DNA from: Ignavibacteriales bacterium
GTDB taxonomy: Bacteria > Bacteroidota > Ignavibacteria > UBA10030
Direction: 5' to 3'
Assembly: GCA_016207415.1 (NCBI GenBank)
Contig: JACQPT010000061.1
Coordinates: 1 to 48,010 of the forward strand
Length of the DNA: 48,010 nucleotides
The position numbers and the translations under genes are program-made. The notes under the pieces were generated by a model. That model ran no database searches. It saw only the letters and a list, made by a program, of their open reading frames with translations, and was not told the DNA's origin. Positions 1-48,010 of this stretch are shown here, piece by piece. How positions within the stretch are numbered: position 1 is the stretch's first letter; the number at the start of each line of letters is the position of its first letter.

Positions 1-2
1 CA

Positions 3-869
3 CTCAACATAGTGACAACACGCGGTTGCCCTTTCCATTGCAATTGGTGTGCAAAACCCATCTATGGGCAGGTTTATCATAGCCGCAGTCCTGAGAATGT
101 GGCCGAGGAAATGGCTTACTTAAGGGAGTTTGTGAAACTTGATCATATTTGGTTCGCAGACGACATTTTTGGACTCAGGCCAGGCTGGACAACAGACTTC
201 GATGAAGTGGTAAACAAGCGAAAAGTCAAGACGCCGTTCAAATGCCTTTCCCGTGTCGACCTTTTGTTAAAGGAAGACAACATTCGGCACCTCAAGAACT
301 CCGGCTGCCAAACCGTATGGGTAGGGGCCGAGTCCGGTTCGCAGAAGATTCTCGACGCCATGGAAAAAGGGACGACCGTCATGCAGATTTATGAAGCCAC
401 GGCGTTGCTGCACTGTGCTGGTATCCGTGTAGGTTTTTTCCTGCAGTTTGGTTATCCCGGTGAAACCAAAACGGATATCGAAAAAACATTGCAAGTGGTC
501 AAGGACTGCAGGCCGGATGAAATAGGTGTATCGGTGTCGTATCCTCTTCCGGGAACAAAATTCCACGAGAGTGTTAAGGCGCAGCTTGGAGAAAAACAAA
601 ACTGGGTTGACAGTCAGGACCTGGAAATGATGTTTGCGGGAGCTTATCAACCGGACTTTTATCGTGTGCTGCACCGCGTTGTTCACAAGAAGTTCAGCTT
701 GTGGAGAGGAATACGAGCGGCGACTGGACTTTTCCAACAACCCTTACGATTTGAGAAAAGGTCACTGCGTTCTATCGCCTCGATGTTCTACCACGGGGTG
801 ACACTTCCCCTCGATCTGCTGAAACTGGAAAAACTCGAACACCTGCCGTCTTCGCATGTCCCCCATTGA
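3..869 (+). CDS. Cobalamin-dependent-type (class B-like) radical SAM protein, 5'-truncated by the window edge
   Basis: Frame is open from position 3 (LNIVTTRG). CxxxCxxC motif TRGCPFHCNWC, plus FADDIF, GAESGSQKIL and YPLPGT motifs typical of B12-binding radical SAM proteins. The B12 domain itself would lie outside the window. Confidence 0.85.
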   Translation, partial: LNIVTTRGCPFHCNWCAKPIYGQVYHSRSPENVAEEMAYLREFVKLDHIWFADDIFGLRPGWTTDFDEVVNKRKVKTPFKCLSRVDLLLKEDNIRHLKNSGCQTVWVGAESGSQKILDAMEKGTTVMQIYEATALLHCAGIRVGFFLQFGYPGETKTDIEKTLQVVKDCRPDEIGVSVSYPLPGTKFHESVKAQLGEKQNWVDSQDLEMMFAGAYQPDFYRVLHRVVHKKFSLWRGIRAATGLFQQPLRFEKRSLRSIASMFYHGVTLPLDLLKLEKLEHLPSSHVPH

Positions 870-1671
870 TGAGCTCCAACGAGCCAGTGTTGAAAAGGCG
901 TTCGATAGTGTCGCGGAGACATTCGAGCGCACGCTCGAAAATGACGCAACGCGACAGTTTCGGAACGAGGTCTACGCAGAAATTGAAACACTGGTTCCCC
1001 GGGGATCATCCGTCCTTGACATCAACTGTGGGATCGGTGTTGACGCCCTCACATTGGCCGAGAAGGGATTCAATGTTGTTGGTGTCGACATCGCGGCGAA
1101 GATGATCGAGGTTGCAAGACAAAGGTCCACAAAACTGAGATTCAACACAGCCGAGTTCCTCGTTGGAAGCTTTGAAGACCTCAGCGGGCTTTCCGGTTGT
1201 ACCTTCGATTTGGTGCTCTCAAATTTTGGAGGTCTGAATTGCGTTCCATCGCTCCAAATCGCGGGTGCGCAGATTGCGGCTATAACACGACAGTCGGGGT
1301 TCTTTATCGCCACAGTCATGCCCCCTTTGTGCTTGTGGGAAGTTTTGGCGGGGATGGCGCGGATGGATTTCAAATCGGCGTTTCGACGGCTGCACACGAG
1401 TGTAATGGCCACGGGATTTCCGGGCGGAACATTTGCCGTCTCCTACTACTCGCCGCACAAGTTCGCCGCCACCATGCGTCAATGGTTCGAAGTCAAGCTG
1501 ATCCGGGGATTCAATGTATTCTCGCCACCGCCACATGCAACGCGATTCCGCACAAGTCATCCCCTCTTCTCCCAATTTCTCGCCGACATCGACAAAAGGG
1601 CAGCGCGCCTTCCACTTGCTCGTTCGATGGGAGACCACTACCTGATGGTTCTCAAGCGGAGGGATCAATGA
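856..1671 (+). CDS. Class I SAM-dependent methyltransferase
   Basis: Motif I variant VLDINCGIGVD, GVDIAAKM, FDLVLSNFGGLNC. Overlaps the upstream gene by 14 nt. Confidence 0.9.
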   Translation: MSPIDELQRASVEKAFDSVAETFERTLENDATRQFRNEVYAEIETLVPRGSSVLDINCGIGVDALTLAEKGFNVVGVDIAAKMIEVARQRSTKLRFNTAEFLVGSFEDLSGLSGCTFDLVLSNFGGLNCVPSLQIAGAQIAAITRQSGFFIATVMPPLCLWEVLAGMARMDFKSAFRRLHTSVMATGFPGGTFAVSYYSPHKFAATMRQWFEVKLIRGFNVFSPPPHATRFRTSHPLFSQFLADIDKRAARLPLARSMGDHYLMVLKRRDQ

Positions 1672-2825
1672 CGATCCAACTCATGAGAAACGTCGACCGT
1701 TTTCTGGGAATCCCACTGTGCTGGCTCACTGGAGCTTTTTACAAAACCTTCTTCGTCGACCAGTGGAGACGTGGAGAACAACCCGCAAGGAAGATCCTCA
1801 TCATAAAATTTTTCGGTTTGGGCAGTATAGTCCTGCTTACACCGGCACTCCAAATGATCAAAAAAAGATACCCACACGCGCGGCTCGCTTTCTTATCTTT
1901 TGCCGCAAATTCTGAACTCCTCGATCGAATCGATCTGATAGACGAAATACACACGATTAATACGACTTCAATCATGGCATTTTGTAGAGACACTGTTCGT
2001 TGCTTTCGGAACTTCTTTTGGGTCGGTTTTGACATCGTATTCGATTTTGAGTTTTTTTCGAAATTTTCCACACTTATTACAGCTCTTACGTTTGCATCTT
2101 GCCGTGCGGGATTTTCCCTCCCTACATTCTGGCGCTCATCAATCTATACTCATCAAATACTTCTCGACAAGCGTGTGCACGTAAAGGATTCGTTTTGTCG
2201 GCTTGTGACTACGGTTACTGGTGAGGAAGAGATTCCTGGTGTCTCACCACCAAGGGTCACCCAAAGGGATGATGAATCTCTTGGAAGTAAAGTAGCTTTC
2301 AGCATTCGCCCTGCTGTCGGGATAAACGTCAACACAGGCGCAACATTTCTTGAGCGCCGCTGGGACATACAAAGATTTGCCGACCTGGTGTCAACTTTGT
2401 CTGTGGATGGAGATTACGAATTCTTTTTTACCGGCTCCCTTGAAGAACGACCTTATGTACAAAAGGCAATTAACCTCACTCGGTGCAGGGAGCGATGTCA
2501 CAATGTTGCAGGTCTTCTGACAATCGGTGAATTATGTGCCCTGTTTCGTAGGCTCGAGATTTTTATTTCAAATGACAGCGGTCCTCTCCATCTCGCAGCT
2601 GTTACAGGAGCCCCTACGATTGGTCTCTACGGCCCCGAATCCCCCATATTCTATGGACCTCTTGGTCCAACCGTTGCCGAAATATATGAGAAAGCACCTT
2701 GTAGCCCCTGCATGAACATCTACCGTGCAAAAGCTTTTCGGTGTCCCTTTGATGCCAAGTGTATGAAAATGATAGAAGTGAAACGTATCCAGCAGGCAGT
2801 GGAATCAATGCTTGTCTCCGTATGA
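1668..2825 (+). CDS. Glycosyltransferase family 9 (ADP-heptose:LPS heptosyltransferase-like)
   Basis: ILIIKFFGLGSIVL, ERRW, ISNDSGPLHLAA, GLYGP and C-terminal CSPC...C...CM. Start placed at ATG 1668 (ATGA overlap with the upstream stop) rather than the ORF-track 1197. Confidence 0.9.
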   Translation: MTIQLMRNVDRFLGIPLCWLTGAFYKTFFVDQWRRGEQPARKILIIKFFGLGSIVLLTPALQMIKKRYPHARLAFLSFAANSELLDRIDLIDEIHTINTTSIMAFCRDTVRCFRNFFWVGFDIVFDFEFFSKFSTLITALTFASCRAGFSLPTFWRSSIYTHQILLDKRVHVKDSFCRLVTTVTGEEEIPGVSPPRVTQRDDESLGSKVAFSIRPAVGINVNTGATFLERRWDIQRFADLVSTLSVDGDYEFFFTGSLEERPYVQKAINLTRCRERCHNVAGLLTIGELCALFRRLEIFISNDSGPLHLAAVTGAPTIGLYGPESPIFYGPLGPTVAEIYEKAPCSPCMNIYRAKAFRCPFDAKCMKMIEVKRIQQAVESMLVSV

Positions 2826-4054
2826 TGCAAAAATGGAAGTATCTGCTTTTCGGCTTGCTGTGTGTGTACCTTCTTTGGCGTGGCATTATCCCCGGCTTCA
2901 CAAAAATCGATTCCGACTTCCCAAACTATTACGTTTCGTCAAAACTGCTGATCGACGGAGGCGGGACAGACTCTCTTTACGAAGATAAATGGTTCCAAAA
3001 ACAAATAGATGCACAAGGTATGCATCAAGAAGGAAAATTCTCCCCCTTTCCGCCTCCGACAGTCTTTCTCTTCATTCCGTTCGCGTGGCTGCCGCCGTTA
3101 GCAGCCCTTCAAGTCTGGACTGTTATCAACATATTGCTGCTTGCCGTTTCGATATGGCTCATCTCACAGATAACGCGCTGGGACTGGATTTGGAGTTCTT
3201 GCTTTCTCTTAGGAAGCGGACACGCCATCATTAATAACTTTCGACTCGGACAGTTTTATCTCGTGATTACCTTCTTGACGCTGGCAGCATATGTCCTTAC
3301 GAGCAAAGAAAGAAACTTTCTGGCCGGGTTCCTGCTTGGTATCGGAGCTGCTTTCAAATACTTCCCCGCGATATTTTTGCCCGCTTACAAAGAAGGGCGT
3401 TACAGGAACGCCATTATAGCATGCGTTATTTCCATTGTCGCCGTCTACTTGCTCAGTATTGCCATCCTCGGAGCGAGCGTTCATCAACAGTTTTTTTCTT
3501 CTGTCTTTGTCCATCATCTATCAGGCGACATTCAGAACCCATTCAGCTTTGTTTTTCAATCCTGGAATGGTTTGTTGAATCGCTTTTTCGTTTTTGATTC
3601 TCAGCTTAATCCCTCTCCAATGATTGATGCGCCTCTCTTTTCAAAACTGATTCTGTATGTGATTTATGGAACTGTTGCCTTGTCCACAGTGTATGCATTT
3701 TTTAAATTGAGGGACGCAGCACATATTGATGAGTTTGCTGCTGAGTTTGCTCTTTTGGGTATAACTGCACTGACGCTTTTACCTGCTTCCGCAACATACC
3801 ACTACTTATTGCTTGCACTCCCTGTGGCATTGCTGCTGACTATCTCGACACCCTGGAGCTTTGAGCAAAAAGCCATCCTGACCCTTTATTTTCTTATCGG
3901 TTTCATTCCGTACGGATTGCTCGGAGAATTCGAAACAAGGGGCTTGTTGGCCGTCCTTGCATTTCCTCGATTATTGTGCATGACCTTGATTTTCTTTTTC
4001 TCCATTAAGTTCATATATGGACTTAAAGTGAAAAAGGTTGTTGAGCCACCATGA
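2822..4054 (+). CDS. GT87/DUF2029-like GT-C membrane glycosyltransferase
   Basis: Polytopic membrane protein with SDFPNYY after TM1, PFPPPT, NFRLGQ, KYFP and HYLL motifs. ATGA overlap at 2822-2825. Confidence 0.8.
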   Translation: MMQKWKYLLFGLLCVYLLWRGIIPGFTKIDSDFPNYYVSSKLLIDGGGTDSLYEDKWFQKQIDAQGMHQEGKFSPFPPPTVFLFIPFAWLPPLAALQVWTVINILLLAVSIWLISQITRWDWIWSSCFLLGSGHAIINNFRLGQFYLVITFLTLAAYVLTSKERNFLAGFLLGIGAAFKYFPAIFLPAYKEGRYRNAIIACVISIVAVYLLSIAILGASVHQQFFSSVFVHHLSGDIQNPFSFVFQSWNGLLNRFFVFDSQLNPSPMIDAPLFSKLILYVIYGTVALSTVYAFFKLRDAAHIDEFAAEFALLGITALTLLPASATYHYLLLALPVALLLTISTPWSFEQKAILTLYFLIGFIPYGLLGEFETRGLLAVLAFPRLLCMTLIFFFSIKFIYGLKVKKVVEPP

Positions 4055-5520
4055 TTGCACTCATTAATCCGACTGCCGCAAATTGGCGTTTCCGAATCCC
4101 GCTTTCGGTGCTTTCACTTGGTGGATCACTCGAAGGCAGTTATGCTTATGAAATCGTCGATGGAAACATCCGGAGGAATCTCCTTGAAACGCTTCCAACG
4201 TTCATTCAAGAGAAAGGCATCAAGTACGTTGGCCTCACCGTTATGCCTGGCCCTCAACTTGTGCAGGCGATACACTTGTCCAAATTGGTGCGTGCACGCT
4301 TTCCAAATGTCAAAATTATCTGGGGCGGATATTTCCCATCACTTCATTCCAGAACCGTTCTTCAATCAGGATACGTTGATTTCGTCATTAGCGGACAGGG
4401 GGAGTTCGCCTTCAAACAGCTGATTGACTCTTGTGAACGTGGAGGCTCCTTAAGCTCTATTAGCGGGCTGTCGTACAAAAATGGAGAAATCCGAAATAAT
4501 TCGAAACAAGATCTTATCGACCCTAACGAGCTTCCTCCTCTTCCCTATTCGAAAGTTTCAATTCCGATGTACGTCGGGCGCACGTTTCTCGGAAGCCGCA
4601 CAATCAATTATCACTCGAGCGTAGGCTGCCCTTTTCTGTGCGGGTTTTGTGCTGTGGCGGCAATTTACAAAGCGCGCTGGCTGGGTTTAACTGCAGAAAG
4701 AATGACCAGCGACCTTCTCTGGTTCAAGAAACACTATGCTGTCAATGCGGTGGAGTTCCACGATAATAACTTCTTCACCTCTGAGAAAAGGGTTTTTGAA
4801 TTTGCCGACCGGATCAAACGAGAGGACATATCTTGGTGGGGCGAGGCTCGTCCCGATACTACGCTGGATTATGATGAAAAAACATGGCGCTTGATGAAAA
4901 AGGCAGGCTTGAAAATGGTGTTCTTTGGGGCCGAATCAAGTTCCGAAAGTGTCCTCCAGTTGATGCACAAAGGAGGCACACAAACCCCGGACACCGTACT
5001 CACCTTAGCGGAAAAAATGAGGGAGGCGGATATTATTCCTGAGTTTTCTTTTGTTCTCGGTAATCCGACGGGCAATGTTACAAATGACGTCGATAAGGAC
5101 ATTCGATTCATCAAACAGGTCAAAAAGATAAACCCTCGGGCTGAAATTATTATCTACACGTACTCACCCGTTTTTTTTGAGGAAGCAGAACTATTCCATG
5201 TTGCTCAAACAAACGGATTTGCTTATCCCGAGAAGCTTGATGACTGGCTAAAACCTGAGTGGCAACGCCATGACCTTCGTAAAAACCCCGTAACCCCGTG
5301 GCTAACAGCGAATCACCATAGGCTCATTAAGGGTTTTGAAAGAGTCCTCAACGCCCGCTATCCCACCGTCTCCGACCTTAAGCTCTCAGGCCTCCAACGG
5401 ACAGTTCTGCAAATGTTTGGTTCGTGGCGGTACAAATTTTCGCTTTACGCCTTCCCTTATGAACTTGCTGCTCTACAGAAGTTTTTTCGCTATCGGCAGC
5501 CAGAAATCGAAGGATTATGA
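4051..5520 (+). CDS. B12-binding domain radical SAM protein
   Basis: N-terminal B12-binding-like region (IPLSVLSL...IIWGGYFPS...GQGE), SVGCPFLCGFC, FFGAES. ATGA overlap. Confidence 0.9.
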   Translation: MIALINPTAANWRFRIPLSVLSLGGSLEGSYAYEIVDGNIRRNLLETLPTFIQEKGIKYVGLTVMPGPQLVQAIHLSKLVRARFPNVKIIWGGYFPSLHSRTVLQSGYVDFVISGQGEFAFKQLIDSCERGGSLSSISGLSYKNGEIRNNSKQDLIDPNELPPLPYSKVSIPMYVGRTFLGSRTINYHSSVGCPFLCGFCAVAAIYKARWLGLTAERMTSDLLWFKKHYAVNAVEFHDNNFFTSEKRVFEFADRIKREDISWWGEARPDTTLDYDEKTWRLMKKAGLKMVFFGAESSSESVLQLMHKGGTQTPDTVLTLAEKMREADIIPEFSFVLGNPTGNVTNDVDKDIRFIKQVKKINPRAEIIIYTYSPVFFEEAELFHVAQTNGFAYPEKLDDWLKPEWQRHDLRKNPVTPWLTANHHRLIKGFERVLNARYPTVSDLKLSGLQRTVLQMFGSWRYKFSLYAFPYELAALQKFFRYRQPEIEGL

Positions 5521-5524
5521 AGTA

Positions 5525-6262
5525 ATGGGCCTTTTGAATCTCTTTCGCATCAGAAAACCTGTCGTCCTTGATCCGCTCGAGGCGTACGAGATCTGGGCTG
5601 AAACGTACGATAATATGGATGATAACGCGCTCATAGCAGCTGAAGCCACGGCTGTCAAATCGATGTTGCCGAAACTGAAGCTCAAAGGAAAACGTATCCT
5701 CGATGCCGGTTGCGGCACAGGCAGGTATCTTCAAATCCTAAAAAACTACCGCCCTCGACTCCTCACTGGGATCGACTTTTCCCAGGCGATGATTGTAAAA
5801 GCAAACAGAAAATTTGCAAACGACCGATTTGTCCACCTCGATGTCTCGTCAATTGAATCGCTGCCTTTCCGATCTGACTTTTTTGACACGCTTCTCTGCA
5901 CATTGGCGCTGGACCATGTCAGGAATCTGCATGCCGGCGTCAAAGAACTTTCGCGGGTTCTCCGGAAAGGGGGAACCGCCATCATTTCCGTTTTTCATCC
6001 ATACGCACACTTGCTGGGCTGGCAACGGACCTTCGCTACAAACAACGGAAATCGAAAACTCTATGCCGTTCGGTATTTCAGCCATCAAGCTTCAGAATAC
6101 TTTAAAGCTATCAAAGACGCAAAATTCGAAATCGAAGAACTTTTTGAGCCCACCATCGATGAAGAAGTCAAACCGTTTTTCGTAAAGGCCGGGAGATTAG
6201 ACCTTTATGAAAAATTCAACAACGCCCCTCTGCTGCTTGTTTTCAGATTGAGCAAGAAATGA
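5525..6262 (+). CDS. Class I SAM-dependent methyltransferase (BioC-like fold)
   Basis: AYEIWAETYD, ILDAGCGTGR, GIDFSQAM, SLPF, RVLRKGG. Start placed at ATG 5525, 4 nt after the upstream stop. Confidence 0.9.
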   Translation: MGLLNLFRIRKPVVLDPLEAYEIWAETYDNMDDNALIAAEATAVKSMLPKLKLKGKRILDAGCGTGRYLQILKNYRPRLLTGIDFSQAMIVKANRKFANDRFVHLDVSSIESLPFRSDFFDTLLCTLALDHVRNLHAGVKELSRVLRKGGTAIISVFHPYAHLLGWQRTFATNNGNRKLYAVRYFSHQASEYFKAIKDAKFEIEELFEPTIDEEVKPFFVKAGRLDLYEKFNNAPLLLVFRLSKK

Positions 6263-7443
6263 ACAGTGGTTATTTGTTGAGAAACGGGACTGTGGTCGGT
6301 GATGAGAAGTGGTTCCCGGCTGACGTCCGCATCCTTGGATGTACCATAGTTGAAATAGGTTCTGGACTGAAGAAGAAAAAGACAGAAACCGAAATTGATT
6401 GTTCCAGATATCTGATCTTCCCGGGCCTCATCAACTCACATGACCACCTCGAATTCAATCTTTTTCCGCGGCTCGGTGAACCTCCGTATCGTAACGCGTA
6501 CGAATGGGGCAATGATCTCCATAGGCGATGGAAACCGGCCATAGAGGCAGTCCAGAAGATTCCGTTGAAGCAACGATTATGGTGGGGGTCGTGGAAGAAC
6601 CTGTTCTCCGGCGTTACAACCGTTGTGCATCACAACCAATACTACAGCAAGTTCCGCGCGCGGTACCCCCTCTCTGTGCTGAGAGACTATTCATTTGCAC
6701 ATTCGCTGCAATTTGACTCCAATATTCATGCTGCTCTCAAAAAGCGCAGGAAAGGAACTCCGTTCATCATTCATCTGGCCGAGGGGATAGACAAGACCGC
6801 GCAGGAGGAGGTGTCTGCATTACAAAACCTCGGCGGACTCGACGAGAGGACAATTGCAGTCCATTGTGTCGGTCTCAAACGCGGCGATGTCGAAACAATA
6901 CGCGAAAAAAAAGCTTCGGTCGTTTGGTGTCCTTCATCAAACATGTACCTTTTTGGTAAAACCGCACGGATTCAGGAATTGCTGCAAGGGGTGCCGGTTG
7001 CCATCGGAACAGACTCCACGCTTACTGGGAGCGTAACGCTCTTTGATGAATTACGTCTTGCAAAAACTGAATCTCGGCTTTCTCCCCAACAACTCTTCAA
7101 GCTTGTAACAGATGCTCCACGCAACATTTTTAATCTTCCTTTTCATGCGGGAAGAATTATAGGAAGAGGAGTGGCGGATTTATTTCTTATTAGCGCTAAT
7201 GGCAAAGATCCTTATGAAAGCCTCTTACAGGCCGAGCCATCCGATATTGCGTTGCTATTCCAGAAAGGTCAGGTGAGGATTTTTGAATCACAGTTAATAG
7301 ATCCACGTCGTCAACGTTACCATCAGAGGATAACGATCATGGGCCGCCAGAAGCTTATCAACGATTCAGAATTTCCGCGTTTCTATAAGACACTCAAACC
7401 GTTCCTCTCGCATTATACCTATTTGAAATCAGATCGCACGTGA
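6259..7443 (+). CDS. Metal-dependent amidohydrolase (deaminase-type)
   Basis: PGLINSHDH (HxH), IHLAEG, VHCVG, WCPSSN and GTDS motifs. ATGA overlap. Confidence 0.85.
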   Translation: MNSGYLLRNGTVVGDEKWFPADVRILGCTIVEIGSGLKKKKTETEIDCSRYLIFPGLINSHDHLEFNLFPRLGEPPYRNAYEWGNDLHRRWKPAIEAVQKIPLKQRLWWGSWKNLFSGVTTVVHHNQYYSKFRARYPLSVLRDYSFAHSLQFDSNIHAALKKRRKGTPFIIHLAEGIDKTAQEEVSALQNLGGLDERTIAVHCVGLKRGDVETIREKKASVVWCPSSNMYLFGKTARIQELLQGVPVAIGTDSTLTGSVTLFDELRLAKTESRLSPQQLFKLVTDAPRNIFNLPFHAGRIIGRGVADLFLISANGKDPYESLLQAEPSDIALLFQKGQVRIFESQLIDPRRQRYHQRITIMGRQKLINDSEFPRFYKTLKPFLSHYTYLKSDRT

Positions 7444-7499
7444 CGCAATTCCCGTATTCTACCGATTTCGCAGGGGCGTACGCATAGCGTCGGACTATT

Positions 7500-8921
7500 A
7501 TGCGATATAAGTGCGCTTTCCCATTGGTTGTATCGATTATTGGCGGAATGCCTCTGCTGAGTAGCTGTGAGAACGGCTTGACGGAAGCTTCGGATTCTTC
7601 TCTTCAACCGAAGGTTGTTTCCTTCGTCGTACAAAACTCTCCCAACAATACGCTCAGTATCATGGCACTTACCAACACGGCGAACGCCTCGCGGGTCAGA
7701 GTGGAATTCGGGATCGATTCGGCGTTGAACGAGACGACGCCTTCCGCCTCCGTACATTCAAATAATGCCATTCTCCCTCTTTTGGGGCTGGTCGCTGAGA
7801 CAAAGTACTTTACCAGGGCCGTTGCAATATCGTCCGATGGCCAGGAAGGTGTATCAGAGATTATAAGCTTTGTTACAGAGACGCCGCCAACGGACATCCC
7901 AAGACTCCTTTTAAGCAACGTGGATGATCCGACGCCCGGATATGTCATGATGGGGTTTTCACGATTCAATTTGATCCAGCCGTTTCATACTTATGTGGGG
8001 ATTTTCAATATCGAAGGAAAACTTGTTTGGTACAGGAGGTTTGAAGGCTCTGTCATTGATATTCAAAAACAGCCGAATAATAACTATACTGTATGCGTGG
8101 CTCCTGCTCCGTTTCAGGCTGCGTTCTATGAACTCGACAATCTTGGGAATGTTCTTCGCACTTACAAAGCTGGCGCGAACAGAGAGACAGATACTCATGA
8201 ATTACGCCTCATTGGTGGCTCTCACGTTTTGTTTGGCCTTGAATACCGTACTATGGACCTTTCCGAATTTACCGGGAAGACAAACGCAATCGTTAAGGGC
8301 TTTCTCATCGAATACTACAGACCGAGAAGATCTCCATTCATTTGGAAAACGTTCGACTATTTGAGTGTAACTGATGCAGTTGTGAACGTCTCATTGACGG
8401 GAAATAATGTCGATCCCTGGCACGGGAATGCGATCGAGATCGATACGGATGATAATTTTCTTGTGTCCTTTCGGCACACCGAAGAGGTCATTAAGATACA
8501 CTCCGTGACCGGGAACATCATATGGCGGCTTGGGGGGAAGAACAACCAATTTCAGTTCATCAATGATCCATGGAATGGGTATTCCCATCAACACGGAATC
8601 CGGCGGCTCGAAAACGGAAATATCATCTTGTTTGACAATGGCAATAATCATCAACCCCGCGAAAGTCGTGCCGTGGAATACCATCTTGATGAGCAAAGCA
8701 AAAAAGCGACTCTCGTATGGGAGTATCGCTCTACGCCGCCACTGTTTTCGTTTGCACTTGGGTTTTCCCAAAGACTTCGCAATGGCAACACGTTTATCAC
8801 GTACGGGAGCATTCCGAGATTCATTGAAGTAGATGCCAGCGGAAAAAAACGCTGGGAAGCTACCTTGGACACCACAGGCCTGTTTGTCTACAGGGCTTTC
8901 CGAATCGATTCCCTGTATTGA
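7500..8921 (+). CDS. Aryl-sulfate sulfotransferase (ASST) family lipoprotein
   Basis: Lipobox-like LLSSC, FN3-like N-terminal region, and ASST motifs DTHEL, WHGNAI, SFRH, WRLGG, HQHG, FDNG, YRA. Confidence 0.8.
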   Translation: MRYKCAFPLVVSIIGGMPLLSSCENGLTEASDSSLQPKVVSFVVQNSPNNTLSIMALTNTANASRVRVEFGIDSALNETTPSASVHSNNAILPLLGLVAETKYFTRAVAISSDGQEGVSEIISFVTETPPTDIPRLLLSNVDDPTPGYVMMGFSRFNLIQPFHTYVGIFNIEGKLVWYRRFEGSVIDIQKQPNNNYTVCVAPAPFQAAFYELDNLGNVLRTYKAGANRETDTHELRLIGGSHVLFGLEYRTMDLSEFTGKTNAIVKGFLIEYYRPRRSPFIWKTFDYLSVTDAVVNVSLTGNNVDPWHGNAIEIDTDDNFLVSFRHTEEVIKIHSVTGNIIWRLGGKNNQFQFINDPWNGYSHQHGIRRLENGNIILFDNGNNHQPRESRAVEYHLDEQSKKATLVWEYRSTPPLFSFALGFSQRLRNGNTFITYGSIPRFIEVDASGKKRWEATLDTTGLFVYRAFRIDSLY

Positions 8922-8922
8922 T

Positions 8923-9954
8923 GTGAACCCCGCGGCCGCTCTTAATACGGTAACAACCCGCAGCTTCACCCTCCCGATTGCAATCCTCTATGTCACGGCT
9001 GGATGCAACCTCAAATGTGTCATGTGTTCCTATCGAGCCCCGCTGCCGCAAGAACTGACCCTCGATGAAATAAGAAAACTCGCCGATGAGCTCTATCATC
9101 TCGGGCTTCGTCATATCGTTTACTCAGGGGGCGAGCCGCTTACACGCAGGGACTTCCCCTCCATCTGTGACGTGTTCAAAGCGCTTGGTGTCAAGCAATC
9201 GCTGCTGACGAATGGTCTCCTGCTACTTAAGCGTTACGACGAAATCCGCCATTACTTTTCGGAGATCATTGTTTCGGTCGACGGCCACAATGCAGAAGTG
9301 CATAACAGTATCCGCGGGATGGACGCCTTTGATCAGATTGTGAAGGGTCTAAGAGCTGTCGTCTCCTCCAACCCCCGTCCAACGATATCCTTGAGAACAG
9401 TCGTCCAACGGAAAAATTTTCAGTGGATCGGCGAGATGGTCAATTTCGCCAAATCGCTGGGGGTCGATCGTATCTCCTTCCTTGCAGCTGATGTGTTATC
9501 CGACAGTTTTCATCGGGATCAATCCAAGGCCGTCGCCGACAAGAGTGAAATCATCCTTTCTTTCGATGAGACATTGGAGTTTCGCGGTTTGATGGAAACG
9601 TTTATAACAGACCACCATTCTGAAATCAGAAGTGGGTTTGTTTCAGAGACGCCGGAAAAACTCTTTCACATTGTGCAGTACTACGAGGCGTTGACAAGCA
9701 GATCAAATTTCCCACGTAATCTGTGCAATGCACCAATGGTCTCTACTGTCATCACCTCGACCGGCGATCTGTTACCGTGTTATTTCCTGGCCAAAGTGGG
9801 CAATGTTCGCACGACAAAAATTGAAGAGCTCCTGAACACTCATGCCTTTCGACAGGTTCGACGAGATGTAGACTCATATGTTCTCGATAGATGTCAGCAA
9901 TGCGTCTGCACCCTCCATATCAGTCCGCTTTCGGCGTTTCTGGATAGATTCTAG
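8923..9954 (+). CDS. Radical SAM protein with SPASM/twitch domain
   Basis: CNLKCVMC, SGGEPL, TNG, SVDG; C-terminal CNAP...GDLLPCY...CQQCVC. Start placed at GTG 8923, 1 nt after the ASST stop. Confidence 0.85.
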   Translation: MNPAAALNTVTTRSFTLPIAILYVTAGCNLKCVMCSYRAPLPQELTLDEIRKLADELYHLGLRHIVYSGGEPLTRRDFPSICDVFKALGVKQSLLTNGLLLLKRYDEIRHYFSEIIVSVDGHNAEVHNSIRGMDAFDQIVKGLRAVVSSNPRPTISLRTVVQRKNFQWIGEMVNFAKSLGVDRISFLAADVLSDSFHRDQSKAVADKSEIILSFDETLEFRGLMETFITDHHSEIRSGFVSETPEKLFHIVQYYEALTSRSNFPRNLCNAPMVSTVITSTGDLLPCYFLAKVGNVRTTKIEELLNTHAFRQVRRDVDSYVLDRCQQCVCTLHISPLSAFLDRF

Positions 9955-9959
9955 CGCCC

Positions 9960-11252
9960 ATGCTAGGACCGGGCATTTCACCTTTATCCGACGGGAAGCA
10001 CACACAGCCAGTTGACCATCGAACGAGGCTGCGTCGAATTCTTCTCGTCATCACTTGTGTGTTTTCCGTGACTTTTTTTCTCGTGCATGGTGGCCGATAC
10101 GTTAGCAGGCTTACAAGCGGATTCGCGGCTTATTACGGTTTCTCCAAAATGCTCCTGGACGGATTACCACTCAGTAATGCCTACGCTTATGAATATTTCA
10201 ACGCACAACTGAGGGAATACGGGTTTACTGGAATCTGGGATATAGAATATAACCTGCCATCAAACTCTTTGCCGTTTTTGCCGTTTGCTTTCCTTTCACC
10301 CCACGCATCAAAAATTGCATGGACCGTAGCTTCTCTGATACTGTATTTGTTGTCGGTGAGAATGCTGTTATTGATTCATGGAATCGAGTGGTGGAGTAAC
10401 TTGGGTTTGTCGGTCATTGCCCTGGCGGCTCTTTGGCGGCCATCATACCATTGCATAGCTCACGGCCAGATGTATTTCCTCGTTCTTTTCTTGTTCACAT
10501 TGGCTTTACGGGGGCTCGTAAGGAAAAGGGTATCCCTCGTTTCAATCCCTCTTGCCTCTGCATTTTTTGCGAAAGGTTATGGCGTTATCAGCATCCTTTG
10601 GCTGATGTTCAATGGAAGAACAAGGATGATGCTCACAACAATCCTGATTGTCGTCGCCGCTATGGTCGTCACGCTTCCGATCATACACTTGGATGCGTGG
10701 GTCACATATTGGAATACAGTGGCGAGTGATTTCGGCTCCCTGGCGAAGAGCGGACGCGTTGCCTACCAGACATTAACCAGCTTGATTCTGCACTTGTTTT
10801 CATACGACTCCCGTTGGCTACCTTCACCCCTGATTGAGCTTCCAACGCACCTGGTGAGATTACTCATTTTCTTAACAAACGTAGGCCTGACAGTTTTTGC
10901 CTTGACCGCCGCACGCTCTAATAACTCATCACTGCTGCCAATCTCCTTCTCAATCGGCATTGCGATAAACGTTGTCACAGCTCCAATGGCAGAGGAATAC
11001 CATTTCGTGCTTGTTCTCCCATTGGCAATTTCCTTTTTATGTTACTTCTTCTCTGAAGAGAACAGCATTGCGAATCTCGATCTTTGGAAAATTATCGTGA
11101 TCGTCTCGATAATCGTTCTTGCGGTGCCAATCGGATACAAGTCATTGCAGGATTCAAGCTTCCCCCTTTATCTGATGGCATACCCAAAACTTTATGCTGC
11201 TCTTTTGCTCATCGTCGGTTCTCTTTTTGCAACAAGGAAAACAAAAACATGA
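9960..11252 (+). CDS. Second GT87/DUF2029-like GT-C membrane protein
   Basis: Same architecture as 2822-4054: GFAAYY, LPFLPFA, GQ, K-x-Y, EEYHFVL, C-terminal AYPKL. Confidence 0.75.
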   Translation: MLGPGISPLSDGKHTQPVDHRTRLRRILLVITCVFSVTFFLVHGGRYVSRLTSGFAAYYGFSKMLLDGLPLSNAYAYEYFNAQLREYGFTGIWDIEYNLPSNSLPFLPFAFLSPHASKIAWTVASLILYLLSVRMLLLIHGIEWWSNLGLSVIALAALWRPSYHCIAHGQMYFLVLFLFTLALRGLVRKRVSLVSIPLASAFFAKGYGVISILWLMFNGRTRMMLTTILIVVAAMVVTLPIIHLDAWVTYWNTVASDFGSLAKSGRVAYQTLTSLILHLFSYDSRWLPSPLIELPTHLVRLLIFLTNVGLTVFALTAARSNNSSLLPISFSIGIAINVVTAPMAEEYHFVLVLPLAISFLCYFFSEENSIANLDLWKIIVIVSIIVLAVPIGYKSLQDSSFPLYLMAYPKLYAALLLIVGSLFATRKTKT

Positions 11253-11387
11253 TGGACCGCTCATTCGCTTTCATCATTCCAAAGCAAACATGCGGTATAC
11301 GTAGCTGGAATTTTTGACCAGCGGCAAAATCAATACGAGATTTTCGCCGTCGATCTCGATAGTTCGACTATCCTCGCGTTGAATTGA

Positions 11388-11416
11388 TTGCATCTCACTC
11401 CAAACTTCTCTATCTT
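11388..11416 (+). promoter_or_regulatory. Putative sigma70 promoter of the cdd operon
   Basis: TTGCAT (11388-11393), 17 nt spacer, TATCTT (11411-11416); about 40 nt upstream of the cdd ATG. Confidence 0.5.
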
Positions 11417-11455
11417 CTTCCGGCATAAAAAAACATCTATGGCCAAGCGCACTTC

Positions 11456-11872
11456 ATGAGCAAAACATACGCCGAACTTGCAAGAGCGGCGCAAAAAGCG
11501 AAAACGTTTGCTCATGCTCCCTACTCAAAATTCCGTGTCGGCGCCGCACTCCTCACAAAAAACGGCAAGGTCTTCACCGGCTGTAATGTCGAGAACAGTT
11601 CCTACAGCCTGACTATTTGCGCTGAGCGGACGGCGATCTTCAAGGCTATTTCAGAAGGCCATCATCGGTTCAAAGCAATAGCCGTTTCATCGGATGACTC
11701 CGGGTTCACTCCTCCCTGTGGAGCTTGCAGGCAAGTCCTCATCGATCTTGCTGGGAACATCGATTTTATCATGGTCAACGCAAAGCAGCAAATGAAAGTC
11801 GTACCTCTTAAGATTCTGCTTCCTTTCGCATTTACTAGCAAGAATCTTCGGCGCTCAAAGAAAAAGAAATAA
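11456..11872 (+). CDS. cdd: Cytidine deaminase
   Basis: APYSKFRVGAA, GCNVEN, CAERTA and PCGACRQ zinc motifs (homotetrameric type). Confidence 0.96.
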   Translation: MSKTYAELARAAQKAKTFAHAPYSKFRVGAALLTKNGKVFTGCNVENSSYSLTICAERTAIFKAISEGHHRFKAIAVSSDDSGFTPPCGACRQVLIDLAGNIDFIMVNAKQQMKVVPLKILLPFAFTSKNLRRSKKKK

Positions 11873-11875
11873 CAC

Positions 11876-12451
11876 ATGGATACATCGGCTTCCCATAGCA
11901 TCCCTCGTGATGTCGGCTGGATCGAGGTTGTGTGCGGCTGCATGTTCAGCGGCAAAACTGAGGAACTCATACGCCGGCTCCGAAGGGCGCAAATTGCAAA
12001 ACAAAAAGTCGCCATTTTTAAGCCGCGCATCGACAAGCGCTACAGTGCCGAACATATCGTATCGCACAGCGACCAATCCCTCGTTTCCACTGTTGTTGAC
12101 GATGCAACGGAAATCTCGAGGCTCGCGGGAGACGCCCAGGTCATCGGCATTGACGAAGGGCAGTTTTTCAAAGCAAATCTCGTGGATGTTTGTGAATCTC
12201 TTGCAAATCAAGGAAAGCGAGTAATTGTTGCCGGCCTGGACCAGGACTATCGTGGAAAACCCTTCGAGCCGATGCCGCAACTTCTGGCCATCGCCGAATA
12301 CATCACCAAAACTCTCGCTATTTGCGTCGTCTGCGGAAATCCAGCAGACAGAACGCAACGCACAACAATCTCAAGTGAACGCGTCGTTGTGGGGGCAAAA
12401 GACATGTATGAAGCACGCTGCCGGCGCTGTCATCAACCCCTGCATGACTAG
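11876..12451 (+). CDS. tdk: Thymidine kinase
   Basis: [12 protein letters not shown]-loop, IDEGQF, AGLDQD, CVVC...CRRC zinc site. Confidence 0.96.
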
Positions 12452-12485
12452 TGTCGATTCTCATTTTCTTCGCAGGACTTGAATC

Positions 12486-13844
12486 ATGACTATTCTCTCT
12501 CTGCTCCAGGGCATTCTCGGTATTGTCGTTCTGTTGGGGATTGCATTTTTGTTTTCCAACAATAAACGAAGAATTAATTGGCGGCTTGTTGGAACGGGCC
12601 TTGCCATTCAAGTCACATTCGGAACACTCGTGATCAAAGGGCATGAGATGGGAGCCGTCTTTTCTCCTCTCGGCTGGCCTAAAGCGCTGTTCGAAAAAAT
12701 TGCGGAAGGATTTGTGGTCATCCTGGGATTTACGACGGACGGAGCCAGGTTCGTCTTCGGCAGCCTCGCAAACAGCCCGGGCAATGAGGGTTCGCTGGGG
12801 TTTTTCTTTGCGTTCCAGGTTTTGCCCACAATTATCTTTTTTTCCTCGCTCATGTCCGTGCTCTATTATCTGGGTGTCATGCAAAAAGTTGTCCAGGGAA
12901 TGGCATGGGTAATGGCGAGATTGATGGGAACCAGCGGGGCCGAATCGCTTTCAAACACAGCGAACATCTTCGTAGGCCAAACGGAAGCGCCTTTGATGAT
13001 TCGTCCGTTTGTCGGCACCATGACAAACTCTGAACTCCTGACCATCATGGTTGGCGGGATGGCGACCATTGCAGGAGGTGTCATGGCGGCGTATGTCCAA
13101 ATGCTTGGTTCTGCCTTCGCTCAGGCACACAGCCTTGGGATTCAAGCCGCTCAGGTGAAGTTTGCAGCTCAACTGCTTGGAGCGAGCATCATGGCTGCTC
13201 CCGCCGCGCTGTTGATCTCAAAGATCATTTTTCCGGAAACCGAAGAACCGGTCACCAAGGGAACGGTAAAAGTAAAGGTGGAAAAAAACGCAACGAACGT
13301 GATCGAGGCGGCTGCCGCTGGAGCCGGTGACGGGCTCCATTTGGCCCTCAACGTCGGAGCCATGCTCCTGGCCTTCATTGCAATGATTAGCCTAGTCAAT
13401 TATCTCTTGAACGCACTTGGCGACATTGCCGGGATTAACTCTTATCTCCAGGCAAATTTCGGCCAGCCGTTGAACCTTCAGGTTATCCTTGGAACATCGC
13501 TCCAGTATTTGGCGCTCGCTATCGGCGTGCCTTCTTCCGAGATTTTCCAATTTGGAAGCCTCTTGGGGACGAAGATTGTGCTGAATGAATTTGTCGCTTA
13601 TCTCGACATGGCTAAACTCATTACCGAGAACAAGCTCGTTTCCGAAAAAGCAATTGCGATGGCCAGCTTCGCACTTTGCGGGTTTGCGAATTTTTCCTCC
13701 ATTGCAATCCAAATCGGCGGAATCAGCCCTATGGCGCCCCACCGTCGAAAGGACCTGGCCGCTCTCGGATTAAGGGCTGTCCTTGGTGGAGCGCTCGCTA
13801 CACTGCTGACCGCCACAATCGCCGGCATCCTTATTGGCGGATGA
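12486..13844 (+). CDS. nupC: Concentrative nucleoside transporter (CNT/NupC family)
   Basis: FFAFQVLPTIIFFS, GQTEAPL, ATIAG, LNEFVAY, LCGFANFSSIAI. Confidence 0.93.
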   Translation: MTILSLLQGILGIVVLLGIAFLFSNNKRRINWRLVGTGLAIQVTFGTLVIKGHEMGAVFSPLGWPKALFEKIAEGFVVILGFTTDGARFVFGSLANSPGNEGSLGFFFAFQVLPTIIFFSSLMSVLYYLGVMQKVVQGMAWVMARLMGTSGAESLSNTANIFVGQTEAPLMIRPFVGTMTNSELLTIMVGGMATIAGGVMAAYVQMLGSAFAQAHSLGIQAAQVKFAAQLLGASIMAAPAALLISKIIFPETEEPVTKGTVKVKVEKNATNVIEAAAAGAGDGLHLALNVGAMLLAFIAMISLVNYLLNALGDIAGINSYLQANFGQPLNLQVILGTSLQYLALAIGVPSSEIFQFGSLLGTKIVLNEFVAYLDMAKLITENKLVSEKAIAMASFALCGFANFSSIAIQIGGISPMAPHRRKDLAALGLRAVLGGALATLLTATIAGILIGG

Positions 13845-13860
13845 GGAAGGGTAAACATTC

Positions 13861-14730
13861 TTGGATGGACGCTCGTTTCAGGAATCCGTCGACTTCATCA
13901 GGTCGAGGTACCAACACCGTCCGGCTGTCGCGTTAATCCTTGGCTCGGGTTTGGGCGATTTTGCCGAGACGCTCAAAACTGAAAGTATCATTCAAGCAGC
14001 TGAGATTCCTTACTATCCTGTCTCCACTGTGCAGGGCCATGCCGGAAGGCTTGTGTTCGGCCAAATAATCCGGGGTCGTAAGTCTTCTCAACGCCTCTTG
14101 GTTTTTCAGGGTCGTGTTCACTTCTACGAGTCGGGCATCCTCGATTCCGTCGTTTACCCTGTTTTGCTCGCTCACAAACTCGGAGCACGAGTTCTCCTTG
14201 TGACGAATGCCGCTGGCGGGATCAATTCGCGTTTTCGTGCGGGCGACTTGATGCTTCTCCGAGACGTGCTGAGTTTCGCCTTTCTACCGCCCTCTCGCTC
14301 AATCAGGAAATCTGGACGTTCAGGAGCAACTAGATCGAGGATCGACGGGAGAACTTTCACACGTTCGTTTGTCAGCGGGGGCGGCTATTTCGACCTGAGG
14401 CTTCAGCGTATCATCCGCTCCGCGGCAAGGAAAGTCTCACTCTCGCTTCAGGAGGGAACATATTGTTGGCTGAGGGGACCGACATACGAAACCGCCGCGG
14501 AAATACGCATGCTCGGCATTCTCGGGGCTGACGCAGTGGGAATGTCCACGGTTCCGGAAATTATCACGGCGAAGCGGCTTGGAATGCGGGTAGCGGCCAT
14601 CTCGCTTATTTCAAATCTTGCCACAGGAATATCGCACCAAAAACTTTCCCACGAAGAGGTAACAGAGACTGGGAACCAGGTGAAGGAAAGTTTTTCAAAT
14701 CTTCTGCAGGAAGTTCTGTTCCGCCTGTAA
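13861..14730 (+). CDS. punA: Purine-nucleoside phosphorylase (trimeric type)
   Basis: ILGSGLG, GHAG, QGRVHFYE, TNAAGG, GPTYET, VGMSTVPE, SNLA, HEEV. TTG start with upstream GAGGAAGG. Confidence 0.92.
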   Translation: MDGRSFQESVDFIRSRYQHRPAVALILGSGLGDFAETLKTESIIQAAEIPYYPVSTVQGHAGRLVFGQIIRGRKSSQRLLVFQGRVHFYESGILDSVVYPVLLAHKLGARVLLVTNAAGGINSRFRAGDLMLLRDVLSFAFLPPSRSIRKSGRSGATRSRIDGRTFTRSFVSGGGYFDLRLQRIIRSAARKVSLSLQEGTYCWLRGPTYETAAEIRMLGILGADAVGMSTVPEIITAKRLGMRVAAISLISNLATGISHQKLSHEEVTETGNQVKESFSNLLQEVLFRL

Positions 14731-14736
14731 GCCCTC

Positions 14737-15159
14737 TTAACGGAAAATCTGGTACAACATCAGATAGATCACCACTCCGGTGACTGAAACATAGAGCCAC
14801 ACGGGGTACGTCCATCTTGCAATTCTTCGGTGAACTTCATAGTTGCCTTTCAGTCCGCGACGAAGTGTGATAATAGCGAGAGGAACAATGAGTGTGGCAA
14901 GGACCGTGTGGGACAGCAGGATCGCGAAATACACTGGCCTTACCCAACCCTCACCCTGAAATGGCTGCGAGCCATGGTGGTAGTGATAGATCAGGTAGGA
15001 TGTGAGGAACAAGCCTGAGAGGATAAACACTGTGATCATACTCTTTCGATGCGCGGGGATGTTTCCTTTTTTCATGAAGTGATGACCGATGACGAGAAAA
15101 GCTGCGCTGCAGGTGTTGAGGAAGGCGTTGAGGAGTGGTAAATCAGAAACGGAGATCAT
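14737..15159 (-). CDS. DUF420 family membrane protein (oxidase-associated)
   Basis: LNAFLN, H-x-K-x-M, FLTSYLIYH, SHTVLA, HRRIARWTYPVWLYVSVTG. Confidence 0.88.
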   Translation of the reverse strand: MISVSDLPLLNAFLNTCSAAFLVIGHHFMKKGNIPAHRKSMITVFILSGLFLTSYLIYHYHHGSQPFQGEGWVRPVYFAILLSHTVLATLIVPLAIITLRRGLKGNYEVHRRIARWTYPVWLYVSVTGVVIYLMLYQIFR

Positions 15160-16046
15160 TACACCTTATCGACTACCATCACGAGCATCAACGTGGGCAA
15201 GTACAGCAAGGACGAAAAGAAAATCCGACGCGAGTATCTATTGGCCAAGGCTTGATGATGCTGATTCAAAGTTGAGAGACGGAAAAGGATTGCATACCAA
15301 AGCAGTCCGAAGCTGAGCAAAAGAGCGGTGACCAGATACAAGCGGCCAGCCAAACCTATCCAGGAAACGCAAAGGCTGACCGCAAGCAATAGAGATGACG
15401 CCACGAGAATGTGAAGGCTGGTTCTCCTCCCCCATTCGTCGATAACGGGAAGCATCCTAAATCCCGCCCGCGCATAGTCTTTCTTATACATCCAGGCAAG
15501 GGACAGAAAGTGCGGAATCTGCCATACGAACAGAATGCCGAAAAGAACCCACGCGTCAACGGTGATTCCATTTCGTGCCGCCGCCCAGCCGACAAAGGTT
15601 GGTAGAGATCCCGGTATAGCGCCAACGAGGGTGTTCCACCACACAACCCGCTTCAGAGGCGTATAGAGAACCAGGTAGGTCACCAACGTCAACGCCGCAA
15701 AGAACGCAGTAAGCAAATTATTGAACGCGGCCAGCACAACAAGGCCTGCGATAGCGATCGAGTTTCCAAAAATCAAAGCCGCCAATGGAGAGATTCTTCC
15801 CGCAGGGAGAGGCCTGCGTTCAGTCCTTTTCATGAGGGCGTCGTATTTACGCTCGAAATACTCGTTCAGTGCTCCCGCCCCACCACCGACGAGAAGCGTT
15901 CCAAAAGCAGCCGAAGAAAGCCGGGTCGTGTCCACGCCGTCCGTGGAAGCAAGATAGAAAGCGCACACTGAGGTGAGAGTGGAGAGTCCAGTAAGCTCTG
16001 GTTTTATTAAATCTATATAACTTCTTATCTGAATGTAGCTTATCAT
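15159..16046 (-). CDS. ctaB: Heme o synthase (protoheme IX farnesyltransferase)
   Basis: DALMKRTERRPLPAG, YTPLKR, GAIPG, WQIPHF, DYARAG. Confidence 0.95.
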   Translation of the reverse strand: MISYIQIRSYIDLIKPELTGLSTLTSVCAFYLASTDGVDTTRLSSAAFGTLLVGGGAGALNEYFERKYDALMKRTERRPLPAGRISPLAALIFGNSIAIAGLVVLAAFNNLLTAFFAALTLVTYLVLYTPLKRVVWWNTLVGAIPGSLPTFVGWAAARNGITVDAWVLFGILFVWQIPHFLSLAWMYKKDYARAGFRMLPVIDEWGRRTSLHILVASSLLLAVSLCVSWIGLAGRLYLVTALLLSFGLLWYAILFRLSTLNQHHQALANRYSRRIFFSSLLYLPTLMLVMVVDKV

Positions 16047-16070
16047 GACTTCATAATGTCAATTATAGAA

Positions 16071-17096
16071 CTAAACTGTAGATTCTGCTGCGTCTGCGCT
16101 CAGCTCACGCTCCCTACGAGGATACCTTCCAGATCTCCTAACGATAAATACCGCCTGGACTGACACCATCAAAAGCAATGCTCCCAGAGACTGATGAGCC
16201 GTAGCAATTATCTCTGATTTCCTTGTCAAAACAATATATGCTCCCAAAACAAGCTGAACCGAAAGGCCGCCGAGAAGAAGAAAACTGAAACGCGTATAAA
16301 GAGTATCCAGTTTCCGAAGCGCCCAGAGCTTCAGTGATGTCACAATCAAAAAACACGTCACCACAAGAGCCCAGTAGCGATGGATGACATGCAGCGAAAC
16401 CTGCGAGGCGGTTATCGGCCCATCCGCATGCAGACGGATGTCTGTACGGATGAGTTGTTCGTTGTACCGAGCGATGTCTTCCGGGGATACGGAGGGAATA
16501 AGTTGTCCGTACGCGAGCGGGAAATCCGGAACGGCCAGCCCTGAGTGTGTGTGCCTCATAACGGCCCCAAGAATCAATTGGACCAGAACCACTCCCACCG
16601 TTCCAACGAAAAATGCCGAGGACGGCACGCTTGCCTCTTTTGCCTGTATCACCGAAGCTTCTCCATACCACCACCGTGATGTGAAGAGTGCGAGAGCGGA
16701 AACTGTGCAAAAAAATATCTGCGCCAATGTGGCATGGGTCGCGGACACCTCGGGCGGGAGCATCATCTTAACCGTTAATCCGCCCAGCAGTCCCTGAATA
16801 ATCACTCCAACAAGCGCAAGGACCGCAAGCTTGCGGACCCAGGCGCGTTTCTCAACACGCAGAAACCAAACCGTCAGGAAAACCGTCAAGAGGCCGACAA
16901 AGGATGCTATCATCCTGTGTCCATGCTCGTAAAAGATCCCTCCGACCATCGGCGGCATGAGCTTTCCGTACGACAAAGGCCAATCGGGAACCGCGAGGCC
17001 TGACCCCGTGCTCGTGACCATGCCTCCTGCAATAAGTAACAGGAATGTGCAGCATGCCGTGAACACTGTATATCGATGGAGTGACTTGTTATACAT
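16071..17096 (-). CDS. ctaA: Heme A synthase (COX15/CtaA)
   Basis: GGMVTSTGSGLAVPDWP, EHGHR, QGLLGG, conserved His in helices (ATH, IHR, TAHQ). Start placed at ATG 17096. Confidence 0.9.
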   Translation of the reverse strand: MYNKSLHRYTVFTACCTFLLLIAGGMVTSTGSGLAVPDWPLSYGKLMPPMVGGIFYEHGHRMIASFVGLLTVFLTVWFLRVEKRAWVRKLAVLALVGVIIQGLLGGLTVKMMLPPEVSATHATLAQIFFCTVSALALFTSRWWYGEASVIQAKEASVPSSAFFVGTVGVVLVQLILGAVMRHTHSGLAVPDFPLAYGQLIPSVSPEDIARYNEQLIRTDIRLHADGPITASQVSLHVIHRYWALVVTCFLIVTSLKLWALRKLDTLYTRFSFLLLGGLSVQLVLGAYIVLTRKSEIIATAHQSLGALLLMVSVQAVFIVRRSGRYPRRERELSADAAESTV

Positions 17097-17107
17097 AGTA
17101 TGAGAGT

Positions 17108-17145
17108 AAAAAAAGCGATGCCTTCCGTCGAGAGGAAGGCATCGC
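17108..17145 (-). terminator. Intrinsic terminator between coxB and ctaA
   Basis: Perfect 12-bp stem GCGATGCCTTCC (17115-17126) / GGAAGGCATCGC (17134-17145), 7-nt loop, followed by U7 on the minus strand (A7 at 17108-17114). Confidence 0.8.
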
Positions 17146-17169
17146 GCCGTCAAACTCACGCCATAAGGC

Positions 17170-18309
17170 TTATGGTTGCAGGTACGAAGCTTCCATCTTG
17201 AGCCAGGCGTCAAATTCTTCCGCGGACTCGACAATCATCGTCCCCCGCATACGGTAGTGGCCCAACCCACAAAGCTGCGCACAGGCAATTTCTGTCGGTG
17301 AAGCGAGCTCCACCATTACTAGGGTAAAGCCGTTTTCGAAGAGCGTAGGCACAACCGCGTCGCTGATCATGTCTCCCTTCCTTGCAATGACGGAACCATC
17401 TTTGGCAGTGTAGTCCTGACCGGCCACCTTTTCGAATGTCATTGCCACCGGCACCGCGACAAGTTTTATCGGATTGAATTCAGCGCCGCTTTCTGTCACG
17501 GCCTGAACGAGTTGCTCCTTGACAAAGGGAAGTACCCTCGTTCCTTTCGGAATGACGACCGATCCATCCTTCTGATTTACGATATCGTTGAGCGTTACAA
17601 AATCCAGATAGTTGAGCAAATCGTCGCGCTGGAAATCGAATTCAACTTCTTTTCCTATTTTGTACGTATACCTGAGCATTTCCCTGATTTCAGCCGTCGT
17701 TTTCGTAGGCACAAACCACACGGGGAAAACATCGCCAGGGATGGCATCTTGTTTCACTCGAAAAAACGGCAGGCTAAAACTGTGTATGACATCCTTGCTG
17801 CTTAGCCGGACGATAACAGGTTTGTTGACGGGCAGGTGGAACTGGTTAATGGTCGTGATGTCGTCCTTTGCGCTGGCATCGGAACGATCCAGTCCGAGCG
17901 GGTTCTCTGCGGACACGAGGGAAATATCCGTTCGGCCGAAAACCCCATCAGCACCGGGATAGTGGACGTTCCAGTTAAACTGTTCGCCCACCACTCGCAC
18001 GATCAATGCTTCCTTTTCCGAAGGGAAGGCGTTCACGCGTTTGGCCCACAACGGGAAAGCAAGGCCAATCAGGACCACGATCTCAAAAATGGCCACGCCC
18101 CCTTCCAGATAGTTCGACGCATGGCTTCTCAATCCCAAGTAATCAGCCTTAGGATTGCGCGAGCTCCTAAAACGCATTATGGTGAAAAGCAAGAATGTCC
18201 CCCACCCTACAAACAGAATCAACATAGCCCAATGCATCACGCTCGTCATGTTGTCGATTTCAGGCCCATGAGCCGACGCCACCACCGGAAAACTGAGGAA
18301 GTCAAACAT
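17170..18309 (-). CDS. coxB: Cytochrome c oxidase subunit II (CuA), with a large internal insertion
   Basis: Two N-terminal TM helices, EQFNW, SKDVIHSF, KQDAIPG and CuA motif CAQLCGLGHYRM. Confidence 0.93.
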   Translation of the reverse strand: MFDFLSFPVVASAHGPEIDNMTSVMHWAMLILFVGWGTFLLFTIMRFRSSRNPKADYLGLRSHASNYLEGGVAIFEIVVLIGLAFPLWAKRVNAFPSEKEALIVRVVGEQFNWNVHYPGADGVFGRTDISLVSAENPLGLDRSDASAKDDITTINQFHLPVNKPVIVRLSSKDVIHSFSLPFFRVKQDAIPGDVFPVWFVPTKTTAEIREMLRYTYKIGKEVEFDFQRDDLLNYLDFVTLNDIVNQKDGSVVIPKGTRVLPFVKEQLVQAVTESGAEFNPIKLVAVPVAMTFEKVAGQDYTAKDGSVIARKGDMISDAVVPTLFENGFTLVMVELASPTEIACAQLCGLGHYRMRGTMIVESAEEFDAWLKMEASYLQP

Positions 18310-18326
18310 GGATGAACGATCTCCTT

Positions 18327-18578
18327 TTAATTCAGACTTGGATAATCAAATGTTCCCTCAACGGTCATCTTCATTCGCTTTCTGAGGTAGACGAAAAAGG
18401 CGCCAAAAAGCGAAAGCAGTCCGCCGGTGATTCCCAGCAGAACGAGAACGGCCATATTCACGCTGTCGTTGGTTTTGCTGGCCTCGCCGGCTCCAAAGCA
18501 GACGGGACAACTCATTACCGCATCGGTGAAAGCAATCAGTGCAACCAGCGAAAAGCCAACCAACGCGAGTTTCTTCAT
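18327..18578 (-). CDS. Small exported/membrane protein with a CxxC motif (oxidase-associated)
   Basis: Strong RBS (GAGGGGAG), signal-peptide-like N-terminus, SCPVCFG, one C-terminal TM helix; in-operon position. Confidence 0.7.
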   Translation of the reverse strand: MKKLALVGFSLVALIAFTDAVMSCPVCFGAGEASKTNDSVNMAVLVLLGITGGLLSLFGAFFVYLRKRMKMTVEGTFDYPSLN

Positions 18579-18593
18579 TGTTCTCCCCTCCTC

Positions 18594-18800
18594 TCACATA
18601 AAACTGATGTGTTTGAATTTTCGAAGAAAACGAACCCCATACACAATGAGCCCAATCCCCACCAACGCCGACGCGATTCCTCCGAGCATGTTTTCTCCAG
18701 ACTGTGATGCCCCGGTCCCAAGAAACAACCAAACACTAAAGCCAAACGCGCACAAGGTCGAGAGCGAGATAAAGAAAATATGGAAAAACTTGAGCGACAT
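18594..18800 (-). CDS. Small two-TM hypothetical protein
   Basis: MSLKFFHIFFI...; two hydrophobic helices; start overlaps the coxD stop (TAATG). Confidence 0.7.
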   Translation of the reverse strand: MSLKFFHIFFISLSTLCAFGFSVWLFLGTGASQSGENMLGGIASALVGIGLIVYGVRFLRKFKHISFM

Positions 18801-19105
18801 TAAGGCAATGCCACCTTATCGCTGAATGCGCCGACTGGCAAAAACATCAATCCTACAAAAAACACGACGGTCAAAACGAGCACTGCATAAATCAACTTCT
18901 TTTCAGAGATCAAATGCATGAAATAGCTCGCAACAAGCGAGCCTTTGATGACGGCGATGATCAGAGCAACGCTCACTGCCGCGACTGTGGAGAGGTGAAG
19001 CGTTGAGACCGCCACCGTCACAATGGTCAGTGCCAGGAGCACCACGAACACCATGATATATGTCCGAACGTGCTTCTTTATATCTTCTGCATGTGCTTCC
19101 GACAT
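18800..19105 (-). CDS. coxD: Cytochrome c oxidase subunit IV (prokaryotic COX4 family)
   Basis: YIMVFVVLLALT...IAVIKGSLVASYFMHL. Start placed at ATG 19105 with an AGGAGG RBS. Confidence 0.85.
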   Translation of the reverse strand: MSEAHAEDIKKHVRTYIMVFVVLLALTIVTVAVSTLHLSTVAAVSVALIIAVIKGSLVASYFMHLISEKKLIYAVLVLTVVFFVGLMFLPVGAFSDKVALP

Positions 19106-19115
19106 TTGGTCCTCC

Positions 19116-19706
19116 TTACAATAGATACAGGACGGGGAAAAGGAAAATCCACACCAGATCAACAAAGTGCCAGTAAAGCCCGGCAACCTCCACCCTATTC
19201 GTAAACCGCTCCGGCTCGGTCTTCCACATGTAACTTCCCGGTCCCCAGAGGTAGGTATTGAGCACAATTCCACCTATCACATGCAGGCCATGAAGCCCGG
19301 TGAGAGTGAAGTAGATGGCCAAAAACGTGTTGTAGCTGGGATAGTGGCCGATCTCAAACTTGTGTCCATACTCGAATGCCTTAACGACAAGAAATATGAG
19401 GGCACACAGGATCGTCAAGCCCATGTAGAGTTTATATTTTTTGAAATTGCTCATCTTCAACGAAGCCCAAGACATGACCATCGTGACGCTGGAAGAAATC
19501 AGGACCACCGTATTGAGCGTGGCGAGTGGGATATTCAGCTCTTCCCATCCATGGGGCCAGTGGTCCGCCCCCACTCTCAACAAAACGTAAGATGAGAAGA
19601 GTGCGCCGAAGAGCATCACCTCGGAAGCGAGAAACAACCAGACGCCAAGCTTGGCGTTAAAGAGTCCGGTATCTGAACGGAGTTGTACAGTGTAGGGAAT
19701 TTGCAT
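19116..19706 (-). CDS. coxC: Cytochrome c oxidase subunit III (short form)
   Basis: GVWLFLASEVMLFGALF, NTVVLISSS, TGLHGLHV, GLYWHFVDLVW. Confidence 0.95.
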   Translation of the reverse strand: MQIPYTVQLRSDTGLFNAKLGVWLFLASEVMLFGALFSSYVLLRVGADHWPHGWEELNIPLATLNTVVLISSSVTMVMSWASLKMSNFKKYKLYMGLTILCALIFLVVKAFEYGHKFEIGHYPSYNTFLAIYFTLTGLHGLHVIGGIVLNTYLWGPGSYMWKTEPERFTNRVEVAGLYWHFVDLVWIFLFPVLYLL

Positions 19707-19721
19707 TTTTTCCTCGAGCCC

Positions 19722-21602
19722 TTAGTCGGCTTCGTTTTGAGGCGTATAATCCCTGGATTTCCCGGGGACGCTGTATTCGTACGGCCCACGATAAACTTCG
19801 GGTACTTTTATGAAGTTACCATGAGGGGGAGGCGTTGGTGCTGCCGACCACTCAAGTGTTGTGGCCTGCCAGGGGTTCTCGTTGACAGTCTCTCCTCGTC
19901 TTAAGCTCCAGAAAAAGTTAAAGATAAAGACGATCTGGAAGACTCCCAGAACCCAGGCTCCGATGGACATCACTTCATTCCACGGCAACACGCTCTGTGC
20001 GTGCGCGTATTGTTGTGCGCCGTCTGAAAGCCGCCTCGAAACTCCCGCAAACCCTTGTATGAACATCGGGAGGAAGACGATGTTGATGGAAACAAACGAC
20101 CCCCAGAAATGTATCTTTCCCATAACATCGCTCATCTTTCGTCCAGTCACCTTAGGATACCAGTAGTAAATACCGGCAAACAGGGCAAAGAGGGATCCCG
20201 GAGCGACTACATAGTGAAAATGTCCGATGACATAGTACGTGTCGTGAAGATGGATGTCCGTGGGAGCAAGGCCAAGAGGCAGTCCGGTGAGACCGCCAAT
20301 GCCAAACATCGGAAGGAAAGCGAGCGCGAACAACATCGGCGTTGTGAATCTAATCGAGCCGCCCCAGAGCGAAATAATCAGCGCCGTCAGAATAATCACG
20401 GACGGAATCGAAATGATCATCGTTGTCGTCTGGAAGAATGCGCTGATGACAGTCCCCATGCCTGTCAGGAACATATGGTGCGCCCACACGATGAAGGACA
20501 TGAATCCGAGAAAGATCACTGCGTAGACCAACGATTTGTAACCCCACAGAGGCTTGCGTGTATTGTTGGCGATTACTTCGCCAAGAATTCCCATGGCCGG
20601 CAGGATTAAGACGTACACTTCGGGATGAGCAAGGAACCAAAACAAATGCTGCCAAAGAATTGGATGACCGCCTCCGCTGACCTGAAGCGGCTGTCCGGCA
20701 ACAACCAGGCCACTGGGAAGAAAGAAGCTTGTTCCTGCCAGGCGGTCCATGAGCTGAAGGATGCCAGCGGCTTCCAGTGGCGGAAACGCAAGAAGCAGGA
20801 GGAACGAAGTCACAAACTGCGCCCAGACAAAAAACGGAAGGCGCATAAACGTCATCCCCTTCGCCCGCAACTGAATAATCGTCGTGATAAAGTTCACGGA
20901 GCCTAAAAGCGAAGAAGTAATCAGAAACACCATGCCGATGAGCCAGAAAGTCTGGCCTGTCGTTGCGGTATTTGCCAGGGGCGAATACGAAGTCCATCCC
21001 GAATTCGCAGCGCCGCCAGGAACAAAGAAGCTCACCAACATCACCACGCCGCCGACGAAGTACGACCAATAACTCGCTGCGTTAAGTTTGGGAAACGCCA
21101 TATCCGGCGCACCGATTTGTAGCGGTACCACGTAATTGCCGAACGCTCCCACAGCCAGCGGTACGACGCCGAGAAAAACCATGATCGTTCCGTGCATCGC
21201 TCCAAGCTGATTGTAGAATTCCGGCAACATGATGCCGCCTGGCATACGGTCTTCCCCCGAGGTCAAATAGGACACGAGAGCCGCCACCCCCAGGAAGAGG
21301 AGACCAACGAGCATACTCAGGGAAGGTTTGAACTTTGATACCAGCAGAATGACGATCCCTATGACAGCGATAGGAACGATGAAATACATTGCCGGGATGG
21401 GATAATTCGGATGGGCTAGCTGCCAGCGCATGAGCATCATCAACGTGAAGCCGAAGAACAAAAACAAAAGGGCTGAAATGCCGTACTGGAGTCCGATGAT
21501 TTTGTGGTCGATGGAGAAAATGTATTTTCTCCAAAAACCAAGTTCTTCGTGGTGAGCGTGAGCTCCAACATCATGTGGTGCAGTGGCAACGAGTTGGTCC
21601 AC
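19722..21602 (-). CDS. coxA: Heme-copper oxidase subunit I (A-family-like)
   Basis: DHKIIG, MHGTIM, PDMAFP, HPEVY, WAHHM, HDTYYVIGHFH, SRR. All six His ligands and the cross-link Tyr are present. Confidence 0.97.
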   Translation of the reverse strand: MDQLVATAPHDVGAHAHHEELGFWRKYIFSIDHKIIGLQYGISALLFLFFGFTLMMLMRWQLAHPNYPIPAMYFIVPIAVIGIVILLVSKFKPSLSMLVGLLFLGVAALVSYLTSGEDRMPGGIMLPEFYNQLGAMHGTIMVFLGVVPLAVGAFGNYVVPLQIGAPDMAFPKLNAASYWSYFVGGVVMLVSFFVPGGAANSGWTSYSPLANTATTGQTFWLIGMVFLITSSLLGSVNFITTIIQLRAKGMTFMRLPFFVWAQFVTSFLLLLAFPPLEAAGILQLMDRLAGTSFFLPSGLVVAGQPLQVSGGGHPILWQHLFWFLAHPEVYVLILPAMGILGEVIANNTRKPLWGYKSLVYAVIFLGFMSFIVWAHHMFLTGMGTVISAFFQTTTMIISIPSVIILTALIISLWGGSIRFTTPMLFALAFLPMFGIGGLTGLPLGLAPTDIHLHDTYYVIGHFHYVVAPGSLFALFAGIYYWYPKVTGRKMSDVMGKIHFWGSFVSINIVFLPMFIQGFAGVSRRLSDGAQQYAHAQSVLPWNEVMSIGAWVLGVFQIVFIFNFFWSLRRGETVNENPWQATTLEWSAAPTPPPHGNFIKVPEVYRGPYEYSVPGKSRDYTPQNEAD

Positions 21603-21635
21603 GTAGGTTCCTTTCTGTTTAAGGTTGGTTACGGA

Positions 21636-22325
21636 CTAACCGGCTTTGTAGGAGAAGTTCACCGTTGCTTTTCCCGTCGCATCCACCTTCACTTTCATCG
21701 TCTGGGTCCCGTATTTCTCGTGCCAGGCTTCGACAGTGTATTCACCTGCCGGAAGGTCTTTGATGACAAAAGACCCGTCGTCTCCAGTGACAGAATAAAA
21801 CGGATGACTGAAAACGCCGATGTAAGCACCCATCCAGGAATGCACTTCACATTTCACTTTGAACGGAGCTTCTGGTTTTGGAAAATTCTTTTTCATTGTG
21901 CCGGGTACAGGCTGTCCCTGATTGAATCCCTGATTGACTTTGGGCAGTGCATGCACGTTGTGTAGCGTGTTGTCGCTGTTTTTGACCTGGAGCTCCTGGC
22001 CGGCCATTACACCAAGGACATGTGGCTTATAAATGCAGCCTTTCTGGTCGAAAACAACCGGAGTTTTCGGTGTGTCGAATTTCTTCCCACCAATCCCATC
22101 TTTCACGTAGATGAGGACGTTTTTCAATGTGCCGTTCTTATTGACTACAAGCTCTTCACTTAAAACAGGTGCCTTGTGGGCCATGGCGCAGAATTTGTCG
22201 GCATCCATTCGGAGCCGCGCCGGGGCAGCCGGTTTTCCTTCGAACGAAACTTTCCCTGTGACATCACCCGCAACAACTGGTAGCGAGAGGAAAACGACCA
22301 TCACCGCCAAAACCGCCTTTTTCAT
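21636..22325 (-). CDS. Secreted cupredoxin-like protein with a carboxypeptidase-regulatory-like beta domain
   Basis: Signal peptide, strong AGGAG RBS, FDQKGC, HNVH and CEVHSWM (C-x2-H-x2-M), C-terminal GSFVIKDLPAGEYTVEAWHE. Confidence 0.75.
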   Translation of the reverse strand: MKKAVLAVMVVFLSLPVVAGDVTGKVSFEGKPAAPARLRMDADKFCAMAHKAPVLSEELVVNKNGTLKNVLIYVKDGIGGKKFDTPKTPVVFDQKGCIYKPHVLGVMAGQELQVKNSDNTLHNVHALPKVNQGFNQGQPVPGTMKKNFPKPEAPFKVKCEVHSWMGAYIGVFSHPFYSVTGDDGSFVIKDLPAGEYTVEAWHEKYGTQTMKVKVDATGKATVNFSYKAG

Positions 22326-22406
22326 TGTTATACTTCTCCTTTCATGTTGAAATCAGTTTAATGGCCTCAATAGAATATAAACAACCCTTGGGTGATCGAG
22401 ATTCCG

Positions 22407-25055
22407 TCATTTGCTTGCAACAGTGCCAGACCTTCTTCCCAAAATCCACACGTATGTGGAAAGAGCCTTTATTTGCTCCTCGTTACTGCCACCCAAGATC
22501 GTAGGATCCGGAGCCTCCTGACCTTCTGTGAAAAACGTAGGCATGCGCGTCCCTTGCTGCAGCTTTGACGGATCTCTTAGCCAATCGATGATCCATTCGG
22601 GTTTCAAGCGTGTATACGCCTTCGCGAGGTCGGGAGCCAGAGACTCCGCCGTCACACCCTCTGTGTTATTGCCCGTCGGATGGCATTTTGCACACTGGTA
22701 CACCTCATAGAGCTTTCTTCCCGGCGCGACGTATTTCTGGTCAACAGGCGTTGCCGCATAGTCACGAAGGACAAAATCCTGCTTTGACATTCCCAGAAAA
22801 TACCTTTGAATCTTGCCTATTTCAATGTCGGTAAGATGAAACGTGGGCATTCTGACATTCACCCAGGGCCGAATCGTCGTTGGATTACTCAGGAACGAGT
22901 ACAGCCACGGCTCCTGGACTTTTGCTCCCTGACTTTCGGGCAGCGGCGGAGGTCCCAGTGCAGCCTCCTCGTACAGTGAGACAGTGTACCCGCCGCGTTC
23001 TTCAAGCTGGTGGCATTGGACGCAATTGTACGTCATCGTCAGCCTGCGGCCTGCTTCAACATCCTGCATCCGCTTGTCGTATGCGCGTTGATAGCTTGGG
23101 AGGGGGACATCCTTCGTCATGCTGATGAGTAACAGTCGGATGAGCCTTATTTCTTCTTCGTTGAAGGTGAAGAGCGGCATTTTCTGAACGATGCGTTCTG
23201 TCTGGTACAGCCGGGGATTCTTGAATTTCCCGAACACCCAGCCTCTCCAGGTGTGCTTTACAGCCACCGTTCCGTCGGCATTCTCTCGATAGTCCAGGGT
23301 ATCATCTTCCGAAAGTTCATGCGTATCTCCAAAGTCCATCTGCTCGACTTTCTTCCGGCCAAAGTCGGAGAGCTCAACACTGACCTTTCCTTCATTCTCC
23401 ATTCCCTTGATCGAATGGCAACCTGCGCAACCGAATTCCCTGATGAGCCTGTCCCCTCTCGCAATTTTCTCAGCGTTGTTCAGATCCAGATTCGCGAGGG
23501 GGAATCTCCTGTCATCTTTAAGCGTCGTGAGATATGCGACGATATGTCTTGCTTCGACATCCGTAAGACGTAGGCTCGGCATGCGCGTTTCAGCGTTATA
23601 GTGGCGGGGGTTTCTCACCCAATCGAATATCCAATCGGGAGAAACCTTGCTGCCCACGCGAGTCAATTCGGGTGCGATATCAAAACTTGTCGCCCGTGCA
23701 TCTCTTACTCTTGTGGCGTTTCCTACGACGTGACAGGCCTGGCACCCGATGGTCTCGAAGAGCTGCTTCCCTTGAGCTGCACTGCCACCGACAAAGGATC
23801 CGCGGGGTCGCTCAAAAGAAAAACTCGATTGTTTGGCAACGCTGACGAGGTAGGCAGTGATCGCCTCCGCCTGGTCATCGCTGAACATGAAATTCGGCAT
23901 GCGCGTGTGCGCATTGTAGTCTTTCGGATTTCTCACCCATCGGAAGATCCAATCTGGGTGTACCTTAGCCGTCAGCGTGTTCAACGGTGGACCGATTTTC
24001 GGGAGGTCGGAAAACCCCTTGATTTCATGACAGCCGTAGCAGCCGGACTCGAATACTATTTGCTTCGCTGCGACGAACGGTTTTGCGTGTTTCAGGACGC
24101 TTTCATTGGTGTGGCAGGAGTTACACGTTGCATACACATCGTTACCACGCAGGATAGGAGTTTCCCAGTAATGGTCGTCCTCACCGTGGGCAAATCCGGC
24201 TGTAAGCGCCGGCCCCTGTCCACGGTGACACGGTGTGCATCCAAATGTCTCCGGATTATGCTTGGCGAGAAGCTCCGGAACCGGATGACTGGTGAACGGT
24301 TGCGGCGCCTCCGACATGAGCTCATCATTCCAGCCGGAGTGACACGTCTGGCAGCGGTCGATCCTCGCCTTAATCTCCTGGAATGGCGTTAATTCAAAAT
24401 CGTTCAACATGACCTGCCGCACTCCGATCGGAGCGTTTCGCATTTTCTCAGCTTTTGACCCATACGCTTCAGCTTCAGCAAACAGGCTTTGCAACTCGAT
24501 TTGAGCCTTCGCGAGAGCATCTTTGTACTTATTGACGACCTCATCCAGACCAGCGATTTTTTTCTCGAGCTCGGTCATTTCAGACAAATGTTTCGCTATT
24601 GCCGCCTCATGTTCGTCAACTTCTCTGCGGAATGGAGCGACATCCCTTCCTTCCAGTTTTGCTTTCTGCAACTGATAGTAAGCTGCATCCGACCGGCTCC
24701 GGGCAAATCGCCATTCTCTCGTCGCCAGGTCTAACCCGCTGCTCAGATGGTCTTTCTCGGACACGGCTTTCACATATTCTTCCGACGCCACCCCCTCCTC
24801 CGCGTTCTTTAGACGTGCCTGTAATTCAACTACTTGAGATGAATCTATTTCTTGCATCGAGAGGAGACGCAAGGAATCGAGTTTTTCGGCTGAAAGCTCG
24901 TGAAAGGTGGTCTGATATTCTTTCCAGGGTCGACGAGTCCTGACTTCATCCCACACAGACCACACTGTTCCCAGGAACAAGATTCCGCTGAAGAGAATGT
25001 AAAAAGCGGCGTAATTCCGGCTCTCTACTGGTGTCTTGGCTCGCTGTTTAAACAT
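22407..25055 (-). CDS. Membrane-anchored multiheme cytochrome c (8 CxxCH)
   Basis: N-terminal TM helix, long coiled coil, then CQTCH, CTPCH, CNSCH, CYGCH, CQACH, CAGCH, CVQCH, CAKCH. Confidence 0.92.
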   Translation of the reverse strand: MFKQRAKTPVESRNYAAFYILFSGILFLGTVWSVWDEVRTRRPWKEYQTTFHELSAEKLDSLRLLSMQEIDSSQVVELQARLKNAEEGVASEEYVKAVSEKDHLSSGLDLATREWRFARSRSDAAYYQLQKAKLEGRDVAPFRREVDEHEAAIAKHLSEMTELEKKIAGLDEVVNKYKDALAKAQIELQSLFAEAEAYGSKAEKMRNAPIGVRQVMLNDFELTPFQEIKARIDRCQTCHSGWNDELMSEAPQPFTSHPVPELLAKHNPETFGCTPCHRGQGPALTAGFAHGEDDHYWETPILRGNDVYATCNSCHTNESVLKHAKPFVAAKQIVFESGCYGCHEIKGFSDLPKIGPPLNTLTAKVHPDWIFRWVRNPKDYNAHTRMPNFMFSDDQAEAITAYLVSVAKQSSFSFERPRGSFVGGSAAQGKQLFETIGCQACHVVGNATRVRDARATSFDIAPELTRVGSKVSPDWIFDWVRNPRHYNAETRMPSLRLTDVEARHIVAYLTTLKDDRRFPLANLDLNNAEKIARGDRLIREFGCAGCHSIKGMENEGKVSVELSDFGRKKVEQMDFGDTHELSEDDTLDYRENADGTVAVKHTWRGWVFGKFKNPRLYQTERIVQKMPLFTFNEEEIRLIRLLLISMTKDVPLPSYQRAYDKRMQDVEAGRRLTMTYNCVQCHQLEERGGYTVSLYEEAALGPPPLPESQGAKVQEPWLYSFLSNPTTIRPWVNVRMPTFHLTDIEIGKIQRYFLGMSKQDFVLRDYAATPVDQKYVAPGRKLYEVYQCAKCHPTGNNTEGVTAESLAPDLAKAYTRLKPEWIIDWLRDPSKLQQGTRMPTFFTEGQEAPDPTILGGSNEEQIKALSTYVWILGRRSGTVASK

Positions 25056-25080
25056 TATACTGACAGGTTCTTCAAGGTTG

Positions 25081-25989
25081 CTAGACGTTAAACCAGGGAG
25101 TGACCCAAACGTATTTCACAGGGTTCATTCCAAGAAATGTGGGTATCAAACGTAGGAGAATCTTCACAAGTAGCCCCATCATCGTCAAAAACAGGAACGA
25201 AACTATCGCGTATCGGACCAGCCCCAGCTTCTTCATGAAGTCTGTATTCCTCTTTCTCAGCCAATACAGGGGTCCAAGCGAGTAGAAGCCAAAGACGCAC
25301 ACCGCGCCAAAAATGAAAGCGGCCGGGTTCAATGAACCGTCCGGCATACGGGTGGCGATATTGAACGGCCACATTTCAGAAAAGTCGACGTTCGTCAAGA
25401 CGGCAACAAAGTGAGGATCCCATTTCTCTCCCGGCATGAAGAAATTCCAGCCCGGACCGCGGAGAAACGTTCCTATAAAAATGAGAAGACACCAGAGAAT
25501 AAGAAAACCAAAAGAAAATACCAGGACTGCGAACTTGCGCTCCTTGAACGTATAATATCCGTTACCCTTCGGGTTGATGTCGATGTATGGAATCGCCATC
25601 AAACCAACGATGATGAGACTCGGCAGCACAACACCGGCAATCCATGGATCGAAGTACACCAGCATTTCCTGCAAACCGAGGAAATACCAGGGGGCTTTCG
25701 AAGGGTTTGGCGTTAGGGCTCTGTTGGCTGGCTCTTCAAGCGGGGCGTCCAGCGTGATCGACCAAATTACCAACACCGCCATTACGGCAATGGTGGCAAG
25801 AAACTCAACGCGCACAAGATACGGCCACACCTGGACTTTGTCGTCCAACGTCGCCTCGACCGGGTATCCCTGCGCATCATTCTTCTTTGCCTTCGTCCAG
25901 GCGAACCAGGTAAAGAAGATGACGGAGAAAAGCAGGAAAACGATCGGAAGATTATCCGGCTTGGTGAGAATCTCGAAGAATTGTTGCAT
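25081..25989 (-). CDS. petD: Cytochrome b subunit IV-like (C-terminal half of split cytochrome b)
   Basis: VWP, DAPLEEPAN, TPNPSKAPWYFLGLQE (PEWY-equivalent region), PYID, RGPGW; directly follows the b6-like gene. Confidence 0.8.
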   Translation of the reverse strand: MQQFFEILTKPDNLPIVFLLFSVIFFTWFAWTKAKKNDAQGYPVEATLDDKVQVWPYLVRVEFLATIAVMAVLVIWSITLDAPLEEPANRALTPNPSKAPWYFLGLQEMLVYFDPWIAGVVLPSLIIVGLMAIPYIDINPKGNGYYTFKERKFAVLVFSFGFLILWCLLIFIGTFLRGPGWNFFMPGEKWDPHFVAVLTNVDFSEMWPFNIATRMPDGSLNPAAFIFGAVCVFGFYSLGPLYWLRKRNTDFMKKLGLVRYAIVSFLFLTMMGLLVKILLRLIPTFLGMNPVKYVWVTPWFNV

Positions 25990-26013
25990 GCAGTGTTTGG
26001 CTGGGGAGCGGTC

Positions 26014-26781
26014 TTATGTTTTCTTTGGCGTTTCCGGACCTGAAATTCCTCCGTCTTTTCGCACACGCCAGAAATGCACAGCCATAAAGATCGCCGCAAT
26101 AATAGGGAGGAAAATGCAATGGCCAACATAAAATCTCAGGAGCGTCGGCGGACCAACTTCGGTGCCGCCAAGAAGGACAAAGCGGACGTCATTGTCCGGC
26201 ATCATGCCCAGCTCGGGTCCAAATGGGCCCTCGTGTCCCAGCAACGGAGTCGCGCGAGCCATGTTCGTCCCAACAGTGACCGCCCAGATTGCAAGCTGGT
26301 CCCACGGCAGAAGGTAACCCGAAAAGCTCAACAGAAGCGTGAGCACGAGAAGGATCACGCCGACGACCCAGTTAAATTGTCTTGGCGGCTTGTACGAACC
26401 CGTGAGGAAAACCCGGAACATGTGAAGCATCACCGTGAGAACCATCGCGTGAGCGGCCCATCGGTGCATGTTGCGAATGAGCGGGCCGAAGGGGACATCA
26501 TTCATCAAATACTTCATGTCCTCGTACGCGTATTGTGCCGTCGGTCGGTAGTAGAACATAAGGATAATGCCGGTAATGGTGAGGACAAGAAAAAGAAGAA
26601 AAGTTATTCCTCCCATGCCCCACGTGTAGCCGATGTTTGTTGCGTGTCGTGGAACGCGAACAGGATGCAAATGGAGGAAAACGTTGTCGACAATCTGAAG
26701 CGCACGATTCCGTTGTGTGTCCTGGTACGAGTGACGGAAGATCGATTTGTAGACTTCAGTTTTCTTGAACGCCTCTAGCAT
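26014..26781 (-). CDS. petB: Cytochrome b6-like (N-terminal half of split cytochrome b)
   Basis: RNMHRWAAH...LHMFRV (H-x13-H), SGYLLPWDQ, FYVGH...VH (H-x14-H, b6-type spacing). Start placed at ATG 26781. Confidence 0.92.
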   Translation of the reverse strand: MLEAFKKTEVYKSIFRHSYQDTQRNRALQIVDNVFLHLHPVRVPRHATNIGYTWGMGGITFLLFLVLTITGIILMFYYRPTAQYAYEDMKYLMNDVPFGPLIRNMHRWAAHAMVLTVMLHMFRVFLTGSYKPPRQFNWVVGVILLVLTLLLSFSGYLLPWDQLAIWAVTVGTNMARATPLLGHEGPFGPELGMMPDNDVRFVLLGGTEVGPPTLLRFYVGHCIFLPIIAAIFMAVHFWRVRKDGGISGPETPKKT

Positions 26782-26789
26782 ACTGTCTC

Positions 26790-27446
26790 CTAACCTTGAA
26801 AGGGCAAGAAGGCGCCGGGTTTGGTCCAATCGCCTTTTTCATAGATGAACTTAATGCTCCGGTCGATTTCAATCTGACCGTCGTCGGTGAAGGTGATGAG
26901 CGCGCGTTCCAGCGGGCGGGGCGCAGGTCCTTCAAAGTTAATGCCCGTCCTGTAGAAACCGCTGCCGTGGCATGGACACTTAAACTTGTTGTCTGACCCC
27001 AGCCACCGAGGCGTGCAACCCAGGTGAGTGCAAATCGAAATGAGTGCGTAAAAGCCCCCTTTTTCCCGGACAATCCAGACTCTTTTCTCTTCTTTGAACT
27101 TCTCGCTTACTTCGCCGACGACAAAATCCGAGGGGAAACCGGCCTTGAATTTTGGCGGCTGTTCAAACAGTACGCGCGGAAACATAAAACGAAGTGCTCC
27201 GATGGTCGACGTGACGATAAAGCCAAAAAACCCCAGCCAGCCGGCGACAGAAAGCACATTCCTTCGGTTCATTCGCCATATTCCGGGGTCTTCCTCGGGA
27301 GGACGATCCTGTTTTGCTTTTCGCGGCAGAGGGACAGGGCTGATCTGCGTTCCGGAAGGCCTAGGCGCCCCTGCCGTGGGTGCGGCGGGTGCTGTAGGCG
27401 TCAGTGCTTGCGGCGCGGCAGCTTCCTTTGCTACCTGGTCAGCCAT
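26790..27446 (-). CDS. petC: Rieske 2Fe-2S subunit
   Basis: CTHLGC and CPCHGS boxes; Tat-like NRRNVL before the TM helix; Pro/Ala-rich N-terminal extension. Confidence 0.94.
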   Translation of the reverse strand: MADQVAKEAAAPQALTPTAPAAPTAGAPRPSGTQISPVPLPRKAKQDRPPEEDPGIWRMNRRNVLSVAGWLGFFGFIVTSTIGALRFMFPRVLFEQPPKFKAGFPSDFVVGEVSEKFKEEKRVWIVREKGGFYALISICTHLGCTPRWLGSDNKFKCPCHGSGFYRTGINFEGPAPRPLERALITFTDDGQIEIDRSIKFIYEKGDWTKPGAFLPFQG

Positions 27447-27527
27447 AGATGGATTCCTTTGTCTTTTGCAAAAAAAGTCGGAATACTTTCCCGGAACGCG
27501 AACGGAAGGCCCGCCATGGTATGCCGG

Positions 27528-27854
27528 TCATGCCGCAGCACTCAACTCTTCCTCCCGCTTGACCATGTCAATGGTTTCCCAGGGGCAATATTTTGCGCAC
27601 AACTTGCACCCGATGCACACCTCTTCATCGACAACAACGACACCGTTCACGCTCACATAACCGTGTTCTTCAGGATTTTCGGGACCCGGAATCTTGTACA
27701 GGCAGTCTACCGGACAGAATTCTATGCACACCTCGCACCCCGTACATCCTTCCGGATGCACAATCGCCACGAGCGGAGATTTCTTTTTTTTCTTTTCAGA
27801 AACAGCAGGGGCAGCTTTCGGCGCGGCGGCAGGCTGGGGAGCCGGGATCGTCAT
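27528..27854 (-). CDS. 2[4Fe-4S] ferredoxin
   Basis: CTGCEVCIEFCP and CIGCKLCAKYCP; no export signal. Confidence 0.9.
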   Translation of the reverse strand: MTIPAPQPAAAPKAAPAVSEKKKKKSPLVAIVHPEGCTGCEVCIEFCPVDCLYKIPGPENPEEHGYVSVNGVVVVDEEVCIGCKLCAKYCPWETIDMVKREEELSAAA

Positions 27855-27870
27855 TGGTTCACAGTGTGAA

Positions 27871-27892
27871 AATGGAAGTGATTCTCATTCTC
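27871..27892. promoter_or_regulatory. Fur-family-like operator just downstream of the respiratory operon promoter
   Basis: Minus strand GAGAATGAGAATCACTTCC matches 14/19 of the classical Fur box GATAATGATAATCATTATC; AATG...CATT dyad at 27871-27889. Confidence 0.4.
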
Positions 27893-27907
27893 AGAAACTC
27901 ACTTGCG

Positions 27908-27936
27908 AATATACTAAAGCTTCAAGCTATTGTCAA
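27908..27936 (-). promoter_or_regulatory. Putative sigma70 promoter of the ferredoxin-bc-cox operon
   Basis: Perfect TTGACA (27931-27936), 17 nt spacer, TATATT (27908-27913) on the minus strand. Confidence 0.75.
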
Positions 27937-27986
27937 GAAAAAATCCCCAAACGACGATGCCGATTGATGTTGCGTATTTCAACACC

Positions 27987-28015
27987 TTGCACTCTCTTTT
28001 CCAAAGTTGTATATT
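27987..28015 (+). promoter_or_regulatory. Putative sigma70 promoter of bshC (divergent)
   Basis: TTGCAC (27987-27992), 17 nt spacer, TATATT (28010-28015). Confidence 0.6.
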
Positions 28016-28047
28016 GACACCGCACTTCACATCGCTCATCGACGATT

Positions 28048-29712
28048 TTGCCTTCCCAAGAACATAAGATCCTCAACTGGGTTGACTATCGGGACCTCTC
28101 GTCTTCCGACAGTGCATTCTCAAGGCTCTTCCTGGATTACGTCAACGATTACCAGAAAGTACAACAATTTTACGGCGGCAACTTTCGGAATGAAGAGGAT
28201 TGGTCGAGCGTCATCAAACGGGTTCAAGAACGTCCGCTCAAACGGTCGACGCTAGTTCAGATACTTGCCAACCAAAACCGGAACTTTCATTGTGGAGTCA
28301 AGACTCTTGCCAACATCGATTCTCTCGTCAACGACACAACGTTTGCCGTCGTTACGGGACAACAGGTAGGTCTCTTCACGGGTCCTCTCTACACGATTTA
28401 CAAGACTCTCACCACCATGAAACTCGCGGAACAGCTCACCCGAAGGTTTCCTGATTTCAGCTTCGTTCCCATTTTCTGGCTTGAAGGCGAGGACCATGAC
28501 TATGAAGAAGTCAGCAAAATTAACGTTCTGAACAGGTCCAACGACCTCACAACACTTCAATACATGATTTCAGGAAAGAGCGCCGAAAAGAATGTAGGAG
28601 CCGTCGGCGCGCTGCAGTTTGACGATGGTCTTGTGAGTTTCTTTTCCCAGGTCGAACAGGCGTTGACAGAGACGGAATTCAAGCCGAAAGTTCTCGACCT
28701 CTTCCGTACCGCTTATCAGAAAGGGATGACGTTCAACAGGGCTTTTGTTCACTTAATGAACGTCCTCCTCGAAGATTCAGGCCTGATTTTTCTCGACCCC
28801 TCCGATGTCGAATTGAAAAAACTTCTTGCGCCCATCTTTGAGCGCGAACTGACCGAGACGCCTCGAACAAGTCAGCTCGTGATCGATCAAAGCGCAGAAT
28901 TAGAGAAACAGTACCACGCTCAGGTAAAACCGCGGCCGATCAATCTTTTCTTTTTTCACGAGGCCGGCCGTTATCCGCTGGAGCCACACCCCGACGGCTT
29001 TGCTCTCAAAGGTACGCGACAACACTTTTCGAAAGAACAGATGCATTCCTTTCTCCAGACCTCTCCCGAGCGTTTCAGTCCCAACGTCGTCCTTCGGCCC
29101 ATCTGTCAGGACTCTTTCCTCCCGACGGTCTCATATGTGGCCGGGCCGTCGGAGGTCGCATACTTTGCACAATTCAAGCCCTTGTACAAGGCCTTTTCCA
29201 TCCCTGAACCAATCATCTATCCCCGTGCCAGCATCACCATCATCGAAGAAAAGGTGGAAAAAGTCTTCCAACGTTTTTCGTTGCAATTTGTAGATTTCGT
29301 CCGCGACGTTGAGATTGTGAAACAGAGAATTGCCGCGCAAATCTCCGACGTTGACCTGGAAACTCTCTTCTCCAACCTCGGCAACTCCATTGCGGCATCG
29401 CTTGACACGTTGAGGGACCCTCTCCAGGGACTCGATCAGACACTCATGGGTGCTTTGGAAAATACCCGAGGGAAGATGAGATCAAACGTGGATGGATTGA
29501 GGCAAAAGGCGGTGGCTGCACAAAAACGGCAGCATGAAGTGTTTCTGCGGCAGATTGACAAAGCAGCCGTCCATGTCTTTCCTGAGTCGGATTTTCAGGA
29601 ACGGAAGATTAACATTCTCTATCTTTTAAACAAATACGGCCTGGAATTTGTCCGCTGGCTCTACAGTGAAATTCAGATCGACAAGTTCAAACATCAGGTC
29701 ATCAAGCTATAA
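28048..29712 (+). CDS. bshC: Bacillithiol biosynthesis cysteine-adding enzyme BshC
   Basis: VVTGQQVGLFTGPLYTIYK, FWLEGEDHD, SPNVVLRP, YVAGPSEVAYFAQ, FQER. TTG start uncertain. Confidence 0.92.
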   Translation: MPSQEHKILNWVDYRDLSSSDSAFSRLFLDYVNDYQKVQQFYGGNFRNEEDWSSVIKRVQERPLKRSTLVQILANQNRNFHCGVKTLANIDSLVNDTTFAVVTGQQVGLFTGPLYTIYKTLTTMKLAEQLTRRFPDFSFVPIFWLEGEDHDYEEVSKINVLNRSNDLTTLQYMISGKSAEKNVGAVGALQFDDGLVSFFSQVEQALTETEFKPKVLDLFRTAYQKGMTFNRAFVHLMNVLLEDSGLIFLDPSDVELKKLLAPIFERELTETPRTSQLVIDQSAELEKQYHAQVKPRPINLFFFHEAGRYPLEPHPDGFALKGTRQHFSKEQMHSFLQTSPERFSPNVVLRPICQDSFLPTVSYVAGPSEVAYFAQFKPLYKAFSIPEPIIYPRASITIIEEKVEKVFQRFSLQFVDFVRDVEIVKQRIAAQISDVDLETLFSNLGNSIAASLDTLRDPLQGLDQTLMGALENTRGKMRSNVDGLRQKAVAAQKRQHEVFLRQIDKAAVHVFPESDFQERKINILYLLNKYGLEFVRWLYSEIQIDKFKHQVIKL

Positions 29713-29724
29713 GCTTCTTGCGTC

Positions 29725-31008
29725 CTAGTGGCCGGACAGTCTCACAAGCTCGTCCCAAAATCCGCGGTAAGAGATCTCGACAGATTGGGACGCCCGAACT
29801 ACGACTCCAGGGATTGCAAGCCCTGCCACGCCGAAAGCCATGGCGATCCTGTGATCCCCAAAACTCTCGATCTCCGCACCGCGCAAATCCTTTGTCGGGC
29901 CAAATTCGAACCCGCCGGGATATTCCTCAACATCAACACCGAGTGAGCGAAGATTCACGACGATCGAATGAATTCTATCTGATTCCTTGTGGCGAAGTTC
30001 CTCCGCTCCTGTGACGGCAAACGATAAGCCGGCCACTGCCGCTGTCACCGCAAGAATCGGGATTTCATCGATCACACCGGGAATCACTTCTTTCGTCAGG
30101 TCAAACTGAGCCCGTAATTCAGAAGCCTTCACCCGCAGATCCCCAAGCGGTTCACCACAAACCACACGTTCATTCTCTGAAGAAATTTTCGCGCCCACGT
30201 TCCTGAGGACATTCAGAAAGACAGTACGTGTCGGATTAAGCCCCACGTTGTGAAGGATAAGCTCTGAACCAGGAAGGATGAGAGCGGCCGCTATAAAATA
30301 GGCCGCGGAGGAAATGTCGGCGGGCACGACAAACGACCGGGGATCGATCTGATGAGTTCCTGAGATTGAAGTTATTCTTCTTCCGTCCTTCAGTTCGGTG
30401 TGAAGTCCCAGCATCCGTTCCGTGTGGTCACGCGCCGTTTGTTTTTCGATGACCCGAGTTATTCCGTCCGCAAACATACCGGCAAACAAAACGGCAGATT
30501 TCACTTGCGCGCTAGCGACGGGGAGCTCATAGTCGATTGAAGAAAGCCGGCCTACTCCTTCAATGTTCAGTGGAGCAGTGAAGCGCTCGGAACTTCTTAT
30601 GCGTGCTCCCATTTTCGCCAGCGGTGCTATCACTCTTTCCATGGGTCTCCGACTGAGAGATTCGTCGCCGACGAGCTCCGAAGAGAAGGTTTGCCCGGCC
30701 AAGATTCCAGAGAGGAGCCTCATCGTAGTTCCTGAATTTCCGCAGTCGAGTGGGCCGGCGGGCCTTCTGTAGCCGCGTTTTCCCCTTCCTATGATGGTCG
30801 TCTTTTCACCGCTCCGCTCAACTTCCGTTCCCAGGCTTCTTATGCAGGCGAGCGTGTTCTCCGGGTCTGCGGCGGAGGATAGTCCTGTGATCTCGGTTGT
30901 GCCGTCGGCAAGAGAGCCGATGAGAAGTGCCCGATGTGAAATGGACTTGTCGCCGGGAACCGTCACCGTTCCGCGAATGGATTTTGCTTTTTGAACCTGA
31001 ACGTCCAT
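29725..31008 (-). CDS. aroA: 3-phosphoshikimate 1-carboxyvinyltransferase (class II EPSPS)
   Basis: PGDKSISHR, GNSGTTMRL, SAQVKSA, RDHTERM, ELRHKESDRI, DHRIAM. Start placed at ATG 31008. Confidence 0.96.
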   Translation of the reverse strand: MDVQVQKAKSIRGTVTVPGDKSISHRALLIGSLADGTTEITGLSSAADPENTLACIRSLGTEVERSGEKTTIIGRGKRGYRRPAGPLDCGNSGTTMRLLSGILAGQTFSSELVGDESLSRRPMERVIAPLAKMGARIRSSERFTAPLNIEGVGRLSSIDYELPVASAQVKSAVLFAGMFADGITRVIEKQTARDHTERMLGLHTELKDGRRITSISGTHQIDPRSFVVPADISSAAYFIAAALILPGSELILHNVGLNPTRTVFLNVLRNVGAKISSENERVVCGEPLGDLRVKASELRAQFDLTKEVIPGVIDEIPILAVTAAVAGLSFAVTGAEELRHKESDRIHSIVVNLRSLGVDVEEYPGGFEFGPTKDLRGAEIESFGDHRIAMAFGVAGLAIPGVVVRASQSVEISYRGFWDELVRLSGH

Positions 31009-31095
31009 AAATGAAGAATCCTCACAACCTGATTTCAATCCGGTGTGAGGATTTGGTTTATTGTCTTATCCAAGAACTATCAAGGAGAAACTTTC

Positions 31096-31208
31096 TGTCA
31101 TTCCGTCGGATTTTTAGACGCCTGCCCGCCTTACGGACTTTAAGGCAGGCGGGGAATCCAGATAATTGCTCTTTCCTGGACTCCTGCTTAAAATCTGCAG
31201 GAGTGACA
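31096..31208. repeat. REP/REPIN-like inverted doublet with a nested 33-bp palindrome
   Basis: Ends TGTCATTCC / GGAGTGACA; inner GGAATCCAG / CTGGACTCC; each arm forms an 8-bp hairpin; palindrome 31121-31153 interrupts the left arm. Confidence 0.7.
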
Positions 31209-31227
31209 ATTGAATTTTCAAATAGCC

Positions 31228-33423
31228 CTAATGCCTGGGCCGATGCGGGCCGCGATCGCGGTGGGGCTCTTTCCCGCGATCTCTATTCCCATCCTTGCGC
31301 CTCTCCCGCGCTTTTTGCATTTCCTCTCCCGCATTCTCGCCTCCCGGAAGAAGAGCTTTACGACTGAGATTGAGTCTTCCTTCGGAATCGATGTTCATCA
31401 GCTTTACTTCGATTTTGTCACCCAGTTTGACGAGGTCTTCCACCTTCTCGACCCTTTTCACGTCGAGCTGGGAAATGTGGACAAGGCCTTCTTTGCCCGG
31501 CAGAATTTCCACAAAAGCTCCAAAGTCCATGATCTTCTTCACCGTTGCCTGGTACACTTTGCCGACTTCGGGCAACTCGACCAATCGCTGGATCATGGAA
31601 AGCGCTTTGTCAGCCGATTCCTTCTCGACTGCGGCGATCGTCACCGTTCCGTCGTCTTCGATATTGATCTCCGCGCCGCTGTCCTTGACAATTTGCCGGA
31701 TATTCTTGCCGCCGGGGCCAATGACGGGTCCGATCATATCGACCGGTATCATGATGGTTTGGAGTCTTGGTGCATATTGCGAGAGCTCCTTGCGGGGCGA
31801 GGCAATCGACTCTTCCATAATTCCGAGAATATGCATTCTGCCGTCTTTGGCCTGTGCGAGCGCGCCTTCCAGAATGTCAAACGAAATACCTTTGATTTTG
31901 ATATCCATCTGAAATGCTGTAATTCCTTCCTTCGTGCCCGTCACTTTAAAATCCATATCCCCGAGATGATCTTCATTCCCGAGGATGTCGCTCAGGATTG
32001 CCACTTCATTTCCTTCCTTGACCAGTCCCATTGCGATCCCAGCCACAGCACTTTTCATGGGAACACCGGCGTCAAACAGGGCCAAGCTCCCGGCACACAC
32101 TGTAGCCATGGATGAGGAACCGTTGGACTCCAGGATATCGGAAACGACGCGGATTGTGTAGGGAAAATCCTTTTCGAGAGGCACGATGTTCTTCAATGCC
32201 CGCTCAGCAAGATTTCCGTGGCCCACTTCACGACGACCCGGTCCCATCACTCTACCGATCTCGCCCACGCTGAATGGCGGAAAATTGTAATGCAGCATAA
32301 AGCGCTTTGTTGTTTCCGGCAAAAGGCCATCCAGTATTTGCTCGTCCATTTTCGTGCCCAAGGTCGCAGTCGTAAGACTTTGGGTCTCACCACGTGTGAA
32401 CAACGCAGAGCCGTGCGTACGCGGGAGCAATCCAATTTCGCACGTTATCGGCCGAATATCTTTTGTTCCACGACCGTCAAGGCGCTGGCCTTCCTTCAGA
32501 ATTCTTGAGCGCATCGCTCGCTGTTCCAGGTCGTGCAGAACGCCATCAATTGTTTTCTCCAGCTCAGGATATTTCTCCTTTAAGCCAGCTTGGACTTCTT
32601 CGTACACCTTCTTCGTGGCCTCTGAGCGTTGTTCTTTCGCAAGCACTGTGCGGCTCAATTCCTGCAATCGGGTTCCAGCCATCTTCTCCACCTCGACGAC
32701 AAGCTCGGCAGACACTTCCAAAGCAACACTTTTCCGCTTCTGGACCCTGAGAGAATCCGCCAACTCCTGCTGGACTGCGCACAGAGCTCCGACAGCCTGG
32801 TGAGCGACCTTTAATGCGGCGATCATATCGGCTTCCGATATTTGTCTTGACTCACCTTCGACCATGACGATTGAATCGGTAGTCCCGGCGACGGTGATAT
32901 CCATATCGCTTTGTTCAAGCTCAGCATACGTGGGGTTGATAACAAACCTGCCGTCGACCCGGCCGACTCGAACCTCGGCGATCGGGCCGTCAAACGGTAT
33001 GTCCGATACCATCAATGCGGCAGAGGCCGCACACGCTCCCAGCACATCGCCGTCATGCTGGAGGTCCGATGAGTAGACAGTGACGAGGATTTGGGTTTCG
33101 TTGCGATAATGGTCGGGGAACATGGGGCGAATGGGGCGGTCGATGAGTCTCGACGAAAGGATTTCCTTTTCCGTCGGCCTTCCCTCGCGTTTAAAAAAAC
33201 CGCCGGGGATTTTGCCGGCCGCTGAGATTTTTTCGCGATATTCCACCTGCAGCGGGAAGAAATCTTTTTCTTCGTCCGGCTCGGCGGCCCCAACGACGGT
33301 GGCCAGCACCATCGTATCTGCGTACTGCACCATGACGGCGCCGTTCGCCTGCTTGGCAAATCGTCCCGTCTCAAACGTGAGGATCTTTCCGCTAATTTCA
33401 ATTTCTCGTGTTACTACAGACAT
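31228..33423 (-). CDS. pnp: Polyribonucleotide nucleotidyltransferase
   Basis: IPGGFFKREG, RLIDRPIRP, HGSALFTRGETQ, ESNGSSSMA, KH and S1 domains. Confidence 0.98.
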   Translation of the reverse strand: MSVVTREIEISGKILTFETGRFAKQANGAVMVQYADTMVLATVVGAAEPDEEKDFFPLQVEYREKISAAGKIPGGFFKREGRPTEKEILSSRLIDRPIRPMFPDHYRNETQILVTVYSSDLQHDGDVLGACAASAALMVSDIPFDGPIAEVRVGRVDGRFVINPTYAELEQSDMDITVAGTTDSIVMVEGESRQISEADMIAALKVAHQAVGALCAVQQELADSLRVQKRKSVALEVSAELVVEVEKMAGTRLQELSRTVLAKEQRSEATKKVYEEVQAGLKEKYPELEKTIDGVLHDLEQRAMRSRILKEGQRLDGRGTKDIRPITCEIGLLPRTHGSALFTRGETQSLTTATLGTKMDEQILDGLLPETTKRFMLHYNFPPFSVGEIGRVMGPGRREVGHGNLAERALKNIVPLEKDFPYTIRVVSDILESNGSSSMATVCAGSLALFDAGVPMKSAVAGIAMGLVKEGNEVAILSDILGNEDHLGDMDFKVTGTKEGITAFQMDIKIKGISFDILEGALAQAKDGRMHILGIMEESIASPRKELSQYAPRLQTIMIPVDMIGPVIGPGGKNIRQIVKDSGAEINIEDDGTVTIAAVEKESADKALSMIQRLVELPEVGKVYQATVKKIMDFGAFVEILPGKEGLVHISQLDVKRVEKVEDLVKLGDKIEVKLMNIDSEGRLNLSRKALLPGGENAGEEMQKARERRKDGNRDRGKEPHRDRGPHRPRH

Positions 33424-33477
33424 AAGTTCTCTTTCACTTAAAAGTTGCTTGCGGGCGATGTTACCCGCACTCCCGCG

Positions 33478-33747
33478 TTATTTTCTAATGTTGAGTTCCT
33501 GAATGATTTTCCTGTACCGCTCGATATCTTTTCGCTGCAAATAATCCAACAGGCGGCGACGTTTACCGACAAGCTTCAGTAACCCGAGCCGAGAGTGGTG
33601 GTCTTTGCCGTGACGCTCGAAATGCGGCGAAAGAGCGTCGATGTGTGCTGTCAGAATCGCAATCTGGACTTCAGGATTTCCCGTATCGTTCTGCTTCTTG
33701 CCGTATTTCTTGATGAATTCTGTCTTTTGTTCTTTGGTGATTGGCAT
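33478..33747 (-). CDS. rpsO: 30S ribosomal protein S15
   Basis: [36 protein letters not shown]. Confidence 0.98.
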
Positions 33748-33792
33748 GCGTGCTCCTTTTCACTTTTGCCGATAAGATAAAAACGAAAATCT

Positions 33793-34734
33793 TTATTGAT
33801 GGAACTCTCGTTGTAACTTCAAGCTCGCTTCTTTATCCTTGTCCATTTGTTGTATGAGCGCGGCGGCGGAATCGAATTTCAGCTCATCGCGCAACCTCCG
33901 GAGAAAATGCAGCTCGATCTCCCGGTCGTAAAGGTCTCCCTCAAAATCGAGGATGTTCACCTCGACGACGCGTTCACCATCACTGTGGAACGTCGGCCGG
34001 ACGCCGATGCTCGTCATACCGAAGCACTTCTTGCTGACTCCCTCAACCCGGACAAAGTAAATGCCATTCCTCGGGATCAGCTTTTTCGAAGAATTCGGCC
34101 GAATGTTTGCTGTGGGATACCCCAGCTCTTTTCCTCTGCCGTCACCACGAACAATCCTTCCGCCCAGGCTGTAGGGCCGTCCGATCAACTCAGAAGCATG
34201 TTCGATATTCCCTTCGAGGAGCTGTCGTCGAATTGCCGAGCTGCTCACGACTTCCTTGCCGACATACACAGGGTCGAGCGCAGTGATGGAAAAACCGAAT
34301 TCCTTCCCCAGTCTTTGCAGTTCCTTGATGTTTCCTTCCCGATCCCGGCCGAAATGGTGGTCGTAGCCTTCAACGACTTCCGAGACACCAATGCCCTCGA
34401 CGACATACCTGACGTAGAACTCGCGAAACGATTGCCGTGAAAACTCATAATCAAACTTGAGAATCAGGAGAACATCGACGCCGGATTCTTCAAAGAGTTT
34501 CTGGCGCTCCTCGACGGTGCTGAGAAGCTGCAGAGGCTCCTTATGTTTCCCGACGACCTCCTGCGGATGGGGCTCGAACGTTATGACGACGCTCCTCCCT
34601 TTCCGGCGCCGCGAACGCTCGACAACCTGCTGAATAATCGCCTGATGGGCACGGTGAAAGCCGTCAAAGGAGCCCACCGTAACGACGGAGTTTTTGTCGC
34701 GCTCGACCCCGCTAAGCTGGAACGCCCGCTTCAT
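33793..34734 (-). CDS. ribF: Bifunctional riboflavin kinase/FAD synthetase
   Basis: GSFDGFHRAH, TFEPHP, SSSAIR, GYPTAN, RLRDELKF. Confidence 0.96.
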   Translation of the reverse strand: MKRAFQLSGVERDKNSVVTVGSFDGFHRAHQAIIQQVVERSRRRKGRSVVITFEPHPQEVVGKHKEPLQLLSTVEERQKLFEESGVDVLLILKFDYEFSRQSFREFYVRYVVEGIGVSEVVEGYDHHFGRDREGNIKELQRLGKEFGFSITALDPVYVGKEVVSSSAIRRQLLEGNIEHASELIGRPYSLGGRIVRGDGRGKELGYPTANIRPNSSKKLIPRNGIYFVRVEGVSKKCFGMTSIGVRPTFHSDGERVVEVNILDFEGDLYDREIELHFLRRLRDELKFDSAAALIQQMDKDKEASLKLQREFHQ

Positions 34735-35449
34735 ATCTTGAGAACTGCTGTGTCCGCAATCGCTGCGCCAGGGCTACGAGCTCTTCTATGGTGGCCGCAT
34801 CCCCAACGCGATACTCACCAATGCGCGTCCGGCGCAACGAAGTGAGACACGCTCCGCAACCCAATTTCTGGCCGAGGTCGTTCACGAGACTGCGAACGTA
34901 TGTTCCCTTCGAACAGGCAGCGCGAAATTCTATGACCGGGATTTCGATTCGAACCGGCTCAAACTGGCGGATTTCAATATCCCGCGGCGCACGCTCGACA
35001 ACCCTTCCGCGTCGCGCGTATTTATAGAGAGGTTTCCCTCCAAATTTCGCGGCTGAATACATCGGCGGGGTTTGCCTCTGTCTTCCGACAAAGGCAGTCA
35101 TGACAAGGCGGACATCTTCCGGCTTCAACTCCGAGACGTCTTTTCTCTCTGTGACTTCTGTTTCCACATCGAAGCTCGGCGTTTGTATTCCCAGCTGCAA
35201 GGTTCCTTCATATTCCTTTGCGAGCCCCATAAATTCTTCAATGCGCTTCGTCATTGGCCCGGTACATACGATCAGGAGCCCACCCGCTTTGGGGTCGAGA
35301 GTTCCGGCGTGTCCCGCCCTGTTCACGTGAAACAGCGACCTCACCTTCTTCACAACATCCATCGAAGTCCAATCCAACGGCTTGTCCACCAGGATCATTT
35401 CACCCGAGCCGTTGAAATCCCAATTCTTTTTCAAAAGCATGTCCTTCAT
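34712..35449 (-). CDS. truB: tRNA pseudouridine(55) synthase (short form)
   Basis: DKP, GHAGTLDP, PPMYSA, CSKGTYVRSL, LRRTRIG. Confidence 0.96.
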   Translation of the reverse strand: MKDMLLKKNWDFNGSGEMILVDKPLDWTSMDVVKKVRSLFHVNRAGHAGTLDPKAGGLLIVCTGPMTKRIEEFMGLAKEYEGTLQLGIQTPSFDVETEVTERKDVSELKPEDVRLVMTAFVGRQRQTPPMYSAAKFGGKPLYKYARRGRVVERAPRDIEIRQFEPVRIEIPVIEFRAACSKGTYVRSLVNDLGQKLGCGACLTSLRRTRIGEYRVGDAATIEELVALAQRLRTQQFSRYEAGVPA

Positions 35450-35817
35450 TCTTCTTTGGAGTCTGTGCGAGATTCTTCGTCTTTGTGGATTTTCTTGAAG
35501 ATTGTCTCAAGGTTCATAGCCTGGTCGATTGTCTCGTCAAGATAAAAAACGAGGGTAGGCGTGAATTTGATGCGAATGTTATGGCCGAGCGTTGAACGGA
35601 CAAAACTCTTCTGCGCCTCGAGCATTGCCAGGCTTTTTTGCTTCCTCGCCGCATCTCCAAAAATGCTGACGTAAATCTTTGCGATTTTAAGGTCAGGCGT
35701 CATGCGCACTTCTGTTACGGTCATGAACCCGTATTCTTCCATGGAGAAGTTGCGTTGAAAAATCGTACTCACTTCTTCCTTGACGATGGAAGCGACTTTC
35801 TCCGTTCGCACCGACAT
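35446..35817 (-). CDS. rbfA: Ribosome-binding factor A
   Basis: TVTEVRMTPDLKIAKIY, TPTLVFYLD. Start placed at ATG 35817. Confidence 0.95.
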   Translation of the reverse strand: MSVRTEKVASIVKEEVSTIFQRNFSMEEYGFMTVTEVRMTPDLKIAKIYVSIFGDAARKQKSLAMLEAQKSFVRSTLGHNIRIKFTPTLVFYLDETIDQAMNLETIFKKIHKDEESRTDSKEE

Positions 35818-35819
35818 CG

Positions 35820-38450
35820 TTACGCCTCCAGCTTCCGCTTGGTTTCCACAATCTTGTATGCCTCGACAATGTCGCCCACCTTCACGTCGTTGAAGTTTTC
35901 GAGGCTGATACCGCATTCAAACCCCTGTTCCACTTCGCGTACGTCATCTTTGAAGCGTTTCAGGGAAGCGATCCCTCCGTCAAACACCACGACGCCGTCA
36001 CGGACCAGACGAACCTTGTTGTTGCGCACGATTGTGCCGTCTTTGACGTGGCAGCCGGCGATCGTGCCAACCTTGGAAATCTTGAAAATCTCGCGAACTT
36101 CAACGGTGGCCATGACCTCTTCCGACACCGTGGGCGCAAGCATGCCTTCCAGAGCATTTTTGACGTCGTTGATTGCATCGTAAATGATGTTATACAGCCG
36201 GATGTCCACATTCTCGTGCTCTGCAAGCCGGCGTGCATTCAGGTTGGGCCGAACGTGAAATCCAACGATCACTGCCTGCGACGCAGCGGCGAGGAGGACG
36301 TCCGATTCCGAAATTCCACCGACTCCTTTGTGAATGACATGCACATTCACTTCCTTCGTCGAGAGACGCAGCAGGGAGTCTGCCAGTGCTTCCACGGAAC
36401 CGTCCACGTCTCCTTTGACAATGACCAGCAAATCGCGAACCTGACCTTCTTTGATCTGCTTTGAAATGTCGTCGAGCGTAATGCGGCGTCGCTGGCGGAA
36501 ATCCTGCTCTCGTTTCAGTTGTTGTCGCCGCAGACTGATTTCTCGGGTCTGGCGTTCGTCGGAAAGGACAACAAAATCGTCCCCTGCCTGAGGAATGCCG
36601 TCAAAGCCTATTACTTGAACGGGTTGGGACGGTTTGGCAACCTCCACACGTCGGCCACGCTCATCAAACATGGCCCGGACTCTCCCGCTCCAGATGCCGC
36701 AGATGAAAGAATCTCCGATCCTCAGCGAGCCTTTCTGCACGAGCACGGTGCTGGTAATACCTTTCCCCTTGTCGAGCTCGGCTTCGATGACGACTCCACG
36801 CGAGAGACGGTCGGGGTTCGCCTTGAGGTCCAGAATCTCGGCCTCAAGGAGAATTTTCTCAAGCAGCTGGTCGACATTCTTCCCCGTGCGAGCTGAAAGT
36901 TCTACGGATTGGTTCTTGCCGCCGTATTCCTCCACGAGAAGTCCTTTTTCCGCCAGCTGCTGTTTAATACGGTCTGGGTTGGCTTCCGGCTTGTCCGTTT
37001 TGTTGATCGCAACAACCATCGGAACGTTGGCCGCCTGGGCATGACTGATCGCTTCCACCGTTTGTGGCATCACACTATCGTCCGCAGCAACGACGAGGAC
37101 GACGATATCCGTCACTTTCGCGCCGCGTGCTCGCATGGCGGTGAAGGCCTCGTGGCCCGGAGTGTCGAGAAACGTGATTTGTCTCCCGCTTGCCAGAGTC
37201 AGTTCGTACGCGCCTATGTGCTGCGTAATGCCCCCCGCTTCTCCTGCCACAACATTTGCGCTTCGTATGTAATCCAGAAGAGAAGTTTTCCCATGGTCCA
37301 CATGCCCCATGATTGTCACGACAGGAGGCCGAGGTTTCAGGGAGGTCGTGTCGTCCGGGCTATCTTCCAGGACGTCGGCAGCAAACTCATCTTCGAATGC
37401 GACCTGGAAGCCGAACTCGTCCGCTACAAGCGTGATCGTGTCCTTGTCCAGACGCTGGTTGATCGAAACCATCATGCCGAAGCTCATGACCTTCTGAATC
37501 ACTTCGGCGACGGATACACGCATAAGGTTCGCCAGCTCGCCCACAGTGACGAACTCCGTAACTTTGACCCTTGTTTTGTCACGTTCGATTTCCTCAAGCA
37601 GTCGCTGCGCCTCTTCTTCGCGTTTTTCCTTCTTCTTCCTGCGGAATGTGGCGCGGGAAGCGGCCTGCGCTTCATCAATGCCGGCAAGAGTTTCCCGAAT
37701 GGCCTTTTCTACTTCAACCTCGTCCACCTCCGCCCTTCGCACTTTCTTCCGTTTGCGGGCCTTGACTTCCTCATCTTCGACCTCCACAGGCACTTTAACC
37801 TGCTTCACATCCTCGCGGATCTTCTTTTTCTTCTTCTTCTTTTTCTTTTCTTCTTCCCCTTCGGCAGGCTGAGGCCGGGCTACGGGCGGCGGCGGCGTAA
37901 TCTCGATTTTTCCCTTGATCTTGAGGCCACCCTTCGCGCGGGCAACAAGTTTTTCAAGCGGAGATGACATCCCGTCTTTCTTCTTGGCGGGAGATTTTGC
38001 CTTCGGAGCTTCTTCCTCGACAGCCGGTGCCAGCGGCGGCATTTCAACTGCAACTTCTTTAGCATGTACTGGGGCCGGAGGAGCTTCCACAGCGGCTACG
38101 GATGTCTTGGCCTCGACAGCAACGGCTCTGGGTTCTTCGACGGCCTCTTCCACTTTCGCCGACACAACCACTTCTTCCTCCTTGTGGGAGGCTTTTTTCT
38201 CCGGCTTTTCCGCCTGCTCTTTTTTGCGCGTCGTTCGGAATTCCTGAACCTTTCTATGATGCCGGTCAGCAACGTCTTTTTCCTTTTTGAAGTGACCCGT
38301 GATGGCATGCATCATGTCCTCCGTCACGATGCTCATATGGTTCTTGACCTCGTATCCTTTTTTCTTCAAGAACTCGATGATCGTGTCACTCGACAGGTTC
38401 AGTTCTGTCGCGAGCTTATAGATTTTTGTCTTTTTCGCTGCTTCAGCCAT
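35820..38450 (-). CDS. infB: Translation initiation factor IF-2
   Basis: [38 protein letters not shown]. Confidence 0.98.
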
Positions 38451-38479
38451 ACGTGATGATTCTCGGGCGGTCTCGGACG

Positions 38480-39874
38480 TTATTCGCCTGACGGTTTTTC
38501 TTTGGTTTTTTCTTCGGTTTCCGCTTGTGCCGATTCTCCAGCGCCATTTTCGGAGGAAACAGGTTCTGATGGCTGTTCCGCTGCCTTTGTCGGCTGAGCG
38601 CTTGGGACGGTGACGCTCTCGTCTTCATCCTCGATTTCGGCCTCTTCCAATCCCTTCTTCAGCATGGCCACAATCTCGTCGATCTTTTCGCGTTCCAATC
38701 CGAACGTCTCAACCAGCAGCTCCGGTTTGGCCTGGAGGACATCCCGGACAGTTTCGTAGCCTTCATCGAAGAATTTATGGAAAAGCAACTCGCCCAATTC
38801 CTCGCGGAACTCGGAAAGGTCCATATCGTATTCATCCTCGCCGCCTTCCTTCAACACCTGGATTTCGAACCCTGTGAGTTTCGATGCAAGACGGACATTC
38901 TGGCCATTTTTCCCGATCGCGAGCGAAACCTGGTCGTTGGCGACCAGCACCGTCGCCTTCTTGTTCTCGTTATCAACCTGCAATTCTTTCAGTTTTGCCG
39001 GCGCCAGAGCGCGCGTGATGAACACGTTAGGGTCTTCGGTGAAGTTGATGACATCGATGTTCTCGTTGTTTAATTCTCTCACGATCGCATGAATTCGGAC
39101 GCCCTTCATTCCCACACACGCTCCCACTGCGTCGATACGGTCGTCGTGGGAAACGACGGCGACTTTTGCTCGATCGCCGGGCTCACGTGCAATCCGCTTG
39201 ATCTCGATGATGCCGTCGTAGATTTCGGGGATTTCGACCTCAAACAGGCGCATTAGGAACTGAGGGTCGGTGCGGGAAATAATCACCACCGGATTCCCGG
39301 CGCCTTTTCGGACTTCCTTCACAATCGCCCTGATGGTATCGCCCTTTTTGTAGCGCTCTTTGTAGATTTGCTCGCTCCGGGGAAGGATCAGTTCATTCTT
39401 GTTATGGAGGACGAGGATTTCTCCTTTTCCTTTGCGGATCTGGTAAATCTCGCCCACGACAATTTCGCCGATCGAGCCAGTGTATTCGTTATAGATCGCT
39501 TCGCGCTCGATCTCTTTGATTCTCTGGTTCAGATTTTGTTTGGCACTGATAACGAGGCGCCTTCCAAACGATTCCAGAGGGACAATTTCGACAAACTCCT
39601 CGCCAACCTCGATATCCTCGCCGCTTTTTTTACGTGCCTCTTTCAGCTCAATTTGAGTCGAAGCATCCTGGACGGTCTCGACCACCGCTTTCTCCAGATA
39701 GATTTCGATGTCCCCCTTGTCCATGTTCACGACCACGTCGTACTTGGCTTCGAGGCCGTATTTCTTCTTGACCATCATGCCAAAAATATCTTCAACGATT
39801 CCGACAAGGATGTCTTTGTCTATTCCTTTTTCACGAACCATCTGAGCAAATGATTCGACTATTTCATGGTTCAT
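38480..39874 (-). CDS. nusA: Transcription factor NusA
   Basis: FEVEIPEI, AREPGDRAKVAV, GACVGMKG, AIGKNGQNVRLA. Confidence 0.98.
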   Translation of the reverse strand: MNHEIVESFAQMVREKGIDKDILVGIVEDIFGMMVKKKYGLEAKYDVVVNMDKGDIEIYLEKAVVETVQDASTQIELKEARKKSGEDIEVGEEFVEIVPLESFGRRLVISAKQNLNQRIKEIEREAIYNEYTGSIGEIVVGEIYQIRKGKGEILVLHNKNELILPRSEQIYKERYKKGDTIRAIVKEVRKGAGNPVVIISRTDPQFLMRLFEVEIPEIYDGIIEIKRIAREPGDRAKVAVVSHDDRIDAVGACVGMKGVRIHAIVRELNNENIDVINFTEDPNVFITRALAPAKLKELQVDNENKKATVLVANDQVSLAIGKNGQNVRLASKLTGFEIQVLKEGGEDEYDMDLSEFREELGELLFHKFFDEGYETVRDVLQAKPELLVETFGLEREKIDEIVAMLKKGLEEAEIEDEDESVTVPSAQPTKAAEQPSEPVSSENGAGESAQAETEEKTKEKPSGE

Positions 39875-39892
39875 TTCTTTCCTCCAGCATTG

Positions 39893-40354
39893 CTACCACG
39901 GTAGCTCTTCCTTCGTTTCAATAATTTGTGAGAATTCGAGAGTCAGCGGCTCGCCTGTGTCAGACGAGAACGTAATCCGCTCGCCGGCCACGCCCGCCAA
40001 TGTCCCTGTCAGCGATCTCGCTTCGGTGTCCATCCGGTAACGCACCCTGTACTTTCGGCCGATATTTTTGCGGTATTGCCGCAGGAGTTTCAGTGGTTTG
40101 TCGATTCCGGGTGATGAAATCTCCAGATGATAGTCATCGCCGACGGCTTCCTGCACTCGCAGAACCCTGCTGAGTTCTCTGCTGATTTCGGCGCACTGTT
40201 CGATCGTGACGCCCTCATCGGTATCGACTAAAGCCTGGATGAATTGTTCGCCACGCTCGCTCCTAACCTGCACATCCACAAGGAAAGCATTCTTTGCCTC
40301 CAGGATGGGCAGGATCGACCCTTCGATTTTCCGCTTTATTTCACTCAAGGACAT
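39893..40354 (-). CDS. rimP: Ribosome maturation factor RimP
   Basis: GVTIEQCAEISR, LEISSPGIDKPL; directly upstream of nusA. Confidence 0.94.
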   Translation of the reverse strand: MSLSEIKRKIEGSILPILEAKNAFLVDVQVRSERGEQFIQALVDTDEGVTIEQCAEISRELSRVLRVQEAVGDDYHLEISSPGIDKPLKLLRQYRKNIGRKYRVRYRMDTEARSLTGTLAGVAGERITFSSDTGEPLTLEFSQIIETKEELPW

Positions 40355-40359
40355 ACTTC

Positions 40360-40388
40360 AAAAAAAATAGCCCGTTACAGCGGGCTAT
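40360..40388 (-). terminator. Leader terminator/attenuator hairpin immediately upstream of rimP
   Basis: 8-bp stem ATAGCCCG (40367-40374) / CGGGCTAT (40381-40388), then a U-tract on the minus strand ending 5 nt before the rimP ATG; lies downstream of a predicted promoter. Confidence 0.7.
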
Positions 40389-40405
40389 CCACGAAACACG
40401 AATAT

Positions 40406-40434
40406 AATATAGCGATTAGGGCTTGAAGAAGCAA
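40406..40434 (-). promoter_or_regulatory. Putative sigma70 promoter of the rimP-nusA-infB operon
   Basis: TTGCTT (40429-40434), 17 nt spacer, TATATT (40406-40411) on the minus strand. Confidence 0.6.
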
Positions 40435-40519
40435 GCGGTATTCCGAGGAAACCTCGCAGGTCTCGTCCGCAATCTCGTGAGCCCTGTCAGCTTGGACTGT
40501 GGAGTCGCATCCGTTTTCA

Positions 40520-41236
40520 TTAGAAATTCGTCACCACATGATGTTTTTTGTAGAATTCGGACACGATGTCGGCTGCTTCGATTGGGTCGTCGGTCAGACG
40601 AAAAAGATCGAGGTCTTTTGAAGAAATCATTCCTGTTTTCAGCACTTTGCTCGAGATCCACTCCACGAGGCCATGCCAGTATTCCTTTCCCATCAACACG
40701 ACGGGAAAAGGCCTCGTCTTGTGTGTTTGTATGAGCGTAATTGCTTCGAAGAATTCATCGAGCGTTCCGAATCCGCCGGGTAGTACGACAAAACCGTGCG
40801 CATACTTGACAAACATGACCTTGCGCACGAAAAAATGTCTGAACGTAATAGATTTCTTCTTGTCGACAAACTGGTTCATCGCTTCTTCGAAGGGCAATTC
40901 GATTGCAACACCAATGGAACCGCCGCCCTGTTCCCTGGCACCTTTGTTCCCCGCTTCCATAATGCCGGGGCCTCCGCCGGTTAATACGTTAAAACCTCTC
41001 TTGACAAGTTCCTTCGAAACTTCTACTGCCATTTCGTAATACAGTGTCCCGGGTTGGGTCCTGGCCGACCCGAAAACGGACACGAGGTTCTGGTGCTTCG
41101 ACATGGTTGAGAAGCCCTCGACAAATTCCGCCATAATACGGAACAAACGCCAGAGGTCGTCCTGCGCCCCAAGAAGCTGGCGCAATTGCAGGTCCTGGCG
41201 CTCATCGTATAAAGTTCGATCATTCTGCTGTTCCAT
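40520..41236 (-). CDS. LOG family nucleotide phosphoribohydrolase (TIGR00730 Rossmann-fold)
   Basis: VFGSAR, TGGGPGIMEA, FFVRKVMF, PGGFGTLDE. Confidence 0.93.
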   Translation of the reverse strand: MEQQNDRTLYDERQDLQLRQLLGAQDDLWRLFRIMAEFVEGFSTMSKHQNLVSVFGSARTQPGTLYYEMAVEVSKELVKRGFNVLTGGGPGIMEAGNKGAREQGGGSIGVAIELPFEEAMNQFVDKKKSITFRHFFVRKVMFVKYAHGFVVLPGGFGTLDEFFEAITLIQTHKTRPFPVVLMGKEYWHGLVEWISSKVLKTGMISSKDLDLFRLTDDPIEAADIVSEFYKKHHVVTNF

Positions 41237-41246
41237 AAACCTCCCT

Positions 41247-41813
41247 TTATTTCAAGATGAGAAAATTCTTGAGAATTTTCTTTCCATGTTCCGTAGCAAT
41301 TGATTCTGGATGGAACTGAACTCCGTAGGTAGGATAGGTTCTGTGTTTTACTCCCATGACGGTCCCGTCGTCGGTCCAGGCTGTCAGCTGCAAGTCCTCG
41401 GGAAGTGAATCTTTTTCGACCACGAGCGAATGGTACCGGGCAGCGGTGAAGGGCGAAGGCACGTTTTTGAAAACATCTCTTCCGTTGTGAAGGATTTGCG
41501 ACGTTTTTCCGTGGAAGATTTTGTCGGCCTTCACGACCTTCGCACCAAAGGCCTCTCCGATAGACTGATGGCCAAGACAGACTCCAAGGATAGGAATCTC
41601 TTTATGGAGTCTTTTGATGAGCTCGACAGAAATCCCGGCTTGCTTTGGTGTACACGGGCCAGGCGAAATAACGATTGCGTCAGGTTTCATGTTGGCGATA
41701 TCATCCACGGTCAGCGCATCATTCCGAAAGACAGTCTGTTCGGCACCGAGCTCCCCCAGATACTGGACAAGGTTATAGGTGAATGAGTCGTAGTTATCGA
41801 TAACAAGAATCAT
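41247..41813 (-). CDS. trpG: Anthranilate/aminodeoxychorismate synthase component II
   Basis: IDNYDSFTYNL, ISPGP, GVCLGHQ, RYHSL, QFHPES. Confidence 0.92.
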   Translation of the reverse strand: MILVIDNYDSFTYNLVQYLGELGAEQTVFRNDALTVDDIANMKPDAIVISPGPCTPKQAGISVELIKRLHKEIPILGVCLGHQSIGEAFGAKVVKADKIFHGKTSQILHNGRDVFKNVPSPFTAARYHSLVVEKDSLPEDLQLTAWTDDGTVMGVKHRTYPTYGVQFHPESIATEHGKKILKNFLILK

Positions 41814-41830
41814 AGGTTGCCCAAGGACTC

Positions 41831-43321
41831 TTACGAAGTCAGCATTTCGACGGCTTTTAAATTCGCCGCGAGTTTTTCCATCGTTTCCTGGAACTCTCGT
41901 TCGGGCGTTGAATCGTGGACAATACCTGCTCCGGCCTGAAAATGCAAAATTCCATCTTTTGCAACGATGGTTCTAATGGCAATGCAGGAATCGAGATTTC
42001 CAGAGAAATCGATGTAACCCACAGCGCCACCATAAACGCCGCGCCGGGAGGGTTCCAGCTCGGTAATGATTTCCATCGCGCGGATTTTTGGCGCGCCCGT
42101 GAGCGTGCCCGCGGGAAAACACGCAAAGAGCGCGTCGATGGCGGAAAGGTCTTTTCGCAGTTTCCCCTTGACGCTGGAGACAATATGCATAACGTGCGAG
42201 TACCGCTCGACCGCCATGAGTTCCGTCACCTCAACGCTGCCGAATTCGCTAATCCGTCCGAGGTCATTTCTGCCGAGGTCAACAAGCATAAGATGTTCTG
42301 CACGCTCTTTTGCGTCGTTCATCAACTCACGCTCCAGGACAGCGTCTTCTGCTGCCGTGGCGCCCCGCCGCCGTGTGCCGGCAATGGGCCGTGTCTCCAC
42401 CGTACCCCGGTCAACGCGCACAAGCATCTCCGGCGACGACCCGATGACGGAAAACCCGCCCATGTTCAGGAAATACATGTACGGCGAAGGGTTGATCAGA
42501 CGAATCTCCCGATAAACGTCGAAAGGTGGAACCGACGCCGGCCTCCTCAGTTTCTGTGAAAGCACAGCTTGGAAAATATCTCCGTCCGCGATGTAACGTT
42601 TCACTCTTTCCACAGCGTGGAAAAATTGTTTCTGGGGGAACTCATGGATGATCGAGCCGTTTGCCTGGTGGCGTGTCAACGCTCCCGCAATGTCTTTCTT
42701 CAGTAACTCCTTAAATCTCTCGATCTCGGCGACCGCTTTCGTGTATTCGCGTCGTAAGTCGGCATCCGGCACGTCGGGAGTTGGGATGTATGCGTTCGAA
42801 ACGATAAACAATCGATGCATCACGTTATCGAAAATGACAACGGTATCGTAGAACATTAACATCGCATCAGGGACATGGAGTGCATCGTCAGTGTGAAGCG
42901 GCACGTTTTCGACAAGCTGAACGGACTCATAGCCAAAGTAGCCGACGGCCCCGCCCGACAACCTCGGCAATCCCGGTACGCTCACGGACTTGAAGTGCGC
43001 GAAAATGTTCTTCAACGCGTCCAAAGGATGGCTGCTTCCTTGGACGAGCTTTGGAGCTACCTGGACATCCTGATGGCGTGGCGTGACCCGGAATTGCTTT
43101 CCGTGGATTTCAAAAATCATAAAAGGGTCAAAACCCAGAAACGAGTATCTTGCGAGCTTCTCTCCGCCTTCGATGCTTTCCAGCAGGAAAGAATAAGGCG
43201 ATTCATCCTTCAGCTTGAGGTAGACCGAGACGGGCGTTTCGGTGTCTGCCAGAAGCGTATCGAATACAGGAACGACGTTACCTTTGGTGCAGAGGTTCTT
43301 GAATTGTTCAAACGCAGTCAT
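41831..43321 (-). CDS. trpE: Anthranilate synthase component I
   Basis: FLLES and NPSPYM Trp-binding motifs, RPIAGTR, EHLMLVDLGRND, GAPKIRAM. Start placed at ATG 43321 (ATGA overlap). Confidence 0.92.
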   Translation of the reverse strand: MTAFEQFKNLCTKGNVVPVFDTLLADTETPVSVYLKLKDESPYSFLLESIEGGEKLARYSFLGFDPFMIFEIHGKQFRVTPRHQDVQVAPKLVQGSSHPLDALKNIFAHFKSVSVPGLPRLSGGAVGYFGYESVQLVENVPLHTDDALHVPDAMLMFYDTVVIFDNVMHRLFIVSNAYIPTPDVPDADLRREYTKAVAEIERFKELLKKDIAGALTRHQANGSIIHEFPQKQFFHAVERVKRYIADGDIFQAVLSQKLRRPASVPPFDVYREIRLINPSPYMYFLNMGGFSVIGSSPEMLVRVDRGTVETRPIAGTRRRGATAAEDAVLERELMNDAKERAEHLMLVDLGRNDLGRISEFGSVEVTELMAVERYSHVMHIVSSVKGKLRKDLSAIDALFACFPAGTLTGAPKIRAMEIITELEPSRRGVYGGAVGYIDFSGNLDSCIAIRTIVAKDGILHFQAGAGIVHDSTPEREFQETMEKLAANLKAVEMLTS

Positions 43322-43779
43322 ACTTTGTAGGTAGGCCAAAAGATCTCGCAATCCGCCCCTTCGAAACGCTGGACCATCCTGCGGAATTCGTCCGGAACGG
43401 GCACAGATGCATGCTCCCGGGGATCGAGCCAGACATGGAACGCGATGTTCGTCGCCACCAGCTCTTTTGTCCTGTCCTTTTCCATGATGCCCTCCATGGC
43501 AAAGCTGGTGTTCTTGATGAACGAAACTCTTGTAGAGATGTTTATGACGTCGTCGAAGTGGGCGGGTGCCTTATAGTCGATTTCATTACGGACAAGCACA
43601 ACTCTTGATTCTCCGTTGATCGTGTTGAGGTCGAGCCTTGCTCCAAGCGCTTTGAGGTATTCAATTCGTCCGACTTCGAAGTACTGGAGATAATGCGCAT
43701 TGTGGACAATGCCTTGCCAATCGACTTCGTAATTCCTGACACAGATCTGCGTTGTATGCTTGAATTGTTTTTGGTTCAT
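43318..43779 (-). CDS. Acyl-CoA thioesterase (YbgC/FadM hotdog family)
   Basis: [25 protein letters not shown]. Confidence 0.88.
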
Positions 43780-44813
43780 AAGGATCCGATGACCGTTTGT
43801 GCTGCGCTCTCTACTTTCTCTTTTGGAGCATCCAGGTGCATAACAGCCCTGATCTTGGTATTCGTCATTTCTGTCAGCAACACCTTCTTCGCTTTGAGGA
43901 GGGACAGAATTTCTCCGGTCGATTTGCCTGTTTTGACGATATCGATGATGACGATGTTCGTCTGGACCGAAGGCAAATCAATGTCCAAACCCGGAACCCG
44001 GGACACCGATTCTGCAAAAAGCTGTGCTTTCTCGTGGTCCTCGGACAACCGTTCGATGTTGTTCTCCATTGCATAGAGGGCCGCGGCAGCCAGCACTCCA
44101 GCCTGCCGCATGCCCCCGCCCAGGACTTTTCTGAATCTTCGAGCTTTCTCGATAGCCTCTTTTGTGCCGGCTACTGCTGAACCCACGGGCGCTCCAAGCC
44201 CTTTCGAGAAGCAAACAGATACAGTATCAAAGTATTTTGCGAATTCCTTCGGATGCGTTCCCGTAGCGATCCAGGCATTCCAAATACGGGCTCCGTCCAG
44301 ATGCATGCTGATCCCCCGGCTCGTCGTGAATGCTCTGATGCGGTCGATCTCCTGGAGAGGGTAAATCGTGCCGCCCGCCCTGTTGTGCGTGTTTTCCAGA
44401 CACACAAGCGATGTCCGCGGCTGATGATAGTCTTTCGACCTCACGGCGGATCCAATTTGATCTACGCTAAGAACCCCCCGCGTCCCCTGCAAGGTTCGAA
44501 TCTGCACGTTCGAGATCAGAGCCGGTGCTGCTGTCTCATAGTTGAAAATATGCGACCCCTCTTCAACAATAATCTCGTCACCCGGCTGCGTCAGGATCTT
44601 CACCGCGAGTTGGTTTGCCATGACACCGGAGGGAACAAACAGCGCAGCTTCTTTGCCAAGCAATTCCGCTACACGTTCCTGCAGACGGTTAACCGTTGGG
44701 TCTTCTCCAAAAACATCGTCGCCGACTTCCGCAGAAGCCATGGCATGACGCATCCCTCGGGACGGCTTCGTAACCGTATCACTCCTCAGGTCGATGAATT
44801 CATCAGCGCTCAT
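43776..44813 (-). CDS. ltaE: Low-specificity L-threonine aldolase
   Basis: [47 protein letters not shown]. Start placed at ATG 44813. Confidence 0.93.
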
Positions 44814-46485
44814 CACGTCTCTTTTTTCTGAATTTTTCAACAAAGGCTAAAATAACGAATACGACCGAGCAAAACAAACATGCCTGTGCGAACACGTCCC
44901 CATGTTTTGCGTAAAAGGTCAGTTCGAGTCTTGGCTCGATATGTTGAAGCAGATGGGCTTCGGTGTACATTTGCGTTGGCGAATAAACATTCCCAAGCGG
45001 GTCAACGAATTCAGAGATGCCACCGTTCGCACATTGGACAACCCAGCGACGGTTTTCAATCGCCCGAAGTGATGCGTAGGCGGCGTGCTGGTACGTGCCC
45101 GACGTATTCCCCCACCAGCTGTCGTTCGTGACGACAACCAGAAACTCCGCCCCTTTCCGGACAAACTCCCGCACGAAATTCGGATACACGGATTCATAAC
45201 AAATCATGGCGGAAAATTGCACGCGACGACCATCCCGCATGCCGACAGAATAGACGAGTGTATCCGCACCTTTTCCCCAGCTACTGATTCCCACGTTCCA
45301 TTTCAGGGGTTCAATAAGAAATTTCAACGTCTCCGCATAGGGAATCCTCTCAGCAAAAGGCACCAAGACGATCTTCTTGTAGACAGGTGCGATTCGACGA
45401 CCCGGCTCGATGAGAACCAGCGAATTGAATGACTCGGCGAATTGTCCAGGGCCGACCCTCTGAGACGTCACTGAGGCGTTGGCAGAATCCGAGTATTCTA
45501 GATGATGCAAGCCGGTGAGCACCGGGATGTTGATTGAATCGATGAGGTGGTGAAGCCTCGGCAGGTCGGACCAGAATCGCGGAATCAGAATGGGATAGGG
45601 AATCGCTGTCTCGGGCCAAACAATGAGATCAGGGTTCGATGCCGATATTTTTTGAGATTCGCGAAGATACCGCTCGAATTGCTGTCGGTAGGAAGTCCAT
45701 TTTGAAGCAAAGCCCTCTCCCCACTTTTCCCATGGGTCAATGTTCGGCTGAATTAATCCCAGTTTGACCAGTGAGGCGGGCTCACGACCTCTTTCCGATG
45801 CGCTCACAAGGGAGCCGTACACTACAGGGCCGACATAAATGACGATAAGAACTCCGACCGCGGCAAGCGTCGAACGTGACGTGAATCTCCATCCCGTTGA
45901 GGCGAGTTTTATCAGTAAAATAAAGGCGACTGCATTGAAAGAGAGTATGAGAAAAGACATGCCGTACGAGGAGGTGTATTCGACCAGTTGGGAGCGCAGC
46001 AGATCGTACGCCTGGCTGTTACCGATGGTTATCCACGGAAAGGAAAACTCGGACAACGAATGGCTGTATTCGTACGCGATCCACAGGAAAATAAATGAGG
46101 CAAGCCCATGCAACATCCCCATGCGCCTCCTGATGAAAAACGCGAGCACAATCGAGGGCATATAAAAGAACGGATGAGCCAGCAGCAAGGCTGCATTGGA
46201 CGTCATCAGCCAGCCGTCTCTACCGTGAGTCCACCCGCCCGTCCAATATAACGTAATCAGATGAAACACAAAGAGGAAGACATACGAGTAGCGAATCAAC
46301 TGACGGTAAGTGCTGATCCGCTCGAAGAGGATGAAATACGGAATGAATGCAACATAGGCCAGCGTGTACAGCGGCGAAGGGGGAAATGCGCAGCCCAGGA
46401 GCAGCCCCGAACCCAGGGCGAGGAACAGGTTAAATCTTTCCTGCTTTGGGCCTTCAGCAATCAACGGAATTTGAACATCAATCAA
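44803..46485 (-). CDS. lnt: Apolipoprotein N-acyltransferase
   Basis: FPW, QPNI, WPETA, K-x-x-LVPFAE, ICYES, TNDSWW, RAIEN. Start uncertain; placed at TTG 46485, overlapping the PAP2 stop. Confidence 0.92.
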
Positions 46486-47063
46486 GATGCGCCACTCTTC
46501 GCTCTCGTTTTCAGCCAAGTCCTTTCGGCAAAAATGAAACCAAGGACAATCACAGCGCCGCAAGCCATCCCGATCACGCTTCCACCAAGGACGTCGGAGG
46601 GGTAGTGAACTCCCACGTATACACGCGAAAAAGCGACGAGTCCAGCAAATGAAAACCACGCCCAGGCAATGCGTTGAAAAAAGAACGAAACAACCACCGC
46701 GCCTGCAAAATTGTTCACGGCATGCGACGAGGGAAATGCATATCCGCTGCCACAGGAAACGAGAAGGTGTACATCCGCCAGCTCGCGACAGGGTCGAGGC
46801 CTTTCAAGGACGAACTTGATCACCGAACTGCTCAGCTGGTCGCTCAGGGCGATCGTCGGCACGAGGAGAAGAATCGCCAGCCGGGCATTCCGGCCACCTT
46901 TGATCCACCAGACAATGAGACCCAGGACAACGACAACGAGCGCTGGCTTGTTTTTGTTCAGGTCGGTGATAAACGGCATCAGAATGTCAAAAGCACTGTT
47001 TTCCAGTGTGCGGTTGACAAAAAAGAAGACTGCCTTGTCAGCGGAGAGTAAAAATTCAGCCAC
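46482..47063 (-). CDS. PAP2 family phosphatase
   Basis: K-x6-RP, FPSSH, SRVYVGVHYPSD. Confidence 0.92.
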   Translation of the reverse strand: MAEFLLSADKAVFFFVNRTLENSAFDILMPFITDLNKNKPALVVVVLGLIVWWIKGGRNARLAILLLVPTIALSDQLSSSVIKFVLERPRPCRELADVHLLVSCGSGYAFPSSHAVNNFAGAVVVSFFFQRIAWAWFSFAGLVAFSRVYVGVHYPSDVLGGSVIGMACGAVIVLGFIFAERTWLKTRAKSGAS

Positions 47064-47124
47064 GGCAGGTTTTCACAAATACTGTTCCAATCTAGTTCTG
47101 CCTTTTTTATGGAACGCTTTTAAC

Positions 47125-47299
47125 AAAGTCCCCTCTCAAGCGATGGCCAAAGCGTTGGCGAGAGGGGATTGATGATAGTCCATTCACAGCAGAGGTGTGT
47201 TTATTTCGCCGGAACATCACGAATTTAGCAGATGTAAAAGAACCCACCCCTCTGCTCCCCTCTCACAACACACGCGCCCGTGCCAGAGAGAGAACGTTT
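47125..47299. repeat. Degenerate REP-like inverted doublet (CCCCTCTC/GAGAGGGG type)
   Basis: TCCCCTCTC (47129-47137) / GAGAGGGGA (47160-47168). GCAGAGG...GTT (47189-47201) is imperfectly complementary to AACCCACCCCTCTGC (47241-47255), which is followed by a second TCCCCTCTC. Confidence 0.5.
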
Positions 47300-47380
47300 T
47301 CGGCGTCGATTTTCGGCTTCGATCAATATTTATCACAAGACCACCGTAGGAGACATACAAGATTCCTTTCGGGGAACGCC

Positions 47381-48010
47381 CTAGGTTGTTGGAGGGGTTT
47401 GCGAGTTGGCTCCCGGCCGTTTGGCGTAGATCTGATGGGCAATGATTACGATAATCACGCCGAGGACGATCAGCGTGATGGTCTGGCCATAGGCCTGAAG
47501 GTACACGAGAACGGACCGCCAATTTTGACCGAGAGTTTTTCCGGCATAAAGGAGCAGACAATTCCACGCAAGCGCGCTCAAGAACGAGAGGGCGGCAGAT
47601 TTCATCATGGAGAGCTCGGACATGCCGACGAAAAAAGAAACCACCGCGCGTGTTCCCGCCATGAACCTGTTCGCCGCCACGACCCAGTATCCGTATCTTT
47701 GAAACCAGGCTTCGACTTTGTGCACGCCTTCTATCGGAATGAACTTGATCTTTCCTCGTTCCACGATCTTGTCTCCAAACCAGTCGCCAATTTTGTACAT
47801 CGTCATAAACCCGAGGGTGCTTCCGGCGGTGGCAAGAAAGAGCGCGAGGCTGAAATTGACCGCTCCGATTCCAACCAGAGACCCCGCGGCGACGACAATA
47901 ACATCACTCGGAAATGGCGGAAAAATGTTCTCAATGTAAGCTATCCCGGCAACGACGACATAGACCCACAGGGGATCAAGCTGGGCGAGGTTGTTGACAA
48001 AAGCCTCCAC
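47381..48010 (-). CDS. DedA family membrane protein (start at the window edge)
   Basis: ENIFPPFPSD, G-x-x-x-G-x-x-x-x-Y-x-x-G, FQRYG, NRFMAGTR. Confidence 0.92.
   Translation of the reverse strand: MEAFVNNLAQLDPLWVYVVVAGIAYIENIFPPFPSDVIVVAAGSLVGIGAVNFSLALFLATAGSTLGFMTMYKIGDWFGDKIVERGKIKFIPIEGVHKVEAWFQRYGYWVVAANRFMAGTRAVVSFFVGMSELSMMKSAALSFLSALAWNCLLLYAGKTLGQNWRSVLVYLQAYGQTITLIVLGVIIVIIAHQIYAKRPGANSQTPPTT

Follow-up and report, generated by a model that had tools for sequence, protein, structure and literature searches.

Among the closest described systems are the strain-variable surface-glycan loci of Gram-negative bacteria, namely the waa LPS-core and O-antigen clusters. The locus studied here shares with them a fixed site between housekeeping flanks, a glycosyltransferase and tailoring content that is mosaic within a genus, and island genes that are far more diverged than the flanks, with identity changing gradually across the border; a GT9 enzyme and KdtA are also present. 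However, a domain search of large ORFs detected no initiating phosphoglycosyl transferase, Wzx, Wzy, Wzz or ABC exporter in the window (the 48,010-nucleotide contig of an Ignavibacteriales bacterium), and GT87 (GT-C) enzymes stand in for a WaaL-type ligase. Described waa or O-antigen clusters with three radical SAM enzymes and an arylsulfate sulfotransferase (ASST) were not found in a literature search.

With HpnI-HpnK-HpnJ, which form the bacteriohopanetetrol cyclitol ether, and the archaeal calditol synthase Cds, the locus would share a radical SAM enzyme, of B12 type or related to it, that works alongside a glycosyltransferase on a sugar linked to lipid (accessible part of PMC13459092). In contrast, the HpnJ scores obtained here come to one quarter of the cut-off, a hopene cyclase was not detected in the 89%-complete genome, counterparts of HpnI and HpnK are absent from the locus, and a nucleotidyltransferase (NTase) and methyltransferases occur only in the present cassette. 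In fosfomycin biosynthesis, the cytidylyltransferase domain of Fom1 adds a nucleotide handle, the B12-radical SAM enzyme Fom3 C-methylates, and the hydrolase FomD later removes the handle. The pathway proposed here would likewise place a nucleotide handle before the B12-radical SAM step, and a YaeI/LpxG-like phosphodiesterase occurs in some related loci; however, the present NTase has a Pol-beta-type fold, different from that of Fom1, together with a winged helix, and its context is glycan assembly. No phosphonate genes were found in the window or noticed among the scanned neighbor families.

GenK carries out B12-radical SAM methylation at gentamicin C-6' (accessible part of PMC4039129). GenK and GenD1 are comparable as class B radical SAM enzymes that C-methylate unactivated sugar carbons, with class I methyltransferases alongside, but their substrate is a diffusible aminoglycoside, and neither appeared among the listed PDB or NCBIfam matches. 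The caprazamycin pathway has a type III PKS and a PAPS sulfotransferase. Its enzyme Cpz4 sulfates a sugar hydroxyl, not a phenol (accessible part of PMC13426309). Unlike Cpz4, the related protein g08 is a lipoprotein and, as in E. coli ASST, carries an additional beta-sandwich at its N terminus; no genes forming a sulfate donor were seen in the window. The block is a real, tightly packed set of genes that most likely makes a cell-surface sugar chain and decorates it chemically.

Gene content of the block

Ten co-oriented ORFs span positions 3-11252, with domains assigned by Pfam search (Table 1), as the original prediction had described. The four ATGA start/stop overlaps that it listed, at 1668, 2822, 4051 and 6259, were read in the sequence. 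Genes g01 and g02 overlap by 14 nt, and gaps of 4, 56 and 5 nt separate g05/g06, g07/g08 and g09/g10, respectively. The g08/g09 gap is 1 nt if g09 starts at GTG 8923, a start that agrees with 343-aa homologs aligning from residue 1. Gaps inside the block do not exceed 56 nt, and 203 nt separate g10 from cdd. PKS, NRPS and cyclase domains, already reported as not visible, were absent from all large ORFs of the window in a domain search. In the right flank, cdd, tdk and the purine nucleoside phosphorylase gene (PNP) exceed their NCBIfam cut-offs, while nupC (392 vs 442 bits) is so named because three Pfam nucleoside-transporter domains are present.

Table 1. Genes of the block and its right flank (positions in the window)
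Gene	Position	Strand	Assignment	Domain evidence and remarks
g01	3-869	+	B12-radical SAM 'a', C-terminal 288 aa	Radical_SAM, E 5e-20; 5' end lost at contig edge
g02	856-1671	+	Class I SAM methyltransferase MT1, conserved-core member	Methyltransf_31/25/11
g03	1668-2825	+	GT9-family glycosyltransferase, variable module	PF01075, 90.7 bits
g04	2822-4054	+	GT87 (GT-C) membrane glycosyltransferase a	PF09594, 96.1 bits
g05	4051-5520	+	B12-radical SAM 'b'	B12-binding + Radical_SAM
g06	5525-6262	+	Class I methyltransferase MT2, variable	Methyltransf_11, E 2e-21
g07	6259-7443	+	Deaminase-type amidohydrolase (TRZ/ATZ, COG0402-like)	Amidohydro_1, 62.4 bits
g08	7500-8921	+	ASST-type sulfotransferase lipoprotein, predicted exported	PF05935, 86.5 bits
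g09	8923-9954	+	Radical SAM with partial SPASM/twitch-like domain	Radical_SAM + SPASM; alternative start ATG 8833
g10	9960-11252	+	GT87 (GT-C) membrane glycosyltransferase b, variable	PF09594, 58.9 bits
cdd, tdk, nupC, PNP	11456-14730	+	Right flank, outside island	

Chromosomal site and variable content

The window is a whole contig (C238 of genome G000), so the block runs off its left edge, as had been predicted, and g01 is truncated. The left end lies on contig C91 of the same genome, where PASTA and rpe genes flank the island, and an unannotated winged-helix/NTase gene (316 aa) precedes a full-length copy of gene 1. This B12-radical SAM protein, with which the contig terminates, has 495 aa, a B12-binding domain and 88% amino acid identity to g01. 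Across 900 nt of the overlap between C91 and C238, identity drops from 97% to 63%; instead of two haplotypes, this may reflect a tandem duplication of recent origin.

In relatives, the island is located between PASTA-rpe and cdd-tdk-nupC-PNP, with the order NTase, B12-radical SAM 'a', MT1, ..., B12-radical SAM 'b', ..., SPASM-type radical SAM, then cdd-tdk. Because this gene order recurs, the arrangement is not due to chance. The cdd-tdk pair adjoins the island in six of the seven relatives' loci. The glycosyltransferase, methyltransferase and accessory genes between the core genes differ in each of the seven, even within the genus. For instance, the same-genus genome G002 has a GT2 gene in place of GT9 and GT87a and a double methyltransferase in place of MT2 and the amidohydrolase. 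Homologs of g09 occur in five of these loci, those of g06 and g10 in one each, and GT9 followed by GT87 in two. Within the genus, island proteins are 47-73% identical, compared to 85-94% for cdd, tdk and nupC and 64% for PNP in the flank. B12-radical SAM 'b' has higher identity to proteins of other genera (62-64%) than to those of its own genus (53-56%).

Conserved core in other lineages

The core, consisting of the NTase, B12-radical SAM 'a' and a methyltransferase, recurs in Ignavibacteria/Bacteroidota, Chloroflexota and Acidobacteriota and is kept in at least four phyla. A search of genome contigs confirmed at least 587 core matches (587 of 600 candidate stretches). The cluster was originally called an orphan, which is incorrect given this spread across phyla; its genes, whose co-occurrence had been proposed as a check, do co-occur elsewhere. 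Among the best 80 loci, the NTase is present in 55 and an MT1 homolog directly follows B12-radical SAM 'a' in 53. The latter protein shows 47-67% identity across phyla and was found in 67 of the 151 genomes of the order. NTase and B12-radical SAM 'a' are fused in L022 (an 814-aa ORF), P0004 and P0005, and in several Ignavibacteria loci the two genes stand alone beside a Crp regulator.

No Pfam model matched the NTase. Its predicted model (pLDDT 91.7) gave middling fold matches, to ANT(4') over residues 96-216 (Z 8.7) and to a Fur-type winged helix (Z 9.1); the winged helix matches Fur/MarR types. All 33 sequences compared share residues G124, D136, D138 and E193, and the family comprises 5769 cluster representatives at E ≤ 1e-10. 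A literature search found no paper on the cassette, an enzyme core that is common in uncultured bacteria.

Radical SAM enzymes

The cluster motifs read CPFHCNWC in g01 and CPFLCGFC in g05, while g09 has Cys 28/32/35 and five C-terminal Cys residues. Membership of these proteins in characterized families such as HpnJ or HpnP had been raised as a finding that would refute the original proposal; none of the three reached a curated cut-off. HpnJ is the best curated match of full-length B12-radical SAM 'a' (147.9 bits, E 4e-43) and of g01, and second best for 'b'; with a cut-off of 577.6, the three scores were 147.9, 112.6 and 87.7 bits, and HpnR scored no more than 89 (cut-off 650). Among solved relatives, the closest to B12-radical SAM 'a' is the protein glutamine C-methyltransferase of MCR (9ccb, E 1e-23), and the nearest ones include AprD4 and OxsB. 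The g05 protein is 22% identical to 'a', has homologs in 20 of 41 related genomes and, among solved sequences, is closest to CysS and TokK (E about 2e-8). For g09, the closest solved sequence is the cytosylglucuronate decarboxylase BlsE (E 2e-13), and the top NCBIfam match is the StsB sactipeptide maturase (104 bits vs a cut-off of 625). As nearest solved relatives, AprD4, OxsB, BlsE and Cpz4 would favor sugar or nucleoside chemistry.

Glycan context and the ASST-like protein

The g03 protein, one of seven GT9 proteins in the genome, scores below every LPS heptosyltransferase equivalog cut-off (80.5 vs 134.6). The view of the GT87 proteins as membrane GT-C enzymes agrees with the approximately 9-11 hydrophobic segments of g04 and the polytopic g10; the two are 25% identical. 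Glycan-assembly genes accompany 33 of the 42 fully flanked core loci, the other nine having no recognized glycan gene; neighbors encode GT4, GT9, GT87 and Wzx as well as Wzy-, PMT- and WecA-type proteins. When random windows of this one genome were scored with the same seeds, which were drawn from the neighborhoods themselves, 7.9% carried such genes. This difference supports the proposal that the block works as a single unit in making an envelope glycoconjugate. The Kdo transferase KdtA is present in the genome, so LPS is plausible; in other phyla the glycan machinery may serve a different acceptor.

The g08 protein has a lipoprotein signal (lipobox LLSSC), and its predicted model (pLDDT 83) shows a beta-sandwich and a propeller. 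The closest solved relative is Cpz4 (E 3e-21, TM 0.64-0.67, 23% identity; profile E 2e-32), and E. coli ASST matches at E 2e-18. Equivalents of the ASST catalytic His436 and of His252, His356, Asn358 and Arg374 are kept and invariant in eight aligned sequences; a counterpart occupies the same position in G002. The lipoprotein signal and the kept catalytic residues are consistent with the proposed role as a periplasmic-side sulfotransferase.

Proposed function of the island

The block is probably the larger right-hand part of a chromosomal island of about 12 genes, strain-variable like O-antigen loci, that builds a lipid-anchored surface glycan and tailors it. In this uncultured host (Ignavibacteria/Bacteroidota) the glycan would resemble LPS core or an O-chain, or else belong to another glycolipid or to a glycoprotein. 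An overlapping but unlikely reading is glycolipid head-group remodeling of the HpnI-HpnK-HpnJ (logic as given in the accessible part of PMC13459092) or calditol-synthase type. Here, radical SAM chemistry would contract the ring of a lipid-bound sugar, giving a carbocyclic (cyclitol) head group for subsequent methylation and sulfation, and the product would be a membrane lipid, not a polymer. The HpnJ matches point this way, as does a PNP_UDP_1 gene in some loci of other phyla with weak matches including HpnG (53.8 bits). However, these scores are far under the cut-offs (187 for HpnG), the 89%-complete genome yielded no squalene-hopene cyclase, and the Wzx, Wzy-type and multiple glycosyltransferase genes of related loci argue for an oligo- or polysaccharide.

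It is quite improbable that the cluster makes a diffusible natural product resembling a nucleoside or aminoglycoside rather than an envelope component. Its solved relatives from antibiotic pathways (including aminoglycoside nucleotidyltransferases for the NTase), the deaminase-type enzyme and the adjoining nucleoside salvage operon would suit such a product, but that operon is a conserved flank, and the fixed site with allelic content resembles a surface-antigen locus. Moreover, both GT-C membrane enzymes and the lipoprotein are predicted to work outside the cytoplasm, glycan-assembly neighbors occur across phyla, and no scaffold-forming enzyme, exporter or resistance gene was found in the window. 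In a further reading, the radical SAM enzymes and methyltransferases would modify a protein or ribosomal peptide, with the NTase winged helix recognizing a peptide and the glycosyltransferases glycosylating the protein. This would accord with the MCR enzyme and StsB matches and with HemK/PrmA-like protein methyltransferases in some relatives' loci (one at 88.8 bits vs a cut-off of 87). We regard it as highly improbable: the short gaps leave a precursor gene no room, the winged helix is of Fur/MarR types, the StsB score is far under its cut-off, and in Chloroflexota loci the small ORFs that separate core genes look by eye like toxin-antitoxin pairs and a zinc-ribbon protein.

For the surface glycan, the substrates, step order and product that we infer are as follows. 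The conserved engine comprises the winged-helix, Pol-beta-type NTase of C91, B12-radical SAM 'a' (g01) and MT1 (g02). In the cytoplasm, the NTase would attach a nucleotide handle to a small, universally available sugar-type substrate, an unactivated carbon of which B12-radical SAM 'a' would next methylate or rearrange, and MT1 would supply an O- or N-methyl group. Further edits may be made by B12-radical SAM 'b', the SPASM-type enzyme and MT2. The GT9 enzyme would transfer sugar at the cytoplasmic face, the two GT87 enzymes would use polyprenyl-phosphate sugars to lengthen the chain at the outer face of the inner membrane, and the ASST-type lipoprotein would sulfate a sugar hydroxyl in the periplasm.

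The amidohydrolase g07 would most simply dispose of the inhibitory by-products 5'-deoxyadenosine and S-adenosylhomocysteine, and this clearance may be its only role. No MTAN was detected in the genome, which is 89% complete. Three kinds of adenine-nucleoside enzyme occur in 16, 7 and 4 of 80 loci and never together, a mutual exclusion that is weak because about 2.5 co-occurrences are expected by chance. The g07 protein has weak matches to 8-oxoguanine, SAH/MTA and 5'-deoxyadenosine deaminases, and HDH 61-63, HLAE 172-175, H202 and D252 were read from its sequence. In Chloroflexota loci, its homologs lie directly upstream of B12-radical SAM 'a'.

Gene content of the island

The ten co-oriented genes at the left end of the window (g01 to g10) and their continuation on a second contig of the same genome most likely constitute a strain-variable unit for the tailoring and assembly of a surface glycan, organized around a widespread, unstudied gene cassette; its substrates and product are inferred. 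The genome (G000; 2.79 Mb in 253 contigs, 89% complete) contributes the window as the entire contig C238. ORF listing and Pfam confirmed the ten genes with the domain types that had been proposed for them, all four ATGA overlaps were read in the sequence, and the other junctions are short. As predicted, the large ORFs of the window show no domain of a PKS, an NRPS or a cyclase, and a precursor peptide is ruled out inside the block, which leaves no space for such a gene. Outside the block, the window encodes housekeeping functions, including a nucleoside salvage operon, an aa3-type oxidase, cytochromes, translation factors and Lnt. A promoter and terminator scan of positions 1-12000 returned fewer sites than shuffled sequences and was uninformative. 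Rfam gave zero matches on the window and on the second contig, and thus no cobalamin or SAM riboswitch.

Coordinates of island genes and other features in the window and in loci fetched from other genomes (L numbers)
Sequence	Feature	Positions	Strand	Assignment
Window	g01 (B12-rSAM a)	3-869	+	radical SAM, truncated by contig edge (ORF listing, Pfam)
Window	g02 (MT1)	856-1671	+	class I methyltransferase (Pfam)
Window	g03	1668-2825	+	GT9 (Pfam)
Window	g04 (GT87a)	2822-4054	+	GT87 (Pfam)
Window	g05 (B12-rSAM b)	4051-5520	+	B12-binding and radical SAM (Pfam)
Window	g06 (MT2)	5525-6262	+	methyltransferase (Pfam)
Window	g07	6259-7443	+	amidohydrolase (Pfam)
Window	g08 (ASST)	7500-8921	+	ASST (Pfam)
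Window	g09 (SPASM rSAM)	8923-9954	+	radical SAM and SPASM (Pfam)
Window	g10 (GT87b)	9960-11252	+	GT87 (Pfam)
Window	respiratory block	15159-27446	-	heme O/A synthases, aa3-type cytochrome c oxidase subunits; 882-aa multihaem cytochrome c with Rieske/cytochrome b pair
Window	BshC homologue	28048-29712	+	bacillithiol biosynthesis, full length, E 4e-113
Window	272-aa ORF	47195-48010	+	open-ended at right contig edge, without Pfam match
L022	fusion ORF	9032-11476		nucleotidyltransferase ahead of B12-rSAM a
L083	long nucleotidyltransferase form	1947-4268		no Pfam match
L101	long nucleotidyltransferase form	4667-6706		no Pfam match
L079	ORF pair	11540-12094		toxin-antitoxin-like (by eye)
L082	ORF pair	12135-12645		toxin-antitoxin-like (by eye)
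L085	single ORF	5751-6026		only first ORF of that pair
L042	TadA/CDA-fold deaminase	14800-15456		N-terminal hydrophobic segment, downstream of MT1
L120 (G002:C147)	cdd	8478-8883		two overlapping pieces

Left end, chromosomal site and variable content

The genes upstream of the contig edge, whose retrieval had been proposed, lie on contig C91. At its end stands a full-length B12-radical SAM gene, whose protein is 88% identical to g01, preceded by a gene of 316 codons, the product of which has no Pfam match (not even at E 0.01) and no NCBIfam match. Beyond it come divergent PASTA, rpe, amidohydrolase and glnA genes. Relatives show the order PASTA-rpe, 316-aa gene, B12-rSAM a and MT1 on the left, and B12-rSAM b, SPASM rSAM and cdd-tdk-nupC-PNP on the right, with further genes in between; since the same order is present there, the two contigs adjoin. 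Their ends match but are not identical. The overlap of window positions 1-914 with C91 positions 1-1000 (reverse strand) falls from 97% identity over window bases 1-100 to 63-66% over bases 701-900, and past it C91 runs into a diverged start of MT1. This looks like two haplotypes of the island that coexist in the population, their recombination border lying inside the B12-rSAM a gene, the same gene within which the assembly of a genome of the same genus (G002) is also broken. A recent tandem duplication is the alternative explanation of the overlap; no other contig with island genes, including a second copy of the island, was found in the MAG.

The island is variable among relatives. In seven loci fetched around B12-rSAM b, the filling between the core genes includes other methyltransferases, a GT29-like protein, GT4, an ABC exporter and a metallophosphoesterase. 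G002 has the order B12-rSAM a, MT1, GT2, B12-rSAM b, a 549-aa double methyltransferase, ASST and SPASM rSAM. Between G000 and G002 the island proteins share 47-73% identity, as compared with 85-94% for the flanking cdd, tdk and nupC products and 64% for PNP, while B12-rSAM b is 53-56% identical within its own genus versus 62-64% to another genus and another family. Such divergence follows the pattern of a surface-antigen locus, and the allelic variability suggests that the island product is exposed to phages, grazers or neighbours. In the G002 locus (L120), cdd matches as two overlapping pieces, perhaps because of a frameshift or a fault in the assembly.

Occurrence of island components in other genomes (tblastn, best 80 of at least 587 loci; seven loci of relatives retrieved around B12-rSAM b)
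Component	Best 80 loci	Seven relatives' loci
316-aa nucleotidyltransferase-like gene	55/80	6/7 (with B12-rSAM a)
MT1	53/80	6/7
B12-rSAM b	20/80	
g07-like amidohydrolase	17/80	
SPASM rSAM	11/80	5/7
GT9	10/80	2/7 (with GT87a)
GT87a	10/80	2/7 (with GT9)
MT2 and amidohydrolase		1/7
GT87b		1/7
ASST	0/80	0/7
cdd-tdk adjoining island		6/7

Distribution of the conserved core

An alignment search with B12-rSAM a found 600 candidate stretches among the matches listed, and at least 587 matches were confirmed in species-representative genomes. The best 80 of these loci belong to Ignavibacteria/Bacteroidota, Chloroflexota, Acidobacteriota, Armatimonadota, Dormibacterota and others, and island genes do co-occur in them. 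Within the order, B12-rSAM a is carried by 67 of the 151 genomes. Its identity to the query is 47-67% across phyla, which argues for one common, small substrate.

The 316-aa protein (NTase) was modelled with a pLDDT of 91.7; the model predicts a winged helix (Fur type, Z 9.1) and, after it, a Pol-beta-type nucleotidyltransferase, with middling fold matches. The latter resembles ANT(4') at Z 8.7 (rmsd 3.0 over 111 residues); Foldseek returned nothing at E<=0.001, and DrrA, MNT and AadA only at E ~0.01-0.04. Residues G124, D136, D138 and E193 are invariant in the alignment, and PF01909 is found on 11-25% of members of the nearest ESM Atlas clusters. At 50% identity clustering, the family comprises 7066 cluster representatives at E<=1e-3, 5769 at E<=1e-10 and 3265 at E<=1e-30. 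In three proteins of 814, 812 and 801 aa (the ORF in L022 and family members P0004 and P0005), the NTase is fused ahead of B12-rSAM a, and these fusions show that the two function jointly. Complex prediction for the pair scored 0.00, which counts neither for nor against binding.

Other arrangements were also seen. Long forms of 679-807 aa (in L083 and L101, and P0057, P0147 and P0148) carry the NTase domain C-terminally behind 380-500 residues. In Chloroflexota loci, small ORFs between core genes resemble, by eye, toxin-antitoxin pairs and a zinc-ribbon protein; in L079 and L082 the pair lies between two B12-radical SAM genes, and a third locus has its first ORF only.

Glycosyltransferases and glycan context

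In the original prediction, GT9 was described as acting on LPS core. The membership of g03 in GT9 stands (PF01075, 90.7 bits versus 22), and a heptosyltransferase function is no more than putative: the best RfaC/RfaF/RfaQ-type equivalog, heptosyltransferase II, scores 80.5 versus a cut-off of 134.6. Both g04 and g10 belong to GT87/GT-C (PF09594, 96.1 and 58.9 bits versus 25) and are predicted to be polytopic, with ~9-11 hydrophobic segments each. An initiating transferase, a Wzx flippase and a Wzy polymerase were searched for and none was found in the window, which does not classify as a Wzx/Wzy-dependent cluster.

For the neighbourhood survey, ~1000 neighbouring ORFs of the best 80 of at least 587 loci were clustered and Pfam was run on cluster representatives only. 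On this basis, GT4 genes occur in 24 loci, GT9 in 16 and Wzx in 14, and further types include several Wzy_C clusters, PMT-type GT-C, WecA-type, GT2 and phosphoglucomutase; Wzx, Wzy_C and WecA-type genes stand beside the same core mainly in Chloroflexota. Among the 42 fully flanked loci (at least 4 kb upstream and at least 6 kb downstream), 33 have at least one recognised glycan gene and nine have none. The same seeds and threshold gave 7.9% of random 17.5-kb windows of G000, a control from one genome with biased seeds. The genomic context of the core points to glycan assembly, and the block, a real unit, most likely serves an envelope glycoconjugate, as had been proposed.

Radical SAM enzymes and the deaminase-type protein

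None of the radical SAM proteins reaches a curated cut-off, so that placement in a characterised family with a known product, named beforehand as one outcome that would speak against the proposal, did not materialise. The best curated matches are HpnJ, BchE and PhpK. HpnJ (TIGR03471, cut-off 577.6 bits) scores 147.9 for the full-length copy on C91, 112.6 for g01 and 87.7 for g05, and HpnR scores 89.4, 61.7 and 59.2 bits versus 650. Squalene-hopene cyclase (TIGR01507) has no match in the 89%-complete genome. With scores so far under the cut-offs and the cyclase not found there, a hopanoid pathway is rejected.

Both g05 and the C91 copy of g01 combine PF02310 with PF04055, which makes them class B (B12-binding) radical SAM enzymes by domain content, with predicted use of cobalamin, and the CxxxCxxC cluster motifs are present (CPFHCNWC in g01 and CPFLCGFC in g05). 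Nearest among solved sequences are the MCR glutamine C-methyltransferase 9ccb (E 1e-23), AprD4 and OxsB for B12-rSAM a, CysS and TokK for B12-rSAM b, and the cytosylglucuronate decarboxylase BlsE for g09. The last is of the SPASM/twitch type (PF13186, 40.4 bits versus 21.5) and reaches no curated equivalog; because it has only five C-terminal cysteines (268, 286, 324, 327 and 329), a single auxiliary cluster is more probable than a pair.

The g07 protein (PF01979, 62.4 bits) contains HxH, HxxE, His and Asp motifs, which we take to be those of COG0402-type metal-dependent deaminases (TRZ/ATZ). It is weakly similar to 8-oxoguanine, SAH/MTA, 5'-deoxyadenosine and aminofutalosine deaminases; its best equivalog scores 72.5 bits versus 532, and PDB matches span the C-terminal half only. 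In Chloroflexota, a g07 homologue lies directly upstream of B12-rSAM a. Among the best 80 of at least 587 loci, a g07-like amidohydrolase was counted in 16 (17 by tblastn), a PNP_UDP_1 protein in seven, a membrane-anchored TadA-like deaminase in four and none of these in 53. Any locus with one of these three kinds lacks the other two, a weak pattern given the ~2.5 co-occurrences expected by chance. The TadA/CDA-fold deaminase, with an N-terminal hydrophobic segment, is encoded downstream of MT1 in L042, L044, L060 and L074, and in two of these four loci it follows an ABC exporter.

On the simple reading, g07 would clear 5'-deoxyadenosine and SAH; searches of G000 for the MTAN, MTAP and DadD families found no MTAN and sub-threshold relatives only, which is suggestive only. 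On a bolder one, g07 would trim an adenosylated intermediate, by analogy with the HpnH/HpnG step as described in PMC13459092.

A wider proposal, to which we give a rather low probability, is that the NTase and B12-rSAM a, fused or adjacent, are a new two-component enzyme system making a nucleotide-derived or radically rearranged unit for surface glycans. Such a unit would be a branched or carbocyclic sugar-like building block rather than the result of plain sugar C-methylation, and the TRZ/ATZ-type deaminase, the PNP_UDP_1 nucleosidase-like and the TadA-like enzymes would remove the base of an intermediate that bears an adenosyl or nucleotidyl group, in the manner of HpnG following HpnH and of the futalosine enzymes following MqnE.

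Under the preferred reading of a glycan tailoring and assembly unit, the core is of broader interest. Surface-glycan loci are well known, whereas radical SAM chemistry within them is not, and literature searches (articles without supplements) turned up neither the cassette nor any account of B12-radical SAM enzymes in polysaccharide loci. The core is highly conserved, and uncultured Ignavibacteria, Chloroflexota and Acidobacteriota carry it very commonly. Identification of its substrate would probably uncover a sugar modification that is new, borne on the surfaces of bacteria abundant in soil, sediment and wastewater, and would also annotate thousands of genes.

The putative sulfotransferase

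The g08 protein (PF05935, 86.5 bits) has a lipobox, and its model (pLDDT 83) combines an N-terminal beta-sandwich with a propeller. In structure comparison it comes closest to Cpz4 (E 3e-21), with E. coli ASST also matching (E 2e-18). In a HMMER alignment, H365, H233, H308, N310 and R325 fall on E. coli His436, His252, His356, Asn358 and Arg374, and all five are invariant in eight sequences; E. coli Thr501 is aligned to Leu in a weakly aligned stretch. The roles of the ASST residues and the preference of Cpz4 for sugar hydroxyls are described in PMC13426309. By these features g08 qualifies as a PAPS-independent ASST, with putative activity and donor. Orthologues in six other genomes have no cluster homologues within 1.5 kb, so g08 is tied to the island in this genus alone (G000 and G002). 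This lipoprotein offers one of few candidate natural roles for the ASST enzyme family. ASST-like propeller genes were seen in 52 of the 151 genomes of the order, many in open frames of ~600-1100 aa, and they commonly form tandem pairs spaced by ~2.5 kb.

What the first reader, a model, noticed from the sequence alone, without database searches (positions are those of the whole stretch)
14737..27854. Single 15-gene operon encoding a complete, non-canonical quinol-to-O2 chain (ferredoxin, Rieske, split cyt b, octaheme, cupredoxin, modified A-family oxidase)
Seen: 15 co-oriented, closely spaced genes behind one near-consensus promoter, in the order fdx, petC, petB, petD, 8-heme cyt c, cupredoxin, coxA, coxC, coxD, two small ORFs, coxB, ctaA, ctaB, DUF420. 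coxB comes after coxA/C rather than first. There is no cyt c1/f, no SCO/SenC and no CtaG/Cox11. Established: split Rieske/cyt b complexes with multiheme c partners occur in planctomycete-type bc complexes, and bc-oxidase supercomplexes are characterised in Actinobacteria. Inference: this is a distinct, probably uncharacterised III-IV supercomplex in which almost every core subunit departs from textbook motifs (see the separate findings).
Basis: partly seen in the sequence, partly recalled or inferred. Interest (0 to 1): 0.8.

Follow-up and report, generated by a model that had tools for sequence, protein, structure and literature searches.

The report
Ignavibacterial quinol-to-oxygen respiratory gene cluster
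This is a conserved gene cluster of uncultured Ignavibacteria that joins an anammox-like Rieske/cytochrome b complex with an eight-haem cytochrome to a blue-copper protein and an unusual haem-copper oxidase, a respiratory chain whose parts are known kinds but whose combination has not been studied.

Summary
Fifteen minus-strand genes (27854 to 14737) lie 81 nt or less apart, in the stated order, behind a TTGACA-17-TATATT element.

The cluster is two separable modules:
1. (Ferredoxin)-Rieske-cytochrome b6-enlarged subunit IV-octahaem cytochrome c. Its Rieske domain is closest to Kuenenia Kustd1480.
2. Cupredoxin-CoxA-CoxC-CoxD-two small conserved membrane proteins-CoxB-CtaA-CtaB-DUF420.

Conservation:
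- Module 1 is followed by module 2 in 46 of 66 related loci.
- In 5 of 5 "unjoined" genomes tested, module 2 lies intact elsewhere.
- In a 301-genome class sample, 58 of 61 octahaem genomes also carry the cupredoxin.
- The promoter element is conserved at the head (25 of 27 ferredoxin loci). No comparable element precedes the cupredoxin in joined loci.

Real departures from textbook motifs:
- Qo motif APWY, and no haem ci cysteine.
- The K-channel lysine is replaced by Ile.
- CuA has Gln for Glu.
- CoxB carries a variable insert.

- A supercomplex is not shown.
- A strong terminator-like hairpin lies before ctaA.
- An SCO homologue exists elsewhere in the genome.
- K-less A-family oxidases are common.

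Verdict: a new variant of known kinds, uncharacterised and moderately interesting.

The parts
27908..27936 (-). Promoter-like element TTGACA-17-TATATT, about 54 nt upstream of the fdx ATG
   Evidence: It matches 11 of 12 positions. The identical element lies upstream of fdx in 25 of 27 fdx-bearing related loci, and TTGACT-17-TATATT in the other 2. The same motif lies directly upstream of Rieske in the clade without fdx. It is the only such motif in the window.
27528..27854 (-). 108-aa 2x[4Fe-4S] ferredoxin with a Lys-rich N-terminus and no TM segment
   Evidence: Pfam Fer4 and Fer4_21. Both CxxCxxCxxxCP motifs are invariant in 27 sequences. No TM-like segment is predicted. It is the only copy found in the genome. 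It aligns to the C-terminal Fe-S domain of the 633-aa oxidoreductase of the paralogous cluster at 27% identity, pairwise E 1e-8.
27479..27493 (-). Weak hairpin followed by a T-run in the fdx-Rieske gap
   Evidence: Consensus scan: 5-bp stem, then ACTTTTTTTG. Possibly an attenuator. Untested.
26790..27446 (-). Rieske [2Fe-2S] subunit with a Pro/Ala-rich N-terminal extension, an RR motif and one TM segment
   Evidence: Pfam Rieske. The CTHLGC and CPCHGS boxes are conserved in 65 sequences. The best solved relative is 9rk3, Kuenenia Kustd1480, at E 9e-45.
26014..26781 (-). Cytochrome b6-like four-helix cytochrome b (ATG at 26781; an alternative TTG at 26829)
   Evidence: Pfam Cytochrome_B, 153 bits. 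NCBIfam ExtP, 283 bits against a cut-off of 290. The best solved relatives are cytochromes b6, E 4e-49. H106/H120 and H221/H236 are invariant. The sequence reads WGMGG where the APWY clade has WCMGG.
25081..25989 (-). Enlarged subunit IV-like protein (302 aa, about 6-7 hydrophobic segments) with Qo motif APWY
   Evidence: Pfam Cytochrom_B_C. NCBIfam ExtQ, 58.9 bits, below the cut-off. A99-P100-W101-Y102 is invariant in 28 sequences. Hydropathy.
22407..25055 (-). Membrane-anchored octahaem cytochrome c (882 aa): N-terminal TM, about 180 aa that read as coiled coil (inferred from the sequence and from the label 'coiled-coil protein SlyX' that JGI gives some homologues; no predictor was run), three c3/c7-like haems, then five class-I-like haem domains
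   Evidence: All 8 CxxCH motifs are invariant, as are M386, M492, M626, M736 and M838. Pfam Cytochrom_C x4 and Cytochrome_C7. No solved relative by sequence. No Pfam family for residues 1-220.
21636..22325 (-). Periplasmic type-1-copper-like cupredoxin, inserted in a transthyretin/CarboxypepD_reg-like beta-sandwich
   Evidence: AF2 pLDDT 86.9. VIA-align: plastocyanin and amicyanin at Z 8.2-8.8 over residues 87-173; carboxypeptidase D domain II at Z 11.1 over 79 aligned residues within model range 21-229, which spans the cupredoxin insert. H122, C159, H162 and M165 are invariant in 55 sequences. It heads the oxidase block when that block stands alone.
19722..21602 (-). CoxA, an A-family haem-copper oxidase subunit I lacking the K-channel lysine
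   Evidence: Pfam COX1, 447 bits. Best solved relative is P. denitrificans aa3, E 2e-118. In that alignment the haem and CuB His ligands, HPEVY, D167 and the RR pair are kept. The Lys equivalent is Ile404: I in 49 and V in 1 of 50 sequences. There is a variable hydrophobic insert at about residues 68-115.
19116..19706 (-). CoxC (short subunit III, 196 aa)
   Evidence: Pfam COX3. NCBIfam aa3_CtaE_Actin and CyoC-like, both below cut-off.
18800..19105 (-). CoxD (subunit IV, 101 aa from the ATG at 19105)
   Evidence: Pfam COX4_pro. TIGR02229 caa3_sub_IV, 47.4 bits, above the cut-off of 37.25.
18594..18800 (-). sORF1: a 68-aa protein with two hydrophobic segments and a conserved N-terminus MSLK.FH..F
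   Evidence: No Pfam or NCBIfam family. It is present at this position in 27 of 28 oxidase-bearing loci with at least 8 kb downstream. Conservation.
18327..18578 (-). sORF2: an 83-aa protein with two hydrophobic segments and a conserved C-P-x-C-x-G motif
   Evidence: No family over cut-off. It is present in 28 of 28 such loci. C24, C27 and G29 are conserved at 95% or more in 46 sequences. The Atlas returns only unnamed clusters.
17170..18309 (-). CoxB (CuA subunit II, 379 aa) with a two-repeat insert inside the cupredoxin domain
   Evidence: Pfam COX2. H176, C343, Q345, C347, H351 and M354 are invariant in 44 sequences. Homologue lengths are 247-467 aa, reflecting the variable insert. AF2 pLDDT 84.6. 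The Foldseek top hits are A-type subunit II.
17115..17145 (-). Strong terminator-like hairpin (12-bp stem, 8 GC) followed by T7, between coxB and ctaA
   Evidence: Found. dG is -23.6 kcal/mol. A comparable hairpin plus T-run occurs in 4 of 40 related coxB-ctaA gaps. Most other gaps are 0-20 nt.
16071..17096 (-). CtaA, haem A synthase (ATG at 17096; an alternative TTG at 17234)
   Evidence: Pfam COX15-CtaA, 137.9 bits.
15159..16046 (-). CtaB, haem O synthase
   Evidence: TIGR01473 cyoE_ctaB, 270 bits, above the cut-off of 210.
14737..15159 (-). DUF420 (CtaM-like oxidase assembly factor)
   Evidence: Pfam DUF420, 149.7 bits. The link of CtaM to DUF420 comes from the title and listing of PMC4958251 and from passages of PMC8239418.

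Best explanation
The block encodes a lineage-typical aerobic respiratory chain of uncultured Ignavibacteria-class bacteria. It is built from two modules that in this clade are fused into one transcription unit.

Module 1 is an APWY/anammox-type Rieske/cytochrome b6 complex. Cytochrome c1/f is replaced by a membrane-anchored octahaem cytochrome c.

Module 2 is a cupredoxin-led A-family aa3-type oxidase. It comprises CoxA, CoxC, CoxD, two small conserved membrane proteins, and CoxB. The enzymes and assembly factor for haem A follow: CtaA, CtaB and CtaM/DUF420.

Inferred electron path: menaquinol is oxidised at the Qo site. One electron goes Rieske -> octahaem c -> cupredoxin -> CuA -> haem a -> haem a3/CuB -> O2. 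The other goes through the two b haems, most simply to a Qi-site quinone (Q cycle).

The ferredoxin gene sits under the same conserved promoter in this clade. Its role is open: a co-expressed carrier, or an n-side partner.

Shown: gene identities, ligand conservation, synteny, co-occurrence and promoter conservation. Inferred: the electron path, the quinone type, co-transcription and any physical association.
For: Identities:
- Gene identities come from Pfam and NCBIfam.
- Redox ligands are conserved: 8 CxxCH plus 5 Met in the octahaem, the Rieske boxes and b-haem histidines, H/C/H/M in the cupredoxin, the CuA ligands, and the CoxA ligands and D-channel residues.

Synteny in 80 loci from species-level genomes:
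- Rieske-b-IV precede the octahaem in 61 of 61 loci with at least 3 kb upstream.
- Cupredoxin plus coxA follow in 46 of 66 loci with at least 1.5 kb downstream.
- The whole oxidase-ctaAB block follows in 28 of 39 loci with at least 8 kb downstream.
- In 5 of 5 unjoined genomes the cupredoxin-to-DUF420 block lies intact elsewhere.

Co-occurrence in a 301-genome class sample:
- octahaem (E <= 1e-70) in 61 genomes
- cupredoxin (E <= 1e-30) in 78
- both in 58
- octahaem only in 3
- cupredoxin only in 20

Transcription signals:
- The promoter element is conserved at the head.
- No comparable element precedes the cupredoxin in joined loci (best 8 of 12 in the window).
- In 4 of 5 unjoined genomes a TTGAA[AT]-17-TAT... 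element (9 or 10 of 12) lies about 110 nt upstream of it.

Context in the same genome:
- A paralogous APWY-type Rieske/b cluster sits next to NosZ. These complexes therefore tend to be encoded beside their terminal reductase.
- The genome holds only one COX1 gene.
Against: - No RNA or protein data exist. No RNA run was listed, so co-transcription is inferred only.
- A strong hairpin plus T7 before ctaA and a weak one after fdx could split the unit.
- The two modules are unjoined in 20 of 66 loci.
- Cupredoxin-headed oxidase operons exist without the octahaem complex, in 20 of 78 genomes. Two were inspected. The pairing is therefore not obligatory for the oxidase.
- The cupredoxin fold score (Z 8.2-8.8) is only just above the range the tool calls common. 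No Pfam copper family was detected.
- Whether the K-less oxidase pumps protons or has normal turnover is unknown.
- The quinone type is assumed from cultured Ignavibacteria (recalled).
- Genomes in the counts are related to each other, so the counts overstate independence.
Confidence: 0.7

Rival explanations
1. One reading: the products form an obligate III-IV supercomplex. Electrons pass from the Rieske centre to CuA within one assembly. The octahaem cytochrome, the CoxB insert and the small proteins act as bridging elements.
For: - Both halves lie in one block behind one conserved promoter.
- There is no c1/f and no monohaem cytochrome c gene in the block.
- 58 of 61 octahaem genomes also carry the cupredoxin.
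- Lineage-specific additions have no assigned role: the octahaem N-terminal 220 aa, the CoxB insert, the CoxA TM1-TM2 insert, and sORF1 and sORF2.
- Precedents exist. Actinobacterial bcc-aa3 structures appear among the solved relatives. SoxMEFGHI uses a blue copper protein (PMC4122944 passages).
Against: - The modules are unjoined in 20 of 66 loci, and that state fills a whole clade of the octahaem tree.
- The cupredoxin has a signal-peptide-like N-terminus and no other hydrophobic segment. It also heads oxidase operons in genomes that lack the octahaem complex. Both fit a diffusible carrier.
- The CoxB insert varies from 0 to about 220 aa, which is unlike a fixed interface.
- No physical evidence of any kind was obtained.
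Confidence: 0.3
2. The bc module is an electron-bifurcating, ferredoxin-reducing complex, as proposed for the anammox relatives. O2 reduction via the high-potential branch pulls the second electron of menaquinol through the b haems to the 2x[4Fe-4S] ferredoxin on the cytoplasmic side, instead of to a Qi quinone.
For: - The Rieske domain's closest solved relative is Kustd1480. That protein has Em +335 mV and belongs to a complex with a cytoplasmic Fe-S/NAD(P) oxidoreductase, for which this mechanism has been proposed (PMC12954380, abstract and passages).
- The same genome has a paralogous cluster with a 633-aa Pyr_redox_2 + Fer4 protein upstream of Rieske. The ferredoxin aligns to its C-terminal dicluster domain.
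- In a 32-row clade, fdx sits between the conserved promoter and Rieske. The fdx homologues encoded elsewhere lack that promoter.
- fdx is 71-88% identical across the clade and is the only copy found in this genome.
- The haem ci cysteine is absent.
Against: - fdx is missing from the locus in 33 of 63 loci where this could be judged.
- In 5 of 5 such genomes a 54-59% identical homologue lies elsewhere. In 3 of 3 of these inspected it lies beside ORFs of about 326 and 468 aa, which in the one locus scanned (L099) are a Pyr_redox_3 gene and atpD, followed by atpC. This is what a general housekeeping ferredoxin would look like.
- Cytochrome b, subunit IV and Rieske show almost no clade-specific differences between fdx-bearing and fdx-less loci, and none in obvious n-side segments.
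- The similarity to the oxidoreductase domain is at the level of generic dicluster ferredoxins.
- Qi-site integrity was not assessed.
Confidence: 0.15
3. The octahaem Rieske/b complex is a general periplasmic electron hub. It would feed several acceptors (oxidase, N2O reductase, others). Its adjacency to the oxidase would be an operon fusion of convenience, not a dedicated chain.
For: - The module stands alone with its own conserved promoter in one clade.
- An eight-haem, membrane-anchored cytochrome could serve several partners.
- The genome also encodes NosZ, cytochrome bd and another blue copper protein.
Against: - The octahaem co-occurs with the cupredoxin-oxidase in 58 of 61 genomes.
- NosZ in this genome has its own adjacent Rieske/b complex.
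- The joined state lacks an internal promoter.
Confidence: 0.15
4. It is an ordinary bc1 plus aa3 locus, and the 'departures' are alignment noise.
For: All subunits hit the standard Pfam families. CoxA is about 45-50% identical to Paracoccus aa3 over the core.
Against: - There is no c1/f gene; an octahaem cytochrome stands in its place.
- APWY replaces PEWY, invariant in 28 sequences.
- The K-channel Lys is Ile in 49 of 50 sequences, in an ungapped stretch.
- Gln replaces Glu in CuA, invariant in 44 sequences.
- NCBIfam equivalog cut-offs are missed by CoxA (587 against 671), CoxB (115 against 148) and PetC (64 against 250).
Confidence: 0.03

Closest known systems
Kuenenia stuttgartiensis Rieske/cytochrome b complexes Kustd1480-1485 and Kuste4569-4574 (anammox; PMC12954380, abstract and passages read)
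   Same: They share a b6-like four-helix cytochrome b plus an enlarged subunit IV, a hexa- or octahaem cytochrome c in place of cytochrome f, and an Fe-S protein encoded with the complex. The Rieske soluble domain here is the closest match to Kustd1480 (9rk3, E 9e-45) and shares its CPCHGSGF box.
   Different: - Here the Fe-S partner is only a 108-aa ferredoxin, with no FAD/NAD(P) domain. That domain is found in the paralogous cluster on contig C77.
- The haem ci cysteine is absent.
- The complex is encoded with an O2 reductase, in an Ignavibacteria-class organism.
- I could not fetch the other Kuenenia subunits, so only the Rieske subunit was compared directly.
APWY clade of cytochrome b (Kao and Hunte 2014, PMC4122944, passages read) and the Geobacter ExtP/ExtQ/ExtS families of NCBIfam
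   Same: Split cytochrome b with Qo motif APWY. Cytochrome b scores 283 bits on ExtP, against a cut-off of 290.
   Different: [quoted passage not shown]
- The clade's WCMGG is WGMGG here.
- ExtQ and ExtS scores are far below their cut-offs.
- The paper's supplementary tables were not read.
Actinobacterial cytochrome bcc-aa3 supercomplex (Mycobacterium, Corynebacterium; properties recalled, structures seen as hits)
   Same: It is a menaquinol-to-O2 chain without cytochrome c1 or soluble cytochrome c. It has a multihaem c subunit, an A-family aa3 oxidase and a short subunit III.
   Different: - That system has a dihaem QcrC against an octahaem here, and an unsplit cytochrome b.
- It has no cupredoxin, and the K-channel Lys is present (recalled).
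- Its genes are not in one operon (recalled).
- NCBIfam actinobacterial models score far below their cut-offs.
- Physical association is shown there and not here.
Archaeal SoxMEFGHI quinol oxidase supercomplex with sulfocyanin (PMC4122944 passages; details recalled)
   Same: One gene cluster combines Rieske, cytochrome b, a blue copper protein as the link, and a CuA-bearing haem-copper oxidase.
   Different: - SoxM is archaeal and has no c-type haems.
- Subunits I and III are fused there (recalled).
- There is no close sequence kinship: SoxB scores 64 bits against a cut-off of 700, and SoxC 106 against 740.
ACIII-caa3 gene clusters of cultured Ignavibacteria (Ignavibacterium album PMC3362086; Melioribacter roseus PMC3534657; passages read)
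   Same: Same class of organisms. A quinol-oxidising complex is encoded next to an A-family oxidase. In M. roseus the order is CoxI, CoxIII, CoxIV, then CoxII.
   Different: ACIII is unrelated to Rieske/b complexes. Those papers report no such Rieske/b complex, and they describe a soluble c551/c552 rather than a cupredoxin.
Paracoccus/Rhodobacter aa3 (type A1 haem-copper oxidase)
   Same: These are the best solved relatives of CoxA (E 2e-118). All metal ligands, HPEVY with the Glu and Tyr, and the D-channel Asp and Asn are kept. The CoxB core fold is also shared.
   Different: - The K-channel Lys is Ile and the Thr is Ser.
- There is a hydrophobic insert between TM1 and TM2.
- The CuA motif is C-A-Q-L-C, with Gln for Glu.
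- CoxB carries a 0 to about 220 aa insert.
- Two extra small proteins are encoded.

Membership tests
Rieske/cytochrome b complexes (bc1/b6f superfamily) | Rieske subunit with CTHxGC and CPCHGS cluster-binding boxes | tested here: met
   CTHLGC and CPCHGS are conserved in 65 sequences. Pfam Rieske.
Rieske/cytochrome b complexes (bc1/b6f superfamily) | Cytochrome b with two His pairs for haems bL and bH | tested here: met
   H106/H120 and H221/H236 are invariant in 28 sequences. Pfam Cytochrome_B, 153 bits.
Rieske/cytochrome b complexes (bc1/b6f superfamily) | Cytochrome c1 or cytochrome f as third redox subunit | tested here: not met
   No c1/f family hit in the block. An octahaem cytochrome c occupies the position. 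A c1 family search of the whole genome was not run.
APWY clade of cytochrome b (Kao and Hunte 2014) | Qo motif APWY on a split cytochrome b | tested here: met
   A99-P100-W101-Y102 of subunit IV is invariant in 28 sequences. No phylogenetic placement against the paper's sequences was done.
APWY clade of cytochrome b (Kao and Hunte 2014) | WCMGG (possible haem ci cysteine) in the N-terminal protein, described in the paper as the form most members carry | tested here: not met
   W54-G55-M56-G57-G58 is invariant in 28 sequences, with Gly in place of Cys.
Anammox-type Rieske/b complexes (Kustd1480-85 type) | b6-like cytochrome b, subunit IV with more than three TM helices, and a multihaem cytochrome c | tested here: met
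   Best solved relatives are cytochromes b6. Subunit IV has about 6-7 hydrophobic segments. The cytochrome c has 8 CxxCH motifs.
Anammox-type Rieske/b complexes (Kustd1480-85 type) | Close kinship of the Rieske subunit | tested here: met
   9rk3 (Kustd1480) at E 9e-45 and 9rk4 (Kuste4569) at E 5e-26, against E 2e-14 for the best b6f Rieske.
Anammox-type Rieske/b complexes (Kustd1480-85 type) | Cytoplasmic NAD(P) oxidoreductase subunit with Fe-S clusters | tested here: not met
   Only a 108-aa dicluster ferredoxin lies in this block. The full 633-aa Pyr_redox_2 + Fer4 protein is in the paralogous cluster on contig C77.
A-family haem-copper oxygen reductases | Haem a and a3/CuB His ligands and the cross-linked Tyr in HPEVY | tested here: met
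   Alignment to P. denitrificans subunit I. E328 and Y330 are kept in relatives.
A-family haem-copper oxygen reductases | D-channel Asp/Asn and the helix VI Glu | tested here: met
   GAPDMAFP, FGNY, KLN and HPEVY align without gaps.
A-family haem-copper oxygen reductases | K-channel lysine (P. denitrificans K354) | tested here: not met
   Ile404 stands at this position: I in 49 and V in 1 of 50 relatives. Among the 150 nearest 50%-cluster representatives, K occurs in 81, another residue in 54, and a gap in 15.
A-family haem-copper oxygen reductases | CuA site in subunit II (H, C-x-E-x-C, H, M) | tested here: met
   H176, C343, C347, H351 and M354 are invariant in 44 sequences, but Gln345 replaces the Glu.
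Type-1 copper cupredoxins (plastocyanin/amicyanin kind) | Cupredoxin fold | tested here: met
   Z 8.2-8.8, rmsd 2.1-2.3 A, 83-87 residues aligned, covering whole plastocyanins and amicyanins. By the tool's own note this is borderline.
Type-1 copper cupredoxins (plastocyanin/amicyanin kind) | His ... Cys-x2-His-x2-Met ligand set | tested here: met
   H122, C159, H162 and M165 are invariant in 55 sequences. Copper binding itself is not testable here.
Type-1 copper cupredoxins (plastocyanin/amicyanin kind) | Match to a Pfam copper-protein family | tested here: inconclusive
   Only CarboxypepD_reg-type families were reported at E <= 0.01.
Respiratory III-IV supercomplex | Stable physical association of the two complexes | not testable with these tools
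   Only gene adjacency and co-occurrence were obtained.
CtaM (DUF420) oxidase assembly factor | DUF420 domain encoded with an aa3-type oxidase | tested here: met
   Pfam DUF420, 149.7 bits against a cut-off of 30.5. Function is inferred from PMC4958251 (listing) and PMC8239418 (passages).

The most novel reading that the evidence does not exclude
The bc module is an aerobic counterpart of the proposed anammox bifurcating Rieske/b complexes. With O2 as the high-potential sink (through the octahaem cytochrome, the cupredoxin and the K-less oxidase), the second electron of menaquinol is driven across the b haems to the co-transcribed 2x[4Fe-4S] ferredoxin. The cell would thus make low-potential reductant directly from quinol during respiration. 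The whole set might work as one assembly.
Probability: 0.12. Interest if true: 0.85.

Novelty: new variant of a known kind. Interest (0 to 1): 0.58.

Why it matters
- Relatives of the octahaem cytochrome were found in 300 species-level genomes. Nearly all the records listed are uncultured Ignavibacteria or Bacteroidota-labelled MAGs from groundwater, soil and reactors.
- The cultured Ignavibacteria, by contrast, were described as using ACIII.
- Public annotation hides the system. The CoxA proteins are often named 'cbb3-type subunit I' and the octahaem protein plain 'c-type cytochrome'.
- If the chain works as inferred, it is a bacterial case of a Rieske/b complex feeding an A-family oxidase through a multihaem cytochrome and a blue copper protein.
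- It would also be a simpler, aerobic setting for testing ideas raised for the anammox complexes: high-potential Rieske centres, enlarged subunit IV and n-side Fe-S partners.
- It offers a natural A-family oxidase without the K-channel lysine for proton-pathway studies.

Tried and rejected
- RNA evidence: no RNA holder was listed for window:15500-25400.
- Complex prediction with cytochrome b + subunit IV + ferredoxin (partner) gave 'no answer', scores 0.01 and 0.00. This is not evidence either way.
- ACIII idea: I expected genomes with the cupredoxin but no octahaem complex to carry ACIII next to the oxidase. In the 2 inspected (L101, L102) the upstream genes are Obg, FecCD, DUF3098 and family-less ORFs. 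The idea is not supported.
- Specificity positions: comparing fdx-bearing and fdx-less loci gave only 3-4 differing positions per subunit, and none informative.
- CoxB insert: no Pfam family and no Atlas look-alike.
- sORF2: the Atlas gives only unnamed 'hypothetical protein' clusters.
- Octahaem cytochrome: no solved relative by sequence.
- The first Foldseek run on the two-domain cupredoxin model gave no match at E <= 0.001. The VIA-align second look resolved the two domains.
- Dibrova et al. 2013 (PMC3839093) is not held.
- CoxA homologue search: the 120 listed hits were all within the same clade, so it said nothing about outside relatives. The representative search did.
- Maximum-likelihood tree: the run did not finish in time. 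The tree used is FastTree with SH-like support only.
- The hypothesis that the terminator-like hairpin before ctaA is a conserved feature was rejected. It is present in only 4 of 40 relatives.

Full report
**What is there**

Fifteen ORFs lie on the minus strand between 27854 and 14737. I chose the starts that remove overlaps: ATG 26781 for cytochrome b, ATG 19105 for coxD and ATG 17096 for ctaA. With these, the intergenic distances are 81, 8, 24, 25, 81, 33, 15, 10, -1, 15, 17, 73, 24 and -1 nt.

The block is bounded by strand switches. bshC (28048-29712, +) diverges from it, and a purine-nucleoside-phosphorylase-family gene (13861-14730, +) converges on it. The rest of the window is housekeeping: nucleoside salvage genes, aroA, pnp, ribF, truB, infB, nusA, rimP and trpEG. 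No mobile-element genes were seen.

Pfam and NCBIfam give, in order:
- a 2x[4Fe-4S] ferredoxin
- a Rieske protein
- a b6-like cytochrome b
- a 302-aa subunit IV-like protein
- an 882-aa cytochrome c
- a 229-aa protein with only CarboxypepD_reg-type hits
- COX1, COX3, COX4_pro
- two small ORFs without a family
- COX2
- CtaA
- CtaB (above the equivalog cut-off)
- DUF420

The window comes from an 89%-complete MAG of 2.79 Mb in 253 contigs. The names on the closest public records are Ignavibacteriales, Ignavibacteria or Bacteroidota MAGs.

**The individual parts**

*Octahaem cytochrome.* It has eight CxxCH motifs, all invariant in 12 homologues of 51-84% identity, as are five Met residues in (R/K)MP contexts. 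My reading, from sequence, is three bis-His c3/c7-like haems followed by five class-I-like His/Met haems. These sit behind one N-terminal TM segment and about 180 residues that look like coiled coil. That part has no Pfam family. No solved structure matches the protein by sequence.

*Cupredoxin.* The claim needed a test. The AF2 model (pLDDT 86.9) shows a cupredoxin domain at residues 87-173. It aligns to plastocyanins and amicyanins at Z 8.2-8.8, rmsd 2.1-2.3 A, over 83-87 residues. This domain is inserted in a transthyretin-like sandwich (Z 11.1 to carboxypeptidase D domain II). H122, C159, H162 and M165 are invariant in 55 sequences, with an amicyanin-like C-x2-H-x2-M loop. The N-terminus looks like a cleavable signal peptide, and there is no other hydrophobic segment.

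*Rieske.* It has canonical cluster boxes. Its soluble domain is by far closest to 9rk3 (E 9e-45) and then 9rk4 (E 5e-26). The best b6f Rieske scores E 2e-14. PMC12954380 identifies 9rk3 as Kuenenia Kustd1480 (Em +335 mV) and 9rk4 as Kuste4569.

*Cytochrome b and subunit IV.* Cytochrome b is closest to cytochromes b6 (E 4e-49) and keeps both His pairs. It reads WGMGG where the APWY clade of Kao and Hunte mostly reads WCMGG. Subunit IV carries the Qo motif APWY, invariant in 28 sequences.

*CoxA.* It aligns with Paracoccus aa3 (E 2e-118). It keeps the haem and copper ligands, HPEVY, and the D-channel Asp and Asn. The K-channel Lys aligns with Ile404 in an ungapped stretch. Among 50 relatives this position is I in 49 and V in 1, and the Thr position is Ser in 50 of 50. 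A poorly conserved stretch with two hydrophobic segments (about residues 68-115) sits between TM1 and TM2.

*CoxB.* It keeps H176, C343, C347, H351 and M354, with Gln345 in place of the usual Glu, all invariant in 44 sequences. Between H176 and C343 lies an insert made of repeats of about 60 aa. It is absent in one relative and up to about 220 aa in others. The modelled core is an A-type subunit II.

*The two small ORFs.* They are conserved in position (27 and 28 of 28 oxidase-bearing loci with at least 8 kb downstream) and in motifs. sORF1 begins MSLK.FH, and sORF2 has C-P-x-C-x-G. They are therefore real genes. I take them to be oxidase subunits or assembly factors, but that is inference only.

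**Conservation, and the two-module structure**

The octahaem alignment found relatives in 300 species-level genomes, and 80 loci were kept. In tblastn with the 15 window proteins, every hit was co-oriented.
- Rieske, cytochrome b and subunit IV precede the octahaem gene in 61 of 61 loci with at least 3 kb upstream.
- The ferredoxin precedes it in 27 of 61.
- Cupredoxin plus coxA follow in 46 of 66 loci with at least 1.5 kb downstream, and in 20 of 66 they do not.
- The whole oxidase-ctaA-ctaB block follows in 28 of 39 loci with at least 8 kb downstream.

In 5 of 5 genomes of the unjoined kind, one COX1 gene exists elsewhere. It lies in an intact block: cupredoxin-coxA-coxC-coxD-sORF1-sORF2-coxB-ctaA-ctaB...DUF420. 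So the cupredoxin belongs to the oxidase module.

A FastTree of 74 octahaem proteins (SH-like support only, midpoint root) shows three clades:
- 18 rows, unjoined and without fdx
- 24 rows, joined and without fdx
- 32 rows with fdx (28 joined, 2 unjoined, 2 undetermined); the window lies here

In a 301-genome sample of the class, the octahaem (E <= 1e-70) occurs in 61 genomes and the cupredoxin (E <= 1e-30) in 78. Both occur in 58, the octahaem alone in 3, the cupredoxin alone in 20 and neither in 220. These genomes are related to each other, so the figures describe a pattern and are not a statistical test. In two cupredoxin-only genomes, a 38-42% identical cupredoxin heads a differently ordered oxidase operon, cupredoxin-coxB-coxA-ctaA-ctaB.

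**One operon?**

The TTGACA-17-TATATT element at 27936..27908 is the best promoter-like site in the region. Several results suggest it is functional:
- It is identical in 25 of 27 fdx-bearing loci, and TTGACT in the other two. It was reached by 0-2 of 100 shuffles in 26 of the 27 loci, and by 7 of 100 in L020, one of the two TTGACT loci.
- It recurs directly upstream of Rieske in the fdx-less, unjoined clade.
- It occurs once in the 48-kb window.
- It is not found upstream of the ferredoxin homologues that lie elsewhere in other genomes.

In joined loci, nothing comparable precedes the cupredoxin. The best match in the window is 8 of 12, and the distribution is 6-10. In 4 of 5 unjoined genomes a TTGAA[AT]-17-TAT... 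element (9 or 10 of 12) lies about 110 nt upstream of it. This fits an operon fusion in which the oxidase module lost its own promoter.

Against a simple single transcript:
- A 12-bp, GC-rich hairpin with T7 lies between coxB and ctaA (dG -23.6). It is seen in only 4 of 40 relatives, most of which have gaps of 0-20 nt.
- A weak hairpin plus T-run lies after fdx.

I read both as possible attenuators that set stoichiometry. No RNA data could be had.

**The ferredoxin**

It is strongly conserved (71-88% identity in its clade), has no TM segment and is the only copy found in this genome. In 5 of 5 genomes whose bc locus lacks it, a 54-59% identical homologue lies elsewhere. In 3 of 3 of these inspected, the homologue is flanked by ORFs of about 326 and 468 aa. 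In the one locus scanned against Pfam (L099) these are a Pyr_redox_3 gene and atpD, followed by atpC. That pattern suits a general ferredoxin that was placed under the bc promoter in one clade.

On the other hand, the relatives of this complex carry cytoplasmic Fe-S partners. The Kuenenia complexes do (PMC12954380). So does a paralogous cluster in this very genome, on contig C77: a 633-aa Pyr_redox_2 + Fer4 protein, Rieske, an unsplit APWY cytochrome b, a 404-aa multihaem cytochrome and NosZ. The ferredoxin aligns with the dicluster end of that 633-aa protein at 27% identity, pairwise E 1e-8. I therefore keep a bifurcating, ferredoxin-reducing reading as a minority hypothesis.

**Genome context of assembly and other oxidases**

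- Only one COX1 gene was found, plus a cytochrome bd.
- An SCO1 homologue exists as a CusF+SCO fusion on contig C155, beside a plastocyanin-like protein with a type IX secretion tail.
- Cox11, Caa3_CtaG and PCuAC were not found in this 89%-complete genome.

**Comparison with what is known**

The cultured Ignavibacteria were described with ACIII next to a caa3 oxidase, and without this Rieske/b complex (PMC3362086 and PMC3534657, passages). M. roseus shares the CoxI-III-IV...II order.

The bc module matches the anammox-type complexes in architecture and in Rieske kinship, and the APWY clade in its Qo motif. Kao and Hunte wrote in 2014 that no APWY complex had been characterised (PMC4122944, passage).

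The use of a blue copper protein between a Rieske centre and an oxidase is the archaeal solution, as in SoxMEFGHI with sulfocyanin (PMC4122944, passages).

Loss of the K-channel is not unique:
- Passages of PMC8239418 describe repeated loss in archaeal family A.
- Among the 150 nearest 50%-identity cluster representatives of CoxA, 81 have Lys, 54 have another residue and 15 are gapped. Every representative with at least 53% identity that covers the site lacks Lys.

Seven literature searches returned no description of this gene combination. Subscription journals and the supplements of PMC4122944 were not seen.

**Verdict**

It goes too far on 'supercomplex' and on how exceptional each departure is. 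I class it as a new variant of known kinds, common in an uncultured lineage and of moderate interest.

Noticed in passing
G000 contig C77 (locus L095, about 8480-16149, minus strand; also L083): A second, paralogous APWY-type Rieske/b cluster lies in the same genome. It holds a 633-aa Pyr_redox_2 + Fer4_20 + Fer4 oxidoreductase, a Rieske protein, an unsplit 441-aa cytochrome b, a 404-aa multihaem cytochrome c and then NosZ (nos_propeller + Cupredoxin_1). It looks like an anammox-like complex dedicated to N2O reduction.
   Followed up: partly
G000 contig C155 (locus L096, 4489-5376 and 1871-2563, minus strand): A CusF_Ec + SCO1/SenC fusion lipoprotein lies near a plastocyanin-family protein with a Por/T9SS sorting tail. 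This is a candidate CuA-loading chaperone encoded away from the oxidase genes.
   Followed up: partly
window 17296-17697 (-), CoxB residues about 205-338; alignment A3: The CuA domain carries an insert built of repeats of about 60 aa with the pattern D-Y..KDG..I..KG......L...G. The copy number varies among relatives: none in L093, one in most, two here and more in L090-L092 and L094. It has no Pfam family and no Atlas look-alike.
   Followed up: partly
window 19722-21602 (-) and its homologues P0123-P0206: NCBI annotation names many of these A-family CoxA proteins 'cbb3-type cytochrome c oxidase subunit I'. One paper calls an Ignavibacteriales MAG oxidase 'b(o/a)3-type' (PMC6828613 passage). 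The solved relatives found here are A-type.
   Followed up: no
L098, L099, L100 (fdx homologues in genomes whose bc locus lacks fdx); window 28048-29712: In 3 of 3 loci inspected, the stand-alone ferredoxin homologue is flanked by ORFs of about 326 and 468 aa. In the one locus scanned (L099) these are a Pyr_redox_3 (YpdA-like) gene and atpD, followed by atpC. In the window the ferredoxin is divergent from bshC. Both neighbours belong to bacillithiol metabolism by name, which may be coincidence.
   Followed up: no
window 21636-22325 (-), model md4de8289c5f5: The transthyretin-like half of the cupredoxin protein also matches chain Y of the Kuenenia hydrazine dehydrogenase complex (6hif_Y): Z 10.3 with 81 residues aligned of an 86-residue chain.
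   Followed up: no
window 26790-27446 (-), Rieske residues 1-55; L026 7390-8241: The Rieske protein has a Pro/Ala-rich, low-complexity N-terminal extension before the RR motif. It is longer (283 aa in total) in the fdx-less clade.
   Followed up: no
L071 12571-20000: Downstream of the stand-alone bc module, this low-GC locus has almost no ORF of 100 aa or more for about 7 kb. The cause was not examined.
   Followed up: no

Follow-up and report, generated by a model that had tools for sequence, protein, structure and literature searches.

The coxA gene of the window (the whole stretch of DNA analysed, 48,010 nucleotides) encodes what is, judging from its sequence, a natural and selected A-type oxidase subunit I without the lysine of the K-channel. 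What is new lies on the partner subunit: a glutamate within the second transmembrane helix (TM2) of CoxB, Glu76, which strictly co-occurs with the loss of the lysine in the aligned sequences. The predicted enzyme is a functional A1-type cytochrome oxidase that contains haem A and belongs to a widespread clade of bacteria; its active site and D-channel are conventional. Its K-path may have been rebuilt with Glu76 of subunit II in place of the lysine, a reading to which we give not quite an even chance.

CoxA has the COX1 fold and matches PF00115 (COX1) at 447 bits (cut-off 34.8). Its best sequence matches among PDB chains are A-family subunit I chains (phmmer, E about 1e-118), and its AF2 model has a mean pLDDT of 88.9 and a pTM of 0.90. 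Residues 129-602 align with residues 86-548 of P. denitrificans 1ar1_A and 94-556 of R. sphaeroides 1m56_A, with zero gaps from helix VI to helix VIII. Identity to the canonical A1 aa3 enzymes (P. denitrificans 1ar1/3hb3, R. sphaeroides 1m56) is about 44% over 474 residues. The features of CoxA are:

19722-21602, minus strand: coxA, A1-type haem-copper oxidase subunit I, 626 aa (PF00115 and PDB-chain matches).
20367-20432, minus strand: helix VIII, the K-channel helix, residues 391-412, with T394, S398, S401, I404 and A407 (ungapped alignment and codons).
20391-20393, minus strand: Ile404 (codon ATT), at the position of K354 in P. denitrificans and K362 in R. sphaeroides (alignment and codon check).
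20400-20411, minus strand: Ser401 (20400-20402), at the T351/T359 position, and Ser398, a clade-specific extra serine one turn above.
20580-20582, minus strand: Gly341, where P. denitrificans has S291 of helix VI (PDB-chain alignment and codon check).
[quoted passage not shown]
20772-20774, minus strand: Glu277 in helix V (PPLEAA), a buried acid specific to the clade (clade alignment and codon check).
21081-21137, minus strand: D-channel entrance, N156, D167 and N174 (alignment and codons).
21264-21395, minus strand: two additional helices inserted into the helix I-II loop at residues about 70-113 (AF2 model).

In helix VIII, the CoxA segment 'tmiisipsviiltal' aligns without gaps with 'tmtiavptgikvfsw' of P. 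denitrificans and 'tmviavptgikifsw' of R. sphaeroides. A preliminary description, made from the letters of the window, had reported that the K-channel Lys is replaced by Ile, the preceding Thr by Ser and the helix VI Ser by Gly; alignment to the two model enzymes and the codons confirm all three. Compared with the A-family K-channel set of Sousa/Pereira (K354, T351, S291, Y280), the enzyme has I404, S401, G341 and Y330, retaining only the tyrosine and a conservative Thr-to-Ser change. The lower K-pathway is altered at three positions, where the Lys has become Ile404 and the equivalents of G360 and S365 are Val402 and Ala407. The other residues reported to be intact, namely the D-channel Asp and asparagines and the Glu and Tyr of HPEVY, are indeed present as D167, N156, N174, E328 and Y330.

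The His ligands of haem a, haem a3 and CuB (H137, H326, H375, H376, H461, H463) match the reference ligands and are invariant in a 40-sequence alignment. Y330 within HPEVY is the helix VI Tyr of the His-Tyr cofactor that marks oxygen reductases, and its cross-link is predicted. D167, N156, N174 and E328, together with N237, S177 and S229/S230 read off the PDB-chain alignment, correspond to the A1 D-channel residues D124, N113, N131, N199, S134, S193 and E278 of P. denitrificans (PMC3084760). The D-channel, which B-family enzymes lack, and the Ile rather than Thr at the K position set the enzyme apart from the B family. In ba3 oxidases of that family the entrance of the K-path is a Glu of subunit II. 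The K-path analogue of T. thermophilus ba3 has no Lys and is lined by Thr, Ser and Tyr (PMC3084760 table 2); by comparison, position 404 is hydrophobic in the window enzyme and subunit II carries an extra intramembrane acid. The insert is modelled as helices at 71-88 and 95-113 (block pLDDT 85-92, AF2). It occurs in 82 of 117 measurable close homologs and is absent from P0121.

The substitution is shared by a whole clade. None of the 120 closest CoxA homologs has a Lys at the K position (118 Ile, 2 Val), nor does any of the 44 clade loci (38 Ile, 5 Leu, 1 Val), as against 125 of the 125 other A-family CoxA in the same alignment. A non-Lys residue in every one of these homologs and clade loci argues against chance or damage and against the copy-specific change that, alongside other signs of decay, had been named as grounds for dismissing the observation. 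In a tree of 34 rows calculated without the helix VIII columns, the clade receives an SH-like support of 100. It covers at least eight phylum labels; members occur in about a fifth of the sampled Acidobacteriota genomes and also in Verrucomicrobiota, Planctomycetota, Ignavibacteria and others, and an Elusimicrobia MAG and Verrucomicrobiota MAGs fall inside the window's clade. CoxA is the sole PF00115 match in the window's genome (89% complete), and the clade enzyme is likewise the only one in the relatives G002, G029 and G038 (97-100% complete).

Within the clade, E328 and Y330 are each found at 44 of 44 loci, the D-channel Asp at 42 and each Asn at 43. Ser401 is conserved at 43 of 44 loci and Ser398 at all 44, a position occupied in the Lys group by A (82), G (31) or S (12). 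The helix VI S291 position is more variable (A 28, G 9, C 3, S 2, T 2). Glu277 is present at 41 of 44 clade loci and in 0 of 125 Lys-group rows, which have A, T, S or L there. A scan for clade-specific residues found zero Lys, Arg or His in CoxA. The compensating Lys that the preliminary description regarded as a possible refutation is thus absent from CoxA, while a candidate compensating acid does exist on CoxB, whose features are:

17170-18309, minus strand: coxB, subunit II, 379 aa, two TM helices and a CuA cupredoxin domain that contains a long insert (PF00116).
18103-18105, minus strand: CoxB Glu69, equivalent to R. sphaeroides E101, the canonical Glu at the K-channel entrance (aligned to 1m56_B and in both multiple alignments).
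18082-18084, minus strand: CoxB Glu76 ('IFEIV'), intramembrane, in TM2, seven residues after Glu69 at the R. sphaeroides P108 position; proposed stand-in for the Lys.

The CuA ligands of CoxB (H176, C343, C347, H351, M354) are invariant, and the CuA bridging Glu position is occupied by Gln345. The Glu69 position holds 117 E and 2 D among 120 close homologs, and 23 E and 2 D among 29 clade CoxB. Glu76 is present in all 119 aligned close homologs and in 29 of 29 CoxB paired with a clade CoxA, versus 0 of 98 Lys-group CoxB, which have P (77), T (15), A (3) or one each of V, S and F there. As K loss and Glu76 belong to one clade, and hence to a single evolutionary event, these counts reflect conservation and not independent correlation. 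Both acids singled out in the preliminary description, CoxA E277 and CoxB E76, are real, and the extra glutamates and the loss of the Lys do fall together in one clade. TM2 is ungapped between Glu69 and Glu76 in both multiple alignments. When CoxB is aligned pairwise by phmmer with chain B of P. denitrificans, TM2 is shifted by three residues with no identities; this alignment conflicts with the R. sphaeroides alignment and with the two multiple alignments, which agree with each other, and was set aside in their favour.

A model of the CoxA-CoxB complex obtains an ipSAE of 0.83 versus 0.00 for the best control; 58 of 80 solved complexes, but 2 of 110 mismatched pairs, attain the mark used for this score. 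Three runs share at least 95% of the contacts, with a partner pLDDT of 80 or more. As CoxA and CoxB are a textbook pair, this good result may reflect memory of solved oxidases. In the model, CoxB residues 65, 68-69, 72-73, 76 and 79-80 lie on the side facing CoxA, and CoxA residues 398-399, 402-403 and 405-407 touch CoxB; residue 404 is absent from the listed contacts. Seven helical residues correspond to a rise of about 10.5 Å, which would place Glu76, two helical turns above Glu69, at about the depth of the Lys amine. The passages of PMC9687966 that give distances put the waters near E101 about 19-23 Å from the Y288 C-alpha and those at K362 about 10-13 Å, a gap of about 9-10 Å.

In the rebuilt path, protons for the binuclear centre would enter through Glu69 of subunit II and the new Asn347 of CoxA and pass to Glu76. 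From there they would follow Ser401, Ser398 and Thr394, with waters, to Tyr330, the acid of subunit II taking over the role of the Lys of subunit I. Selection still acting on Glu69 and an upper ladder that is both kept and reinforced (S401 in 43/44, the new S398 in 44/44) suggest that the K-path is still in use. What we infer for Glu76, beyond a conservation and co-occurrence read from the sequences and a CoxA-facing side predicted by the model, is proton conduction. A buried Glu76 could alternatively serve in packing, lipid or cation binding, or assembly. Among the three options originally offered for the enzyme, an alternative proton route agrees best with the retained Glu69, the upper Ser/Thr ladder and the clade-invariant Glu76, and an oxidase relying on its D-channel alone is a real rival.

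According to this rival explanation, the K-path no longer conducts, every proton, chemical or pumped, travels from D167 to E328, and Glu76 of subunit II has a structural role unconnected with it. In model enzymes most protons are delivered by the D-channel, which is fully intact here, and the lower K-channel has become hydrophobic through Ile404, Val402 and Ala407. The same has already been proposed, in passages of bioRxiv 10.1101/2020.03.01.968255, for A-family oxidases without the Lys in acidophilic iron oxidisers. We nevertheless regard it as the less likely reading, since it leaves unexplained both the conservation of Glu69 and of the Ser ladder (S401 and the new S398) and the presence of an invariant intramembrane acid. 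Other K-less lineages also speak against it. A metagenome scan with alignment A3 yielded 80 loci, four of them K-less, a number too small to judge an independent origin. At four loci of another K-less lineage the entrance Glu is replaced (K, A, S, L) and the +7 position is L, L, I or P; loss of the entrance Glu in 4/4 loci suggests that a truly abandoned channel looks different from that of the window clade.

The sister subclade (P0123, P0125 and P0130; locus L022) goes further. It has also lost the D-channel Asp and Asn while keeping E328, Y330 and S398, and cannot use the D-channel entrance. These enzymes would therefore need another proton input. Glu76 is retained at L022, the one locus from which the combination of Glu76 with a missing D-channel is known. 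A search of 301 Acidobacteriota genomes with P0125 never gave a best identity above 61%; the loci checked were ordinary clade members keeping the D-channel (motif in 17 of 19, the other two without a regex match). A broader proposal can be put forward tentatively, although we rather doubt that it holds in full: an invariant acid on TM2 of subunit II would replace the K-pathway base across subunits in a large, multi-phylum A-type clade and, in the D-less sister lineage, would be the sole proton input. Such an A-family enzyme would have become, by convergence, single-channelled like those of the B and C families.

A second rival, following the classification of Degli Esposti et al., replaces the K-path by a C-family-like 'KC' channel of helix VI/VII residues. 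Supplementary tables 1 and 3 of PMC8239418 indeed label similar A1 enzymes of Elusimicrobia, Calescamantes and Methylacidiphilaceae 'KC-channel', and Ser369, six residues ahead of the HH pair, is invariant in alignment A1. However, many Lys-containing enzymes are listed with the same Ser in the PMC8239418 table, the residue scan found zero clade-specific Tyr or His in helix VI or VII, and the mapping of the four KC columns onto CoxA is uncertain. We consider such a channel improbable.

Loss of the Lys in the A family is not in itself new, since K-less enzymes, including an A1 group with the same pattern, were described by Degli Esposti et al. in 2020 and 2021, and the preliminary description overstated its novelty. 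The relevant passages and tables of these studies (bioRxiv 10.1101/2020.03.01.968255; PMC8239418) report A-family oxidases that have Ile, Leu, Val or Met instead of the Lys and keep HPEVY and the D-channel. The A1 'KC' rows of PMC8239418 table 3 have I/L for K, S for T and A/G/S for S291, and E78 of COX2 is often kept. The residue tallies of the window clade match that tabulated pattern (K354 to I/L, T351 to S, S291 to A/G/S, HPEVY kept), a likeness by residues alone. In the acidophile K-less enzymes covered there, including the Acidithiobacillus rus-operon oxidase, COX2 E78 is lost too, whereas the window clade retains it. E78 is the only COX2 residue listed in the PMC8239418 tables, and the text passages and three supplementary tables of Degli Esposti et al., within the open-access literature searched, contain no mention of a second TM2 Glu in subunit II. 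The same open-access search found no other papers on natural K-less A-family oxidases.

The oxidase genes are arranged in the order coxA-coxC-coxIV-coxB and are accompanied by genes for haem A synthesis and a bc-type complex:

15159-17234, minus strand: ctaB (15159-16046, haem O synthase) and ctaA (16071-about 17100, haem A synthase; PF01040, PF02628).
18327-18578, minus strand: 83-aa membrane protein with a CPVC motif, between coxIV and coxB.
18800-19105, minus strand: coxIV-like small subunit (PF03626); the listed ORF is longer and overlaps coxC, and an internal ATG was taken as the start.
19116-19706, minus strand: coxC, short subunit III, 196 aa (PF00510, profile positions 77-255 of 258).
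21636-22325, minus strand: 229-aa secreted protein that carries a C-x2-H-x2-M motif and, at its C-terminal end, a CarboxypepD_reg-like domain.
22407-27446, minus strand: upstream of coxA, a bc-type complex with an 882-aa cytochrome c (eight CxxCH), a petD-like subunit, a cytochrome b and a Rieske protein.

The 83-aa protein has zero Pfam or NCBIfam matches; a homolog occupies the same place at 12 of 33 clade loci. The 229-aa protein, with a weak match to the type-1 copper domain 5fc9_A (E = 0.38) and no NCBIfam match, is possibly a blue-copper electron carrier. The window enzyme thus shares with canonical aa3 oxidases the His ligands, the Glu and Tyr of HPEVY, the D-channel, a CuA subunit II with its entrance Glu, subunit III and haem A synthesis genes. 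It differs from them by Ile404, Ser401 and Gly341 and by the new S398, N347, E277 and Q283 in CoxA; by Glu76 for the TM2 Pro and Gln345 for the CuA/Mg-site Glu in CoxB; and by its gene order, the two-helix insert after helix I and its scores below the NCBIfam equivalog cut-offs (CoxA 587.2 bits against 670.75 for CtaD_CoxA, TIGR02891; CoxB 115.1 against 147.7 for TIGR02866).

The third option raised at the outset, an altered chemistry with the enzyme acting mainly as an NO or peroxide reductase, is very improbable. Nothing specific favours it, slow NO reduction being possible for A-family oxidases in general (PMC11214002). Against it stand the conserved Tyr, which NOR families lack (PMC11214002), the three CuB His, haem ligands, CuA site and E328, the intact D-channel, the ctaA and ctaB genes in the operon and the status of the enzyme as sole haem-copper oxidase detected in several near-complete genomes. 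A pseudogene or a decaying, non-functional copy is virtually excluded by the open frame, the 72-100% identity of the 120 closest homologs, the conserved operon partners and the sole PF00115 match.

Clade genes are often named 'cbb3-type'. Such names, together with scores below the CtaD and CoxB equivalog cut-offs, may lead to errors when the metabolism of abundant bacteria of soil and groundwater is reconstructed. In textbook A-type oxidases the K-channel Lys is viewed as essential, and gating and charge-compensation models of active-site reduction rest on it. Here a large natural clade manages without it and has, on another subunit, a single candidate substitute that is strictly conserved. 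The two positions form a concrete residue pair for transplant or mutation in R. sphaeroides or P. denitrificans, by which one could ask whether the channel requires a base, is satisfied with any protonatable group or works with neither. If the path through Glu76 is real, the Lys would not be mechanistically required, and a Glu at P108 of R. sphaeroides subunit II should at least partly rescue a K362 mutant.

CoxA belongs to the A family of haem-copper oxidases. Its top matches among all PDB chains (phmmer) are the A-family subunits I 1ar1_A of P. denitrificans and 1m56_A of R. sphaeroides (E ~1e-118), and the alignment to both runs from helix VI to helix VIII with zero gaps. Helix VIII (TMIISIPSVIILTAL) is thereby aligned over tmtiavptgikvfsw in P. 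denitrificans and tmviavptgikifsw in R. sphaeroides.

CoxA and its K-channel positions (residues assigned by alignment and codon check)
19722-21602, minus strand: coxA, ORF of 626 aa, COX1 family (PF00115, 447 bits)
20391-20393, minus strand: Ile404 (ATT), position of K354 (P. denitrificans) / K362 (R. sphaeroides)
20400-20402, minus strand: Ser401, position of T351 / T359
20580-20582, minus strand: Gly341, position of the helix VI S291

CoxA retains all six His ligands, E328 and Y330 in helix VI, and D167, N156 and N174 of the D-channel. The ungapped alignment and the codons thus bear out, at its stated coordinates, the preliminary description, which had read the K-channel Lys as Ile, the preceding Thr as Ser and the helix VI Ser as Gly, with the D-channel and the HPEVY Glu and Tyr intact. 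The new acidic residues that it announced in both subunits also exist (E277 in CoxA, E76 in CoxB).

The loss of the Lys is shared by all close relatives. Among the 120 closest CoxA database homologs (72-100% identity; Ignavibacteria, Bacteroidota or Kapabacteria MAGs where the source is named), the K position is occupied by Ile in 118 and Val in 2, and never by Lys. Scanning the GTDB species genomes with a clade alignment gave 80 loci, and genomes of the order to which the window belongs contributed 11 more; in the 44 clade loci of both scans combined, position 404 is Ile (38), Leu (5) or Val (1), while the other 125 A-family CoxA of the same alignment (the Lys group) all carry Lys. In a FastTree tree computed with the helix VIII columns removed, the window falls in a clade of 34 rows, every one non-Lys (SH-like support 100). 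By record title, its members belong to Acidobacteriota (mostly Vicinamibacteria), Verrucomicrobiota, Planctomycetota, Neomarinimicrobiota, Elusimicrobiota, Hydrogenedentota and Ignavibacteriota; two further labels, Bifidobacteriaceae and Enterobacteriaceae 'binchicken' MAGs, look doubtful. Of 301 sampled Acidobacteriota genomes, 69 give a match at E <=1e-120 (66 of 298 after removal of three flagged as unpublished), and 17 of the 19 loci checked carry the Ile motif, the other 2 falling outside the regex used. This enzyme is the sole PF00115 match in the window's genome (89% complete), which also encodes a cytochrome bd, and in those of three relatives (G002, G029 and G038; 97-100% complete). 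With Lys absent from 120/120 homologs and 44/44 clade loci, the change is not, as had been envisaged, peculiar to one copy showing signs of decay; decay of the oxidase gene is excluded, and the distribution points to a selected, clade-wide state. Many clade CoxA (P0003, P0005, P0026 and others) bear the database name 'cbb3-type cytochrome c oxidase subunit I', and many clade CoxB that of 'hypothetical protein', probably because they score under the TIGR02891 and TIGR02866 cut-offs.

The A family is described as having two conserved channels (PMC11214002; PMC3084760). However, natural K-less members are already in print, so that the loss which headed the preliminary description falls within a known variation. 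In the accessible parts of the preprint 10.1101/2020.03.01.968255, COX1 of acidophilic iron oxidisers has residues such as Ile at K354, and COX2 E78 is substituted too. The portions available of its published version (PMC8239418) record many K-less lineages, including an A1 'KC channel' group (the label given there to an alternative proton path) from Elusimicrobia, Calescamantes and Methylacidiphilaceae. According to the same portions, including supplementary tables, this group has I/L for the Lys, S for T351 and A/G/S for S291, often with COX2 E78 retained, which is the residue pattern of the window's clade. Among the query's 100 closest full-length representatives, at least four further lineages lack the Lys (P0155, P0177, P0190-P0193, P0163-P0202 and others). 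One (13 rows, mostly subunit I+III fusions) has Gln, His or Ala at the K position; another (12 rows) has I, L, M, V or A, with Phe at the Thr position in most.

The coxA gene is part of a minus-strand operon in the order Rieske protein, cytochrome b, petD-like subunit, 882-aa cytochrome c, 229-aa secreted protein, coxA, short coxC, coxIV, 83-aa CPVC membrane protein, coxB, ctaA and ctaB. Its genes make up a complete bc-to-aa3 chain including haem A synthesis. The Rieske/cytochrome b complex (22407-27446) has a split petD-like subunit, and cytochrome c1 is replaced by the 882-aa cytochrome c, in which eight CxxCH motifs occur; the petD-like and cytochrome c proteins show weak sub-threshold matches to ExtQ and ExtS (selenite/tellurite reduction operon). 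The 229-aa secreted protein (21636-22325) has the motif C-x2-H-x2-M (CEVHSWM) and ends in a CarboxypepD_reg-like domain; an NCBIfam search gave no family. It adjoins coxA in many loci, of K-less and Lys-containing oxidases alike, and may be a copper electron carrier. The 83-aa protein (18327-18578, between coxIV and coxB) gave no family match either; 12 of 33 clade loci, mainly from Vicinamibacteria, have a homolog at this place. The coxB gene lies downstream of coxA in 24/29 clade loci, but upstream in 104/104 Lys-containing loci with a CoxB.

When each CoxA was matched with its neighbouring CoxB, a second acidic residue on TM2, seven positions after the canonical K-entrance Glu, was found in 29/29 clade CoxB (Glu69 in YLEGG and Glu76 in IFEIV in the window). 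It occurs in none of the 98 CoxB of Lys-containing partners, where Pro (77) and Thr (15) predominate, beside Ala (3) and single cases of Val, Ser and Phe. Lys loss and the extra CoxB Glu therefore occur together in one clade, a co-occurrence the preliminary description had proposed to check. In the 120 CoxB homologs nearest to the window's, Glu76 is found in all 119 aligned rows (one is gapped), and the residue at position 69 is E (117) or D (2). The R. sphaeroides chain B counterparts of Glu69 and Glu76 are E101 and P108. Aligned pairwise, P. denitrificans chain B is three residues out of step with zero identities, and the register was taken from the R. sphaeroides alignment and two independent, concordant multiple alignments. 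Glu69 is preceded by a positively charged loop (46-68) and followed by ~20 hydrophobic residues, which places it at the N-side boundary and Glu76 within the membrane. No description of an invariant subunit-II Glu tracking Lys loss was encountered in the literature searched, whose reach stopped short of Supplementary Figure 7 of PMC8239418 and a cited 2020 BBA paper; this association appears to be new.

Other clade-specific changes in CoxA and CoxB cluster around the same region as the Lys loss.

Clade-specific residues of CoxA and CoxB (count or frequency in the clade; usual residues in the Lys group)
CoxA S398: 44/44; A or G
CoxA V402: 0.95; G or A
CoxA N347 and T348, N-side end of helix VI: 0.95 and 0.93; F, and S or A
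CoxA E277 (20772-20774) and Q283 (20754-20756), helix V: 0.93 and 0.98; A or T, and L
CoxB H26, M29 and W36, TM1 (18232-18234 and neighbours): 0.93, 0.93 and 0.97; L or F, T, C or A, and V
CoxB Q345 (17275-17277), CuA/Mg-site position: 1.00; E

In helix V, E277 is a buried Glu with Q283 six residues on. Gln345 lies between the two CuA cysteines in 29/29 clade CoxB, against Glu in 80/100 Lys-group CoxB; in model enzymes this Glu also ligates the Mg/Mn ion. The CoxB cupredoxin domain has a long insert (~205-335; window ~17320-17700) of variable length, homologs ranging from 314 to 457 aa in total. In CoxA, the loop joining helices I and II contains an insert of two extra predicted TM helices (~70-113; window 21264-21395; pLDDT 85-92), which brings the predicted structure to 14 helices. 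Of 117 close homologs in which it could be measured, 82 have the insert; P0121, a more distant clade representative, lacks it. The 'extra TM' variants in the accessible parts of PMC8239418 are N-terminal, unlike this one.

In an α-helix, seven residues correspond to a rise of ~10.5 Å and a return to nearly the same face. Molecular dynamics water sites lie ~19-23 Å (near E101) and ~10-13 Å (at K362) from the Y288 Cα in the accessible part of PMC9687966, distances that put the Lys ~9-10 Å above the entrance Glu. A complex predicted from CoxA and CoxB residues 1-120 reached an ipSAE of 0.83 (best control 0.00; the benchmark mark is met by 58/80 solved complexes and 2/110 mismatched pairs), with contacts agreeing at >=95% between runs and partner pLDDT >=80. 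This pass may reflect solved oxidases, CoxA and CoxB being a textbook pair. The CoxB residues facing CoxA are 65, 68-69, 72-73, 76, 79-80 and 83-85, and helix VIII touches CoxB through 398-399, 402-403, 405-407 and 409-410; residue 404 is not among the CoxA interface residues given by the model. The model thus predicts Glu76 on the face of TM2 turned towards CoxA, level with the residues on either side of 404, and its proximity to this position is plausible. In the same model, the H-x2-M of CoxB TM1 packs on the clade-specific P431 and P442 of CoxA helix IX, which may form a co-evolved interface or a metal site.

The best reading of these sequences is a rebuilt K-path, the alternative proton route among the interpretations first offered. 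In this path, protons taken up at Glu69(II) and Asn347 would be handed on to Glu76(II) and continue through Ser401, Ser398 and Thr394 with waters to Tyr330, beside a D-channel operating as usual. A serious rival is an enzyme relying on the D-channel only, as the literature has proposed for other oxidases without the Lys; selection still acting on the entrance Glu and on the upper Ser ladder, however, favours the rebuilt path over plain channel loss. So does the other K-less lineage examined (4 loci), which has neither the entrance Glu nor the +7 acid. A third point in its favour is a sister subclade (P0123, P0125, P0130 and locus L022) in which Asp and Asn of the D-channel are gone besides the Lys, but E328 and Y330 of HPEVY and S398 remain; L022 also retains Glu76, and its D-less, K-less enzyme is the sole PF00115 match of its genome. 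P0123, P0125 and P0130 have a C-terminal extension resembling subunit III. Against the rebuilt K-path, the association of Glu76 with Lys loss amounts to a single evolutionary event. Altered chemistry, also put forward initially, is unlikely. On the whole, the initial interpretation is borne out in part. Beyond the known loss of the Lys, Glu76 of subunit II offers a directly testable candidate.
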